From an uncultured Gammaproteobacteria bacterium (GTDB taxonomy: Bacteria > Pseudomonadota > Gammaproteobacteria > Steroidobacterales > Rariloculaceae): a stretch of DNA of 64,000 nt. The DNA is taken from positions 462,382 through 526,381 of the forward strand of contig CAWDUG010000014.1 in assembly GCA_963805435.1 (NCBI GenBank), read 5' to 3'. How positions within the stretch are numbered: position 1 is the first letter of the stretch; each line of letters starts with the position of its first letter. Position numbers and translations under genes: made by a program. The notes beneath the pieces are model-generated. The model made no database searches and had not been told where the DNA came from. It was given only the letters and a program-made list of their open reading frames with translations. Below are positions 1 to 64,000 of this stretch, piece by piece.

Positions 1-1913
1 AAGCCGATCACGGACATGTTGCGGCCGGCGTATCGCGCACTGATGCGCAAGCACGTCGGCTTCCTTGGCACGGAAGAGCAGCTGGTGGCGTTCGAAGTGC
101 AGCTGATCAGCGCGGATGACCATGGGCTCTGGGCGGAGCTGCACAGCAAGCGAAATAGTCTTCAACGGCGAGGCCGCGCTTCTGACCGTGGCGCGTGACA
201 TCACGCATCGCAAAAGCCTCGAGGCGTCGCTCGGCCGCAGCAAGCTTCAGGCACGCATCACGCTCGAGTCGATCGGTGAAGGCGTCATTACCACGGATCG
301 CAACGGCACGATCGACTACATGAACGAAGCGGCAGAGCAGTTGGTTGGCGGCACGCGCGCCGCCGGCATCGGCAAACGTCTGCTCGATCTGCTCACGCTC
401 GTCGACGAAGTCGACCGCAGCTCGCTTGGCGATCCCGTCACGAAGTGCTTGAGCGAACGCCGACGCGTGAATCTCGGCCGGCGCGCATTCCTGTTGAGCA
501 AGCTCTCGGATCGCGAGTTCTCGACGGAGCTCACGGCTTCGCCGATTCGCGGGCCCGACGGTCAAGTCGCAGGCTGCGTCGTGATCTTCCACGACGTGAG
601 CGAGCTGCGCGGGCTCGCACGCGAGATGTCATACCAGGCCAGCCACGATGCGCTGACCGGCCTCGTGAACCGCGCGGAGTTCGAGCGGCGGCTCGGAGCC
701 GCGCTCGATTCGGCTCGCGGCGAAGCCGTGAGTCACGTGGTGTGCTATCTCGACCTCGACCGCTTCAAGCTCGTGAATGATACCGCCGGCCATATCGCCG
801 GCGACAATCTGCTGCGCGAGATCTCGGCGCTGATCAAACAACGTCTGCGCGATTCGGACACCGTGGCGCGCGTCGGCGGCGACGAGTTCGCGATGCTGCT
901 CGCAGGCTGCCCCGTCGACAAGGCGCGCCAAATCGCCGACGACGTGTGCCATTCGGTCGCGAACCAGCAGTTCTCATGGCAAGACCACAGCTTCGACGTC
1001 GGCGTCAGCGTAGGTCTCGTCGAGGTCAACAAGGACAGCGGTTCGGCCGAGAGCGTGCTCTCCGCCGCCGATTCGGCGTGCTATGTCGCGAAGCAACAGG
1101 GCCGCGGCCGCATCCACGTGTACTCGTCGCGCGACGAAGTCGTGGCGCGCGAGCGCGGCGAGATCCAGTGGCTGCAGCGGCTGCAGCGGGCGCTGAAGGA
1201 GAACGGCTTCGAGCTCTACGTTCAGCCGATCATCGCGCTCGGCGGGCGTGGCAGCACGGGGCCGGCCGCCGAGATCCTGCTGCGCATGCGCGACGAATCG
1301 GGCACCGTAATCGCGCCCGTGCATTTCCTGGCGTCGGCCGAACGTTACCAGCTGATGTCGCATATCGATCGCTGGGTGGTGCGCGCGTCGCTTGACGGCG
1401 CTTGCCGGTGGCGCGCCGCATCTGCCCGTGGGGCGCACCTGCAACATCAATCTCTCGGCGCAAACGCTCGGCGACGACGATTTCCTCGAGTTCGTCGTCG
1501 ACGTGCTCGATCACACGGGCGTGAACCCCGAGCGCATCTGCTTCGAGGCGCGCGAGTCGGCGGTAGTGAGCCAGCTCGATCACGCGCAGCGGTTCATCAA
1601 CGTGCTGCATGGCATCGGCTGCAAATTCGCGCTCGACAACTTCGGCAGCGGGATCGGCTCGTTCTCGAATCTGAAGAACCTGTCGCTCGACTACGTGAAG
1701 ATCGACGGCACGTACACGCGCAACCTCGACGAGGACAGCGTGAATCGAGAGATGGTGGCCGCCATGGTCAAGCTCGCGCGCTCGCTCGATTTTCAGATCG
1801 TGGCCGAGCAGGTAGAGGACCAGGAGTCGTTCGAGACGCTGCGCTCGCTCGGCGTGGACTTCGTGCAAGGCTTCGTCATCGAGAAGCCCCGCCCCCTACA
1901 GGCAGTCCACTAG
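1..1913 (+). pseudogene. PAS-PAS-GGDEF-EAL c-di-GMP signalling protein; 5' end outside the window; frame broken twice (pseudogene or sequence error)
   Basis: ORF fragments 16-198, 116-1939 and 1392-1913 join into one protein if one base is dropped near 148 and near 1391. Motifs read directly: PAS ends LLTVARDITHRK and VVIFHDVSELR, GGDEF box VARVGGDEFAML, EAL half ELYVQPII / LDYVKIDG / DFVQGF. The frame is open to position 1. Confidence 0.9.
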
Positions 1914-1972
1914 CCGCCGCTGCGTTCGCTGTCGAGTAACGCCACCCTCGCGTCCCAGCGTGGGCTCAGGCT

Positions 1973-3481
1973 TCATCGCGGTTGTAGCCAGTTCGGCAGG
2001 AACGCGTAAGGATCGCCGGCAAGCTCGCCCTTGTGTGCGACGCCGTGTTTCGCCAGCAGCCCAGGCAGCTTGCCACTCTTCCACGCTTCAAACGCGTCGG
2101 TGGCGCCACCGACGAACTCGTTGCCGACGAAGATCTGCGGGATCGTTTTCCACGTGGTGCGCTCGGCGAGCGCCGCGCGGATCTGTCCACCCCAGTCGTC
2201 TTTCTGGTACGCAACCGAGTCGAGGTCGATCGACTGATACGGGATTTTGTAGGCTGCGAACATGCGGCGAACCGACCAGCAGAACTCGCACCACTCGAGC
2301 GCGAACATCACCACCGGCTGCTTCGCATCGGCCGTGACCTCGGCGACGAACGCTGCGGCCGTGGGCGTTACCGGAAGCGGCGGCTCGGGCGCTTTCGGCA
2401 CGGGCGTAGGCGCAGATGCGGCGGCCGGCGGCGGTGCGTCAAACCGCGCGCGTGGTGTCGAGCGCGAGATTGCCAGTTCCTCGTCGGTCATGTCGGTCGG
2501 TACGTCGGCGAACAGCGGCGTACTGAGATATCGCTCGCCCGTGTCGGGTAGCATCGCGAGAACGTTGGTGCCAGGCGGCGCGGATTTGCAGATCGTGAGT
2601 GCACCGGCAAGCGTGGCGCCGCTCGAAGTGCCGACGAAGATGCCCTCCTTCTGCGCGAGCTCGCGCGCCAGGCGCAGTGCCTCGCCGCCATTCACGGGCA
2701 CGATCTCGTCGATGAGCTTGGCGGCGACAACGTCTTCCGCGAGCCTGGGAATGAAGTCCGGCGACCAGCCCTGCATCAAATGTGGCCGGAACAGGGGATG
2801 GCTCGCCGACGGCGAGCCGTCGGCCGCACGAGGCTGCGGAATGCCGCTGCCGAGCGTCTGCGAGTTGTCGGGCTCGCACACGACCACCTTCGTCTTCGGG
2901 CTGCGCATCTTCAGCACACGCGCGACCCCCTTCAGCGTGCCGCCGGTGCCGAAGCCGGTGACCCAGTAGTCGAGCGTCGTATCCGCGAAATCCGCGAGGA
3001 TCTCCTCCGCCGTGGTTCGCGTGTGGACATCGGGGTTCGCTTCGTTCTCGAACTGCCGGCAGAGGAACCAGCCGTGCTTCTCGGCCAGCTCGAGCGCTTT
3101 CGCGAGCATGCCCGTGCCCTTCTCGGCCGCGGGTGTGAGGATGACTTTCGCGCCCAGGAATCGCATGAGCTTGCGGCGTTCGACGCTGAAGTTTTCGGCC
3201 ATCGTGACCACGAGCGGATAGCCTTTGCGTGCGCAGACCATCGCAAGGCCTATGCCCGTGTTGCCGCTCGTCGCTTCGATCACCGTCTGACCGGGCGCGA
3301 GCTTGCCGCTGCGCTCGGCCTCTTCTATTACACCAAGCGCGAGCCGGTCCTTGACCGAGCCCATCGGGTTGAACGCTTCGATCTTGACGTACAGGTTCAC
3401 GCCGGCCGGCGCGAGCTTGTTGATACGAACGACCGGCGTGCGTCCGATCGTCTGCAGGATGTCGTCGTAGCGCTTGCCCAT
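1973..3481 (-). CDS. Cysteine synthase family (PLP-dependent, CysK/CysM-like) fused to a C-terminal glutaredoxin-like domain
   Basis: Intact 502-aa ORF. The N-terminal ~320 aa carry the PLP-lysine motif NPMGSVKDR plus TSGNTGIGLA and GFGTGGT. A Pro/Ala-rich linker follows. The C-terminal ~110 aa carry a CxxC site (WCEFCW) and the glutaredoxin signature TIPQIFVGNEFVGGATD. Confidence 0.85.
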   Translation of the reverse strand: MGKRYDDILQTIGRTPVVRINKLAPAGVNLYVKIEAFNPMGSVKDRLALGVIEEAERSGKLAPGQTVIEATSGNTGIGLAMVCARKGYPLVVTMAENFSVERRKLMRFLGAKVILTPAAEKGTGMLAKALELAEKHGWFLCRQFENEANPDVHTRTTAEEILADFADTTLDYWVTGFGTGGTLKGVARVLKMRSPKTKVVVCEPDNSQTLGSGIPQPRAADGSPSASHPLFRPHLMQGWSPDFIPRLAEDVVAAKLIDEIVPVNGGEALRLARELAQKEGIFVGTSSGATLAGALTICKSAPPGTNVLAMLPDTGERYLSTPLFADVPTDMTDEELAISRSTPRARFDAPPPAAASAPTPVPKAPEPPLPVTPTAAAFVAEVTADAKQPVVMFALEWCEFCWSVRRMFAAYKIPYQSIDLDSVAYQKDDWGGQIRAALAERTTWKTIPQIFVGNEFVGGATDAFEAWKSGKLPGLLAKHGVAHKGELAGDPYAFLPNWLQPR

Positions 3482-3517
3482 GGCCTCTCCCCTCGGTCCG
3501 CCGGTACTAAATAGGAT

Positions 3518-3552
3518 GCGCCCCGGAGCCGCCGCAAGGAATGCCGGGGCGC
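3518..3552 (-). terminator. GC-rich hairpin downstream of the GGDEF-EAL gene; possible terminator
   Basis: 9-bp stem GCGCCCCGG (3518-3526) / CCGGGGCGC (3544-3552) with a 17-nt loop. On the minus strand it is followed by ATCCTATTTAG, which is only weakly U-rich. Confidence 0.3.
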
Positions 3553-3600
3553 CGCCCGATTTTGCCGAGCGTCCGGAATTGCGGGCAAGAACCCCCTTTC

Positions 3601-5739
3601 TCAGCGCCTGCGTACCAGGTGTGGCATGGCCACTTCGACCGGCTCCGGGCGAGGCTTGGCTTTACCTACGTAAAAGCCCTGCGCGTAGTCGATACCGTAC
3701 TTCGCGAGTAACGCTAGCGTGGCCGCGCTGTGCACGTACTCCGCCACGGTCTGCATGCCGGCCGCGCGTGCGACTTCGCCGACCATTCTGCACCATCGCC
3801 TGGTCGACCCGATCGCGCGGTAAGCCGCGGATGAACGAGCCGTCGATCTTCAGGTAATCGACGGGCAGACGTTTCAGGTAGCTGAACGAGCTGTAGCCCG
3901 TGCCGAAGTCATCGATTGCGAGTCGGCAGCCGAGCTCGCGCAGCAACGCGATCTGCTTGTCGGTGCTCGCGGCAAAGCGGACGGCCAATTGCTCGGTGAT
4001 CTCGATCACGAGCCGCTCGCCGGACACGCCGTGCTCGTTGAGCAGCTTCTTCACGTACGCGCCGAGCGAATCGTCCTCGAACGCAAAGCCGGAGAGATTC
4101 ACAGACAGCGTGAGGTTCGGTTGAGTCTCCTGGAATTCGCGCAGTGCTCGCACCACGAGCCTCAGCACGCAGCGATCGATGTCTGCCATGAGCCCGAAGC
4201 GCACGGCCGCCGGCAGGAACGAGGACGGGCTCACGAGGCCGTGCTCCGTCTTCAGGCGCAGCAACGCTTCGTAGTGCCGTACCGTGCCACTCTTGATGTG
4301 CAGCAAGGGCTGATAGTGCAGCTCGAGCCCGCTGTTCTCGAGCGCCGCGCGCAGGCGGTTCATCCAGTCGATGTCGCGCGCCATCTGCTCGCTTTGTTTG
4401 CCGGCCGTGCTGTAGAACTCGACGCGATTGCGCCCGTGCGCCTTGGCCGTCTGGCACGCCATGTCGGCCTGCGCGATGACTTCCTGGGCGCTGAACCGTG
4501 CGCCGCCGAACGTGGCGACGCCGATGCTGCACTGCAGGTGAAACACCTGTTCCTGCTCCACGTGCTTCAGGCCGCGCATGAGCTCGAGCACCTTTGCAGC
4601 CACGAGCTTCGCGTCGCCACGCGACACGTTGCGCAGCAGCACGACGAACTCGTCGCCGCCGAAGCGCGCCACAAAGTCCTCGGGCCGCACGGCGTAGCGC
4701 AGTTGTTGTGCCGCGAGCTGCAACAGGTGATCGCCGGACGCGTGGCCGCACGTGTCGTTCACGTATTTGAACTGATCGAGATCGACGAAGAACAGCGCAC
4801 ACTTCGTGTTGTCGCTGGCAGAGGCGGCGATCGCGTCTTCGAGCTCCGCGATCAGGCGATGGCGGTTGTGCAGCCCCGTGAGCTGGTCGTGATTCGCGAG
4901 ATGCAGCAGGCGCCGTTCGCGTTTCTGAAGCGCGTGTATCGTGTTGTCGAGCGCGGTCACTATCGCGCGCAGCTCCGTGTGCGGGGAATCCGGGAACTTC
5001 AAGATCCGTCTCGCCCGCGGCGAGCCGCGCGAGCGAGCCTTGCAGGGCGGACAGTGGCGCGAGCGCGCGCTTCAAGAACCATCGGCCGCAAGCCCACGAA
5101 ATGCCGAGCAGTACGAGGAGTACGGCGCTCGCGAGCGCCGAGCCGCGGCAGGAACGCGCTCTGATAGCTCGAGAAATCGAGGTCCACGCTGACGAAGCCG
5201 AGCAGGTGCGCCGAGGTCTTGGCGGACTTCAGATCGAGGTCGAGCAGCCCGTCGCCGGCCAGCGATTCGGTCCAGATGGGGCCGAGCAACCGGTAGCGCT
5301 GTGTGCTGGCTGCGTCCTGCTTCAGTAGGTAGGGACGAGCCGCGCCGGCGAGCATCGAGAGCTCTGCCACGCTCTTGGCGTCGAGCGCGTCGGCCACGGG
5401 CCCCGCCGGGCCCGAGTCCTTCAATGCTTGCAGCGCCCGGCCGTCGGCGGCGTACCAGCTCACGCGCTCGATCTCGGGGTACGTCGCGACGAAGCGCTCG
5501 ATGTCGAGCACGGACCCCGTACTGTCCGCCAGATAGAGAGGAGCGCCGAGCTCGTTCAGCTCGCCGGCCCACTGCGTGGCCCAGTGCTCGAGGTTGTTGC
5601 GGATCACGGAACCCGACGTCCACGCGAGGCCGATCAGCGCAATGACGCCGATCAGGGCAGCGACCGCGAGCTGCACGCCGAGCACCTCGGTCACGAGGCT
5701 GCGGCTGCGCCACGGTGCGTTGCCGTCAGTCGGGGTCAC
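3601..5739 (-). pseudogene. Transmembrane sensor-HAMP-GGDEF-EAL protein; frame broken three times
   Basis: Fragments 4999-5739, the first ~25 codons of 3909-5075, 3662-5002 and 3601-3786 join if one base is dropped near 5139, 5003 and 3787. Order of elements: TM helix LAVAALIGVIALIGLAW, ~170-aa periplasmic region, second TM ALASAVLLVLLGISWA, HAMP-like linker, GGDEF (ARFGGDEFVVLL), EAL (ELHYQPLL, DYLKIDGSF, YAQGFY). Confidence 0.9.
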
Positions 5740-6748
5740 GCGCCACCCAGTGCGGCTCGGCTACGTGCGGCAAACCGAGCGCGGCGGCGACCGCGAGATT
5801 CACGCGCAAGTCGGCGGCGCGCAGCGGTGTCATCGCGGGCAAGTCTTGCGTGCTGCCGGCGACGACGCGGTCGGCGACGAGGTGTACCGCTTCGGCGACG
5901 TCGGCCGGCACCGAGGTCGCGCTCGCGAGCGCGCCCCAGCGCAATAACGATTCGTTGAGCGTCAGCACGCCGACGCTGTGCGAGTTCGCATAGCTCAGCA
6001 GCTCGCGCAGCACGGTGGGGCTCAGCACGCGGTTATCCGGAAACAGCCAGAGACCGTCGACTTGCCCCGCGAGCCGCTTGAACAGATACAACGTCTCGCG
6101 ATCCGAATGCGATGTCTCGAACCGAACCTCGGCGCCGACGCTTACCGCGGCTTTCGTCGCTTCTGCTGCGAGTGCGTCACGCGCTTCGCCGAGGATCAGA
6201 GCAATGCTGCGCAGCGTGGGATCGATCCTTCGCCACGTCTTCAGCTGCAGAGCGAGCGGTGGCAACGGGTCGACGCCCCAGATCGCGCCGCCGTTTTTCA
6301 ACACGTCTTCGTAGGCAAACACCTGGCAGAACACGATGGGCACGCCGGGCAATCGCGCGCGCGCAGCATCGACGGCCGCGAGCCCGACCGCGATTACGAG
6401 TTCGGGCTGCGCGGGCGGCGCGAGGTTTGCGGAGTCGACGGTGGCGACTCGGTACTGCTGCGGCGGCAACGCCTCCGCGATAGCAGCGGCCGTCGCGGCG
6501 GCGCTCGCGGTGCGGGCGTCGAACACGACTGTCACGCTGCGGCGCGGCGGTGCGGGAGCGGGTTTCGGCAGCGGCGCGGGAGCAGGCGTCGCGGGTGCTG
6601 GGGCGGGTCGCGGAACGCTTGCGACGGGCGGCAGTGGCGTCTCGTCAGGTGACTGCGGTGGCGCCACGGCGCACCCCGCAATGGCGAGCATCGCCGCGGC
6701 AGCCAGCGTGGTCGTGATGTTCCTACGATGGCGGCGGTCGTGTCGCAT
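5726..6748 (-). CDS. Lipoprotein resembling a periplasmic substrate-binding protein (uncharacterised ABC-type SBP family, COG2984-like by my recognition)
   Basis: Intact 340-aa ORF with lipobox LAIAGC after a basic N-terminus and a Pro/Ala-rich linker (PAPAPATPAPAPLPKPAPAPP). The remainder looks like an SBP fold. Its stop overlaps the start of the downstream sensor gene by 14 nt. Confidence 0.6.
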   Translation of the reverse strand: MRHDRRHRRNITTTLAAAAMLAIAGCAVAPPQSPDETPLPPVASVPRPAPAPATPAPAPLPKPAPAPPRRSVTVVFDARTASAAATAAAIAEALPPQQYRVATVDSANLAPPAQPELVIAVGLAAVDAARARLPGVPIVFCQVFAYEDVLKNGGAIWGVDPLPPLALQLKTWRRIDPTLRSIALILGEARDALAAEATKAAVSVGAEVRFETSHSDRETLYLFKRLAGQVDGLWLFPDNRVLSPTVLRELLSYANSHSVGVLTLNESLLRWGALASATSVPADVAEAVHLVADRVVAGSTQDLPAMTPLRAADLRVNLAVAAALGLPHVAEPHWVARDPD

Positions 6749-6950
6749 GGCGAAGCCGTCAGCCTAGGGGAACCCTGCAGGTGCAGGCGTGCGAGGCATC
6801 ACATTGCCGCGCTATGGGCGGCGTGGCGTGCCCGCGTTATGCTCGCCGGGCGTCGGTGCCGCCATCAAGAAGAAGGGTCCTGGTGCAAACCCGGGCGGTA
6901 TGCGCTTCGTTGCGCGCTGCGCAGTCCTGGACTTCGGAGGAGCAGCTCCC

Positions 6951-7397
6951 GTGTCGATGACCGTCAACATCGCCGAGTCGGACGCCGATCTCCGGAAGGT
7001 CAGCGGTGTCCTGCTGCAACTTAGGCCGGCGTTCGACAATGACGGGTTAATTGCTCAAATCAAGGACCAGATGCGGCAGGGCTATCGGGTTGCCTACGTT
7101 GAATCGACGGAGGGAGTGTTGTGCGTCGCGGGGTTTGTGGTCGGGATGAAGTTGGCGTGGGGCAAACACATTTACGTCGACGATCTCGTGACGACCGAGC
7201 ACCAGCGCTCCAAAGGAGCGGGGGCGGCGATGATCGCCTGGTTCAAGTCATACGCTCGTGAGCTTGGGTGCAAGCAGCTGCATCTGGATTCGGGCGTGCA
7301 GCGATTTGCAGCTCATCGATTTTACTTACGTGAGGGCTTCAACATCGGGAGCCACCATTTTTCGATCACCGATCTCGGCGCACCCGAGCGCAGATAA
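6951..7397 (+). CDS. GNAT family N-acetyltransferase
   Basis: The ORF-track frame 6789-7397 contains an acetyl-CoA site of the Q/RxxGxG/A type (HQRSKGAGAAMI). GGAGG at 6936-6940 favours GTG 6951 or ATG 6957 as the start rather than 6789. Confidence 0.8.
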   Translation: MSMTVNIAESDADLRKVSGVLLQLRPAFDNDGLIAQIKDQMRQGYRVAYVESTEGVLCVAGFVVGMKLAWGKHIYVDDLVTTEHQRSKGAGAAMIAWFKSYARELGCKQLHLDSGVQRFAAHRFYLREGFNIGSHHFSITDLGAPERR

Positions 7398-7436
7398 GAG
7401 GCGTGGTGCCCGTTACCGCCAGACACGAGGCACCAG

Positions 7437-7952
7437 ATGCGCAAAGCGACTTCATTCTCCCTCGAAGGTGGCTGCGACTGCAGGACGGTGCGCTACCGGA
7501 TGGAGAGCGCGCCGCTTTTTGTTCACTGCTGCCACTGTCGCTGGTGTCAGCGCGAGTCCGGGGCATCGTTCGCGCTCAACGCAATGATCGAAGCCGATCG
7601 CGTCACGGAGCTGGGCGAGCCACCGCTGCTCGTCGACACGCCTTCGAACAGCGGTTCAGGTCAGCTCATCGCTCGCTGTCCGAAGTGCCAAGTGGCGGTG
7701 TGGAGCCACTATGCAGGCGCCGGCCCAGTGGTGAAGTTCGTCCGCGTCGGCACGTTGGACAATCCTGACGCGCTACCTCCGGATATCCACATATTTACGG
7801 AGTCGAAGCAACCGTGGCTCACCCTACCCGCAGGTGTACCCGCCGTCGCCGAGTACTACGAGCGAGAGAAGTACTGGCCGGAGGAGAGCCTGGCTCGGCA
7901 CCGCGCCATTCTGCCGCTCATTGAGGAATATCGCGCCGCACGGCAAAAGTGA
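7437..7952 (+). CDS. GFA (glutathione-dependent formaldehyde-activating / CENP-V) family protein
   Basis: Intact 171-aa ORF with the family's Cys pattern: GGCDCRTVRY, HCCHCRWCQ, CPKCQ. Confidence 0.8.
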   Translation: MRKATSFSLEGGCDCRTVRYRMESAPLFVHCCHCRWCQRESGASFALNAMIEADRVTELGEPPLLVDTPSNSGSGQLIARCPKCQVAVWSHYAGAGPVVKFVRVGTLDNPDALPPDIHIFTESKQPWLTLPAGVPAVAEYYEREKYWPEESLARHRAILPLIEEYRAARQK

Positions 7953-7997
7953 CGCCGATAACCGCATGCGGACGTCGCTGGGTAAAATCGCCGGCGC

Positions 7998-8216
7998 TTA
8001 CCTGCGCCCGGCCCCGACGAACAGCAACCCACCGACCACGATCGCGGCGACTCCGGCCCAAACCGGCACGTTCACCTGATTCTCCTTTTCGACCTTGATC
8101 TCCAGCGGACCAATCTTGGCAGCCGTGTCCTTGCTGGTGTATGAGAACCCGCCGTACACGAGCGCCAACACGCCCGCGATCACGATGACGATTGCAACGA
8201 TTCGACCGGTCCCCAT
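7998..8216 (-). CDS. Small two-TM membrane protein, unknown function
   Basis: 72-aa ORF with two hydrophobic helices (IVAIVIVIAGVLALVYGG and VWAGVAAIVVGGLLFVGAG). GGGGGA lies ~5 nt upstream of the ATG. Confidence 0.55.
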   Translation of the reverse strand: MGTGRIVAIVIVIAGVLALVYGGFSYTSKDTAAKIGPLEIKVEKENQVNVPVWAGVAAIVVGGLLFVGAGRR

Positions 8217-8369
8217 AATTTCCCCCTACAAGTACTACGACCGCCGGTATGGGCGTCGCTCCGGGCGATGGTCGCATTCAACCGGCCCAGGTGTCACGCT
8301 GTGTGGTAACGAGCCGAGATGCCCGCGCAATACGCCAAACAACCGCTGCTACGCGAGGAGGCCAAATAG

Positions 8370-8669
8370 ATGTTCGGCTTGATCACCCAATTCAAGGCGG
8401 CGGCGGGTCAGCGTGACGCGCTGATCGCCCTTCTCACCGCGGGCACGTCCGGCATGCCGGGCTGCCTGAGCTATGTCGTAGCGAAGGATGCCGCGGAGGC
8501 CGACGCCGTGTGGATCACAGAAGTCTGGAACACTCGCGAGAGTCACCAGGCGGCGCTCTCGTTACCGGCCGTGCAGCAGGTCATGGCTAAAGGCCGCCCG
8601 CTGATCGCGGGGTTTGGCGCACGGTTCGAGACGCAACCCGTGGGTGGCCACGGTCTCGTGACGGGCTAA
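8370..8669 (+). CDS. Antibiotic-biosynthesis-monooxygenase (ABM) domain protein
   Basis: 99-aa ORF of typical ABM size and pattern (LSYVVAKD...VWITEVWNTRESHQAAL). GAGGAGG precedes the ATG. Confidence 0.7.
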   Translation: MFGLITQFKAAAGQRDALIALLTAGTSGMPGCLSYVVAKDAAEADAVWITEVWNTRESHQAALSLPAVQQVMAKGRPLIAGFGARFETQPVGGHGLVTG

Positions 8670-8717
8670 AGTCGGCGCTTGACGAGTGCGGCGTCGGATG
8701 CGCGTAATCTCGCGCGA

Positions 8718-9362
8718 ATGACCGACCTTATTCCTCCGTGGCCGCTGTTCTGCGCGTTTTTGCTTGCGAGCTTCGTGCTCGCCATCACGCCGGGGCCGGG
8801 CGTGCTCTACATCGTGACGCGGAGTCTCGCGCAGGGCCGCCGTTACGGCTTGGTGTCCGTCGCGGGCGTGGCGCTCGGCAATCTCGGCAACGCGCTGGCC
8901 GCGTCGCTCGGGCTCGCCGCGGTATTTGCCGTGTCGGCGCTCGCGTTCACCGCGGTGAAGTACGCCGGCGCCGCGTACCTGATCTATCTCGGCGTGCGAA
9001 TGCTGCGTGCGCCGCCCGCAGCGCGCGAAGCCATGGCGCCCGCCTCAGCCTCGTTGCCGCGCGTCTTTCGCGATGGGTTCGTCGTCGCGCTGTTGAATCC
9101 CAAGACCACCGTGTTCTTCGCTGCGTTCCTGCCGCAGTTCGTCAGCACGAACGCCGCGCCCATAGTGCAGAGCGTGACGCTCGGCGCGCTGTTCGTTGCC
9201 ATTGCGGCCGTGACAGACAGCGCCTATGCCCTCGCTGCCGGAACGATTGCGCGGAAGCTGCGCGCCAACGACACACAGCGAATCGCACGCCGGCTCGGTG
9301 CCTCCGTGTTCATCGGCCTCGGAATTTTCGCGGCACTCGCTGGATCGCGAGGCCCCAAGTAG
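8718..9362 (+). CDS. LysE/RhtB family amino-acid exporter
   Basis: Frame of ORF 8679-9362; the internal ATG 8718 gives the typical N-terminus ...FVLAITPGPGVLYIV. Six hydrophobic segments, ~214 aa. Confidence 0.85.
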   Translation: MTDLIPPWPLFCAFLLASFVLAITPGPGVLYIVTRSLAQGRRYGLVSVAGVALGNLGNALAASLGLAAVFAVSALAFTAVKYAGAAYLIYLGVRMLRAPPAAREAMAPASASLPRVFRDGFVVALLNPKTTVFFAAFLPQFVSTNAAPIVQSVTLGALFVAIAAVTDSAYALAAGTIARKLRANDTQRIARRLGASVFIGLGIFAALAGSRGPK

Positions 9363-9365
9363 TCG

Positions 9366-10271
9366 TCACTCCGTGCGTGCCTCCTCGAGGGCCCAGTCGA
9401 CGAACGCACGCACCGTCGGCCGTTTAAAGTGCGCGGCCGGTGCGGCGAGGAAGTAACTCCACTCAGAGCGCCAGCTGTCTTGCGTCACGCGGAGCAACTG
9501 ACCGCGCTCGAGGAACGGCGCGACGTGTGTGTCGCGGCCGAGGGCCAGACCCAAACCCGCGGCCGCAGCGCCGAGCATGACCACGGAGTCCGTGAACTGG
9601 AGTCCGCTTGCGGCTATAGAAGGGTTGAGCCCGGCTCGTTCGAACCACGCACGCCAGCTCATCCAGGGCTGCTCGGGATGCGCATCGATGTCGTGCAGCA
9701 GCGGGTACGCGACAAGCGCCGCCAAGCCATCCGGCGTGCGGCCACCGCGCAGGAGCTGCGGGCTGGCCACCGGGAACAGTTCCTCGCCGCAGAGCCGCTC
9801 GCCGTGCAAGCCGCGGCCTGGTGCGGGCGCAAACCGGATCGCGAGGTCCACCTGCTCGCTGCGGAAGTCGGCGAGCGTGCGGCCCGTGCGCAGCACGAGC
9901 TCGATCCGCGGCGCGCGTTCGCGGAAACGGTGCAGCCGCGGCAGCAGCCAGCCGTTGGCGAACCCCGCCAGGGCCGTGATCGTCAGCAAGCCACCGGCCT
10001 GCTTCGCGCGCAGCCGCGCCGTGGATTCGCCGAGCAGATTGAATCCCGTGGAAAGTTCGGGCAGCCAGTCACGGCCCTGTTCCGTGAGCACCAGGCCACG
10101 CGGCAAGCGCTGGAACAAAGTCGTGTCGAGGTAGCCCTCGAGCCGGCGCACGAGTTGGCTCACGGCGGCCGCGCTCACGTTGAGCTCGGTGGCCGCAGCC
10201 ACGAAGCTGCCGAGCCGGGCGGAGGCTTCGAAGGCGCGCAGCGCGTTCAGTGGCGGCAGGCGGCGAGTCAT
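9366..10271 (-). CDS. LysR family transcriptional regulator (GcvA-like)
   Basis: Intact 301-aa ORF with an N-terminal wHTH (LNALRAFEASARLGSFVAAATELNVSAAAVSQLVRRLE). It is divergent from the GST gene. Confidence 0.9.
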   Translation of the reverse strand: MTRRLPPLNALRAFEASARLGSFVAAATELNVSAAAVSQLVRRLEGYLDTTLFQRLPRGLVLTEQGRDWLPELSTGFNLLGESTARLRAKQAGGLLTITALAGFANGWLLPRLHRFRERAPRIELVLRTGRTLADFRSEQVDLAIRFAPAPGRGLHGERLCGEELFPVASPQLLRGGRTPDGLAALVAYPLLHDIDAHPEQPWMSWRAWFERAGLNPSIAASGLQFTDSVVMLGAAAAGLGLALGRDTHVAPFLERGQLLRVTQDSWRSEWSYFLAAPAAHFKRPTVRAFVDWALEEARTE

Positions 10272-10272
10272 G

Positions 10273-10289
10273 GCTAAGAATAGCTTAGC
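10273..10289. promoter_or_regulatory. LysR-type T-N11-A dyad (GCTAAG-aatag-CTTAGC)
   Basis: Perfect 6-bp inverted repeat containing TAAGAATAGCTTA, directly upstream of the LysR start codon in the LysR/GST divergent region. Confidence 0.5.
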
Positions 10290-10369
10290 CTTAGCGGCAG
10301 ACCCTATGCATCGCCAAGAGCAGGGTCACGACCGATACTGCGCGCCAGCGAAGAATCGTAAGTGGTGCC

Positions 10370-10978
10370 ATGCGTCTGTTCGACTACCTCGACTCCGGCA
10401 ACGGCTATAAGGTTCGCCTGCTGCTCGCACAGCTCGGTCAGCGCTACGACTGGACCGAGCTCGACATCGACGCGGGTAAGACACGCACGCCCGAGTTTCT
10501 GCAGCGCAATCCGAACGGCCGTATTCCGACGCTCGAGCTCGACGACGGCACGAATCTCGCCGAGTCGAATGCCATCCTGTGGTATCTCGCCGAAGGCACG
10601 CCGTTCGTGCCCGCTGATCGGCTCGGTCGCGCGCAGGTGCTGCAATGGATGTTCTTCGAGCAATACAGCCACGAACCCTACGTCGCGACGCCACGCTACA
10701 TCGTGAAGCACCTGCCGCCGGATCACCCGCGGCGCGCGGAGTTGCCGGATCGCCTGGCGCGCGGGCGCGCCGCGCTCGCGGTCATGGAAGCACATCTCGA
10801 AGCGCGTCAGTTCTTCGTCGGCAAACGCTATTCCATCGCGGACATTGCGCTGTATGCGTACACACACGTTGCGCACGAAGGCGGCCACGACCTCGCGCCC
10901 TATCCGCAGGTGAACGCGTGGCTCAAACGCGTAGCCACGCAGCGGCGCCACGTTCCGCTGACTGCTCGTCCCGGCTGA
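10370..10978 (+). CDS. Glutathione S-transferase
   Basis: Intact 202-aa ORF with an N-terminal thioredoxin-like part (DSGNGYKVRLLL..., NPNGRIPTLELDDG, ESNAILWYL) and an alpha-helical C-terminal domain. Confidence 0.85.
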   Translation: MRLFDYLDSGNGYKVRLLLAQLGQRYDWTELDIDAGKTRTPEFLQRNPNGRIPTLELDDGTNLAESNAILWYLAEGTPFVPADRLGRAQVLQWMFFEQYSHEPYVATPRYIVKHLPPDHPRRAELPDRLARGRAALAVMEAHLEARQFFVGKRYSIADIALYAYTHVAHEGGHDLAPYPQVNAWLKRVATQRRHVPLTARPG

Positions 10979-11106
10979 GCGACGGCGACTGGCTTCACCG
11001 CTGACTGGGTCGGCTGCCGATTACCCGGTGAAGACTCTTGGGTTCCGGCACGCGTTGCGGTTACGCTTCCAGCGCCACCACCCTGGCGGTCCGGAGGGGA
11101 TCACGC

Positions 11107-12054
11107 ATGTTCACAGCCCGCATCGTGCTCGCCGCTGCAGCCTTGTCGCTGGCCTCCTCGGTTGCCGCGCAACGGGCCGCCAACGTCACCGGCCTCATCA
11201 AAGAGAATGCGCGCCAGCAAGTATCGCCGCACGTGACGGTCATCCTCGACGACAACGCGCCGTTGGTGCCGAACGTCGGTATCGTGGTCGGCGACCGCGC
11301 CACGCTGATCGTCGACACGGGGTTAGGCGAGCGCAATGGCCGAATCGTGCTGTCGGAGGCGCGCAAGGTCAGCAAGAACACAGAGTTCTACACGGCGGCC
11401 ACGCACTATCACCCCGAGCACGACCTGGGCGCCACCGCGTTCCCGGCCAGCACGAAGATGCTGCGCTGGCGCGCTCAACAGCAGGAGGCCGACGAGCTCG
11501 GTGGGGATATCACCAAGCGCTTCGCGGGGTTTTCGCCCGCGGTTGCGGAGCTCTTGAAGGACGCGAAGTTCCGCCCGGCCGACATCGTGTTCGACGACGC
11601 AATCGTGATTGACCTCGGCGGGGTGCACGTGCGCGTGTGGGGCGTGGGACCCACACACACGCGCGGCGACACCGTGTTCTTCGTCGAGGAAGACGAGGTC
11701 TTGCTCGCAGGTGACGTCGTCATGCCGGTGTTCGTGGCTGCGAACGGCCAGTCGTCGAGCATCACGAAGTGGCTCGCGGATCTCGACGAGTTCGACAAGC
11801 TGAATCCGACGAAGATCATCCCCGCGCACGGGCGCATGGGCGGCGTCGAGCTCGTCCGCCGCCAGCGGGAATATCTCGCCGCCGTTCAGAGCGGCGCTGC
11901 AGCTGCAAAACGCGAAGGCAAGTCTCTCGAGGACGCGACGAAGCAGCTGGCCGAGCCCATCGCGGCGAAGTTTCCCGATCTCGCACCCGGCGGCGGGCCG
12001 GCCAGCGGCCGCGTGACGGCGGCGATCCAGGCCGCCTACCGAGAAGCACGGTAA
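11107..12054 (+). CDS. Secreted MBL-fold metallo-hydrolase
   Basis: Frame of ORF 11038-12054; ATG 11107 gives the signal peptide MFTARIVLAAAALSLASSVAAQ. Metal-site motifs: ATHYHPEHD, HTRGD, IPAHG. Confidence 0.8.
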   Translation: MFTARIVLAAAALSLASSVAAQRAANVTGLIKENARQQVSPHVTVILDDNAPLVPNVGIVVGDRATLIVDTGLGERNGRIVLSEARKVSKNTEFYTAATHYHPEHDLGATAFPASTKMLRWRAQQQEADELGGDITKRFAGFSPAVAELLKDAKFRPADIVFDDAIVIDLGGVHVRVWGVGPTHTRGDTVFFVEEDEVLLAGDVVMPVFVAANGQSSSITKWLADLDEFDKLNPTKIIPAHGRMGGVELVRRQREYLAAVQSGAAAAKREGKSLEDATKQLAEPIAAKFPDLAPGGGPASGRVTAAIQAAYREAR

Positions 12055-12141
12055 CGCTGCTTGGCACGGCGCGGCGCGCGCGGTTCAGAATGCAGCGCAA
12101 CGGCGGCGCGGCTTCCGCGCCGTGTGAAGGGGGGACTCTGC

Positions 12142-13215
12142 ATGACCAAGCCATGGCTCGCGGCCGGCGCCGCGCTCGTATTCTCTGCGTCGCTGCAGGC
12201 GCAATCGCCACCTGAGATTCCGTACGACTCGGTGCCGAATTTCTTCAAGCTGCCGGAGAACACGTACTTCGGAGAAGTGTCCGGCATTGCGGTGAACTCG
12301 AAGCAGCACGTCTTCGTCCTGTCGCGCGGCAATACCAACGGCCCGGCGTACGGCGCGGCCGCGGCGCAGCTGCTCGAGTTCGATCAGAACGGCCGCTTCG
12401 TGCGCGAGATCGGCAAGAACCTGTATGCGTGGGCGTTCTCGCATACGGTCCGCGTCGATCGGCACGACGACGTCTGGGTGGCGGACAAGGGCTCGGACAT
12501 GGTCGTGCGCTTCGACCCGGCGGGCCGCGTCAAGATGGTGTTCGGCAGAAAGCCGGAGGCGTCGGACGAGGGCGCGCACCCGCTCGAGCATCCGCGCCCG
12601 CCGCTGCCGCCGATCGACGGCCAGTTCCGCCAGGTCACGGACGTCGCCTGGGATTCCGCCGACAACATCTACATCAGCGACGGCTACATCAATTCACGTG
12701 TCGCCAAGTACGACAAAGACGGTAACTGGGCCGGCACGTTCGGCGAGCCGGGCACGGGGCCGGGGCAGTACAGCACGCTGCATTCCATGGTCATCGATCG
12801 GCAGGATCGCATCTACATCGCGGACCGCAACAACCGCCGCATTCAGGTCACGGATACCTCGGGCAAGGTGCTGAAGATCATCACGATCGACGTGCCGCCG
12901 CCGGCGAACGCGCCGTTCGCCATCGGCAACCGGCCCGCGCCGGGCAGCCCACCAATCCAGCAACAGCCAGGCTCGCCGTGGGCCATCTGTATCACGCCGG
13001 GTCCGCAGCAGGTGCTGTACGTATCGGATGCGTTCCCCGGGCGGATCTACAAGCTGTCGCTCGACGGGCAAGTGCTCGGCATGTTGGGCGGCACCGGCAA
13101 GTTGCTCGGCAAGTTCGGCTGGATCCACGAGCTCGCGTGTCCGAGCGAGAACGAGCTATATGTGGCGGAGCTATTGAACTGGCGCGCACAGAAGCTCTTA
13201 CTGCATCCGCGTTGA
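12142..13215 (+). CDS. Secreted NHL-repeat beta-propeller protein
   Basis: Frame of ORF 12061-13215; ATG 12142 gives the signal peptide MTKPWLAAGAALVFSASLQAQ. Repeats of NHL type: VWVADKGSDMVVRFDP, IYISDGYINSRVAKYDKDG, IYIADRNNRRIQVTD, LYVSDAFPGRIYKLSLDG. Confidence 0.75.
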   Translation: MTKPWLAAGAALVFSASLQAQSPPEIPYDSVPNFFKLPENTYFGEVSGIAVNSKQHVFVLSRGNTNGPAYGAAAAQLLEFDQNGRFVREIGKNLYAWAFSHTVRVDRHDDVWVADKGSDMVVRFDPAGRVKMVFGRKPEASDEGAHPLEHPRPPLPPIDGQFRQVTDVAWDSADNIYISDGYINSRVAKYDKDGNWAGTFGEPGTGPGQYSTLHSMVIDRQDRIYIADRNNRRIQVTDTSGKVLKIITIDVPPPANAPFAIGNRPAPGSPPIQQQPGSPWAICITPGPQQVLYVSDAFPGRIYKLSLDGQVLGMLGGTGKLLGKFGWIHELACPSENELYVAELLNWRAQKLLLHPR

Positions 13216-13230
13216 CGGGAGGTGACGACC

Positions 13231-14740
13231 ATGACGGCGAAGCGTGCGGTTCTTTTGTTGCTGGCGGCCGGCAGCGCCGCCATTGCCGTCGCAGGCTGCA
13301 ATGCCAGAGCACCCGCGGCGAGCGCGGTCGAGCCGGCGCCCGCTCCGACGACGTATCAAAGCGTCGTGAACATGCGGCTCGTCGCGCACGACGATCTACA
13401 GGCACGCTCGGCGTATCAGCCGGTCATCCACCGCTACGGGGATCGGTACATCCTGTTCGTCGGCCACCACTCGGGCTCGGCCATGAATCCGCAGACCGGC
13501 AACGTCGAGAAGAACGGCCTCTCGCTCGTCGACGTCACGAATCCGGCCGCGCCAGAGTACCTCGCGCACGTCCCGCCCACCGGCGACGAAGCAAACGGCA
13601 CGCAGCACGTGCAGGTGTGCGATGGCCGCGATCTGCCGCACGGCGATCCAACGAAGGTCTATGCGATTCGCACGAACGGCCAGGTGGGCTACGAGGTACT
13701 CGACGTGACGGACCCGGCCAAGCCGGCATTCCTCGACGACGATCGCAGCCACGGGCACGTCGTCGCGGCCGAAATCCGATCGCGGCGATCGCGAGACTCA
13801 CAAGTTCCAGTGGGATTGCGCGACGGGCGTCGCGTACATGAACGGCACGGCGCAGGGTTGGCGCGTGACGCGAGTGCTACAGGCGTTCGACGTGAGCGAT
13901 CCGAAGGCGCCGAAGCACATCCGCGACTTCGGCCTTGCGGGATACGAGCCGACGGCCGCGGGGCCGTTCCCGGAGCCGCAGGTCGCGGGCTTGCACCAGC
14001 CGTTCGTCGTCGGCGAGCGCATGTACTTGGGCTACAACAGCGGGGACGACGGCGTGCTGCAGATCGTCGACACCGACAAGTTCCTGCACGGCGACGCCGC
14101 CGCGCAAGATCCGTTGAAGCCCACGGCGGAGAATCTGCGCTACCCCGAGATTGCGCGCTACGACATGCCGAGCTACTGGGGCGTGCACACGGCGAAACCG
14201 ATCTACGGCTTTACGATCGCCGACTACGCCGACAATCGCGATGCGCGCACGCGCGATCTGCTGCTCGTGTCGTCGGAGTCGGAGACGTTCCGTTGCCAGG
14301 AACCGCGCGACGTCATGACGATCTTCGACATCACCGAGGAACGGCATCCGAGTCCGATCGCGACGTTCCAGGTGCCGGAAGAGCCCGGCGACTTCTGCCA
14401 CCGCGGCGGCCGTTTCGGCCCACACTCGTTTGCCGACGCGTACAACCCGAAGTTCGACAAGACGCTAGTGGTGCTCGCCTACTTCAACGCCGGCGTGCGC
14501 GTGGTCGACATTCGCAACCCGTTCGAGCCGAAAGAAGTGGCGCGCTTCATCCCGCAGATCACGGCGAACACGACCGAGTCGTGCATCGAGATTGACGGCA
14601 AGCGCGAGTGCGAGAGGGCGATTCAGACCAACAACGTGAACGTGGACGACCGCGGCTACATCTATGCGCTCGATCGCGCCTCGACCGGGCTGCACATACT
14701 CGAGCTGACCGGCGCGGCGCGCGCGATCGCGGCGCTCTGA
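13231..14740 (+). pseudogene. Lipoprotein, LVIVD-repeat-like beta-propeller; one frame break
   Basis: ORFs 13222-14595 (first ~170 codons meaningful) and 13838-14740 join if one base near 13735 is dropped (..AKPAFL/TTIAATG..). Lipobox AVAGC. Repeat-like strings VLAYFNAGVRVVDIRNP and YIYALDRASTGLHILEL. The family call is my recognition. Confidence 0.6.
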
Positions 14741-14744
14741 CGCG

Positions 14745-15683
14745 TCACGCGAAGCTGAGCTCGCCGCGCGCCCGGCGTTCCTGCGGCAGCAGACACGTGT
14801 AGAGGAACGAGTGTAGCGGTGTCGGCACGTCGTGCCGCGCGCCGAGTCGTACGACGGCGCCCGTCCATGCATCGAGCTCCGAGCGTTTGCCTGCGCCGAT
14901 GTCGCGCTGCAACGACGACGTGCCCTCGGGCGTGGCGGCGTCGAGCAGGGCGAGCGCCCGGTCTACCGCGCCCGGCGCGAGCTGCACGCGGTTCGCGCGT
15001 GCCACGGCTTCGACTTCGCGCATGCCCGCGGCCATCAGCGCGCGCGTCTCGCGTGTCTTCATGAGTATGCCGATGGGCGCGTGAGTCACGGCACCCAAGC
15101 TGCCGAACGGCACGACGAGCAACAGCTTCTCCCACAGCGCCGCGCGAATGTCGTCGGGCACGGCCGCGTCGACGCCGGCTTTTGCGAACGCGTCGCGCAG
15201 CGCCAACGCGCGTGACGTCTTGGTGCCGTCGAGCTCGCCGAAGCGAATGAAGGTCACGCCGCCGAGATGACGCACGTGGCCGGGCCCTTCGATCAAGCTG
15301 AAGCCTGCGCACAAGCCGCCGCCCGCGTACTGCAGGCCCAGTGCTCGCGCGAGCTCGTCGGGCGTTTCGACGCCGTTTTGCAACGGCACGATCAGGGTGT
15401 CGTGCTTTAGAAGCGGCTTGAGCTTCGGCGCGAGCGCGGCGACCTGCCACGTTTTGACGCCAAGCAGCACGTAGTCCACCGTGCCGAACGTTGCCGGGTC
15501 GTCGCTGACCTGCGCGGGCCGAATCAGCATGTCGCCCTGCACGCTGTCGACGCGCAGGCCGTGTTCGCGGATCGCGTCGAGATGAGAGCCGCGCGCGATG
15601 AACACCACGTCGTTGCCCGCGGCTGCGAGTCGCGCCCCGAAATACGCGCCCACGCCGCCCACTCCCACTACCGCCACGCGCAT
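14745..15683 (-). CDS. 2-dehydropantoate 2-reductase family (PanE/ApbA-like) oxidoreductase
   Basis: Frame of ORF 14745-15734; ATG 15683 gives the Rossmann N-terminus MRVAVVGVGGVGAYFGARLA. About 312 aa. Confidence 0.7.
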   Translation of the reverse strand: MRVAVVGVGGVGAYFGARLAAAGNDVVFIARGSHLDAIREHGLRVDSVQGDMLIRPAQVSDDPATFGTVDYVLLGVKTWQVAALAPKLKPLLKHDTLIVPLQNGVETPDELARALGLQYAGGGLCAGFSLIEGPGHVRHLGGVTFIRFGELDGTKTSRALALRDAFAKAGVDAAVPDDIRAALWEKLLLVVPFGSLGAVTHAPIGILMKTRETRALMAAGMREVEAVARANRVQLAPGAVDRALALLDAATPEGTSSLQRDIGAGKRSELDAWTGAVVRLGARHDVPTPLHSFLYTCLLPQERRARGELSFA

Positions 15684-15815
15684 CGTCGATCTCCTTGCGG
15701 CCGTATCGTAGTGGAGCGCAGGCGGCGCCACCAATAGCTGCGACGGCAGGCGTGCCCGTCAGACCGGCGGGACCGGGCACGTTACAAGACGGTCGATATC
15801 CTTGGCTTCGTGAGT

Positions 15816-15852
15816 AAAGAAAAAGGGCGTTGGCGATCGCTCGCCAACGCCC
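15816..15852 (-). terminator. Rho-independent terminator of the TonB-dependent receptor gene
   Basis: Perfect 12-bp stem GGGCGTTGGCGA (15825-15836) / TCGCCAACGCCC (15841-15852) with a 4-nt loop. On the minus strand it is followed by TTTTTCTTT, and it lies 25 nt after the stop at 15877. Confidence 0.85.
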
Positions 15853-15876
15853 CGTCTCCCGACTCGGAAATGGCCG

Positions 15877-18273
15877 TTACTTCAGCTTGAAGTTCATCTG
15901 CACGCCGAACTCACGCGGCCGACCCACCGTGGCGAAGTCGAACGCCCAGATGCCGTGGAAGAACCCCGAGTTGATCAGGCGCTCGTTCGTGAGGTTCGTA
16001 CCGAACACGGAGAGGTTCCAGTCGGCATTGGCCGGCTCGTACGTCATGCGCAGGTTCGTGATACCCGAGCCGCCGCTCTCGTCGAAGCCCGCCGGCACCG
16101 CAGGCGCCCAGAACGACGTTCGCAGGAACGTCAGCGATCGCCAGAACTGCGACTGGTACAGGTAGTCGAGCCGCGTGACGAGCTGCGAGCCGCCCTTCAA
16201 GTCTGCGTTGTACTGGACGCCCAAGCTGCCGGTGTTCTTCGGCGCCTGTTGGAACGCGCTGTTCGTGTCGAGGAACAGTGCACCCTGCCGGATGCTCGTG
16301 TACGCCGTGTCGAGGTAGCCCAGGTTCACATTGAACAGCAGTTTGTCGGTCGGCACGATCGTCATCTCGAGCTCGGCGCCTCGGGCGCGCGCCGAGCCGA
16401 CGTTCGTCGTGTTCAGAGATGGCAGCTGGTGGCCCTGCGCGTCGAGCACCGGGCCGAGCGCCTGGACGTCATCCCAGATCGTGTTGAACAACGTTGCGTT
16501 CAAGCGCAGGTGCTTGTTCGCGAGGTCCGAGCGAATGCCGATCTCGGTGTTCTTCAGCGTCTGCGGCTTGTAGACCGAGATTTTGAATATGCCGTCCGAC
16601 GGATCGAGAAACCCCGTCGCGCCACCCGAGTTGAAGCCCTCCGAGTAGCCGACATAGCCCATGACGTTGTCGCTGAATTGATCCTGCAACGTCAGCCGGG
16701 CGGTGTTCTTGTCGAAGCTCGACGGTGTATCCACCTGGCCGACCGAAGAGCCCACGAAGATGTCACCCTCGAAACGCTGGTTGGCGGTGGCTGGCTTCGG
16801 CGCCGTGACTCCCGGCACGATCGTCAGCGGCAGCACGTCGTCGTTCTGCTTGTGGTGACGCAGGCCGACCGTCAGATCGAGCTTCTTCGTGAGGCTGATC
16901 GTCGCCTCGCCGAACAGCGCGGAGCCGTCTTCCGTGTACTGGGTCAGCGAGTCGGTCCGGCCGCCGGGGCCGGTGGCGTTGTCGTACACCTGTTGGCAAT
17001 TCAGCAGCGCGGTCTGGGCGGCGGCGTCCTGGCAGGTTTGGCTGTTCAGCACGGTCTGGAAGTCATACAGGCCCGAGACGAACTCCTCGAGCTGATAGCG
17101 CGAGAAGCCGCGCACGCGGTTCAGCTGGTTCCAGTAGTACGCGCCGCCGACCCACTTGATGCGACCGGTGCCGCCGGACAGCTGGATTTCCTGGCTCGAG
17201 ACGCGGAGCCGATTCTGGTTCACGTCTTCGACGAGCTGATACTGGCTGTTGTCCCAGTCGACGATGCTACGAACGTCCTGGAAGGTCTGCGCGGTGATGA
17301 ACTGTAGCTTCATCGTCTGGCCGAAGTTCCATGTCACATCGGAGGAGAACTGTTTCGTCTGAATGGTGTTCGGGAGAGTGATTTCCGAGCGGTCCTGCCA
17401 CGCGCCGACCTGGCCGCCGGCGTAGCCCGCCGTCTGCGTCGTCGCGTTGAACGGCGCTAGACCCGCGAGCCCGTAGAAGTCGATAGAGCCCACGGCCTGA
17501 CCGGCTTCCGCGAGCGTACCGTGGAAGATGGCGTCCTGGATGCGCGGTTCGGTGAACTGATTGTTGTCGGTCTGGTAGTTGAAGCGCCACGTCAGCTTGT
17601 CGGTGGGCATCCACAGGATGTCGCCATGAAACACCTTCTGATCGATGCCGCCGTTGTTCAAGCCGGTGGTCAAGTCGTGGACGTAGCCGTCGCGATACAA
17701 GTCGGCGACCGTCCACTTCGTGAGCAGCTTGTCAGTGATCGGAATGTTCACCGAGGCCTTCACGTCGCGCCGGTCGAGCGAACCGATGGTGCCGGTCAAA
17801 TCGGCGCCGAAGTCCTGCGACGGCTTCTTGGTCCAGATGCGCAACGCGCCGCCGGTGGAGTCGCGGCCGAACGTGGTCCCCTGCGGGCCGCGCAGCACCT
17901 CGATGCGGTCGATATCCACGAATTCCTGGGTCAGTAGCCCGGCCGTACCGACCTGCCACACGCCGTCGACGTACGTGCCGACGTTCGGGATGCCGCGCAC
18001 GGTGAAGTTCGTGCCCGACGTGCCGCCGCCGCCGCCCGTGATGACCAGGTTCGGGATGGCTTGGCTCACGCGCTCGAGCGAATCGAGACCGCGCATCTCG
18101 AGGCTTTCGCCCGTGACGGCCACGATCGAGATCGGTACCTGCTGCAGATTCGCTTCACGCCGCGTCGCCGTGACCACGATTTCCTCGAGGCCTTTCTCCT
18201 GAGCGAATGACGGAAATGCAACAACCGCCGGTAGGACAGACGCTAGAACACATCCTATTGATTTATGACGCAT
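15877..18273 (-). CDS. TonB-dependent receptor (~799 aa)
   Basis: Frame of ORF 15877-18372; ATG 18273 (GAGGGA upstream) gives the signal peptide MRHKSIGCVLASVLPAVVAFPSFAQ. Plug domain (LEEIVVTATRREANLQQVPISIVAVTG, IEVLRGPQGTTFGRDSTGGALRIW) and a long beta-barrel. Confidence 0.9.
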   Translation of the reverse strand: MRHKSIGCVLASVLPAVVAFPSFAQEKGLEEIVVTATRREANLQQVPISIVAVTGESLEMRGLDSLERVSQAIPNLVITGGGGGTSGTNFTVRGIPNVGTYVDGVWQVGTAGLLTQEFVDIDRIEVLRGPQGTTFGRDSTGGALRIWTKKPSQDFGADLTGTIGSLDRRDVKASVNIPITDKLLTKWTVADLYRDGYVHDLTTGLNNGGIDQKVFHGDILWMPTDKLTWRFNYQTDNNQFTEPRIQDAIFHGTLAEAGQAVGSIDFYGLAGLAPFNATTQTAGYAGGQVGAWQDRSEITLPNTIQTKQFSSDVTWNFGQTMKLQFITAQTFQDVRSIVDWDNSQYQLVEDVNQNRLRVSSQEIQLSGGTGRIKWVGGAYYWNQLNRVRGFSRYQLEEFVSGLYDFQTVLNSQTCQDAAAQTALLNCQQVYDNATGPGGRTDSLTQYTEDGSALFGEATISLTKKLDLTVGLRHHKQNDDVLPLTIVPGVTAPKPATANQRFEGDIFVGSSVGQVDTPSSFDKNTARLTLQDQFSDNVMGYVGYSEGFNSGGATGFLDPSDGIFKISVYKPQTLKNTEIGIRSDLANKHLRLNATLFNTIWDDVQALGPVLDAQGHQLPSLNTTNVGSARARGAELEMTIVPTDKLLFNVNLGYLDTAYTSIRQGALFLDTNSAFQQAPKNTGSLGVQYNADLKGGSQLVTRLDYLYQSQFWRSLTFLRTSFWAPAVPAGFDESGGSGITNLRMTYEPANADWNLSVFGTNLTNERLINSGFFHGIWAFDFATVGRPREFGVQMNFKLK

Positions 18274-18558
18274 ATATCCCTCACGCAAGTTGAAACGGAT
18301 CCCTTCTGTGCCGGTCTCGCGACACAGTCGCCGGAAGGCTCGGGGATCGTGTGCCGGCACAATGCAGGACACAAATTAAACTTCCTTAACCTGGGCTTGG
18401 GGAAAGTTGAGCCATCGTGGCGCGGAGCGCGTCGTGACTCACACGTTGTGTGCTGCCGACGCGATTGGACGGTGCGTTCCGTTCCGCAAGCACGCGGCGT
18501 TCCGTCGCGCTCGAGGGCGCTTTTACGACGACCGGCGAGAAAGTGGCGGCGTAGCGCG

Positions 18559-21395
18559 TCAGCGACGCGTACTGGCGGGTGGCAGTGCCGCTCGCGCGTC
18601 GAACTTCGTCTCGAACCAGTCGATGAAATCGCCGATGTCTGACCTCGCCTTGGGAGCGAGCGCGGCGATAAACGCGCGCGCGTCGTCGGTCTTACCGTTC
18701 CTGGCGAGCAGGTACAGCAGCAGGCTCGCGCGACCGGTCGAGAGTTTCCCGTCCGCGGCGCTCATGGAGCGCGCAAAGGTCTGCAATGCGCCTGCGTAGT
18801 CGCGTTGCGCGAGGCGGCCGAGTGCGAGCTCGATCGCAACGTCGGCCCGCACGATACCTCGCTCTGCGAGTGCGAGAGCGTTTCTCTGCGCGTCCCGATC
18901 GGTGCCGAGCAGCCACAGCGGCAGCGTTTCGAGACGGCTGTTCGTGAGCACGTCGTCGACAGATTCCCACAGGACAGACGGGTCTGTGGCCGGGTACACT
19001 CCTGCGGTGAAGTGATCCTTGATCAGGCCTTCGTAGTGGAAGTACGGCAGCGTCTGCGCGGCGAGCTCCCGCGGCCAAACGCGCTCGATGAATTCGCTGT
19101 GCTCGAAACGCGCGAGCCGCTCGCGCTCGTCCATGACCGCTGCGTAGAGCGGAACGCGCCGCGGGTCGCCGACCAGCTCGCTCGAAATCCGCAACGGGTA
19201 GTTATCGGTGACCGGCGGCAGATTTGCGGTGATGCTGGCAAGATAGGGCGCATCGCCCATGAAGAGCGCGCCCATCTGCTCCGGCAGCTCGAAGCCGAGT
19301 GCCACGAGCTCGCGGCGCACCCGCTCGTCGCGCCATTGCGCGGTGAACGTGTCGGTCGGCACACGGTTGGTCGCGCCGTTGCCGCCCATCAGCATCCACT
19401 CGAGTCCCGCGCCGTCCCACAGCGTGCAGTCCTCGAACACGTTGCAGAACGCCTTGATGATCGCGAGCGTGTCGAGCGGCTGGAGCTGGTGCACGGGAAG
19501 CCAGTACGTCGTGTGACCGTTCGGTGTCAGGTGATCGCGAATTGCCTGGAAGTACTCCTGCGTATAGAGATTGACGACGCCGGCGACCTTCGGCGGCGGC
19601 GGCTCTGATGTGATCAGATCGTATTTGCGCGCGTGCGTGGCGAGGTAAAAACGGCCGTCCTCGATGTGGACGTTCACGCGCGGGTCGTGCAGCGGGTTGT
19701 CGGCGTCGGAGTAGACGACCGAGCTCATCGCGAGGATCTCGCGCGAGATGTCGACCACGTCGATGTGTTGCAAGCGGGAAGAATCGGTCAACGCCTTGGC
19801 CGTGGAGCCCACGCCGTAGCTGATCAGCAGCGCGTCGTGCGCGTCAGCCTGAAGCGCGAGCGGCAGGTACACGTACAGCTTCATGTAGCGCTTGCCGATG
19901 ACCGTCGTCGCGGACATCGAGTAGCCGTTTGTCACGAGGCGGTAGTACGCCGGCGCGTCGAACACATCGCGGCGGTAGTAGCGCAGCGTCTCGGTGAGAC
20001 CTTCGCGCGTCGCGATCAGCTTGTGCTCCGGCAGTGCGCGTTCGACGATCTTGAAGAACGAGCGCTCCATGAGCCCGAACGGGAACAGCACGAGCGCCAC
20101 GGCGGTGATCGCGATCGCGCCCCAGGCCGAGCGCGCGGACTGGGTACTTTCCGCGGTTCGCGGCGCCGGCACGAGCAGGGAGGTGGCGCAATACGCAGCC
20201 GCGAGCGCGAACAGCGAGCGTTCCATGCCGAGCGTCGGTAGCAGCACGAAGCCAGCCGCGAGCGAGCCCACCGTCGCGCCGATCGTGTTCCACAAAGCGA
20301 CGAGCCCCGTCGTGCGCATCGACCCACCGAGCTCCTGCTTGACCGCGTGCGCCCCGAGCGTGAAGGCGGTGCCGGACAGCAACGACACGGGCAGCATCAG
20401 GAACACGGCGAAACCCACGAACACAGGCAGCGTCGCGCTCTGGCGAAAGAGCTCCGCCGTGAACAGATCGAAGCCGTAGTACGTGGCCACGACCATGAGG
20501 CCGCTGAATGCCGTCACGTGCGCCAGCCAGCGGTGGCAGCGCTCATCGCGGTGCGCGAGCTTGCCGGCGGCCAAGCCGCCAAGGCCGATGCCCGCGAGCA
20601 CGATGGTCAGCATCACGGCGAACGTGAGCCCGGTGCCGGTGTACGTGAGCAGCAGGAATCGGAACCACACGACCTCGAGCGCGAGCATGACCGCGCCGGA
20701 CAGCAGCGCGACGCAGAGATAGCGATACGTTCGCGTCGAGAACGGCGTCGAAGACGGTGCAGCCGCCGGTGCGGCGGCGGGTTCGGCGGCGAGACGCAAC
20801 GCCATCGCGCCGGCGGCGAGATTCAGCAGCATCGCAATAAGGCCCGTGCTCGTGATGCCGAAGAGGCGCACGAGCATCGCTTCGGTGCCGATCGCGCCGA
20901 GCATCGCGCCGAGCGTGTTCCAGCCGTAGAGCTTGCCTACGGTGGCGCCGAAGCTCGGGTTCGATCGCGACAGGGCTTCGGTCAGGAGCGGCAGTGTCGC
21001 GCCCATCGCCGTCGTTGGCAGCACGAGCAGCGCGAATGCGCTGCCAAGGCGCGCGGTGTTCAGAAGCCCAAGGAGTGTCCGCGACGGTCACGAACAGCGG
21101 ACCGAGGGCGCCTGAAAGGTCGCGGCAGGGCGAGCACGACGAGGAAGCTGCCGACGCCGATCGCGAGCTCGAGCAGCGCGTACAGCCTGATCGGATCCGC
21201 GACTCGCGAGTAGAACCTTGCGACCAGGCCGTTGCCGAGCGTGAGGCCGCCCATGAATGCCGCGAGCACGAGGCTTGCGCTCCAGACGCTGTTGCCGAGC
21301 GAGAGCCCCGCGAGCCGGAACCACAGGGTCTCGAACGTCAGCCCGGCGATACCGGACACGAAGAAGATCGGGACCAACGCGTTGGGTATTCGCAT
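18559..21395 (-). pseudogene. Fused polytopic membrane (MFS-like) / spermidine-synthase-like / TPR-like protein; frame broken twice
   Basis: ORFs 21060-21431, a short part of 20543-21091, and 18559-21024 join if one base is dropped near 21119 and 21073 (..ALPR/LSGALGPLFVTVADT/LGLLNTARLG..). Many TM helices are followed by a SAM-MTase/aminopropyltransferase-like core (LLISYGVGSTAKAL, DVVDISREI, YDLITSEPPPP) and a helical repeat tail. Start is ATG 21395 or 21431. Confidence 0.75.
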
Positions 21396-21522
21396 TCCTC
21401 GGGAGGGCTGCATTAGGTCAAACGCGGTCATTCTGCCCGGTCCGGCGGGCCGAGCACCGGACCCAGTTCACGGCCGGCGTGCGGCGAGCGCGCGAACTCG
21501 AGGGATACGAGAGGAGGCCGAG

Positions 21523-22397
21523 CTAGCCGGGCAGTGGGCGCACGTCGACCGCGACGGCCACCTGGTGCGCGCCGCCGCCGACGATGAAGCCGTTGATCGG
21601 GCTCACGTCGCCGTAGTCGCGGCCCCAGCCGACGGTGATGTGCTCGACGTTCGGGATCAGATTGTTCGTGGGGTCGAAGTCGACCCAGCCGTCGGGGCCG
21701 GCCCAGACCGACAGCCAGGCGTGCGACGCGTCCGAGCCCACGAGCTTTTCCTTGCCCTCCGGCGGCCGCGTGAGCAGGTAACCGCTCACGTAGCGCGCAG
21801 CGAGGCCGAGGCTGCGCAGGCATGCGATTTGTAGATGCGCGAAGTCCTGGCACACGCCGCGACGCATCGCGAACACCTCGCGTACCGGTGTCGACACGTC
21901 CGACACGCCGCCGCGGTACTCGAACTCGCGGAAGATACGGCTCGGTGAGATCCATCGCCGCCGCGAGAATCGGTCGACCAGGCGTGAACGACACGCGCGC
22001 GTAGTCGTAGACCTCGTCGCTGCCCACGATGTGCGGCGACTCGAAAGAGAACTCGTAAGCCTCGAGCGCGGAGTCCGTCGCGAGCCGGCCGCGTACTTCC
22101 TCCCACGGCTCGCTCGATTCGAGCACGAGCGGTACGGCCGTGGGCCGAACCTCTACGCGCGAATGCGCGTCGACGACGAGCCGCTCGTGGGGTTCCTGCA
22201 CCGTGAGGTATTGAACCGGGTTGCCGAAGTAGTCCTCGCCGTTGCGAGTCCACGGCCGGTGATGGATCGACGACCATTGCCGCGTCGATGGTCGTCTGGC
22301 GCGGATGCTGTCGCGGCGTCAGGTGCAGAACGTGGTGCGATACGGACACCACGTCCTCGTACGTGAACGTGGTCTTGTGGCGGACGTCGTAGATCAC
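21523..22397 (-). pseudogene. Transglutaminase-like protein (Bact_transglu_N + transglutaminase core); frame broken twice
   Basis: GTG 22397 overlaps the upstream stop (GTGA). Three frames join if one base is dropped near 22245 and 21940 (VIYDVRHKTTFTYE.. / ..EDYFGNPVQYLTVQEPHERL.. / ..RIFREFEYRGG..). Cys/His/Asp set: GVCQDFAHL, SHAWLSVW, VDFDPTNN. Confidence 0.85.
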
Positions 22398-24932
22398 CGC
22401 GGGCCCTCGTTGCGCCGCGCGCCGCCGACGCGCTTCGGGGAGGAGTGGCTGAAGAACCGCTCCGCGATGTGATCCGACAGCTCGAGCACGTCGCGATCGA
22501 CGCGGCGCGAGAGCCGGTCGAGCTCGACTCGCGTTTCGAAACGACCCACGCTGGCACCGAGCTGTACCGGGTCGACCAATCGCAGCTCTGTCGCAAGCCG
22601 CGTTGCGACGCGCTGATCGAGCGTCATGAGGCCTTCGTCTGCGTGGTTCGGCAGGTGCGCGATGTGCTCGGTCAGCGTCAGGATCTGATACACCGCGGAG
22701 CGCGGATTCGTTTCGTCGCAGAGCAGGAGGTCGAGCACGGCCGGCAATTGCGGCGCCGCATGATAGCGGCCGCGATACGTGATCGTGCTGTCGGCGAGCT
22801 CGAGCAGCAATTCGAGCTGGCCGTCGTTCGGCGCCTCCGGTCGGACAGCAAGCTGCTGGAGCAAGTGGATCATCCCGCGCGTACGCTCGAGCCGGCGACC
22901 CATGTCGAGGAACCGCCAGCCGTAGCCGTGCGTCATGTTCTCGGAGACCATGCCGTTGAACGCCGCCAGATACTGAATGAGCCGGTTCAGCAGGCGCAGC
23001 GCGTCGTCGGTTTCGTGGCCGGGCGACAGCTCCGACGAGTTTCCGATCTCGGTCAGGTCGTGCAGAATCCTGAACGTGTCGAACGACAGCCGCTCGCGTA
23101 CGGCGTCGGCGTTGTCCCGGACTTTGCGGAGCACGGTCGCGAGGCCGTCGCGGCACTCGGGATCGAACAGGATCGTCCACAACTCGCGCTCGACGGCCTC
23201 GCGGCCTTCCTGCATCGCGCGGCGGCCGCGGCGCACGGACAAGTGCTTCTGCACGATCAACATCGAGACGACGCGCTCGGGCGACACGAGGCTCCGGGTC
23301 GAGCCCATCTCGCCGCCGAGCCGGATCACGAGGCTGCGGAATAAGCGCACGGCGCCCTCGGCGCGTTCCGTGTAGCGGCCGAGCCAGAACAGGCTGTCGG
23401 CCAGGCGGCTCGGCAGGTCGCGACCGCCGCGATGCAGGCGCGGATTCGCTTGCCGCTGCGCGAGCAGGCTGAACTGCTCGACGGGCTGATCGGACAGCAC
23501 CCACGTGTCCTTGCTGACATCGCCCGCTTCCAGCCAGGGCGCCAGCGGGTCGGAGCCCTGCGCCACGCGTGTGAGGCCGCCGGGCATGACTTGATAGCCT
23601 TCCCCGGTCGCGGCGACGTAGACACGCAAGGTGACAGGCGCGGCCTGCAGCGAGTTGGCGCTCGACCATACGGGCGCCGTCGACAGCGCCGCCGATTCCT
23701 GGCCGATGAAGTCGTAGCCGTTGCGCTCGATCTCGCGCACGAGCTGCGCGCGCGTTTCGGGCGTCATTGCCGGCGTGACGAGCCCGCCTTCGCCGGCGGC
23801 CAGCAGGTTGCGCGCCGAGCTGATGCGCCGCACGACGAGCCGGTCGAGATTCTCGAGCACGTATGCGCGTTCGCGCTCCTGGCCGCACCACCACGTTGCG
23901 ACACTCGGCATTGCGAGGTCCTCGTCGAGGAAGTGGCGACGAGAGACTCGGCAGAAAACTCAGGAACGCGTCGCTTTCCACGAGGCCGCTGCCGAGCGCA
24001 TTGCCGATCGTCACTCGGCCGGCGCGTGCGGCCTGCAGCAGGCCCGGCACGCCGAGCAGGGAATCGGTGCGCAGCTCGAGGGGATCGCACAGCTCGGCGC
24101 TGATTCTGCGCATGATCAAATCGACCGGCTTCAGCCCGTCGACGGTCTTCATGAACACGCGGTCGTCGCGTACGGTGAGGTCGGAGCCTTCGACGACGCT
24201 GAAGCCGAGATACCGCGCGAGATACGCATGCTCGAAGTAGGTTTGTGCGGACGGGCCGGGCGAGAGGAACACGGCTTGTGGCTGATCGCGGCTCGACAGC
24301 GACAGGAACCGGTCGCCGAACGCGCGAAAGAAGCTCGCGAGCCGGCGCACGTTGCGCTCGGCGAACAGCTCGGGCAAGCACTGCGATGCAACGACGCGGT
24401 TCTCGAGCGCGTAGCCCGCGCCCGACGGCGCCTGCGTGCGGTCGCTGAGCACCCACCACTGCCCGTCGGCCGAGCGCGCCAGATCGAACGCGACGAAGTG
24501 CAGGTGCAAGTCGTCGCGCACGGCGATGTTCTTGCACGGTCGCAGGTACTGCGAGTTGCCGAACACGAGGCCCGGCGGCAGCAGCTTCTCTTTCAACGCA
24601 CGCTGCTCGCCGTACAGATCCACGAGCAGGCGGTTCAGCAGCGTGGCGCGCTGGATCACGCCTCGCTCGATCGCACTCCATTCGGCAGGGTCGATCAGCA
24701 GCGGAAACAGGTCGAGCCGCCACGGGCGTGCGTTGTCGCGGTCGCCCTGCGGCACGAACGTGACCCCGTTTTCGCGCAGCAGGCGCTTGGCCTTGTCGTG
24801 CGCAGAGCGCGTCGACTCGCTGCCCATGGCGGCGAACGCCTCGAGCACCGGCTGCCAGCGCGGCCGCACCGCGCCTTCGGCGGTCGAGAGCTCGTCGAAA
24901 GCGTTGGGGGTGCGCTGGTAGGACTCGAGCAA
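22394..24932 (-). pseudogene. Circularly permuted ATP-grasp (type 2) fused to an alpha-E domain; one frame break
   Basis: The first ~330 codons of ORF 21786-24932 and ORF 22394-23911 join if one base near 23943 is dropped (..DAFLSFLPSL/RRHFLDEDLAMPSVATWWCGQ..). The N-terminal half is paralogous to the 482-aa ATP-grasp at 29337-30785. The C-terminal half (LADSLFWLGRYTERAE...) is paralogous to the alpha-E gene at 28336-29340. The start is uncertain: TTG 24932, or ATG 24984 with a further frame break. Confidence 0.8.
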
Positions 24933-25021
24933 TTTGGCTTCAGCCGACGCGTAAGCGTTCGGTGCGGTAGTTGGTGGCCGACATGATCCCCGATGCTTAC
25001 CCGTCCGTGGCGGATTCTACT

Positions 25022-28000
25022 TCAGTGCGACCAGCGCAAATCGAGCGTATGCGGCAGCTCGGGGCGCGTCAGTGACTGCGGCTCAGGCCCCAAGCCCGGC
25101 GTATGCCCGAACGGGAAGAACCGCGCGAGGCGCCGGCTCTCGGCTTCGTATGCGTTCACGGGGAACTCGTCGAAACTGCGGCCGCCCGGATGCGCGACGT
25201 GGTAGGTACAGCCGGCCACGGCGCGCCCGGACCACCGATCGTACAGGTCGAACGTCAGCGGCGCATCGACCGGGATCGTGGGCTGCAAGCTCGACGCCGG
25301 TTGCCACGCGCGGTAGCGAACGCCCCCGGTGTACTCGCCGGCCGTGCCCGTGCCCGTCATCGGAACCCGCCAGCCGTTGCAGGCAATGACATAGCGTTGC
25401 TCGTTGAAGCCGCGCACTCGCACCTGCATGCGCTCGAGCGACGAGTCGACGTAGCGAACGGTGCCGCCGACCGCGCCTTCCTCGCCGAGCACGTGCCACG
25501 GCTCGAGCGCCTGGCGCAGCTCGATCTCCACGGCGCCGTATTGCACGCTGCCGTATAGCGGAAAGCGGAATTCGTAGTGGGGCGCGAACCAGCTTACGTC
25601 GAGCGGATAACCCGCGCGGTTCATGTCGTCGATGACGTCGGCGAAATCGTTCCAGACGTGGAACGGCAGCATGAACTTGTCGTGCAGCTGCGTGCCCCAG
25701 CGCACGAGGTCGCCGCGATACGGCGTGCGCCAGAACCGTGACGACGAGCGAAAGCAGCAGCACCTGCTGCACGAGGCTCATTTGCGGGTGCGGCGGCATC
25801 TCGAACGCGCGGAACTCGACTAGGCCTAGCCGGCCCGTCGGCCCGTCCGGGGAGTACAGCTTGTCGATGCAGATCTCCGTGCGGTGCGTGTTGCCGGTCA
25901 AGTCGATCAGGAGATTGCGGAACAGCCGATCGACGAGCCACGGCGGTATGGGGGAGAGCGCCTGATCCGCCTGTTTGAACGCGAGCTCGAGCTCGTGCAG
26001 CGAATCGTGCCGCGCCTCGTCGATACGCGGCGCCTGGCTCGTTGGGCCGATGAACAGCCCCGAGAAGAGATAAGAGAGAGAAGGATGATGCTGCCAGTAC
26101 GTCACGAGGCTGCGCAGCAGGTCGGGCCGACGCAAGAAAGGGCTGTCCGCCGCGCGCGCGGCGCCAAGCACCACGTGATTGCCGCCGCCCGTGCCCGTGT
26201 GCCGGCCGTCGACCATGAACTTCTCGGTCACGAGCCGCGAATGGTGGGCGTCGTCGTAGAGCCCCTCGGTAATCTCGCGCATCTCGTCCCAGCTGCCGGC
26301 CGGTTGCACGTTGACTTCGATGACGCCGGGATCGGGTGTGACCTTGATGAGGTTCAAGCGCGGGTCGCGCGGCGGCTCGTAGCCCTCGAGATGAACCGGC
26401 AGGTCGAGCTCGGCCGCTGTGTCCTCGACCGCGGCGACGAGGTCGAGGTAATCCTCGAGCTCGACGACGGGCGGCATGAACACGCAGAGGCGCCCATGCC
26501 GCGGCTCGACCGCGATCGCGGTGCGCGCTGCCTGGCCCGGCGCGGAACGCTGCGACGTGCCGCGCTCGCGGCGAGCTTCGCGCTGTTCGCCGCGCAGAAA
26601 CGGCTGGCGCAGCGGATGCGGCTCGGGCAACTCGCCATGCTCGTCGAAGGGGTCCGACGGAATCACATACGGATACTCGAGCTGCGAGATGTACGGCAAC
26701 GACGGTAGCGGTAACCGGAAACCGAGCGGCGAGTCGCCGGGCATCAGGAACAACTTGCCGGATCGCGTGCTCCAGTGTGCCGTGTTCCAGCGGCGCACGT
26801 CTTTCGCCTGCGCGTTCCAGCGTTGCACGGGTAGCACGTAGCCGACGGGCTTGCCGAGCCCTCGCTCGAAGACGCGCGCCAGACGCGCGCGCGTCATCGG
26901 GTCGTCGAGTCGGTTCGTCGCGGTCTCGAGATTCTCGGGCAGCCTGCGTTCCTGGCCCATGAAGTGCCAGGGGTCCTCGTACGCGGCGGTCACCGCTTTC
27001 ACGTCGAGCTCGAGCCGGCTCGCGACACCGCGCAGGAACTCGCCGGCCTGCTCGGCCGTGACGCCGTAGTCCTTTTGTTCGGCCGCCACCAGTGCGGCGT
27101 TTTGCCACAGCGGCTTGTCGTCGCGGCGCCAATATAAGGAGAAGGCCCAGCGCGGCAGCTGCTCGCCCGGGTACCACTTGCCCTGGCCGTAATGCAGCAT
27201 GCCGTGCGGCGCGAACCGCGTGCGCAGGCGCTGAATCAGGTCGGCCGCGAACTTGCGTTTCGTGGGCCCCACGGCCGCCGTGTTCCACTCGGCCCCGTCC
27301 GGATCGTCCATCGCGACGAACGTGGGCTCGCCGCCGATCGTGACGCGCACGTCGTCGGTCTCGAGCTGCCGCTCGACCTGGCGGCCGAAGGCGTCGATCG
27401 CGCGCCACTGCTCTTCGCTGTACGGCTTCGTCACGCGCGGCGATTCGACGATACGGCGCACGCCCATCGTGTGCTTGAACTTCGTCTCGCATTCCTCGAT
27501 TGCGCCGCTGATCGGCGCGGCGCTCACAGGATGCGGCGCGCACGCGAGCGGAATATGGCCTTCGCCCGCCCAGAGACCCGAGGTCGGATCGAGGCCGACC
27601 CAGCCGGCGCCCGGCAAGTAGACCTCTGCCCACGCGTGCAAGTCCGTGAAATCGTGGTCCGTGCCCGACGGCCCGTCGAGCGATTTCACGTCGGCCACGA
27701 GCTGGATCAGGTAGCCCGAGACGAACCGCGCAGCGAGCCCCAGGTGCCGCAGCAGGTGCACGAGCAGCCAGCCACTGTCGCGGCAGGAGCCCGAGCCGAG
27801 CGTCAGCGTCTCTTCGGGCGACTGTACGCCGGGCTCCATGCGGATCGTGTACTGGATTTCCTGCTGGAGTCGTTGGTTCAACTCGACGAGGAAGTCGATG
27901 GTGCGGGTCTTCGGCTTGCGGCGCAGCTCGGCCACCCACTTCTTCACGAGCGGCCCGGCCGGTTTCACGATCAGGAACGGCTCGAGGTCCTGCTTGAGCT

Positions 28001-28325
28001 CGCGCTCGTACGCGAACGGAATCTGCTCGGCGTCGGGTTCTAAGAAGAAGTCGAACGGATTGCGCACGGCCATGTCGGCGACGAGGTCTACCTCTACGCT
28101 GAAGTGGTCCACCTTCTCCGGGAAGACGACGCGCGCCAGGAAGTTGCCGTTCGGATCCTGCTGCCAGTTCAGGAAGTGGTTGGGCGGCTCGATCTTCAGC
28201 GAGTAGCTCACGATGGGTGAGCGGCTATGCGGTGCGGGCCGTAACCGTATGACCTGCGGCCCCATCTGGATCGGTCGATCGTAGTCGTAGCGGGTGAGAT
28301 GGTTCAGTGCGACGTGCAGGGTCAT
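25022..28325 (-). pseudogene. Large transglutaminase-family protein (Bact_transglu_N + transglutaminase core + DUF2126-type region, ~1100 aa); one frame break
   Basis: ORFs 25083-28325 (first ~860 codons) and 25022-25705 join if one base near 25736 is dropped (..[26 protein letters not shown]..). Cys/His/Asp set: [28 protein letters not shown]. The DUF2126 assignment is my recognition. Confidence 0.8.
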
Positions 28326-28335
28326 GCGGGGGGGC

Positions 28336-29340
28336 TTAAGTCTGAGTCTGGGTTTGCGAGGCAGATGGCGGGTCTTTGGGGCGCTCGGCCGTCCGTTCGG
28401 GCATCGCGCTCGCGGAGGGTTGGAACCAGGTCGCGTCCACGAGGCCGTGGAGCTCGCCGAGCGCCAGTTGCGCGTCGTCGATCCACTGATGCAACCCCGC
28501 GAGATCGAGCGTCAGCAACTTCGGGCGAGCCAACATCCGGCGCAGCTCGCCGAGCTTTTTCAGCGCTTCGCCGTTGCGAGGCAGCATCGCGAGGGCGGCG
28601 CCCAGCTCACGAAAGCTAAACGCAATGGCGCGTGGAAACTGTGCGTTCGTTAGCAGATACGCGATCACGTCGGGTCCGTGGATCCGGCGGCGCACCTGCT
28701 GTCGATACATCTGGTACGCGCTCAACGATTGCAGCACCGCCATCCACAGCGCGTTGTCGAACCGCGCGAGATCTTCGCGGTTGAGCAATGTCGCGGCGGC
28801 CACGTCGATGATGCGCGTCGTCATGTCGGCGCGCTCGACGCTTCGGCCCACGCGGAAGAAGTGGTACCCCGCGTCGTGGCTCATCGTGTCGGCCAGCAGG
28901 CCGCTGATTTGCTGGCAGCCCTCGACGACGCGCGAGTGGATACCGTAACGACGCCGGTGCGAAGTGTCGGCGTCGAGCTCCTGGCTCACATACATGTAGA
29001 GCTCGTTCACGGACCGCCAGGCCTCGGATGGCACGACGTCGCGCGTCGTGCGAATGCTCTCGCGCGCCAAGCGGAGGGACGCACGCACCGAGCTCGGGTT
29101 GTCGCGGTCGGCGACGAAGAAGCGTTCGGCCGTGTCGACGCTCGGGTTCGGGTACAGCTCGCGGTACAGTTCGGCGCCGCCCGTGATCTCGATCAGCCCA
29201 TCCCAGCCGAGCCTGGCCTGCCGCGGCAGATCGAGCAACAGGTTGCCGTACACGCGCGCGAGCCGCGACGTGGTCTCGGTGCGCTCGAGATAGCGCGCGC
29301 TCCAGTAGATCCGCTCCGCGACCCGCGACAGAAGGCTCAT
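28336..29340 (-). CDS. Alpha-E domain protein (334 aa)
   Basis: Real start is ATG 29340 ([22 protein letters not shown]...) inside the 681-aa ORF-track entry 28336-30381. It forms an ATGA overlap with the stop of the upstream ATP-grasp gene. Confidence 0.8.
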
Positions 29341-30785
29341 GATTCGAGCGCCACGATCCAGGTGTCCTTGCTGCCGCCGCCTTGCGACGAATTCACGACC
29401 AGCGAACCGCGGCGCAGCGCGACGCGGGTGAGCCCGCCCGGCGTGACCCAGATGTGTTGGCCTTGCAGGATGAACGGTCGAAGATCGAGATGCCTCGGCT
29501 CGATCTCGTCTTGAACGAGCGTCGGCGCCGTCGACAAGGCGAGCACGGGCTGCGCGATGTAGTTGCGCGGATTTGCCTCCACCGCGGCCGCCATCGCGGT
29601 CTTCTCTTCCTCCGTGGCGCGCGGGCCGATCAACATGCCGTAGCCGCCGGATTCGTTCGCCGGCTTCACGACCCAATTGCCGAGGTCGGCCAACACGCGC
29701 CGCCGGCTGTCCTCGTCGCGCAACAGCAGCGTCGGCACGTTCGGCAGGATGGCTTTTTCGCCGAGGTAGTACTCGATGATCTTGGGCACGTAGGCATACA
29801 CGACCTTGTCGTCGGCCACGCCGGCGCCGGGCGCGTTCGCAAGCGCGACGTTTTGCGCGCGCCAGGCGCGCATGATGCCGGGCACGCCGAGCGCCGAGTC
29901 CTTCTCGAAGCATTCGGGGTCGAGGAAAGTGTCGTTGATGCGGCGGTAGATCACGTCGACGCGCTCGAGGCCGCGAATCGTGCGCATGTAAACGCATTCG
30001 TCGTCGGCCACGACGAGGTCCGGGCCTTCGACGAGGTCCACGCCCATTCGCTGCGCGAGATAGGAGTGCTCGAAGTAGGCCGAGTTGTAGATCCCCGGCG
30101 TCAGCACGACGACGCGCGGCATCTCGACCTTGCGCGGGCTGAGCGACGCCAGCATGTCGAACAGCCGCGACGCGTAGTCGTCGACCGGCAGAATCGACGC
30201 GTGCTTGAACATCTCCGGGAACACCTGTTTCGTGATCGCGCGGTTCTCGAGCATGTACGACACGCCGGATGGCACGCGCAGATTGTCCTCGAGCACGTAC
30301 ACCGTGCCGTCGCGGTCGCGGACGAGATCGGAGCCGCAGATGTTGGCCCACACTCCGTGTGGCGGATTCGCGCCGATGCATGCGGGCAAGAAATTTGCGG
30401 ACGTCGCGATCAGATCGTCGGGCACGACGCCGTCACTGATGATCTTGCGGTCGTGGTACAGGTCGTCGATGAAGCGGTTCAACGCCGTGAGCCGCTGGAT
30501 CAAGCCACGCTCGATGTGCAGCCACTCGCTGACCTCGATCGTGCGCGGGATCACGTCGAACGGCCACGCGCGATCGATGTTCTGGCCCTCCGTGTAGACG
30601 GTGAACGTGATACCCAGCTCGGCGATCGCACGCTCGGCGTCGCGCTGGCGCTCGGTCAGCTCGTGCACGCCAAGTGAGGCGAGATAGCTCGCAAGCCGCT
30701 CAGCCGCCGGGCGCGCCTGGCCCGGCGAGGCAAATAGCTCGTCATAAAAGGAGGTCGGTTTGTATTGGGTCCAGTCGATACGCAT
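29337..30785 (-). CDS. Circularly permuted type-2 ATP-grasp protein (482 aa)
   Basis: Intact ORF, MRIDWTQYKPTSFYDELF... The length and sequence pattern match the COG2308-type family by my recognition. It is paralogous to the N-terminal half of 22394-24932. Confidence 0.8.
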   Translation of the reverse strand: MRIDWTQYKPTSFYDELFASPGQARPAAERLASYLASLGVHELTERQRDAERAIAELGITFTVYTEGQNIDRAWPFDVIPRTIEVSEWLHIERGLIQRLTALNRFIDDLYHDRKIISDGVVPDDLIATSANFLPACIGANPPHGVWANICGSDLVRDRDGTVYVLEDNLRVPSGVSYMLENRAITKQVFPEMFKHASILPVDDYASRLFDMLASLSPRKVEMPRVVVLTPGIYNSAYFEHSYLAQRMGVDLVEGPDLVVADDECVYMRTIRGLERVDVIYRRINDTFLDPECFEKDSALGVPGIMRAWRAQNVALANAPGAGVADDKVVYAYVPKIIEYYLGEKAILPNVPTLLLRDEDSRRRVLADLGNWVVKPANESGGYGMLIGPRATEEEKTAMAAAVEANPRNYIAQPVLALSTAPTLVQDEIEPRHLDLRPFILQGQHIWVTPGGLTRVALRRGSLVVNSSQGGGSKDTWIVALES

Positions 30786-30888
30786 GGTTTTTCACTCACC
30801 ATACGCGGAAAAAAAAGGGGCGTCGACTTGCGAAAATGGTGCGATTTCAGGGCGCTGAGCCCCATTCTGGTGCCCGTCGCGGAGCCCG

Positions 30889-31533
30889 CTAACGTGCGCG
30901 GACCGACAGTTCCATCGCGTCGCCGACAGGCAGCATCGCCGACACGTAACCGTGCGCCGGATCGCGCACGTACGCGAGGTACTCGCGGAGCACATCGGGA
31001 AACAGATCGAGATCGTCCGCGACGATGAGCGCGCCGGTTGCGAGCGAGGGCTCGAGCATGCGCAGGAACGGCAGGTAGAGCTCCTTCCAGCCGTCGAGGA
31101 ACGCGACCGATATGCCCCCGGTCAAGTCCTTCAAGGTCTGTAGCGCGTCGCCCTCCCGCAGATCGACGAGATCCGCGAGCCCCGCGGCGGCGATATATTC
31201 GCGAGCCCGGGCGGCTTTGCCCGGATGCAACTCGGTCGTGATCACCTGGCCTGCACCACGATCGCGCACGGCCGCCGCGAGATAGATCGTCGAGATGCCA
31301 AACGAGGTGCCGAATTCGACGAACGTGCCGGGGGCTGCGCTACGCGCGAGCACGTACAGCAGGCGGCCTGCATCGGCCGACACGGGGATGAACGCATCGT
31401 CGAGCAACGAAGTGCGCTCGACGCCGCGCTTACCGCGGGCCTTCTCGAGCAGGGGTGGGTCGTCGCGGTCGGCGGAGGCGTGCATGTCGTCGAGTACGCG
31501 GCGGACGCGGGGATCGTAAAGCGTTGACAGCAT
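30889..31533 (-). CDS. Class I SAM-dependent O-methyltransferase (family 3, caffeoyl-CoA-OMT-like)
   Basis: Intact 214-aa ORF with SAM motif I (TFVEFGTSFGISTIYLA) and later blocks VAFLDGWKELY and GALIVADD. Confidence 0.7.
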   Translation of the reverse strand: MLSTLYDPRVRRVLDDMHASADRDDPPLLEKARGKRGVERTSLLDDAFIPVSADAGRLLYVLARSAAPGTFVEFGTSFGISTIYLAAAVRDRGAGQVITTELHPGKAARAREYIAAAGLADLVDLREGDALQTLKDLTGGISVAFLDGWKELYLPFLRMLEPSLATGALIVADDLDLFPDVLREYLAYVRDPAHGYVSAMLPVGDAMELSVRAR

Positions 31534-31790
31534 GAAACGACTAGACCACGCGGGCGGCGGGTGGGCAAGCGCGCCGCACTTCGCATTTACGCAAGTTCAG
31601 ACCCGAGCGTCGTGGTGTTCGACGCAGTTGCCATCATGGCGCCAGGACGGTAACAACTGGTGGCAGCGGTGATAGCGGTAACATCCGGTCCGTATTGGCC
31701 TATACTCGGACGCACTAGAAGAACCATTCGGGTCGGGACCACGCGGCCCGTTACGGTGAGAATCCGCTGACGATCGACCTGGGGGGGTTC

Positions 31791-32885
31791 ATGGTCAGGT
31801 TCCCGGTCTGGCCCACGATGGCCGAGAGTCGCTTCAGTCATTCGATCGATGCCTGGAGGCACGATCCGGATCTGCAGCGCTCGTTCGGGGCGCGTTTTCG
31901 CGTCCGGCCAACGTACGTCCAGGGCGCGCGGATGTTCTACAAAGCCGTTCCCTTCGGCGATTTCGCGATCACGGCCACAGCAGCCTCTTCGCCCCTGATC
32001 CACGACTGCCTCGCCGGTCTCTACGGCGATAGCGAGCGGCGCATGTTCCTGCTGATGCCGAATCAGCAGCGTTGCGTGGACAGCGGCGGCAGGCGTTTCG
32101 TGCAGCAGGCGGGCGAGTGCGCGTTCACCGACTCGGCGGTGGACCATGCCGCCGCCTACCAGAGCGCACACGCCGCGATCTGTCTCAGCATTCCGCTACA
32201 CGCGTTACGCCACTATTTGCCGCAGCCCGAGCGTCTCGTCGGGATTCGGTTCGCGAACAGCGCTCTGTCGCGGCTTGCATCGATGCTGTTGCTGTCGATC
32301 TGGTCGTCTGCCGAAGAGGGCACGGTCGCGAGCGACGGTCTGCGCGCGACGCACGCGTTGCTAGGGGTCGTCGCCAGGTGCGCGCCGGCACGTGGCGCGG
32401 ACGCCGCCGCCTGCGCCCGCGTCAGCTGCGCGCAGGTCAAGCAGTTGATCAACGCAGAGATCCGCAATCCGGCCCTCTGCGTGCAGTTTGTGGCCGAGCG
32501 CATAGGGGTGACGACGCGCTACCTGCAGTTCCTGTTCTCGGCCGAAGGCGAATGTGTGTCGCACTACATCAAGCGCGAGCGCCTGCTGGGGTGTCTGCTC
32601 GATCTGCGTGATTTCGACTTCGACAACCAGAGCATCACGGAGATCGCGTTCTCGTGGGGGTTCAACAGCGCCGCGCACTTCTCATCGTCGTTCAAGCGTG
32701 AGTTTGGATTGAATCCGCGCGACTACCGCAGCTGCGACCTCGAGGAGCTCGCCGCGTTGCAGCCGATTGGAGTCGAGGATGCGCTTCTGCAGGCGCTGAT
32801 CGTGCTCGATAGAACGAACCGTTTGCCGCGTACGGCCACGCGCACGCCCGAGCGCATGGCTCGACCCTCGGGGCTGTACTCGTAG
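31791..32885 (+). CDS. AraC family transcriptional regulator
   Basis: C-terminal double HTH (VQFVAERIGVTTRYLQFLF... ITEIAFSWGFNSAAHFSSSFKREFGLNPRDYR). Divergent from the O-methyltransferase gene. The exact start is uncertain. Confidence 0.85.
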   Translation: MVRFPVWPTMAESRFSHSIDAWRHDPDLQRSFGARFRVRPTYVQGARMFYKAVPFGDFAITATAASSPLIHDCLAGLYGDSERRMFLLMPNQQRCVDSGGRRFVQQAGECAFTDSAVDHAAAYQSAHAAICLSIPLHALRHYLPQPERLVGIRFANSALSRLASMLLLSIWSSAEEGTVASDGLRATHALLGVVARCAPARGADAAACARVSCAQVKQLINAEIRNPALCVQFVAERIGVTTRYLQFLFSAEGECVSHYIKRERLLGCLLDLRDFDFDNQSITEIAFSWGFNSAAHFSSSFKREFGLNPRDYRSCDLEELAALQPIGVEDALLQALIVLDRTNRLPRTATRTPERMARPSGLYS

Positions 32886-32936
32886 TAGCCGTGATGGCTA
32901 CGATGCTCGAGTAGCGAGCCGCCCGATGGGGTCCTG

Positions 32937-34122
32937 ATGAATCGACGACGGTTGCTCCGAGGTGCGGCCGGTGCCGCCGTGACGTTCGCTGCGCCGCGGC
33001 GGATGTTCGCAGCCGATTACGACTCTCGTGATCCGGGGTGGCCGCGTCATCGATCCTTCGCAGCGCCTCTCTGCCCAGGCGGACGTCGCGATTCGCGACG
33101 GCAAGATCGCGGCCGTGCGAAGCGGCATTCCAGCGTCTGCCGGCCTGGATTCGATCGACGCGCGTGGCAAGCTCGTGGTGCCGGGGTTGATCGACATTCA
33201 CCTGCATGCGCGCGACGCGGAGCTGCCGCCGCCCGAGATTCTGTCGACCGGCGTCACCACGATGGTCGATGCCGGCTCGAAGGGCGCGGACAACGTCGAC
33301 CAGATTCTCGATATCGCACGCCGCGCGCCGAACCGGCTGCGCGTGCTGCTGAACATCGCGCGGCTCGGCAACAATCCGGGCGGTCGCGGCGAGTTTCTCG
33401 ACGGTCTCGAGCAGGCGGACGTGGAGAAAGCGCAGCGCGCCCTCGCCGAGCATCGGGACTTTATCGTCGGAATCAAGGCGCGTCTGTCGAAGGGCATCGC
33501 GGCCAACCGCGATCGCGACGTCCTCACGCTCGCACTGCGAGTGGCAGAGCCGGCGCGCGTGCCGGTCATGATCCACGTCGGCAACACCGCCACGCCGCTG
33601 CCGCAGCTGCTCGAGCTGCTGCGCCCGGGCGACATCGTGACGCACATGTATGCGTCCGAGAATGGCATCCTCGATGCGAGCGGCCGCGTGCAGCCGCAGG
33701 TGCGCGCCGCACGGCAACGCGGCGTGCTGTTCGACTTCGGCAATGGGTTGAACGAGCACTGGAGCTGGGACGTAGCGCAGCGCGGCTTGGATCAGGGCTT
33801 CGCGCCCGACACCATCTCGTCGGATCTGAACGTGCCGGGGCGGACGGCGCAGGTGTTCGACCTGCCGAACGTGCTGTCGAAGTTCCTGCTGCTCGGCATG
33901 CCGCTCGACGACGTCGTCGCGTGCGTCACGAGCCGCGCGGCCAAGGTATTCACTCCGCTGAACGCGTACGGAACCTTGCGCGTGGGCGCGACGGCCGATG
34001 TCGCGGTGCTCGAGCTGACCGAAGGGTCGTTCGAGTTCCTCGACAACTACCAAGGGATGCGACCGGGTACGCGCCGGCTCGTCACGCGCGCCGTCGTGTT
34101 TGGCGGTAAGCGAGTCGGCTAG
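32937..34122 (+). pseudogene. Tat-exported amidohydrolase/deacetylase-family metallohydrolase; one frame break
   Basis: ORF 32937 (MNRRRLLRGAAGAAVTFAAP.. twin-arginine signal) and ORF 33028-34122 join if the t at ~33024 is dropped (..AADYD/LVIRGGRVIDPS..). HxH metal site GLIDIHLH. Confidence 0.8.
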
Positions 34123-34156
34123 AATTCGATGCCTCACTAGCCCATAGGAGAGTGCT

Positions 34157-35006
34157 TTGACTCGTGGTGTGTGTCTTTGCGGCGCCGTGGAGTATCAGTT
34201 CACCGCGCCGTTCACGATGATGATGCATTGCCACTGCTCGATGTGCCGCAAGCATCACGGCGCGGCGTTCGCCACGTTCGTCGCGGCGCCGCACTCGGCG
34301 TTTCGGTGGGTACGCGGCGAAGACGCGATCGGAACATACCGGTCGTCGGAGCGCGGCGCTCGCTCGCACTGTCGGCAGTGTGGATCCGTTGCGCCGATGC
34401 TGATGCCCGAGTCCGGGCTCGCGATCGCCCCGGCCGGCAATCTCGACGGCGATCCCGGTATCCGGCCGCAAGGCCACATGTTCGTGGGCTCGAAAGCCGG
34501 CTGGTACACGATCACCGATTCGTTGCCGCAGCATGCGGCGATGCCGCCCGACTTCGGCGGCGGCATGGGAGTGGCGCGCCCCACCGTCGAGCAACGCGAG
34601 GGCGTGGCCGACGGCAGCTGTCTGTGCGGCGAGGTGGCCTACGAAGTTCGCAAGCCCGTGCGCATGTACCACTGCCACTGCTCGCGCTGCCGTCGCGCGC
34701 GCAGCGCTGCGCACACGACGAACATGTTCTCGAGCATCGCCGACTTCGCGTTCACGCGCGGCGAGGAGCTCGTGACCGAATACAAGGTGCCCGAGGCTTT
34801 GCGGTTTGGCGTGGCGTTCTGCACGAGCTGCGGCGGCAAGGTGCCGCGGGTTCGCACGCGAGCGAGGAACGGTCGTCTTGCCCGTCGGCGCACTCGATAC
34901 GGACCCCGGTATGCGGCCGCAGGCGAACATCTTCGTGGCCTCGAAAGCGCCGTGGTTCGATATCACGGACGCGCTGCCGCAGTTCGCGGAGATGCCGCCG
35001 AGCTGA
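34157..35006 (+). pseudogene. Tandem double GFA-domain protein; one frame break
   Basis: ORFs 34157-35065 and 34806-35006 join if one base near 34853 is dropped. Two copies of the GFA Cys pattern: CLCGAVEY..HCHCSMCRK..CRQCG and CLCGEVAYE..HCHCSRCRR..CTSCGG. Confidence 0.75.
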
Positions 35007-35043
35007 AGGCCGGTGCCGTGTTCTGGGGTGCGCGCCGGTTACG

Positions 35044-36703
35044 CTACGGCAGGCCAAACACCTGAATGCGGCTCTTGTCGGCCGCGCCGGGCCAGATCCT
35101 GGACTTCATGCCCGACGCCACGCCGATCCGCTGCTTGCCGCCGGCCGAATAGCTCACGATGCCGCCGCCGATCGATTGCCCCGTGTCGAGCTGCCACAGC
35201 ACGGCGCCGTTCTCCGCGTCGAACGCGCGCAGCTCGCCGCGCAGGTCGGCGCTGAACACGATGCCGCCGGCCGTCGGCGTGACGCCCGCCAGCACGGGCG
35301 CGGGTGCCGCGAATTTCCAGCGCACGGCGCCGGTGTCCGCGTCGAACGCCGTGATCCAGCCCTTGGCTTCCGTCGGGCGGGCCCTGAATGTCGTCGGTCT
35401 TCGAGCCGAACCAGATGGCGCCCGGCTGCCGGCACCGCGGTCTCGTCCTGCAGCTGCACCGTGGCGCACCAATCGACCGCGCCCGTGAACAACGCGTTCA
35501 AGCCCGGATGGAACGCGGCGCCGTTCCATTCGTTGCCGCCCTGAATGCCGGGGCAGAAGCGCACGGGCGCCGTGCGCGACAGCGGCACGTCGACGTTCTC
35601 GCGCGTCGTGGTCGGCGACTGAAAGAGCAGCGGCAGTTTCGACGCACAGGTCTCCCGTGACGGCCCCCGGCGCCACGGCGCCGCGATCGAGCACCGACAG
35701 CAGGCCGTCCTTGTTGGCCGAAGCGACGATCGCGCGGCCGCCGCGCGTCGTAGCGAGCGCGGGCGGGCTGTTCACGTCCCAGTCGTGGTTGTCGTGCTTG
35801 ACGATCTGGTTGTAGCCGAGCATTCGGCCGGTGGCGGCGTCGAGCGCGATGATCGAGTTCGTGTAGAGATTGTCGCCGCCGCGCGCCTCGGCATCGAAAT
35901 CCGGCGCCGGGTTGCCGGCCGGCACGTACAGCATGCCGCGCCCGGTGTCGAGCGTGAACGAGGTCCAGAACGCGCCGCCCGTGATCGGATAGCGCGCCGC
36001 GTTCGGCCACGTGGCGCGAACCGCCGGTTCGTCTGGCACCGACGTCGAACTTCCACACCACGTGGCCGTCGGCCGCATCGAGCGCATACGCGTGCCCGCT
36101 GACGCCGGTCTGATCGCCGCCGGCGTGGCCGATGAACACGAGACCGTTCGCCGCGATCGGCGCCATGGGCATCGTCACACCCGGCACCCTCACGTCGATC
36201 TCGTGATCCCACAACGTGTGGCCGTCGTTCGCGTCGAGCGCCAGCACGTGCGCGTCCGTGGTGCCGCGGAACAGCCGCCCGTCGAGATACGCGAAGCCGC
36301 GATGCACGCCGAGCGGGGACGGGTGCTCCACGGGCCGTTCGACATTCCATTTCTCGGCGCAGGTGGCCGCGTCGATTGCGTACGAGCGCGTCTCGGTCGT
36401 GAAGTACATCGCGCCGGCGACGACGATCGGGCCCGTCTGCAGCGCGGAGACTTCCGGCAACGTGTAGCTGCACACCGCCGTGAGCTGCGCGACGTTGCCG
36501 CGATTGATCTCGTCGAGCGGCGAGAAGCGATCGCCCGCGAGCGTGCGGTTGTAGGCGGGCCAATCCCCGGCCGGCACCGCTTGTTGTGCTGCGCGCGCCG
36601 GTGGCGGCGTCGGCGCGGTGGCCGGAGCCGAGCTCGTGCCGCCGTTGCACGCGGTCAGAAACACGGCAGCCAACGCAACGAAAATCGCCAGCCAGTTACG
36701 CAT
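35044..36703 (-). pseudogene. PQQ-dependent dehydrogenase-like beta-propeller lipoprotein; frame broken four times
   Basis: Pieces of ORFs 35498-36703, 35044-36087 and 35154-35588, then 35044-36087 again, join if one base is dropped near 36040, ~35650, 35420 and 35374. Lipobox FLTAC. Repeated PQQ-propeller strings: ALDANDGHTLW, ALDAADGHVVWKF, ALDAATGRML, AFDADTGAVRWKF, AFDAENGAVLWQL. Confidence 0.75.
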
Positions 36704-37035
36704 CGCGGTCCCCCGAATTTACCGCCGGCATCATAGCCCTGATCACGGGGCTGTCGCCCCGGAGCGCGGCCTCCAACCACCGAGGACGCTGTCCGCCACG
36801 GGGCCTCGCCGTCCGCTGCGGTGCCAGAAGAATTAATGTGTGGCCCGGAAACATCAACCGCCCCCCTGTGTTGGCGCGGCTCGTTATCCCGGCGTTGCGA
36901 GGTAGTCTCTCGCATGGTAGCGTCGGTACTAGGTCATATCGTGGGGTGGGGAGCCCCTGATACGGTCCGCAGGGTGTCGAATCTCGGAGTCGTTCTGGCG
37001 ACCGAGATCGGCGTTCATCACAAGGGGAGGAAACA

Positions 37036-40000
37036 ATGAACACGGCGTTCAGAGAACGCGCCGGTGATTTGCCTTCGGCAATCGCCTCGGCGCTTTTAGC
37101 GGTCGCGTTGGGATTTGGCTCGGCCCTTCAGCCCGCACGGGCTCAGCAATCTACGGCGACTTCCGGCGACACGCGTCTGGAAGAGATTGTCGTCACGGGT
37201 TCGCGCATTCGCCAGAACCAGGATTACGCGTCACCGAACCCGATCAGTACCTTCGATGCGCAGAAGATGAAGGACCTTGGCCTGGTCAACATCTCCGACG
37301 TCGTGACTCAAGTGCCGCAGAACGTATCCCAGTTTCAAGCGGCCACGACAGGCGGGAGCGCGTTCTTCATCGGCTCGACCCTTGCGAATCTGCGCGGCCT
37401 GAATCCTTTCTTCGGCACTCGCACACTCACGCTTGTCAACTCGAAACGCTTCATTCCGACGACGCAGGGCGACAGCGTCGACCTGAACTTCATTCCATCG
37501 ATCCTCATCAGCCGCACGGAGGTCGTGACCGGTGGCGCCTCGGCGGCCTACGGTTCCGGCGCAGTCTCCGGCGTCGTGAACATCCTGCTCGACAACCAGC
37601 TGAAGGGCGTCAAGCTCGACATCGACTACGGCACGACCGGCCAGGGCGACGGCAACAACTATCACATCGGTTTTGGCGCCGGTAATTCATTCGGGAACGA
37701 GCGCGGCCACTTCGTAGTCGGTGGCGAAAAACAGTCTTCGGACGCGATCCAGAGCTGTTCCGACGCACGCGACTGGTGCGGGAAGGGCGTCGGGACGTTC
37801 AACAACAACCCCGCGTTCGCGTTCGGTGTGGGTGCGCCTTATACGCCGAAGAATCCGGGCCTGCCGGCCAACATCATCGAGGCCAACTTGCGCTCGAACC
37901 AGCTGAGCCGCAGCGGCGTCATCTTCAACAACATCGCCGGTTCGACATCTGCTTCCCAGTTCAACGCCGCGGGTACGGACATCATCCCGTTCGCGATCGG
38001 ACAGCAAGGTTGGACCGGGGTGGGCGGCACGGTGCAGGGCGGCGACGGCGAGCCCATCTATAAAAACCTGTCTCTGTATCCGGAAATCAACCGGGACACG
38101 CTCTACGGTCACGCCGACTGGAACTTCACGGACTCGCTCAGGGGCACTCTGGAAGCCTCGTGGGGCCACGTCGTCGGAGTCAACCATCAGTGGTCGCCGG
38201 CTCAGAACACGGTCAATACCTGCATCCGGCCCGACAACGCGTACCTGGGAACCCTGTCAGTGGCAGCCCAGAATGCACTGACTGCGTTTGGCGGCAACTC
38301 GCCGTTCTCGACGAACGTGCTGTGCGGTGCGTTCGGTCCTCCGGGCACGATCCTCACGAAGGACTGGTCCGGTCAAAACGACGAGACGGTCACGACCGAT
38401 ACCACCGTCACACGTGTCGTGGTTGGACTGAACGGCGAATTCGGTCCGAAGTGGACGTGGGATGTGTACTACCAGTACGGCAAGACCACGCGCGCTCAAA
38501 TCGGTACGGGCTATACGACGAACTGGCGCTACTACATGGCTGCGGATGCGGTCATCGATCCGGCCACGGGCAACCCCGCGTGCCGCGCGGTCGTGACGGG
38601 GCTGGTTCCCGATCCGAACGTCGATCCGTCATTGATCACGGGCTGCAAGCCGTTGAACCCGTTCGGGACGGCGAGCGCCTCGCCAGAGGCGCTCAAGTAT
38701 GCGTTCGGCAACCTGACTGAGTCCGATGACATTCGCCAGGACGTGTGGGCGGCGTCCTTCACGGGCGACCTGTGGAAGGGTTGGAGCGCAGGCGCTCTGA
38801 AGGGTGCCTTTGGCGCCGAGTACCGTACGGACGATCTCGTCAACAGCGCCGGCGACTTACCGCGCGCGCAGCGCACCGACTTCAGCCTGCAGTATGGCGA
38901 TTCGTTCGCCGGCAAGACGAACGTCAAGGAAGCGTTCATGGAGCTCGAGATGCCGTTCCTGCGCGACAAGCCGGGCGCGCAGCTGCTCCTGGTCAATCTG
39001 GCAGCACGCAGCTCGAACTACGAGAACGTCGGCGGACTCGGGACGTCCGGTGAAAGCGGGACGCAGTCGTTCAAGACTTGGAAGGCCGCGTTAGTCTATG
39101 ACCCGGTCAAGTGGTTCCGCCTGCGCGGCAGCCGGTCACAAGATCTGCGTGCTGCGAGCTTCCGCGAGCTGTACTACTCGCAGAGCATTCCGCCCGGCGG
39201 CATATTTGGCTACGCGCAGAATCCCACGGTGCCGGCCGGCACGTACGGGTTCTTCGGAGATCCCGCCTGGCTGATCCTGTCGGGCAATCCGAAGTTGAAG
39301 CCTGAGGAGGCGGTCACCTCGACGGTCGGGTTCGTCATTTCGCCGGGTGGCGCTGCAGAGGGACTGCATTTCTCGGCGGACTACTACGACATCACGATCA
39401 AGGGCGGGCAGCGGCTCGACGGTGCCGCGAACGTGGTCAACGGCTGCTTCAGCCTGCAGCAGGCCGAGCAATGCGCTCGGATCACGTACGGACCGCCGAC
39501 CGTCGCCGGCAATCCGACGAGCAATATCTTCGAAGTCTACGTGCCTTACATCAACGCTTCGCCCTACACGGCGAAAGGCGTCGACTTCTCCTTCGACTAC
39601 CCGGTGCACCTGTCAGCCGGCACGATGTGGTTCAATGTGACTGCTACGCACGCGCAGCAGTTGTTGTTCCAGAACACGATTTCGCTGGCGATTCGCAACA
39701 TCGCTGGGCAATCGGGCGGCGGCTTCGGGTTCCTGGCCGACGCGGCGCCGGCGCCGGAATGGATCGGGAATTTCGTCGTGGGCTACCGTCGCGACAATTT
39801 CTCTGTCACCGGGCAGTGGCGGTACACGGGTTCCGGAAAACTGGACCTCTTGGACCCCTACTTGGGGCCCAGCGATCCGGGATACAACCCGAACCTGACC
39901 GGCAGCGTGTCCAACAGCGACGTGCCGGCGCATAGCACGTTCAACCTCTCGGGTTCGTACGCCTTCCGTGCCAAGGGCACGAGTCGCATGGAGCTGTTCG

Positions 40001-40134
40001 GGTCGATCACGAACCTGTTCGACAAGGATCCGCCTTTCTCGGCCAACAACACCTTCGGTACGGGTGGCGTGAACGGTGCGTTCTTCGACACGCTCGGGCG
40101 AACGTATCGCATCGGCGTGCGTATGACCTTCTGA
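37036..40134 (+). CDS. TonB-dependent receptor (1032 aa)
   Basis: Intact ORF with AAGGGGAGG upstream of the ATG, a signal peptide, a plug domain (LEEIVVTGSRIRQNQ, TEVVTGGASAAYGSGAVSGVVNI) and a terminal ...RIGVRMTF. Confidence 0.92.
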   Translation: MNTAFRERAGDLPSAIASALLAVALGFGSALQPARAQQSTATSGDTRLEEIVVTGSRIRQNQDYASPNPISTFDAQKMKDLGLVNISDVVTQVPQNVSQFQAATTGGSAFFIGSTLANLRGLNPFFGTRTLTLVNSKRFIPTTQGDSVDLNFIPSILISRTEVVTGGASAAYGSGAVSGVVNILLDNQLKGVKLDIDYGTTGQGDGNNYHIGFGAGNSFGNERGHFVVGGEKQSSDAIQSCSDARDWCGKGVGTFNNNPAFAFGVGAPYTPKNPGLPANIIEANLRSNQLSRSGVIFNNIAGSTSASQFNAAGTDIIPFAIGQQGWTGVGGTVQGGDGEPIYKNLSLYPEINRDTLYGHADWNFTDSLRGTLEASWGHVVGVNHQWSPAQNTVNTCIRPDNAYLGTLSVAAQNALTAFGGNSPFSTNVLCGAFGPPGTILTKDWSGQNDETVTTDTTVTRVVVGLNGEFGPKWTWDVYYQYGKTTRAQIGTGYTTNWRYYMAADAVIDPATGNPACRAVVTGLVPDPNVDPSLITGCKPLNPFGTASASPEALKYAFGNLTESDDIRQDVWAASFTGDLWKGWSAGALKGAFGAEYRTDDLVNSAGDLPRAQRTDFSLQYGDSFAGKTNVKEAFMELEMPFLRDKPGAQLLLVNLAARSSNYENVGGLGTSGESGTQSFKTWKAALVYDPVKWFRLRGSRSQDLRAASFRELYYSQSIPPGGIFGYAQNPTVPAGTYGFFGDPAWLILSGNPKLKPEEAVTSTVGFVISPGGAAEGLHFSADYYDITIKGGQRLDGAANVVNGCFSLQQAEQCARITYGPPTVAGNPTSNIFEVYVPYINASPYTAKGVDFSFDYPVHLSAGTMWFNVTATHAQQLLFQNTISLAIRNIAGQSGGGFGFLADAAPAPEWIGNFVVGYRRDNFSVTGQWRYTGSGKLDLLDPYLGPSDPGYNPNLTGSVSNSDVPAHSTFNLSGSYAFRAKGTSRMELFGSITNLFDKDPPFSANNTFGTGGVNGAFFDTLGRTYRIGVRMTF

Positions 40135-40157
40135 TTCTCCGCGCACGGCAGTAGCTC

Positions 40158-40189
40158 GGGTGCCGCATGGCTCGTCCCATGCGGCACCC
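40158..40189. terminator. Strong hairpin between convergent genes (13-bp perfect stem)
   Basis: GGGTGCCGCATGG (40158-40170), loop CTCGTC, CCATGCGGCACCC (40177-40189). It starts 24 nt after the receptor stop and is followed by only a short TT, so intrinsic-terminator function is plausible but not certain. Confidence 0.55.
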
Positions 40190-40309
40190 TTCACCACCGG
40201 CTGGTTTGCCGCCTCGAGGCTCGAGATCCCGAGCCGCGGACTCACGCCCTGCGGTGGCAGACCTTCACGATCGCGAGTAGCGCACGGACGTGCGCAGGCG
40301 AGCCTCTCG

Positions 40310-43322
<3,013 letters not shown>

Positions 43323-43367
43323 GAAGCCCCCGCTTGGAGTTGTATTGAAAGGATCGGGAATGGATTG

Positions 43368-43400
43368 TGACTATTTAGTCATTATTGTACGATTTAGTCA
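43368..43400. promoter_or_regulatory. Candidate TetR operator: palindrome TGACTA-TT-TAGTCA plus a repeated half-site
   Basis: Perfect inverted repeat at 43368-43381. The half-site GATTTAGTCA recurs at 43391-43400. Both lie in the 98-bp AT-richer gap between the divergent fadB-like and tetR genes. Confidence 0.55.
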
Positions 43401-43420
43401 ATATCAGCCCCGCCCGAGTC

Positions 43421-44056
43421 ATGGCGAAACGTAGCACAGCCCGGACCGACCCGCGCCGCGATCGCACGCGCGAGGCGTTGCTGAACGCGGGGCGCAGCCT
43501 GTTCGCGCGTCGCGACGTCGACGGCGTCAGCGTCGATGAGATCGTCGAGGCCGCCGCCGTCGCCAAAGGCAGCTTCTACAACCACTTCGCCGATAAGGAC
43601 GTGTTCGCGCGCGAGATCGCTGCGTCCGCGCGCCGCGAGGCGGACGCGTTGGTCAACGAGGTCAACGCGGGCGTTTCCGATCCTGCCGTGGCCGTCGCGC
43701 GGGCGCTGTGCGTGTTCGTGCGGTTTGCGATGGAGCGGCGCGATAGCGCGCGTACGCTGTGGCGTCTGAACACCGGCGCCACGATGGTCGACGCGCCGAT
43801 CAATCGCGGGCTCGTCGACGTCGTGCAGCACGGCATCGACGAGGGCGCGTTCAATCACCTCGACGTGGAGTCCGGCATCCTGCTCGTCATGGGCACGATC
43901 GTGATCACCCTGCGCCACCTGTTCGAGGAGCGGATCGCTACGGAGCCGAGCGAGATTGCGCGTCGAATGGCGGCCGGTCTGTTGCGCTCGCTCGGCGTTC
44001 CCGCAGGACGCGCAGACAAGCTCGCGCGCGAAGCGACGCTCGCCGTGCTCGGCTGA
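43421..44056 (+). CDS. TetR/AcrR family transcriptional regulator
   Basis: Frame of ORF 43385-44056, starting at ATG 43421. N-terminal HTH: REALLNAGRSLFARRDVDGVSVDEIVEAAAVAKGSFYNHFADKD. Confidence 0.9.
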   Translation: MAKRSTARTDPRRDRTREALLNAGRSLFARRDVDGVSVDEIVEAAAVAKGSFYNHFADKDVFAREIAASARREADALVNEVNAGVSDPAVAVARALCVFVRFAMERRDSARTLWRLNTGATMVDAPINRGLVDVVQHGIDEGAFNHLDVESGILLVMGTIVITLRHLFEERIATEPSEIARRMAAGLLRSLGVPAGRADKLAREATLAVLG

Positions 44057-44088
44057 GCGCCCCGCCGTGTTCAACGGCGGCGGGGCGC
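44057..44088 (+). terminator. GC hairpin immediately after the tetR stop (possible terminator or attenuator)
   Basis: 10-bp stem GCGCCCCGCC (44057-44066) / GGCGGGGCGC (44079-44088). No U-tract follows. Confidence 0.3.
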
Positions 44089-44183
44089 CGCCGCCGATCA
44101 AGCCCCTGCCGGGCGACAGAGATCCATTTTCGACGATAAGCGTTCTGGTATTCTCTGCGGGGGTTCTACCCAACGCAGCACGT

Positions 44184-46832
44184 GTGACCTCGGACACCGA
44201 CGAACGACGTAGCTCGCAGCAGCCCACCGAGATCGGCACGGTCTTGGCGCGGGCTGCGATCGAGGTCGGTTCCACGGTCGGGGTCTACCGGATCGAGGCC
44301 AGAATCGGCGCCGGGGGCATGGGGGACGTGTTTAGCGCCGTCGACACGCGCCTCGATCGTAGAGTGGCGATAAAAGTGTCCACGGTGCCCTTCGACGAGC
44401 GCTTCGAGCGCGAGGCACGCGTTCTTTCCGCGTTGAATCACCCGAACGTCTGCACGCTGTTCGACATCGGCCGCGACTATCTCGTCATGGAGCTACTCGA
44501 CGGCGAAACCCTCGCGGCGCGCCTCGAGCGCGGGCCGTTGCCGCGCGACGAGGTCGCGCGCTACGGAGCCCAGATCGCCGACGCGCTTGCCGAGGCACAC
44601 GGCGCCGGAATCGTGCACCGCGACTTGAAGCCGCAAAACGTCATGCTCACTCGCCACGGCGTGAAGGTGCTCGACTTCGGCATTGCAAAGCTCGCGAGGG
44701 ACGACAAGCTCACGCGAACTGGCTCGATTATCGGCACGGCCGGGTATCTCGCTCCCGAACAGCTCGCAGGCGAAACGGCGACCGAGCGCTCGGACCTCTA
44801 TGCGCTCGGCGTCGTGCTGCACGAGATGCTCACCGGTAGCCATCCCGGATCGACGCACACGAGTGGGCAGCCGATGCGGTCCACTGCGTACGGCGCGCGT
44901 CCGCCGGACACGAAGCCCGCGCCGCTCGACAAGCTCGTCGCGCAGCTGCTCCAAGCCGACCCGGCGCGTCGCCCCGCGTCGGCCGCAGACGTTGCGGCAC
45001 AGCTGCACGCGATGGTCGCGCCGCCACGTGCGGCGTTGTCTCGGCGCGCGGTTGCGCTTGCGGCGGGCGTCGTCGTCGCGGCGCTTGCGGCGGGAGGTTG
45101 GGTGCTGCACCAGCGTGCGTCGGCGGCTCCCCTACGCGTCGTTCGCCTTACGCCCGTCACCACTGTTCCAGGCACGAAGCGCGACCCGGCCTTCTCGCCC
45201 GACGGAACGGCGCTCGCATTCGTATGGGGCGGCGAGGCCGGCAACGAGACCGGGGTCTACGTGCTTCGCGAAGGGCAGGACTCTCCGGTCCGGCTCACGT
45301 CCGGCGCCACGGACGTCGCGCCGGCGTGGTCTCCCGACGGCAAGCGCCTCGCGTTCCTGCGCGTTCATCCGGGGCAGCAGAACGAGCTCGTCACCGTGTC
45401 CGTGCCCGAAACAACTTCTGCCGTGCCGCCCGCGGAGACCAAGATCCGCGACGTGCGTCAACCGGAAATCCTCTTGCGCTTCAGGCGCCCGATGCTCGCG
45501 TGGATGCCGGCGGGCGACGCGATCGTGCTGCCCTTGCCGGACGCGGACTCGGGGTTCACGAGCTTGTACCGTGTGCCGCTCGACGGCTCCGCGCCGCGGC
45601 GAGTGGTCGCGAGCCAGGGAGGTCAGGGCGACGCGTTACCGGCGATCTCTCGCGACGGGCGCTGGCTCGCGTACACCGATACGGAGGCTGCGGGCTCGCG
45701 GATCTTCATCGTGCCGCTCGGTCGGGACGGCGTTGCCGAAGGCGAGCGCGAGCCTTTGCCGGGCGTGCTCGGCGTGAACTCGTTGCATTGGTCGCCGGAC
45801 GCGCAGCACCTGTTGGGAACGACGCAGGGCGATCTCGTGGAGATCGACCGCACGGGTGTCCCGACGACGGTATACACCGCGACCGACTCTTTTCAGGCGA
45901 TGACGCTGCATTGGAAGAGCGCGACGGTGCCGGAGGTCGTATTCGCGAACAGCGGTATCGTGTCCGATCTGCAGGAGATCGGGCTGCGCGACGGCGGGCG
46001 CGCGTCGACGGGACCACCGACACCCGTCCTGCGGCTCGGCGCCCATCAATCGAATCCGTCGCTATCCCCCGACGGACGCTGGCTCGCGTTCTCCGCCGTT
46101 TCGAGGACCAAGACCGGTGTCGGCGAGCTGTGGCTGGCAGGCGCGCACGGCGAGAATCCGCATCGTCTTCTCCCGATCTTCCCCGGCGTTCCGATCGTGT
46201 GGTCGCCGGACAATCGGCACTTGGCCTTTCACGTTCGCCCCAAGGGCATCGCACAGATTCTCGTCGTCGATATGGACGAGAGCGGCAACGCTTCGATGCA
46301 ACGGCAGATCACGGAGTCGGCGTTCTCGCTGTTCGGCCCGAACTGGTCTGCCGATTCGCGCTACCTCTACGCCATCAATAACCGCACGCCGACCGCAGAA
46401 CGAATCGTGCGCGTTCCCGTGGAGGGCGGCGAGCCGGAAGACCTCTTCGAAGGCGGCAGTGCCCGCGTGTCGGTCGACGGCAAGCGCATCTTCTACGCGA
46501 AGCCGCAGCAGCGCGGCATCTACGAGCGCTCGCTCGAGGGGGACATCGCGTCGAATCCCGAGCAGCGCGTGCTCCTGGACTACCTGGCGCCGGTCGGTTT
46601 CGTGCCGGCCGAGAACGGGATTTTCTATGTCGGCCGCGATGAGGCAGGCAAACCAGCCGCGCTGCGGTTCTTCGATTTCGCGCAGCGCCGGTCGTTCGAC
46701 CTCGGCCCGCCGCCCGGCTCTGTGGTGACGACGCTGACCGTGTCGGCCGATGGCACGCGTTTGATCTTCGACCACAATGCGCCGGCCACCGCCGATCTCA
46801 CTCGGCTGGAGCTCCAACGCGGCGGCAACTAG
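44184..46832 (+). CDS. Transmembrane Ser/Thr protein kinase with C-terminal TolB-like (PD40) beta-propeller
   Basis: Hanks kinase motifs GAGGMGDV, VAIK, HRDLKPQN, DFG, APE. TM helix AVALAAGVVVAALAAGGWVL. Many PD40-type strings follow (FSPDGTALAF, WSPDGKRLAF, ISRDGRWLAY, LSPDGRWLAF, WSPDNRHLAF). The ORF opens at 43956 inside tetR; GTG 44184 is the first plausible start after the tetR stop, so the start is uncertain. Confidence 0.85.
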   Translation: MTSDTDERRSSQQPTEIGTVLARAAIEVGSTVGVYRIEARIGAGGMGDVFSAVDTRLDRRVAIKVSTVPFDERFEREARVLSALNHPNVCTLFDIGRDYLVMELLDGETLAARLERGPLPRDEVARYGAQIADALAEAHGAGIVHRDLKPQNVMLTRHGVKVLDFGIAKLARDDKLTRTGSIIGTAGYLAPEQLAGETATERSDLYALGVVLHEMLTGSHPGSTHTSGQPMRSTAYGARPPDTKPAPLDKLVAQLLQADPARRPASAADVAAQLHAMVAPPRAALSRRAVALAAGVVVAALAAGGWVLHQRASAAPLRVVRLTPVTTVPGTKRDPAFSPDGTALAFVWGGEAGNETGVYVLREGQDSPVRLTSGATDVAPAWSPDGKRLAFLRVHPGQQNELVTVSVPETTSAVPPAETKIRDVRQPEILLRFRRPMLAWMPAGDAIVLPLPDADSGFTSLYRVPLDGSAPRRVVASQGGQGDALPAISRDGRWLAYTDTEAAGSRIFIVPLGRDGVAEGEREPLPGVLGVNSLHWSPDAQHLLGTTQGDLVEIDRTGVPTTVYTATDSFQAMTLHWKSATVPEVVFANSGIVSDLQEIGLRDGGRASTGPPTPVLRLGAHQSNPSLSPDGRWLAFSAVSRTKTGVGELWLAGAHGENPHRLLPIFPGVPIVWSPDNRHLAFHVRPKGIAQILVVDMDESGNASMQRQITESAFSLFGPNWSADSRYLYAINNRTPTAERIVRVPVEGGEPEDLFEGGSARVSVDGKRIFYAKPQQRGIYERSLEGDIASNPEQRVLLDYLAPVGFVPAENGIFYVGRDEAGKPAALRFFDFAQRRSFDLGPPPGSVVTTLTVSADGTRLIFDHNAPATADLTRLELQRGGN

Positions 46833-46915
46833 GGCGTCGTTTCAGCCGGTTGAAAGCCCGGGTGCGGTTCACCGACAATCGATTGCGTCCGATTCGGATT
46901 GCGGGGTGCGTCACG

Positions 46916-47683
46916 ATGCCGAACATTCGACTGGGTCCGGTGTGCGCCCGGCTGCTGCTCGTGGCCTTGGGGCTCGCGGCCGCGGCGGTGCGCGCCGCAT
47001 CGCCCCCGGCGGCGGCGGTGGACTTTTCCGGAATCTGGGTTCCGGTTGCCCCCGCCCGTGACCCCCTCGCGCCCGAAGCGCTGCGAATGACGGACCGCGC
47101 GAAGAGCGCGCTCGCGGCGTTCGATGCTCGGCGGTTCGACTCGACCCGCTTCTGCATGCCGTACGGCACGCCGCGCAACACGCTGTCGACGGCGCCGTAT
47201 CCGATCGAGATCCTGCAGCGCCCGGAGCGGCTGACCATAATCTTCGACCGCCTCGGTGACGTTCGGCGAATCTTCTTGGACGGCCGCGCCCGGCCGAATC
47301 CGCTGTGGCCGACGTGGTTCGGTCACTCGCTCGGTCGCTGGGAAGGCAAGACGCTCGTGATCGAGACGCTGGCTCTGACGAAGGAGAGCATTCTGAACGA
47401 CGGCGGATTGCCGCACAGCGAGGACATGCGCGTGGTCGAGCGCCTGAGCCTGTCCACCCGCGACGGCACCCAGGGGTTGAGTGACGAAATCACGATCACA
47501 GATACGACGATGTACGAGGCGCCGATCAAGGTGACGCAACGGTTTCGCCGGGTGGAGGGCGCGCAAATGTCGGAAGGTTCCGTGCTGTGCCTGATCGATC
47601 AATGGCGGCAGGATCTCGAGCGTCGCAATCAGACGCTTGTCGAAGCGCCGCAGTCGGGTGCGGGCAAAGGAGCGCAGCCGTGA
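46916..47683 (+). CDS. Secreted protein of unknown function (paralogue A)
   Basis: Frame of ORF 46850-47683; ATG 46916 gives the signal peptide MPNIRLGPVCARLLLVALGLAAAAVRA. It shares conserved blocks with the next gene (CxPYxxPR, YPxEIxQ, DVRRIxLDGR, PTWxGxSxGxWEGxTLV). Confidence 0.7.
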   Translation: MPNIRLGPVCARLLLVALGLAAAAVRAASPPAAAVDFSGIWVPVAPARDPLAPEALRMTDRAKSALAAFDARRFDSTRFCMPYGTPRNTLSTAPYPIEILQRPERLTIIFDRLGDVRRIFLDGRARPNPLWPTWFGHSLGRWEGKTLVIETLALTKESILNDGGLPHSEDMRVVERLSLSTRDGTQGLSDEITITDTTMYEAPIKVTQRFRRVEGAQMSEGSVLCLIDQWRQDLERRNQTLVEAPQSGAGKGAQP

Positions 47684-48432
47684 TGCGTCGACGGATGGCT
47701 GCGGCGCCGGCCACAATCGCGCTGCTCGGTCTGGCGACGTTGATCGCAACATCCGCTAGCGCGGCCGGCTCGGCATCTGTCGACTTGAGCGGCGTATGGA
47801 TGCCCACGGCTTTAGGTCCGGACGGCAATCGCAATCGCACGTGGCCGGCGAAGCCGCCGCTGCTCCCGGCCGTTCAGGCGGCGTACGACGCTTATCGCGT
47901 CCGCGCGGACGCGAAACCGGAGGAGTACGACAACGCCCGCAGTTGCCTGCCATATATCATGCCGCGCCCCATGCTACTCGTGGCGCAGTACCCGCTCGAG
48001 ATCGTGCAGACGGCAGAGCGCGTGACGGTGATCTTCGAGCTGCACAACGATGTCCGGCGCATCTACCTCGATGGGCGATCGCCGCCGACGGGTCTTCGTC
48101 CCACGTGGATGGGCTACTCGGTAGGGCACTGGGAAGGCGACACGCTCGTCGTCCGCACCACATCCGTTCGCGACGGTACGATCGATCAGCCGCACGGGCC
48201 AGGCATGACGATCACGGAGCGTGTGCGGTTGATCCAGGATAAAGACGGTAAGCCGATGCTCGAGGACGAGCTCGCGGTCGATGACCCGGCAACGTATTCC
48301 GAATCCTTCAAGGTCCGGAACTATTTTCGCCAGCGCGCCGGCGTCGAGATCGGCGAATACTTCTGCAGCGAGGATTTGTGGCAGCAGAACTTGAGCGGCA
48401 ATACGAGCAAGATTCCGTGGCGCAACAATTGA
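47683..48432 (+). CDS. Secreted protein of unknown function (paralogue B)
   Basis: Frame of ORF 47587-48432. ATG 47683 overlaps the upstream TGA (TGATG) and AAAGGAG lies 10 nt upstream. Signal peptide MRRRMAAAPATIALLGLATLIATSASA. Confidence 0.7.
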   Translation: MRRRMAAAPATIALLGLATLIATSASAAGSASVDLSGVWMPTALGPDGNRNRTWPAKPPLLPAVQAAYDAYRVRADAKPEEYDNARSCLPYIMPRPMLLVAQYPLEIVQTAERVTVIFELHNDVRRIYLDGRSPPTGLRPTWMGYSVGHWEGDTLVVRTTSVRDGTIDQPHGPGMTITERVRLIQDKDGKPMLEDELAVDDPATYSESFKVRNYFRQRAGVEIGEYFCSEDLWQQNLSGNTSKIPWRNN

Positions 48433-48436
48433 TCTT

Positions 48437-48823
48437 GTGGAGCCTATGACGATGCGGCGATTCGGTTACGTCTCGATTCTCGTAGCGCTTGCGGGGCCGG
48501 TGGGTGCGCACCACTCGACGGCCAACTTCAATTCCGACACCACTACGAAGATCACCGGTGTCGTGTCGTACGTGAGCTTCACGAACCCGCACTCGTTCAT
48601 CGACATGGAAGTGGCCGGCGCGGACGGCGCGAAGAAGTACAAGGTGTTCGCGACCAGCAAGGTCGCGCTGCTGCGCTACGGGTGGCGGCCCGATTCGGTG
48701 AAGTTCGGCGATACCATCACAATCGAAGGGCGGCCCGATCGCACGGATCCCACGCAGTTGTACATGCTGAGGATCACGTTTGCCGATGGCACCGCGTGGT
48801 CGCGGGACGATATCCTGCAGTAG
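48437..48823 (+). CDS. Small secreted protein, DUF6152-like (my recognition)
   Basis: 128-aa ORF; alternative starts ATG 48446 or 48452. Signal peptide ..VSILVALAGPVGA followed by HHSTANF, then FTNPHSFIDMEV and GWRPDSVKFGDTITIEG. It starts 4 nt after the previous gene. Confidence 0.65.
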   Translation: MEPMTMRRFGYVSILVALAGPVGAHHSTANFNSDTTTKITGVVSYVSFTNPHSFIDMEVAGADGAKKYKVFATSKVALLRYGWRPDSVKFGDTITIEGRPDRTDPTQLYMLRITFADGTAWSRDDILQ

Positions 48824-48861
48824 CGCGGTCTTGGGCCCTAGCTCCGCGGCGACCGCGTCGC

Positions 48862-49089
48862 CTATGAGTACAGGGGATCGCGGGCTGGACGGTCAGCGGA
48901 TGCGATGACCGACGCCAGCCGCCAGCACGCGCGACGCTGCTGCGGGCTCGAGGCTGCATGCATGCGGGCTACGAGGTGATCCAGCCAGCTTTCTCGTTTC
49001 GCGCTCGGCAGTAGCGCCCAGCGTTCGGGGCGAACCCCGGCCCACTTCAAGAACTCGACGTCCGAAATCTCGACTACTTCGTCTTCCAT
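48862..49089 (-). CDS. Hypothetical small protein (75 aa)
   Basis: Frame of ORF 48862-49119. ATG 49089 is preceded by AAAGGA at ~9 nt and a locally AT-richer leader. No recognisable motif. Confidence 0.3.
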   Translation of the reverse strand: MEDEVVEISDVEFLKWAGVRPERWALLPSAKRESWLDHLVARMHAASSPQQRRACWRLASVIASADRPARDPLYS

Positions 49090-49240
49090 TGTATTCGTCC
49101 TTTCTCTTTTCCAGGACATTCTTCGGCGGCGAGGTTGCAGTTTGATGACCGGGCATCGAGGCCTGTGGCCCCGATCGGCGTGCGATGCGCCGATGCGCTA
49201 GGCTTACGACGAGCCGCAGACCGGCGAAGGAGATTCGGCG

Positions 49241-49876
49241 ATGCGCTACCACCATCGACTCACGATCATCGCGATCGCTAGCTCGATCATCGGTCTTGAC
49301 TCCGCTAGCGCACACGCCCAGGACCGCATGGGTCCAATACCGAAGGACCAGCTCACCGAGCAACAGACGAAAGCACTGGCGGAATTCACTGCCGCACGCG
49401 GCCAGCCGACCGGACCCTGGATCGTGCTGCTGCGCAGCCCCGAAGTCATGAGTCGCGCGCGCGGACTCAGCGACTACCTGCGTTACCAGAGCATCCTGCC
49501 GGGCTGGCTGCGCGAGTTCGTGATTCTCATGACCGCGCGGCAGTGGTCACAGAGCTATGAATGGAATGCGCACTACAAGCTCGCGATCGATGAGGGCCTC
49601 TCGGCCGAACTCGCACGCGCCATCGCGGAAGGCCACCGCCCCGAAGGTATGGTCGAGGAAGAGGCAATCCTCTACGACTTCTGCATGGAGCTGCAGCGCA
49701 ACCAGAGTGTCAGCGACGCGACCTATGCCCGGACGCTGGAGCGATTCGGCGAGCAGGGGATTGTCGAGACCGTGAGCTTGATGGGCTACTACACGATGAT
49801 CTCGATGGTGTTGAACACCGCGCGCACGCCGCTACCGGCAGGCGTCCAGCCAGCGATTCCTCCATTCCCGCACTGA
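49241..49876 (+). CDS. Carboxymuconolactone decarboxylase (AhpD-like) family protein with signal peptide
   Basis: Intact 211-aa ORF with AAGGAG upstream and an N-terminal signal-like segment. Core pattern ARQWSQSYEWNAHYKLAIDEGL is typical of the CMD family. Confidence 0.7.
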   Translation: MRYHHRLTIIAIASSIIGLDSASAHAQDRMGPIPKDQLTEQQTKALAEFTAARGQPTGPWIVLLRSPEVMSRARGLSDYLRYQSILPGWLREFVILMTARQWSQSYEWNAHYKLAIDEGLSAELARAIAEGHRPEGMVEEEAILYDFCMELQRNQSVSDATYARTLERFGEQGIVETVSLMGYYTMISMVLNTARTPLPAGVQPAIPPFPH

Positions 49877-49887
49877 TGGCGGAATAG

Positions 49888-49923
49888 AAAAGGCCGGCGG
49901 GGAGAACCCTCACCGGCCTTTTT
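49888..49923. terminator. Bidirectional rho-independent terminator between the CMD-family gene and hppA
   Basis: AAAAGGCCGG...CCGGCCTTTTT: a 10-bp outer stem with additional inner G-C pairs, an A-run on the left and a T-run on the right. It sits between convergent stops at 49876 and 49950. Confidence 0.8.
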
Positions 49924-49949
49924 CGTTTGCAGACCGCTGTCGTGCGCGG

Positions 49950-51966
<2,017 letters not shown>

Positions 51967-52144
51967 TCGTTATCTCCCAAACTCAAACCCAATGTGGCCG
52001 CTGGGCGCGCTTGGACGCGGCCCAAGGGACCTCCATATCAAACCCAGTGAAGCCTCAGCCGTGAAGAAGGGGCGCCGGCGGATGCGCGCGGGTTTCAAGC
52101 CCTTGTTTTTCTAACCAAGCCCCGCCGCCCCCGGCGAAGCGGCG

Positions 52145-53407
52145 CTACTTTAGCACAAACTCTTTCTTTAGCTTTCGTGCAACCCGCTGATTCTTTAGGC
52201 TGACATAACTGGGCAGGCCCTTCACGTACGGCGGGTAGTCCTCGCCCTGGATCAGCGGTGCTAAGTACTTGCGGCACGCCGGCGTGATGCCGAAGCCGTC
52301 CTTCGTGATGAAGTTGCGCGGCAGCATCTTTTCCTTGTTTGCGACCCTGGCGAGCGCCACCTTGCCCACGGTCCAGCGGTAGGGGTGGTCCGACTTGCGC
52401 ACGATCGTCGGCATGACGGCGTTCTCGCCTGCCAGCGCGAGCTCGACCGCGGCCTTGCCACACGCGTAAGCCTGTTCGACGTCGACCTTCGACGCGATGT
52501 GGCGTGCCGCGCGCTGCAGATAGTCGGCAATGGCGTAGTGGTATTTCAAGTTGAGCTTGCTGCGCACGAGCTGCGCCACCGTGGCCGCAACGCCGCCGAG
52601 CTGCGCGTGACCGAACGCGTCCTTCGTGCCGGCTTCGGCCAGGAACTTACCCTCGGGGGTACGCGTGCCTTCCGACACGACGACGACGCAGTACTCGTAG
52701 CGCGCGACCGAGTCCTTCACGCGCGTAAGGAACGCCGCTTCGTCGAACGGAATCTCGGGAAACAGAATGATGTGCGGCGCGTCGGCTGGCGTTTCACCCG
52801 CCAGGCCGCCGGCCGCCGCGATCCAGCCGGCGTGCCGGCCCATGACCTCGAGGATGAACACGCGTGTCGAGGTGCGCGCCATCGACGCCACGTCGAGCGC
52901 CGCTTCGCGCGTCGATACGGCGACGTACTTGGCCACCGACCCAAAGCCGGGGCAGCAGTCGGTCACGGGCAGGTCGTTGTCGACGGTCTTCGGCACGCCC
53001 ACGCAAACGACTGGGTAGCCGAGCTGCTGGCCGATCTGCGACACCTTGTAGGCGGTGTCCATCGAGTCGCCGCCGCCGTTGTAGAAGAAGTAACCGATGT
53101 CGTGGGCCTTGAAGACCTCGATCAGCCGCTCGTACTCGGCGCGGTTCTGCTCGAGCCCTTTCAGCTTATAGCGCGCGGAGCCGAACGCGCCGCCCGGCGT
53201 GTACCTCAGCGCTGCGATGGTCTTCGCCGATTCGGCGCTCGTGTCGATCATGTCCTCGGTCAGTGCGCCGAGAATGCCGTTGCGTCCGGCGTAGACCTTG
53301 CCGAGCTTGGCGCGATGCTTGCGGGCGGTCTCGATGACGCCACAGGCACTGGCGTTGATGACGGCGGTGACGCCGCCCGACTGGGCGTAGAAAATGTTCT
53401 TTTTCAA
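52145..53407 (-). CDS. pfp: 6-phosphofructokinase of the ~420-aa type; PPi dependence inferred from family, not shown
   Basis: Intact 420-aa ORF with PFK motifs YNGGGDSMDTA, PKTVDNDL and MGRHAGWIAA. The sequence type matches the Xanthomonas/Methylococcus-like PFKs that I recall being characterised as PPi-dependent. Confidence 0.8.
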   Translation of the reverse strand: MKKNIFYAQSGGVTAVINASACGVIETARKHRAKLGKVYAGRNGILGALTEDMIDTSAESAKTIAALRYTPGGAFGSARYKLKGLEQNRAEYERLIEVFKAHDIGYFFYNGGGDSMDTAYKVSQIGQQLGYPVVCVGVPKTVDNDLPVTDCCPGFGSVAKYVAVSTREAALDVASMARTSTRVFILEVMGRHAGWIAAAGGLAGETPADAPHIILFPEIPFDEAAFLTRVKDSVARYEYCVVVVSEGTRTPEGKFLAEAGTKDAFGHAQLGGVAATVAQLVRSKLNLKYHYAIADYLQRAARHIASKVDVEQAYACGKAAVELALAGENAVMPTIVRKSDHPYRWTVGKVALARVANKEKMLPRNFITKDGFGITPACRKYLAPLIQGEDYPPYVKGLPSYVSLKNQRVARKLKKEFVLK

Positions 53408-53518
53408 GCGTGCCTCCGAGATGGTGTCGAGCGTGGTGCGAGAATAGCAAAGCGGCTTCCGGTTTGACGAAGGCCGCGGCCGTCGTTAGCGTAGCGGCCG
53501 ACTCACCTGGAGAACGAC

Positions 53519-54166
53519 ATGCGAATCGTCATGCTGGGCGCGCCCGGCTCTGGCAAGGGCACTCAGGCACAGCGCCTGCAACAGGACCACCAGCTGCCGC
53601 AGGTCTCGACGGGCGATTTGCTGCGCCGAGCCGTGGCCGACAAAACGCCGCTCGGCCTCAAGGCCAAAGCCACCATGGATGCCGGCGAGCTCGTGTCCGA
53701 CGAGATCGTGCTCGGTATGATCAAGGAGCGCCTCGCGAAACCCGATGCAAAGCGCGGCTTCATTCTCGATGGTTTCCCGCGCAACCTTGCGCAGGCCGAC
53801 AGCTTGAACGCCGTGCTTGCGGAGCTGGGCCAGAAGATCGATGCGGCCGTGCTCATGGACGTCGATTTCGACATTCTGATGAAGCGGCTGACCGGTCGGC
53901 GCACGTGCTCGAAGACCGGCCAGGTGCTGAACATCCATTTCTCTCCACCCGCAGATCTCGAAGCCTGCCGCAAGGCCGGCGGCGAGCTGCTGCAACGCGA
54001 CGACGACAACGAAACCACGATCCGCAATCGCCTTCAGGTCTACGAGCGCCAGACCGCGCCACTCGTCGACTACTACGAAAGACGCGGCGTGCTGAAGAAG
54101 GTCGCGGCTACCGGCGAAGTCGACGACGTGTACGCGCGGTTCAGGAAGGCCGTGGGCCTGAAGTAA
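53519..54166 (+). CDS. adk: Adenylate kinase
   Basis: Intact 215-aa ORF with P-loop GAPGSGKGTQ, then ISTGDLLR-type and GFILDGFPR motifs, and a long LID segment. Confidence 0.95.
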   Translation: MRIVMLGAPGSGKGTQAQRLQQDHQLPQVSTGDLLRRAVADKTPLGLKAKATMDAGELVSDEIVLGMIKERLAKPDAKRGFILDGFPRNLAQADSLNAVLAELGQKIDAAVLMDVDFDILMKRLTGRRTCSKTGQVLNIHFSPPADLEACRKAGGELLQRDDDNETTIRNRLQVYERQTAPLVDYYERRGVLKKVAATGEVDDVYARFRKAVGLK

Positions 54167-55263
54167 CCGGTGCCGTCCCCTGCGCGAGCAGCGCCGCGAG
54201 CTCGGCCGCTCGCCAGCCTTGTGTCAGATGTGCCGGCGGTCTGCCGGCCGCCACCGCCACGAGATCGCGACGCGTCGCGAGAATCTCTGGTTCGAGGCCG
54301 AGCCTCGCGGCATGCACCCGTACCTGCTCCTGCAGTGCCTTGATCGCATTCTTGTCGGGCGCTGCGTGCGATGCGTTCGCGCGCACCTCGGCCTGTAGAT
54401 CGGGTTGCTCGTGCGCCGCAACAGCAGCGAGCACGGTAGCGCTGTTACGAGCGGCGAACTTGTCCGGGACGAGAGCGTTGAGAGCGGCCGCGTCGCGTGG
54501 CATCGCGGCCGCGATTGCGAGCAGCAGCTCGTCGGTCAGCAGCCAACGGCGCGGTCGGTCCGCACGCTGCGCGGCCGCCTCTCGCCAGCGCACGAGCGCG
54601 AGCGCCGCGCATTGCCCTGCGAACGGTAGCCCGTGCAGGCCTTTCAAGCGGGTCCATAGGGTCAACGTGTCGGTCTCGGGCCGCTCGGCGAGCGCGCGCG
54701 CGCACTCCTCATCGAGCCAGGCGGTGCGGCCGAGCTCCTCGAGCTGCGCAGAAACTCGGTCCCACGCGGCGAGCAGGTGGCGTACGTCGTCGAGTGCGTA
54801 CGCGAGCGCCGCCGCCGGCAGCGGACGGCGGCTCCAGTCGGTGCGGGCGTAGCTCTCGCCGAGCTCGACGCCGAGCGTGCGGGCCAGCAGGGTCTCGAGG
54901 CCGATCTGTGGTGCGTTGCCGGTCAGAGCAGCGGCGATCTGCGTGTCGATCAAGTGCGGCGGCATGCGTTGCGCGCGCTGCCAGACAACTTCGAGGTCCT
55001 GGCGCGCGCTGTGCAGTACCCACGTGAAGTCGGGGCGAAAAAGCTCGGCATACAGCGGCGAGAGGTCGAGAGGTGCCAGGCAGTCGATGCAGGCGACGTC
55101 GTCGCGCGTGGCGATCTGAATCAGGCACAGCTGCGGGTAGTAGGTCTTCTCGCGGACGAACTCGGTGTCGACGGCCGCAAGCGTTGTGCGCTTCAAGGCC
55201 GCGACCAGGCGCTCGAGCGAGTCGCTCGTGGCTACCCAGCCAGATTTCGTCTGCGGTCGTCAT
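54141..55263 (-). pseudogene. rnd: Ribonuclease D; one frame break near the N-terminus
   Basis: ATG 55263 (MTTADEIWLG) and ORF 54141-55196 join if the base at ~55233 is dropped (..IWLG/ATSDSLERLVAALKRTTLAAVDTEFVRE..). DEDD exonuclease motifs are followed by an HRDC-like tail. The 3' end overlaps adk by 26 nt (convergent). Confidence 0.85.
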
Positions 55264-55327
55264 CGTCAGTCCTGTGCCGTGTCTCTTGTGAGCTATTATC
55301 CGGCCCCGTGACCGCAGAAACATCCCC

Positions 55328-55846
55328 GTGTTCCGCCTGATTCCGGTCATTCTGGGTATCACGGTCCACCGGCGTGGCCCCGACGACCTGCCGTCGTCGC
55401 CATTTTTGGTGTTGGTGCTGCTCGCGGCGTCCGAGTGCGCGCAGCTCGTGACTCTGCGGATCGCGGCAGCTCCAGACGAAGCCATTTTGGTGTTGTTGTT
55501 CTCGGTCGTGCTCGACTTCCTGTTCGTGTGGGGCGCACTCGTTGTGTTCGAGCGGCGGTCGCGTTTCTGGCAGACGATGAGCGCGTTCCTGGGAGCCGGC
55601 GTCGTGTTGAACGCGATCAGCGCGTTATTGGTCGGCTGGAACAATTCGTTGCAAGCGCCCGCGGATACGACGACGGCGCCCGAGGTGTTGCTGCAACTTC
55701 TGCAGGTTTGGTCCGTCGACATTGGCGGCTTCTTGCTGGCGCGCGCGATCGATCGCCACTACGCGCTCGGGGTTGTGATCATGCTAGGGTACGTGCTCGT
55801 ATCGACGAGCCTCCTGAGCACTTTGCTGTTCTCATCGAGCGTCTAA
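55328..55846 (+). CDS. Inner-membrane protein of unknown function
   Basis: 172-aa ORF (GTG start) with 4-5 hydrophobic helices. Its TAA overlaps the mpl ATG (TAATG). Confidence 0.6.
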   Translation: MFRLIPVILGITVHRRGPDDLPSSPFLVLVLLAASECAQLVTLRIAAAPDEAILVLLFSVVLDFLFVWGALVVFERRSRFWQTMSAFLGAGVVLNAISALLVGWNNSLQAPADTTTAPEVLLQLLQVWSVDIGGFLLARAIDRHYALGVVIMLGYVLVSTSLLSTLLFSSSV

Positions 55847-57222
55847 TGCGCGTTCACGTTCTCGGCATCTGCGGCACCTTCATGGGAGGTATTGCCGCCA
55901 TCGCGAAGGAAGCCGGTCACGACGTGTCCGGAGCCGACAAAAACGTCTACCCGCCGATGAGCACGCAGCTCCGCGATCTCGGCATCACGCTCGTGCAGGG
56001 CTACGACGCCGAGATCGACGGAGCTGTGGAACACGTCGTCGTCGGCAACGCGCTGTCACGTGGGCTACCTGTCGTCGAAGCGCTGCTCGATTCCGGGCGG
56101 GCGTACTACTCGGGCCCGCAGTGGCTCTCCGAAAACGTGTTGCGCGATCGCTGGGTGCTCGCCGTCTCCGGTACGCACGGCAAAACCACGACTACGAGCA
56201 TGCTGGCGTGGATCCTCGAATACGCGGGGCTCATGCCCGGATTTCTCGTGGGCGGGATCCCTAGCAACTTCGGCATCTCCGCGCGACTCGGCGCGTCGCC
56301 GTACTTCGTTGTCGAAGCAGACGAGTACGACACGGCGTTCTTCGACAAACGGTCGAAATTCGTGCACTACCGGCCGCGAACGCTGATCGTCAACAACATC
56401 GAATACGATCACGCCGACATCTTTGCGGACATCGACGCAATCATCTGGCAGTTTCATCAGTTGCTGCGCACGGTGCCGCGCAGTGGCTTGATCGTTGCGA
56501 ATGCGGTCGACGCGAACATCGAGCGACTGCTCGTGCGCGGCGTGTGGACGCCACTCACGCGGTTCAGCGCGCGCGACCGTCGCGCTCAGTGGTGGGGCGG
56601 CTACGACTTCGTCGGTGAGCAGTCGCAGTTCAGCGTTGCGAAGGAGGGCGCAGCGGTCGGCAGCGCGACGTTCCCGCTGTTCGGGGCGCACAACCTCGAG
56701 AATGCGCTGGCGGCGATCGCGGCGGCGGGGCACGTCGGTGTCGCCCCCGAGGTCGCGCTCGCAGCGCTCACACGGTTCAAGGGTGTCAAACGCCGCCTCG
56801 AGCTTCGCGGCACGTTCGGCGGTATCGCGTTGTACGAAGATTTCGCGCACCACCCGACTGCGATTGCCACCACGCTCGCCGGGTTGAAGAGCCGCGCCGG
56901 CGCGAAACGAATCGTCGCCGTCATGGAGCCGCGCTCCAATACGATGCGCATGGGTGTGCACCGCGACGCGCTGGCGGATTCGTTCGCCAGCGCCGATCGC
57001 GTGTTCGTGCTCGGCGGCGCAGCGCTTGGCTGGGATCCGGCCGAGACCCTCGCCGCGGTGGGGCCGCGGCTCGTCGTGACGAACGACGTCGACGGGTTGC
57101 TCGAACGCCTGCTCGGCGAGCTCGTCGCCGGCGACCAGGTCGTGTTGATGTCGAACGGCAGCTTCCAGGGCCTGCCGGCGCTGCTGCAGGGCGAGCTTGA
57201 GAAACGCCATGCGCAGCGCTGA
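55846..57222 (+). CDS. mpl: UDP-N-acetylmuramate:L-alanyl-gamma-D-glutamyl-meso-diaminopimelate ligase
   Basis: Real start is ATG 55846 (MRVHVLGICGTFMGGIAAIA) within ORF 55435-57222. Mur-ligase P-loop VSGTHGKTTTTSM. About 458 aa. Confidence 0.85.
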   Translation: MRVHVLGICGTFMGGIAAIAKEAGHDVSGADKNVYPPMSTQLRDLGITLVQGYDAEIDGAVEHVVVGNALSRGLPVVEALLDSGRAYYSGPQWLSENVLRDRWVLAVSGTHGKTTTTSMLAWILEYAGLMPGFLVGGIPSNFGISARLGASPYFVVEADEYDTAFFDKRSKFVHYRPRTLIVNNIEYDHADIFADIDAIIWQFHQLLRTVPRSGLIVANAVDANIERLLVRGVWTPLTRFSARDRRAQWWGGYDFVGEQSQFSVAKEGAAVGSATFPLFGAHNLENALAAIAAAGHVGVAPEVALAALTRFKGVKRRLELRGTFGGIALYEDFAHHPTAIATTLAGLKSRAGAKRIVAVMEPRSNTMRMGVHRDALADSFASADRVFVLGGAALGWDPAETLAAVGPRLVVTNDVDGLLERLLGELVAGDQVVLMSNGSFQGLPALLQGELEKRHAQR

Positions 57223-57248
57223 ACATCGGGCGATCGCCTGAGCGTGCC

Positions 57249-57830
57249 GTGAGCGACACCCTGCCGCTGTTTCCGCTGAAGACGGTGCTGTTTCCGGGCG
57301 GTCCGCTGGCACTGCGCGTCTTCGAGCCGCGCTACCTCGACATGGTGGCGCACTGTCTGCGGGGCTCGAACCGCTTCGGCGTCGTGGCGATTCGCGAGGG
57401 CGAGGAGGTCGGTGCCGCGTCGCTGTATGAAGTAGGCACCACGGCCGAAATCGTCGACTGGCACCAGGAAGAGGATGGGCTGCTCGGCATCCTCGCCATC
57501 GGCCGGCAGATGTTTAGGCTCGGTGCCACGAGTCGTCAGCCCGACGGGTTGTACATGGGCGAGTTCGAGCTTCTGGCGAACGAGCCGCCGCTGATATTGC
57601 CGCCGGAGCACGTGCCGCTCGTGGCGCTGCTGAAGCGCGTGCTCGGCAGTCTGCCGCTCTACCGGGGCATCGAGCCCTCCTTCAACAACGCGGTCTGGGT
57701 TGCGGCCCGGCTCGTCGAGGTCTTGCCAATCGGGCTCGCCTTGAAGCAGGCGCTGCTCGAAGCGCCCGACGCCCTGACGCGCCTCGACCGCCTGGCGGCA
57801 GATCTTGCGAAGGGTCGTGGCGCGGTCTGA
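57249..57830 (+). CDS. LON substrate-binding (N-terminal) domain protein
   Basis: 193-aa ORF (GTG start) whose N-terminus LPLFPLKTVLFPGGPLALRVFEPRYLDMV is typical of the Lon N-domain family. Confidence 0.75.
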   Translation: MSDTLPLFPLKTVLFPGGPLALRVFEPRYLDMVAHCLRGSNRFGVVAIREGEEVGAASLYEVGTTAEIVDWHQEEDGLLGILAIGRQMFRLGATSRQPDGLYMGEFELLANEPPLILPPEHVPLVALLKRVLGSLPLYRGIEPSFNNAVWVAARLVEVLPIGLALKQALLEAPDALTRLDRLAADLAKGRGAV

Positions 57831-57918
57831 ACGACGCGGCGGCACGTCGGCTCGTGGTAGGCTTCGCGTCCGACGCGAGCGGTTGCTCGCCTGAAATGAC
57901 AACACGAAGACCTGAGCC

Positions 57919-58083
57919 GTGAAGACATACATGTGCTTGATCTGTGGCTTCATATACGACGAAGCCAAGGGCCGTCCCGAGGAAGGTATTCCTCCCGGCA
58001 CGAAATGGGCGGATATCCCGCTGTCTTGGCGCTGCCCCGACTGCGGCTCCGGCAAAGAAGACTTCGAGATGGTCGAGGCCTAG
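57919..58083 (+). CDS. Rubredoxin (54 codons; below the ORF-track length cutoff)
   Basis: Translated by hand: (V)[53 protein letters not shown], stop TAG 58081-58083. Two CxxCG iron-binding knuckles. The start is GTG 57919 or ATG 57931. Confidence 0.85.
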
Positions 58084-58090
58084 AGCCCCG

Positions 58091-58976
58091 TTACTGCAGG
58101 CGCGCGACTTCGTGGCCGCGCGCCTTCAGCATGTCGATGACGTTGTCGCGGCCGACGAGGTGCAGCGCGCCGACGACGACGAGATAGTGCCGGCCGTCGC
58201 GCAAGTAGCGCTCGAGCGGCCCGACCCAGGCGGCGTTGCGCTTCTTCACGAGCGTTTCGTACAACCCCGGGAACGCGTCGAAATCAGCCAGCAGGCCCTC
58301 GCTCAGAGTCTCGAGGTGGCCATCGCGCCACGCCGCAGCCAACTTCGCCATTTCCGTGTTCGCTTCGTCGAGCTCATTCAGGGTCTGTTCGAGCATGGCC
58401 TGCTGCGAGTCGCGCGGCAGCGCGTCGAAGATCCCGATCTGCAGCTCGAGCGTTTCGAGCCCGATGATCGGCTTGTGCGTTTCGTGCGATTTGCGCAGCA
58501 GGTACTGCTCGAGACCGCGTTCGCCCTCGAAGCCGAACTTGCGCATGCCTTGATCTAAGATCGCGATCGACAGGAACCAAGGCTCGAACCGTTCGAGCAG
58601 CGAGAGGTCGATGCCCATGTCGCGCGTGCGCTGCGCGGCCAGCTCGTACACCTTTGCGTCCACGACGTCGCGCAGCACGGTGCCGAGTGGCAGGGTCGCG
58701 GCCCGCATGATGATCGCCTGCTGCGTTGCAGGATCCGTCGCGTCGAGATCGAGTTCCATGATGAGGGCGTCGGCGCGCGCGAATAACCTGTCGATCGTGG
58801 CGGGCAGCGGATAGTCGGTTGCGCGCAGCACGTGCATCGATCCCAGGAACGTGATGTCGCCGCCCTGCTTGCCCGCGATGCGCCATGCGGCCGGATCGGC
58901 CGCAGCGGTACCCGCAGCGCAGACGCGCGCCGACAAGCGCGAGCCACGCGAGGATCAATCGGCTTGGGGGACCCAT
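58091..58976 (-). pseudogene. TraB/GumN family protein; probable frame break within the signal peptide
   Basis: ORF 58091-58936 carries the family core (GGDITFLGSMHVL.., VVVGALHLVG). ATG 58976 in another frame gives a signal peptide [17 protein letters not shown] that joins if one base near 58925 is dropped. The alternative is an unbroken TTG start at 58936 without a signal peptide. Confidence 0.7.
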
Positions 58977-59737
58977 GCCACTTCGGTTTCGATGCGGCCG
59001 TCCGCGTGCAATTCGAGCCAGCGCAGCCCGGGCGGGCGGTCATCCAGCGCGAAGAAGTCGCTGCGGGGCAGGAACTGCGCGCACGTCGAAGGCGTGCTCA
59101 TGAACCGCAGACCGTTGCGATCTTCATCGAGTGCCTGGTGCACGTGGCCGCACACGACGCCCCGCACATCAGGGTGAGAGTCGATGATCTGCCAGAAGTC
59201 TTTCGCGTCGCGTAGCGCGACGCCGTCGAGCCATGTGCTGCCCATCGGCAACGGATGATGGTGCATGGCGACGAGCACGTGCTGGCCGGCGTGCGCGGCG
59301 AGCGCCTTGCGAAGGCCCTGCAAGCGCGCGGGCCCGAGCCCGCCGGCGTCTTCGCCCGCGAGAAAAGTACTGAGCAGCACGATCGACCACGGCCCCTGCC
59401 GCAGCTCGCCACCGAACTGGAACGCTCCGCTGTTCAAGATCTCGCCCATGAGCTTCGGGTCGTCGTGATTGCCCGGGATCGTCAGCACGGGCACGCCAAG
59501 CGGTTCGAGCGTGTCACGAAATCGTTCGTAGCCGGCTCGGCTCTCGTCCTGGACGATGTCGCCGGTGGCGAGAACGACGTCGGCCGGCCATCGCCGGTCG
59601 CGGCGCACGTGATCCAGCACGGCGAGCAGCGTGGCGTAGGTCGTGACGCCGCGCATGCGGCTATCGGCCGCAGCATGCAAGTGCGTATCGCTGATCTGCA
59701 GCACGGTGACGACGGAATCCGGTCGGCGCTGGGTCAT
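58955..59737 (-). CDS. cpdA: 3',5'-cyclic-nucleotide phosphodiesterase (class III metallophosphoesterase, CpdA/Icc-like)
   Basis: Frame of ORF 58955-59893, starting at ATG 59737 ([21 protein letters not shown]). Metallophosphoesterase motifs: DTHL, GDIVQD, GNHD, MHHHP, GHVH. Confidence 0.8.
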
Positions 59738-59952
59738 GCGGCGGTCGGTGTTCGAAAGACGACTTATGTGGCGTTCGATCATACACGCAGACGCTGGTGT
59801 GGGCGGGGACTGGCTCACAGAACCTCGCCGCTGCTCGGTTGCACCCCGTGTCCCCGGTAAGCGACAATCGCTTTTCGTCTGCGCAAATTCCACGCCCAGT
59901 TACACGGGTCGCCGCCGATCGACCCAGGCACAGTAATCAGAATAAGAACGCC

Positions 59953-61980
59953 ATGGTTATCCGCAACGACAACGCGGCTTCTTCGTCCCGGCCCTCGCGT
60001 CGGCGCCTTGCCAACGCCATCCGTGTGCTCTCGATGGATGCGGTCGAGGCAGCTCGCTCGGGGCATCCCGGCATGCCGATGGGCATGGCCGACATCGCCG
60101 AGGTGCTGTGGAACGATTACCTGAAGTTCAACCCGGGCAACGGTGATTGGTGGGACCGTGATCGGTTCGTGCTGTCGAACGGCCACGGCTCGATGCTGCT
60201 GTACTCGGTCGCATACCTGACCGGGTACCCCTTAGGGTTAGACGAGATCAAGAGTTTCCGCCAGCTCGGCTCGCGCGCGGCGGGCCACCCGGAGCGTGAG
60301 CTCGAAATCGGCGTCGAGACGACGACTGGTCCGCTCGGTCAAGGTGTTGCGAACGCCGTCGGCATGGCGCTGGCCGAGAAGCATCTCGCTGCCGAGTTCA
60401 ACCGGCCGGATTTAGGCCTAGTCGATCACTACACATACGCGTTCCTCGGCGACGGGTGCTTGATGGAAGGCATCTCGCACGAGGCGTGCGCCTTCGCCGG
60501 CACGCACAAGCTCGGCAAGCTGATCGCGTTCTACGACGACAACGGCATTTCGATCGACGGCGAGACGCGCGGCTGGTTCACCGATGACACGCCGAAGCGT
60601 TTCGAAGCGTACGGCTGGCACGTGGTGCCGAACGTCGACGGCCACGATCCCGACGCCATCCGCCAGGCGATCGACGCGGCGCGCGGCGAGACGCAGCGGC
60701 CATCGTTGATTTGTTGTAAGACGATCATCGGTTACGGCGCGCCGCACGTGCAGGGCACTTCGGCCACACATGGCGCGGCGCTCGGCCCGGCCGAGGTGGC
60801 GGCGACCCGCAAGAATCTCGGCTGGGACGAGCCGCCGTTCGTGATTCCGGCCGACGTCAAGGATGCCTGGGATGCCCGCTCGCGCGGTGAGCGGCTCGAA
60901 GTGGAATGGCAGGCGCGGTTCGCGGCCTACCGCGGCGCGCACCCCGAGCTTGCGGCCGAGTTCACGCGACGTATGAACGCGGAGCTGCCGACCGCCTGGC
61001 CCGAGCACTCTGAAACGGCGATTGCCGCGATCGCGGCGGCGGCCAAGACCATGGCCACGCGCAAAGCCTCGCAGACCGCGCTAGAGGCGTTCGCGCCGCA
61101 GTTGCCGGAGCTCTTGGGCGGCTCGGCCGACCTCACTGGATCGAACAACACGCAGCACAAGTATTCGAAGCTGCTGACCCCCGCGGACGCGAGCGGCGAC
61201 TACGTCCACTACGGCGTGCGCGAGTTCGGCATGGCTGCGATGATGAACGGCATGGCGGCACACGGCGGCATCGTCCCGTATGGCGGCACGTTCCTCGTGT
61301 TCTCCGACTACGCGCGCAACGCGCTGCGAATGGCTTCACTGATCGGCCTGCAGAGCATCTTCGTGCTGACCCACGATTCGATCGGCCTCGGTGAGGACGG
61401 CCCCACGCACCAGCCGATCGAGCACCTCACAAGCCTGCGCGTGATGCCGAACATGGAGTTGTGGCGCCCAGCCGATACGGTCGAGACGGCCGTCGCCTGG
61501 CGCGCGGCGCTCGAGCGGCGCACCGGCCCCACGAGCCTCGTGCTGACACGGCAGGATCTGCCGCACGTGCCGCGCACAGCGGAGCAGATCGCGCTGATCG
61601 CGCGTGGCGGCTACATCGTATCGAGCAGTGCGGCGCCGCCTGCGTTGACGCTGATTGCCACGGGCTCGGAGTTGCAGCTCGCGATAGGGGCCGCCCGCGT
61701 GCTCGAGCAGTCCGGTGTTGCGGTGCGCGTCGTGTCGATGCCGTGCACGCAGGCGTTCGACCGCCAGAGCGAGGAATACCGCGATCACGTGTTGCCCGCG
61801 AAGGGTGCGCGGCTCGCCATCGAGGCCGGCGCGACCGCGGGCTGGTGGCGCTACGTCGCCGGCCGGGGCACCGTGATCGGGATCGACCGCTTCGGTCACT
61901 CCGCGCCGGCGAAGGCGTTGTTCGAACAGTTTGGATTCACGGTGGATGCGGTTGCCGCAGCCGCGAGGCGCTTGCTCTAG
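59953..61980 (+). CDS. tkt: Transketolase
   Basis: Frame of ORF 59797-61980, starting at ATG 59953. Motifs [28 protein letters not shown] and [20 protein letters not shown]. About 675 aa, intact. Confidence 0.95.
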
Positions 61981-62018
61981 TTTTCAACGTCGTCGTCAGG
62001 CCTGCCAAGGGAGGCATC

Positions 62019-63034
62019 ATGCCCGTCAAAGTAGCAATCAACGGCTATGGCCGTATCGGTCGCAACGTCCTGCGCGCGCTCTACGAAGGTAAGCGCCGCG
62101 GCGAAATCCAGATCGTCGCCGTCAACGATCTCGGTGATGCCAAGACCAACGCGCATCTGACGCGCTACGACACGACGCATGGCCCGTTCCCGTTCCCGGT
62201 CGACGGTCGACGGCGACAGCCTCGTCGTCGACGGCGACCGCATCAAGGTGTGTGCGGAGCGCGATCCGTCGAAGCTGCCGTGGGGGGCGCTCGGCGTCGA
62301 CATCGTGCTCGAGTGCACCGGGCTCTTCACGACCAAGGACAAAGCCGGAATGCACCTGAAGGCCGGCGCCAAGAAAGTCATCATCTCGGCGCCGGGCGGC
62401 AAGGACGTGGACGCGACGATCGTCTACGGCGTGAACCACAACGTGCTGAAGGCGAGTCGACACGGTCATATCGAACGCGTCGTGCACCACGAATTGCCTC
62501 GCACCGATCGCGAAGGTATTGCACGAGACGGTCGGCCTCGTGCGCGGCATCATGACCACGGTGCATGCGTACACGAACGACCAAGTGCTGACCGACGTCT
62601 ACCACAGCGACCTGCGTCGCGCCCGTTCGGCCACGCAGAACATGATTCCGACGAAGACCGGTGCCGCCGCGGCCGTGGGCCTCGTGATGCCGGAGCTCGA
62701 CGGCAAGCTCGACGGGTTCTCCGTGCGCGTACCGACGATCAACGTCTCGCTCGTGGACCTCACGTTCGAGGCCGCGCGTGCGACGACCGTGAAAGAGATC
62801 GACGAAGCGATGAAGAAGGCGAGCCAAGGCGCGTTGAAGGGCGTGCTCGGGTACGTCGACGAGCCGCTCGTATCGAGCGATTTCAACCACAACCCCGCGT
62901 CGTCACTGTACGACTCGAGCTTGACGAAGATCATCGACGGCAAGCTCGTGAAAGTCTGCTCGTGGTACGACAACGAGTGGGGCTTCTCGAACCGGATGCT
63001 CGACACGACGCTCGCGTTCGCAGCCGCCAAGTAG
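62019..63034 (+). pseudogene. gap: Glyceraldehyde-3-phosphate dehydrogenase; frame broken twice
   Basis: ATG 62019 (AAGGGAGG upstream). Three frames join if one base is dropped at ~62205 and ~62458 (..[19 protein letters not shown]..). Motifs [19 protein letters not shown] and WYDNEWGFS. Confidence 0.95.
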
Positions 63035-63062
63035 CGCAGCCGTGGCGCTCGAGGTCAAACGC

Positions 63063-64000
63063 ATGGCGGATCTGGCACTGCGCGGCAAGCGCGTGCTGAT
63101 TCGCGAGGACCTGAACGTCCCGGTCAAGAACGGCAAGATCACGAGCACTGCGCGACTTCAGGCGGCGCTGCCTACGTTGCGCGCCGCGCTCGATGCAGGT
63201 GCGCGTGTCATGGTCATGTCGCATCTCGGCCGGCCGAAGGAGGGCAAGGTCGACCCCGCGCAGTCGCTCGCGCCCGTCGCTTCGAAGCTAGGCGAGATGC
63301 TCGGCCGCAAGGTCCCGCTCGCGACGAACTGGCTCGACGGCGTGGCCCTCGAAGACGGCGAGCTCGTGCTCTGCGAGAACGTTCGTTTCGAAATCGGCGA
63401 GGAAGCCGACGACGAGAAGCTCGCGCGGCGCATGGCGGCGCTGTGCGACGTGTTCGTCATGGATGCGTTCGGCACTGCGCATCGCGCGCAGGCGAGTACG
63501 AACGGCGTGGCTCGTTTCGCCCCTGTCGCCTGCGCGGGCCCGCTGCTCGTGGCCGAGCTGGAGGCGCTTGCGGCGGCGCTCAAGAGCCCGAAACGCCCGC
63601 TCGTCGCCATTCTCGGCGGCTCGAAGGTCTCGACGAAGCTCGAAGTGCTGCAGTCGCTGTCCTCGCAGGTCGACGAGCTGATCCTGGGTGGCGGCATCGC
63701 GAACACCGTGCTCGCAGCGTCCGGTGCGCCGGTCGGTAAGTCGCTCTACGAGAAGGACATGCTCGACTTTGCGAAGAAGCTTCTGAACGGCGGCTTCGGG
63801 AAAGCGAAGATTCCGCTGCCGGTCGACGTCGTCGTCGCGCCGAGCTTGGACGCGGGCGTGCGCGGCGCGATCAAGAAGGTCGACAGCCGTTGGCGCCGAC
63901 GACATGATCCTCGACATCGGTCCGCAGACGGCGGATCTCTACGCTGCGCGGCTCGCAAGCGCCGGCAGCATCGTGTGGAACGGCCCCGTGGGCGTGTTCG
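63063..64000 (+). pseudogene. pgk: Phosphoglycerate kinase, 3' end outside the window; one frame break
   Basis: Not in the ORF track because no stop occurs in the window. Hand translation from ATG 63063 (or GTG 63042): [21 protein letters not shown]...[10 protein letters not shown]...[15 protein letters not shown]...[10 protein letters not shown]... The frame shifts at ~63888 (..[19 protein letters not shown]..). Confidence 0.9.

Follow-up and report, generated by a model that had tools for sequence, protein, structure and literature searches.

How have about 33 stray extra bases come to disrupt 17 otherwise healthy, conserved genes in the 64,000 nt stretch of gammaproteobacterial DNA analysed here in its entirety, termed the window? 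The initial annotation of this locus listed 30 reading-frame breaks in these genes, each equivalent to a single additional base, and found neither an event of the opposite sign nor a premature in-frame stop. Such a pattern could represent real gene decay, an unusual mode of decoding or an error in the sequence itself.

The window was compared with independent relatives of 82-96% DNA identity, comprising a SPAdes-named MAG (L001/L056), L054 (JGI 3300005836, 95.9% identity), L055, L057 and L058 (all JGI 3300037878), L059-L064 and L134. All 30 listed breaks were located within 10 nt of the positions first given, 29 of them by DNA alignment; that in hppA falls in a variable loop and was resolved using proteins 98% identical to its product. 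In these proteins the loop reads TEAGLSGLKFDL, whereas the window encodes TEAGLAG and LKFDL either side of an extra C at around position 50505. Three further events were identified, one coding (24969), one at a stop codon (25022) and one in a 5' untranslated region (59755), such that the mean insertion density across the window is approximately 0.5 per kb (Table 1).

All 33 events are isolated gains of one base by the window, private to its contig: none of the insertions was present in any of the relatives in the DNA comparison set. For example, the sole gaps in an 11.2 kb single-HSP alignment to L054 are six extra bases in the window. No isolated loss of a base was found in coding sequence when the window was compared with its relatives. 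When orthologous proteins were aligned to the window with tblastn, adjacent query residues flanked exactly one skipped base at each junction resolved, upholding the positions and uniform sign of the breaks, with no mixture of gains and losses. Similarly, a Viterbi segmentation based on codon usage, blind to the listed junctions, recovered nearly all of them in this 66% G+C window.

Table 1. Single extra bases in the window. '+1 vs' names the relatives over which the window has one additional base; tblastn residues are those contiguous in the orthologue unless stated.
Event	Position	Strand	Evidence
Extra A, PAS-GGDEF-EAL gene (1-1913, 5' end cut by window)	153..155	+	+1 vs L057; tblastn frame 1 to 2
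Extra T, PAS-GGDEF-EAL gene	1392..1393	+	+1 vs L057; tblastn frame 2 to 3
Extra base (plus-strand G), GGDEF-EAL gene (~3604-5739)	3790	-	+1 vs L057; repaired 712/712 codons including stop
Extra base (plus-strand G), GGDEF-EAL gene	5003	-	+1 vs L057
Extra base (plus-strand C), GGDEF-EAL gene	5138..5139	-	+1 vs L057; tblastn residues 200/201 flank skipped 5139
Extra G, conserved ~505-aa gene (13222-14740)	13735	+	+1 vs 7 independent metagenome contigs (L059-L064, L134)
Extra base, spermine-synthase-like membrane protein gene (18559-21389)	21063..21064	-	+1 vs L058, L064; tblastn residues 108/109
Extra base, spermine-synthase-like gene	21119..21120	-	+1 vs L058, L064; tblastn residues 90/91
Extra base, transglutaminase-like gene (21523-22397)	21943..21945	-	+1 vs L056, L058, L064; tblastn residues 151/152
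Extra base, transglutaminase-like gene	22241	-	+1 vs L056, L058, L064; flanks fully conserved
Extra base, CP-ATP-grasp/alpha-E fusion gene (22394-24984)	23939	-	+1 vs L058; tblastn residues 348/349
Extra base, ~codon 5 of CP-ATP-grasp/alpha-E gene, newly found	24969	-	+1 vs L056, L058; flanks identical to L058; tblastn match from residue 6
Extra base at or just past DUF2126 stop codon, protein unaffected, newly found	25021..25022	.	+1 vs L056, L058; orthologue's last residue aligns at 25025
Extra base, transglutaminase/DUF2126 gene (25022-28325)	25741..25742	-	+1 vs L056, L058; tblastn residues 861/862
Extra C, amidohydrolase gene (32937-34122)	33023..33024	+	+1 vs L001, L056, L058; tblastn residues 29/30
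Extra base, GFA-family gene (34157-35006)	34851..34853	+	+1 vs L001, L058; repaired 283/283 codons including stop
Extra base, PQQ-dependent dehydrogenase gene (35044-36703)	35375..35377	-	+1 vs L001, L058
Extra base, PQQ-dependent dehydrogenase gene	35427..35428	-	+1 vs L001, L058
Extra base, PQQ-dependent dehydrogenase gene	35645	-	+1 vs L001, L058
Extra base, PQQ-dependent dehydrogenase gene	36040..36041	-	+1 vs L001, L058; tblastn residues 221/222; repaired 552/552 codons including stop
Extra base, Amidohydro_2 gene (~40310-41190)	40467	-	+1 vs L001, L056
Extra base, Amidohydro_2 gene	40656	-	+1 vs L001, L056
Extra base, Amidohydro_2 gene, 15 nt from 40656 event	40670..40671	-	+1 vs L001, L056
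Extra base, FadB-like enoyl-CoA hydratase/3-hydroxyacyl-CoA dehydrogenase gene (41199-43322)	41368	-	+1 vs L001, L139
Extra base, FadB-like gene	41472	-	+1 vs L001, L139
Extra base, FadB-like gene	42360..42364	-	+1 vs L001, L139
Extra C (coding strand), H+/Na+-pyrophosphatase gene hppA (49950-51966)	50505..50506 (listed as 50511)	-	Comparison with 98%-identical proteins
Extra base, ~codon 7 of rnd, RNase D (54141-55263)	55242..55243	-	+1 vs L054, L055; tblastn from residue 8; repaired 374/374 codons including stop
Extra base, TraB/GumN-family gene (58091-58977)	58922..58924	-	+1 vs L054, L055; tblastn frame -3 to -1
Extra A, non-coding, 18 nt 5' of cpdA start codon, newly found	59755..59757	.	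+1 vs L054, L055, identical flanks; cpdA orthologue aligns from 59737
Extra base, gap (62019-63034)	62201..62205	+	+1 vs L054, L055
Extra T, gap	62457	+	+1 vs L054, L055; repaired 338/338 codons including stop, no internal stop
Extra base, pgk (63063 to window end)	63884..63885	+	+1 vs L054, L055; tblastn frame 3 to 1

Removal of the 33 bases yields unbroken reading frames, with no internal stops in the repaired genes of the window, in accordance with the earlier proposal that deleting a single base restores a conserved protein in each case. The repaired frame was the same length as that of the orthologue in all 11 complete genes compared, the CP-ATP-grasp gene for instance matching at 863 of 863 codons, stop included. 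The broken genes show no sign of decay, because dN/dS downstream of the breaks (0.124) is close to that of intact genes (0.113); the value upstream of the breaks is 0.117. Hence the genes themselves are almost certainly intact in the living population. Those broken do include the normally indispensable gap, pgk, hppA and rnd, as had been remarked.

The sequence context of the insertions appears unstructured. The 31 coding sites are divided between the codon phases in the ratio 11:8:12, all four nucleotides are represented among the inserted bases, and no shared motif, positional base preference or enriched k-mer was found at the insertion sites. The next stop codon in the shifted frame is between 0 and 2151 nt away (median 342 nt). 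An identical base adjoins 9 of the 31 coding insertions, compared with a fraction of approximately 0.43 expected, on our own estimate, for random placement, and runs at the insertion sites reach 3 nt at most. The suggestion that many extra bases lack an identical neighbour was thus correct in direction, but the proportion is about 70% (22 of 31 coding sites) rather than the half originally given. The impression that the events are clumped withstands statistical scrutiny, based on both the number of gaps of 7 kb or more (four; p = 0.00025) and a variance to mean ratio of 1.78 (p = 0.007): a 2 kb bin contains up to five insertions, while four stretches of 7-8.6 kb contain none. There is no excess of substitutions private to the window, at 215 relative to 194 for L054.

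At least some of these breaks are present in the public record. The frameshifted products of two of the disrupted reading frames, a 535 aa fragment of hppA and a 1080 aa fragment of the DUF2126 gene, are found residue for residue in a public protein collection, on a 661,590 bp NCBI/ENA contig of metagenomic type. Therefore at least these two belong to the deposited record and were not added to the window, leaving unsupported the idea of an edited sequence, in the sense of an edit made at the level of the window.

The extra bases are, in all likelihood, consensus errors in the deposited contig rather than mutations in the organism. The initial preference for a systematic insertion artefact over pseudogenisation is borne out by the privacy of the insertions, the intactness of the repaired genes, the unchanged selection, the lack of a recoding motif and the clumping. 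We infer that the bases originated during consensus calling or polishing, where a step may have introduced single spurious bases of random identity at approximately random positions, at a rate that would shift along the contig with regional differences in pile-up quality or read depth. Fragmentation of genes by indels is a known problem in long-read assemblies, and is worse at low coverage (PMC9262707, PMC8445201, PMC12007338). The window resembles these cases in having conserved genes split into adjacent fragments by single-base indels, which are missing from independent assemblies and whose removal restores full-length proteins; likewise, long-read metagenome contigs are typically very long, and that containing the window is 661 kb. 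The rate of such indels follows local coverage or quality in known cases, and the clumps in the window may track these same variables. An 'unpolished long-read-type consensus', as originally put forward, is plausible but unproven. Consensus errors from Nanopore and HiFi data are mainly homopolymer indels, many of them deletions (PMC12007338, PMC9262707). By contrast, the window lacks this usual platform signature of a homopolymer association and mixed signs, having insertions alone, mostly outside homopolymers, and no excess of substitutions. L139, a related and error-laden assembly, likewise differs in harbouring both signs of indel, with 19 deletions and 20 insertions in 9.7 kb. For 33 insertions to arise without a single deletion, insertions must make up more than 91% of the errors that the process generates. 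With substitutions not in excess either, the process is an almost purely insertional one.

This departure from both platform error and L139 is what might be expected were the sequence instead corrupted by software after assembly, whether by a polisher that over-corrects, by the use of mixed-strain reads for polishing, or by a bug in formatting or merging. This would still be an artefact, albeit one arising at another step. The collapse of divergent alleles can introduce indels (PMC8445201), and three of the six insertions relative to L054 have a mismatch no more than 2 nt away. However, allele collapse should yield both signs, and mismatches are not enriched near insertions overall, being within 2 nt at about 8 of 33 sites in a manual count from alignments, compared with the 35-40% or so that divergence would predict; the flanks of many sites are fully conserved. 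Such corruption is hence an improbable source of the bases. Real, very recent frameshifts, representing mass pseudogenisation in, for instance, a mutator or a population recently confined to a host, are less probable still. The deposited record does contain at least two of the frameshifts, as it would if they were real, and the pseudogenes of reductive genome evolution likewise include many frameshifted genes, some of them housekeeping. Yet bacterial gene decay is biased towards deletion, and natural slippage mutations and indels are concentrated in homopolymers, whereas all 33 events here are gains of one base, 70% of them outside homopolymers, unaccompanied by deletions, nonsense mutations, truncations or larger lesions, and without the rise in dN/dS downstream of the breaks that decay would entail. 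None is common to relatives at 96% identity, there is no mutational rationale for clumping on a 2 kb scale, and the disruption of 17 of approximately 55 genes, central ones among them, would extrapolate to the loss of around a third of the proteome.

The uniform sign of the events, and the perfect maintenance of the downstream frames, could also be accounted for if the extra bases were real and decoded, through programmed +1 ribosomal frameshifting, through an unusual tRNA that reads quadruplets, or through excision of the base from the RNA. Natural cases of +1 shifts, such as those in prfB, Euplotes and the mitochondrial nad3 and cytb genes of animals, also feature one extra nucleotide in an otherwise intact frame, but are characterized by strict motifs or a stop at the shift, and by conservation of the sites across species. 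The contexts in the window are random and private to the contig, sharing neither codon phase nor k-mer, with neither a slippery site nor a stop where the frame changes, and the absence of the insertions from relatives argues against both programmed frameshifting and slippage. The insertion of all four bases, and the occurrence of two events in DNA where they have no coding effect, similarly make decoding extremely improbable. Rescue by transcriptional slippage was considered and rejected, as the long homopolymer tract it requires is absent, and so too was quadruplet decoding by a suppressor tRNA, there being no recurring four-base codon among the diverse contexts and no tRNA gene within the window. 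It is just as difficult to credit that a free-living gammaproteobacterium truly carries the bases in its DNA, tolerating or correcting them independently of context, whether through nucleotide removal from RNA or in the wake of a very recent, insertion-only mutator burst on which selection had yet to act.

Consensus error in the deposited contig being the favoured explanation, the insertions are almost certainly not a real biological feature, and provide no evidence for new biology; their significance is solely as a warning regarding data quality. Were the rest of the 661 kb public contig to resemble the window, about a third of its genes would be wrongly annotated as pseudogenes or gene fragments, skewing gene counts, estimates of completeness, surveys of pseudogenes and the protein databases derived from the contig, fragment proteins from which are already in a public collection. 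The insertion-only, non-homopolymer signature could help to trace a fault in consensus calling or polishing, were the pipeline behind the contig to be identified.

The initial annotation had listed 30 breaks of the reading frame in 17 genes, each equivalent to one extra base. The G+C content is 62-69% throughout the window, a composition that gives rise to long spurious ORFs in all six frames. A codon-usage model was trained on the window's long high-GC3 ORFs and used for a seven-state Viterbi segmentation. Blind to the listed positions, this recovered nearly all 30 as same-strand frame switches, exactly or to within a few bases, with the downstream frame shifted by +1 along the direction of translation at every switch, and translations of the segments showed recognisable proteins running on across each junction.

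Related loci were drawn from several searches. L001 came from one scan of a genome collection for the intact TonB-dependent receptor (37036-40131); it is part of the SPAdes-named MAG 'Gammaproteobacteria bacterium cluster3_bin.180' and is syntenic with 26.3-50.8 kb of the window at 82-90% DNA identity; the first relatives found via this receptor (L050-L053) had no synteny with the window and were unusable for its flanks. A transketolase protein search gave the JGI contigs L054, matching at 95.9% DNA identity in one HSP spanning 52800-64000, and L055 (90.8%). Cluster members of other window proteins led to L056, a further part of the L001 contig, and to L057 and L058, while the 13.7-kb gene, as query in one metagenome scan, contributed L059-L064 and L134.

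In blastn gap lists and per-site alignments against these relatives, each listed site appears as an isolated gap caused by one additional base in the window. The most telling case for single-base insertions is the comparison with L054, in which the sole gaps over 11.2 kb at 95.9% identity are six extra window bases, at 55243, 58922, 59755, 62201, 62457 and 63884. Seven independent contigs likewise lack the extra base at 13735, confirming that site. Alignment of orthologous proteins to the window by tblastn skipped one window base and left the residues on either side consecutive (see table). Against L001 alone the hppA site is ambiguous, as it falls within a variable loop. Its reading in proteins with 98% identity to the window is ...[25 protein letters not shown]..., and the window encodes a loop of the same length, ...TEAGLAG, followed after a single additional C by [13 protein letters not shown]. 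Taken together, the alignments, tblastn and the hppA comparison therefore identify all 30 sites as single-base insertions, and three unlisted ones were added. Wherever relatives or the frame model covered coding sequence, no isolated single-base deletion was found, just as the initial annotation had noticed no event of opposite sign. A frame change at 47.6 kb (ORFs 46850-47683 and 47587-48432) was considered as such an event and rejected, as the two ORFs look like overlapping tandem paralogues that resemble each other at the C-terminus, and not like one broken gene. The shortened tract at 21400-21410 is the one candidate for a single-base deletion and could be either natural or a compression error, being non-coding and homopolymeric. 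The spacer between the convergent GFA-family and PQQ-dependent dehydrogenase genes, highly diverged relative to L001 and L058, could contain two further spurious insertions.

Genes, insertions and neighbouring features of the window
Feature	Position	Residues flanking skipped base (tblastn)	Codons incl. stop, repaired/orthologue	Exact public match	Observation
gap			338/338		
rnd			374/374		
GGDEF-EAL			712/712		
CP-ATP-grasp/alpha-E fusion	22394-24984		863/863		
Transglutaminase/DUF2126	25022-28325; site 25742	861/862	1100/1101	1080 aa, incl. out-of-frame tail	
Amidohydrolase	site 33024	29/30	395/395		
GFA-family gene			283/283		
PQQ-dependent dehydrogenase	site 36040	221/222	552/552		
hppA	49950-51966			535 aa, N-terminal part + out-of-frame tail	
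Unlisted insertion	24969				~codon 5 of CP-ATP-grasp/alpha-E gene
Unlisted insertion	25022				At/after DUF2126 stop
Unlisted insertion	59755				18 nt 5' of cpdA start
Spermine-synthase-like membrane protein gene	18400-21500				942 aa; missing in L001/L056 MAG, found in L058, L064
Intergenic G/C homopolymer	21400-21410				~8-9 nt; one base less than in L058, L064
Two successive sets, circularly permuted ATP-grasp, alpha-E, transglutaminase-like/DUF2126	21523-30791				Separate genes in one set, fused ATP-grasp/alpha-E in the other; syntenic in L056, L058
AraC-type regulator/amidohydrolase interval	32885-33800				L058:6695-7840 carries an additional gene for an FAD-dependent oxidoreductase (381 aa); window without
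Part of amidohydrolase gene	33203-33799				~600 bp missing at L001:6895-7049; small ORF remnants only
GFA/PQQ-dehydrogenase spacer	35007-35043				37 bp; 2 nt longer than in L001, L058
Two overlapping tandem paralogous ORFs	46850-48432				~280 aa each, alike C-terminal motifs, then DUF6152-like ORF; region missing in L001, found in L139

Deleting the 33 bases leaves uninterrupted reading frames, and the repaired genes match their orthologues in length and have no internal stops, in keeping with the earlier remark that no premature in-frame stop was seen. Measured against the closest relative, intact genes have a pooled dN/dS of 0.113; in broken genes it is 0.117 ahead of the first break and 0.124 downstream of at least one, values on which the 12 meaningless codons in the pool (from GumN and a partial PAS-GGDEF-EAL gene, with coordinates off) have a negligible effect. 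Purifying selection is unchanged in the would-be out-of-frame sequence, and the broken genes are not decayed. Private substitutions number 215 in the window, matching the 194 in L054, and hence are not in excess. In the MAG containing L001 and L056, the TonB receptor directly follows the transglutaminase gene; the presence or absence of the spermine-synthase-like gene looks like natural gene-content variation.

The 33 events amount to 0.52 per kb on average, and the clumping described from the sequence is real: four event-free stretches measure 8.6, 8.1, 7.3 and 7.3 kb, when at least four gaps of at least 7 kb arise in 0.025% of random placements, and counts in 2-kb bins have a variance/mean ratio of 1.78 (p = 0.007). 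Insertions fall in the three codon phases at 11:8:12, involve all four bases and show no base preference at flanking positions; an identical neighbour is found at only 9 of the 31 coding events, where a proportion of ~0.43 would be expected, by our estimate, if base and position were random. The shifted frame runs for 0-2151 nt (median 342 nt) to its next stop, two events are non-coding, and the window has no tRNA genes. There is no recoding signal at the insertions.

Several origins were weighed. Exact look-ups in the public protein collection (NCBI, ENA) recovered frameshifted products of window ORFs on the same 661,590-bp contig as the window's intact proteins. The hppA and DUF2126 matches mean that at least two frameshifts are part of the deposited record rather than additions made to the window, leaving the suggested 'edited sequence' unsupported as a window-level edit; three guessed fragment ORFs of other broken genes had no exact match, and their starts may differ from those of the gene caller. 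A mixed-strain consensus retaining both alleles was hinted at by 58923, 62203 and 63884, but mismatches are not enriched beside insertions overall, and the perfect conservation of many insertion flanks in the per-site alignments counts against it. Likewise, several sites create TCGAC or CGAC, as a methylation-motif or k-mer-specific error might, but in a max-count permutation test no k-mer reaches significant enrichment there, the best being CGAC (P = 0.07). No insertion site is common to the relatives, and 17 of ~55 genes are broken, among them the central genes gap, pgk, hppA and rnd. Since the insertions are confined to a single contig, break central genes, leave genes otherwise perfectly preserved, include non-coding events and cluster regionally, they point to consensus or polishing errors of the assembly, supporting the artefact interpretation of the initial annotation.

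Gene-fragmenting indels are documented in long-read assemblies, notably at low coverage or collapsed divergent alleles (PMC9262707, PMC12007338, PMC8445201), and Nanopore-only soil MAG catalogues with single Medaka polishing exist (PMC12313526). One MAG among the comparison loci bears the isolate prefix of that project, and no link between the window itself and any project was found. However, the consensus errors reported for Nanopore and HiFi are predominantly indels in homopolymers, deletions being frequent (PMC12007338, PMC9262707), whereas the window shows 33 insertions to 0 deletions, the majority away from homopolymers, and no excess of substitutions. This ratio implies an error process producing >91% insertions. 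Candidate sources would be random insertion noise that outlasted a shallow consensus, an algorithm biased towards longer paths through the consensus, or a polisher that over-corrects. The independent related assembly L139:1-10873 (GCA_037975565.1, JBBCBH010003846.1), syntenic with window 49947-60836, is also heavily gene-fragmented and plainly full of errors, with hppA in three pieces, rnd in two, and pfk, mpl and tkt truncated. By contrast with the insertion-only window, it shows missing and extra bases alike relative to L055, with 19 deletions and 20 insertions over 9.7 kb. Numerous hppA homologues of 260-390 aa, relative to ~670 aa for the full-length protein, occur on long contigs of 62-733 kb (P0283, P0286, P0314, P0327, P0334, P0340, P0376), which suggests that frameshift-broken hppA genes are common on long contigs in public collections. 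There is no evidence of a biological phenomenon behind the insertions; the finding is of use as a quality warning for the source assembly and for its oddly one-sided error signature.
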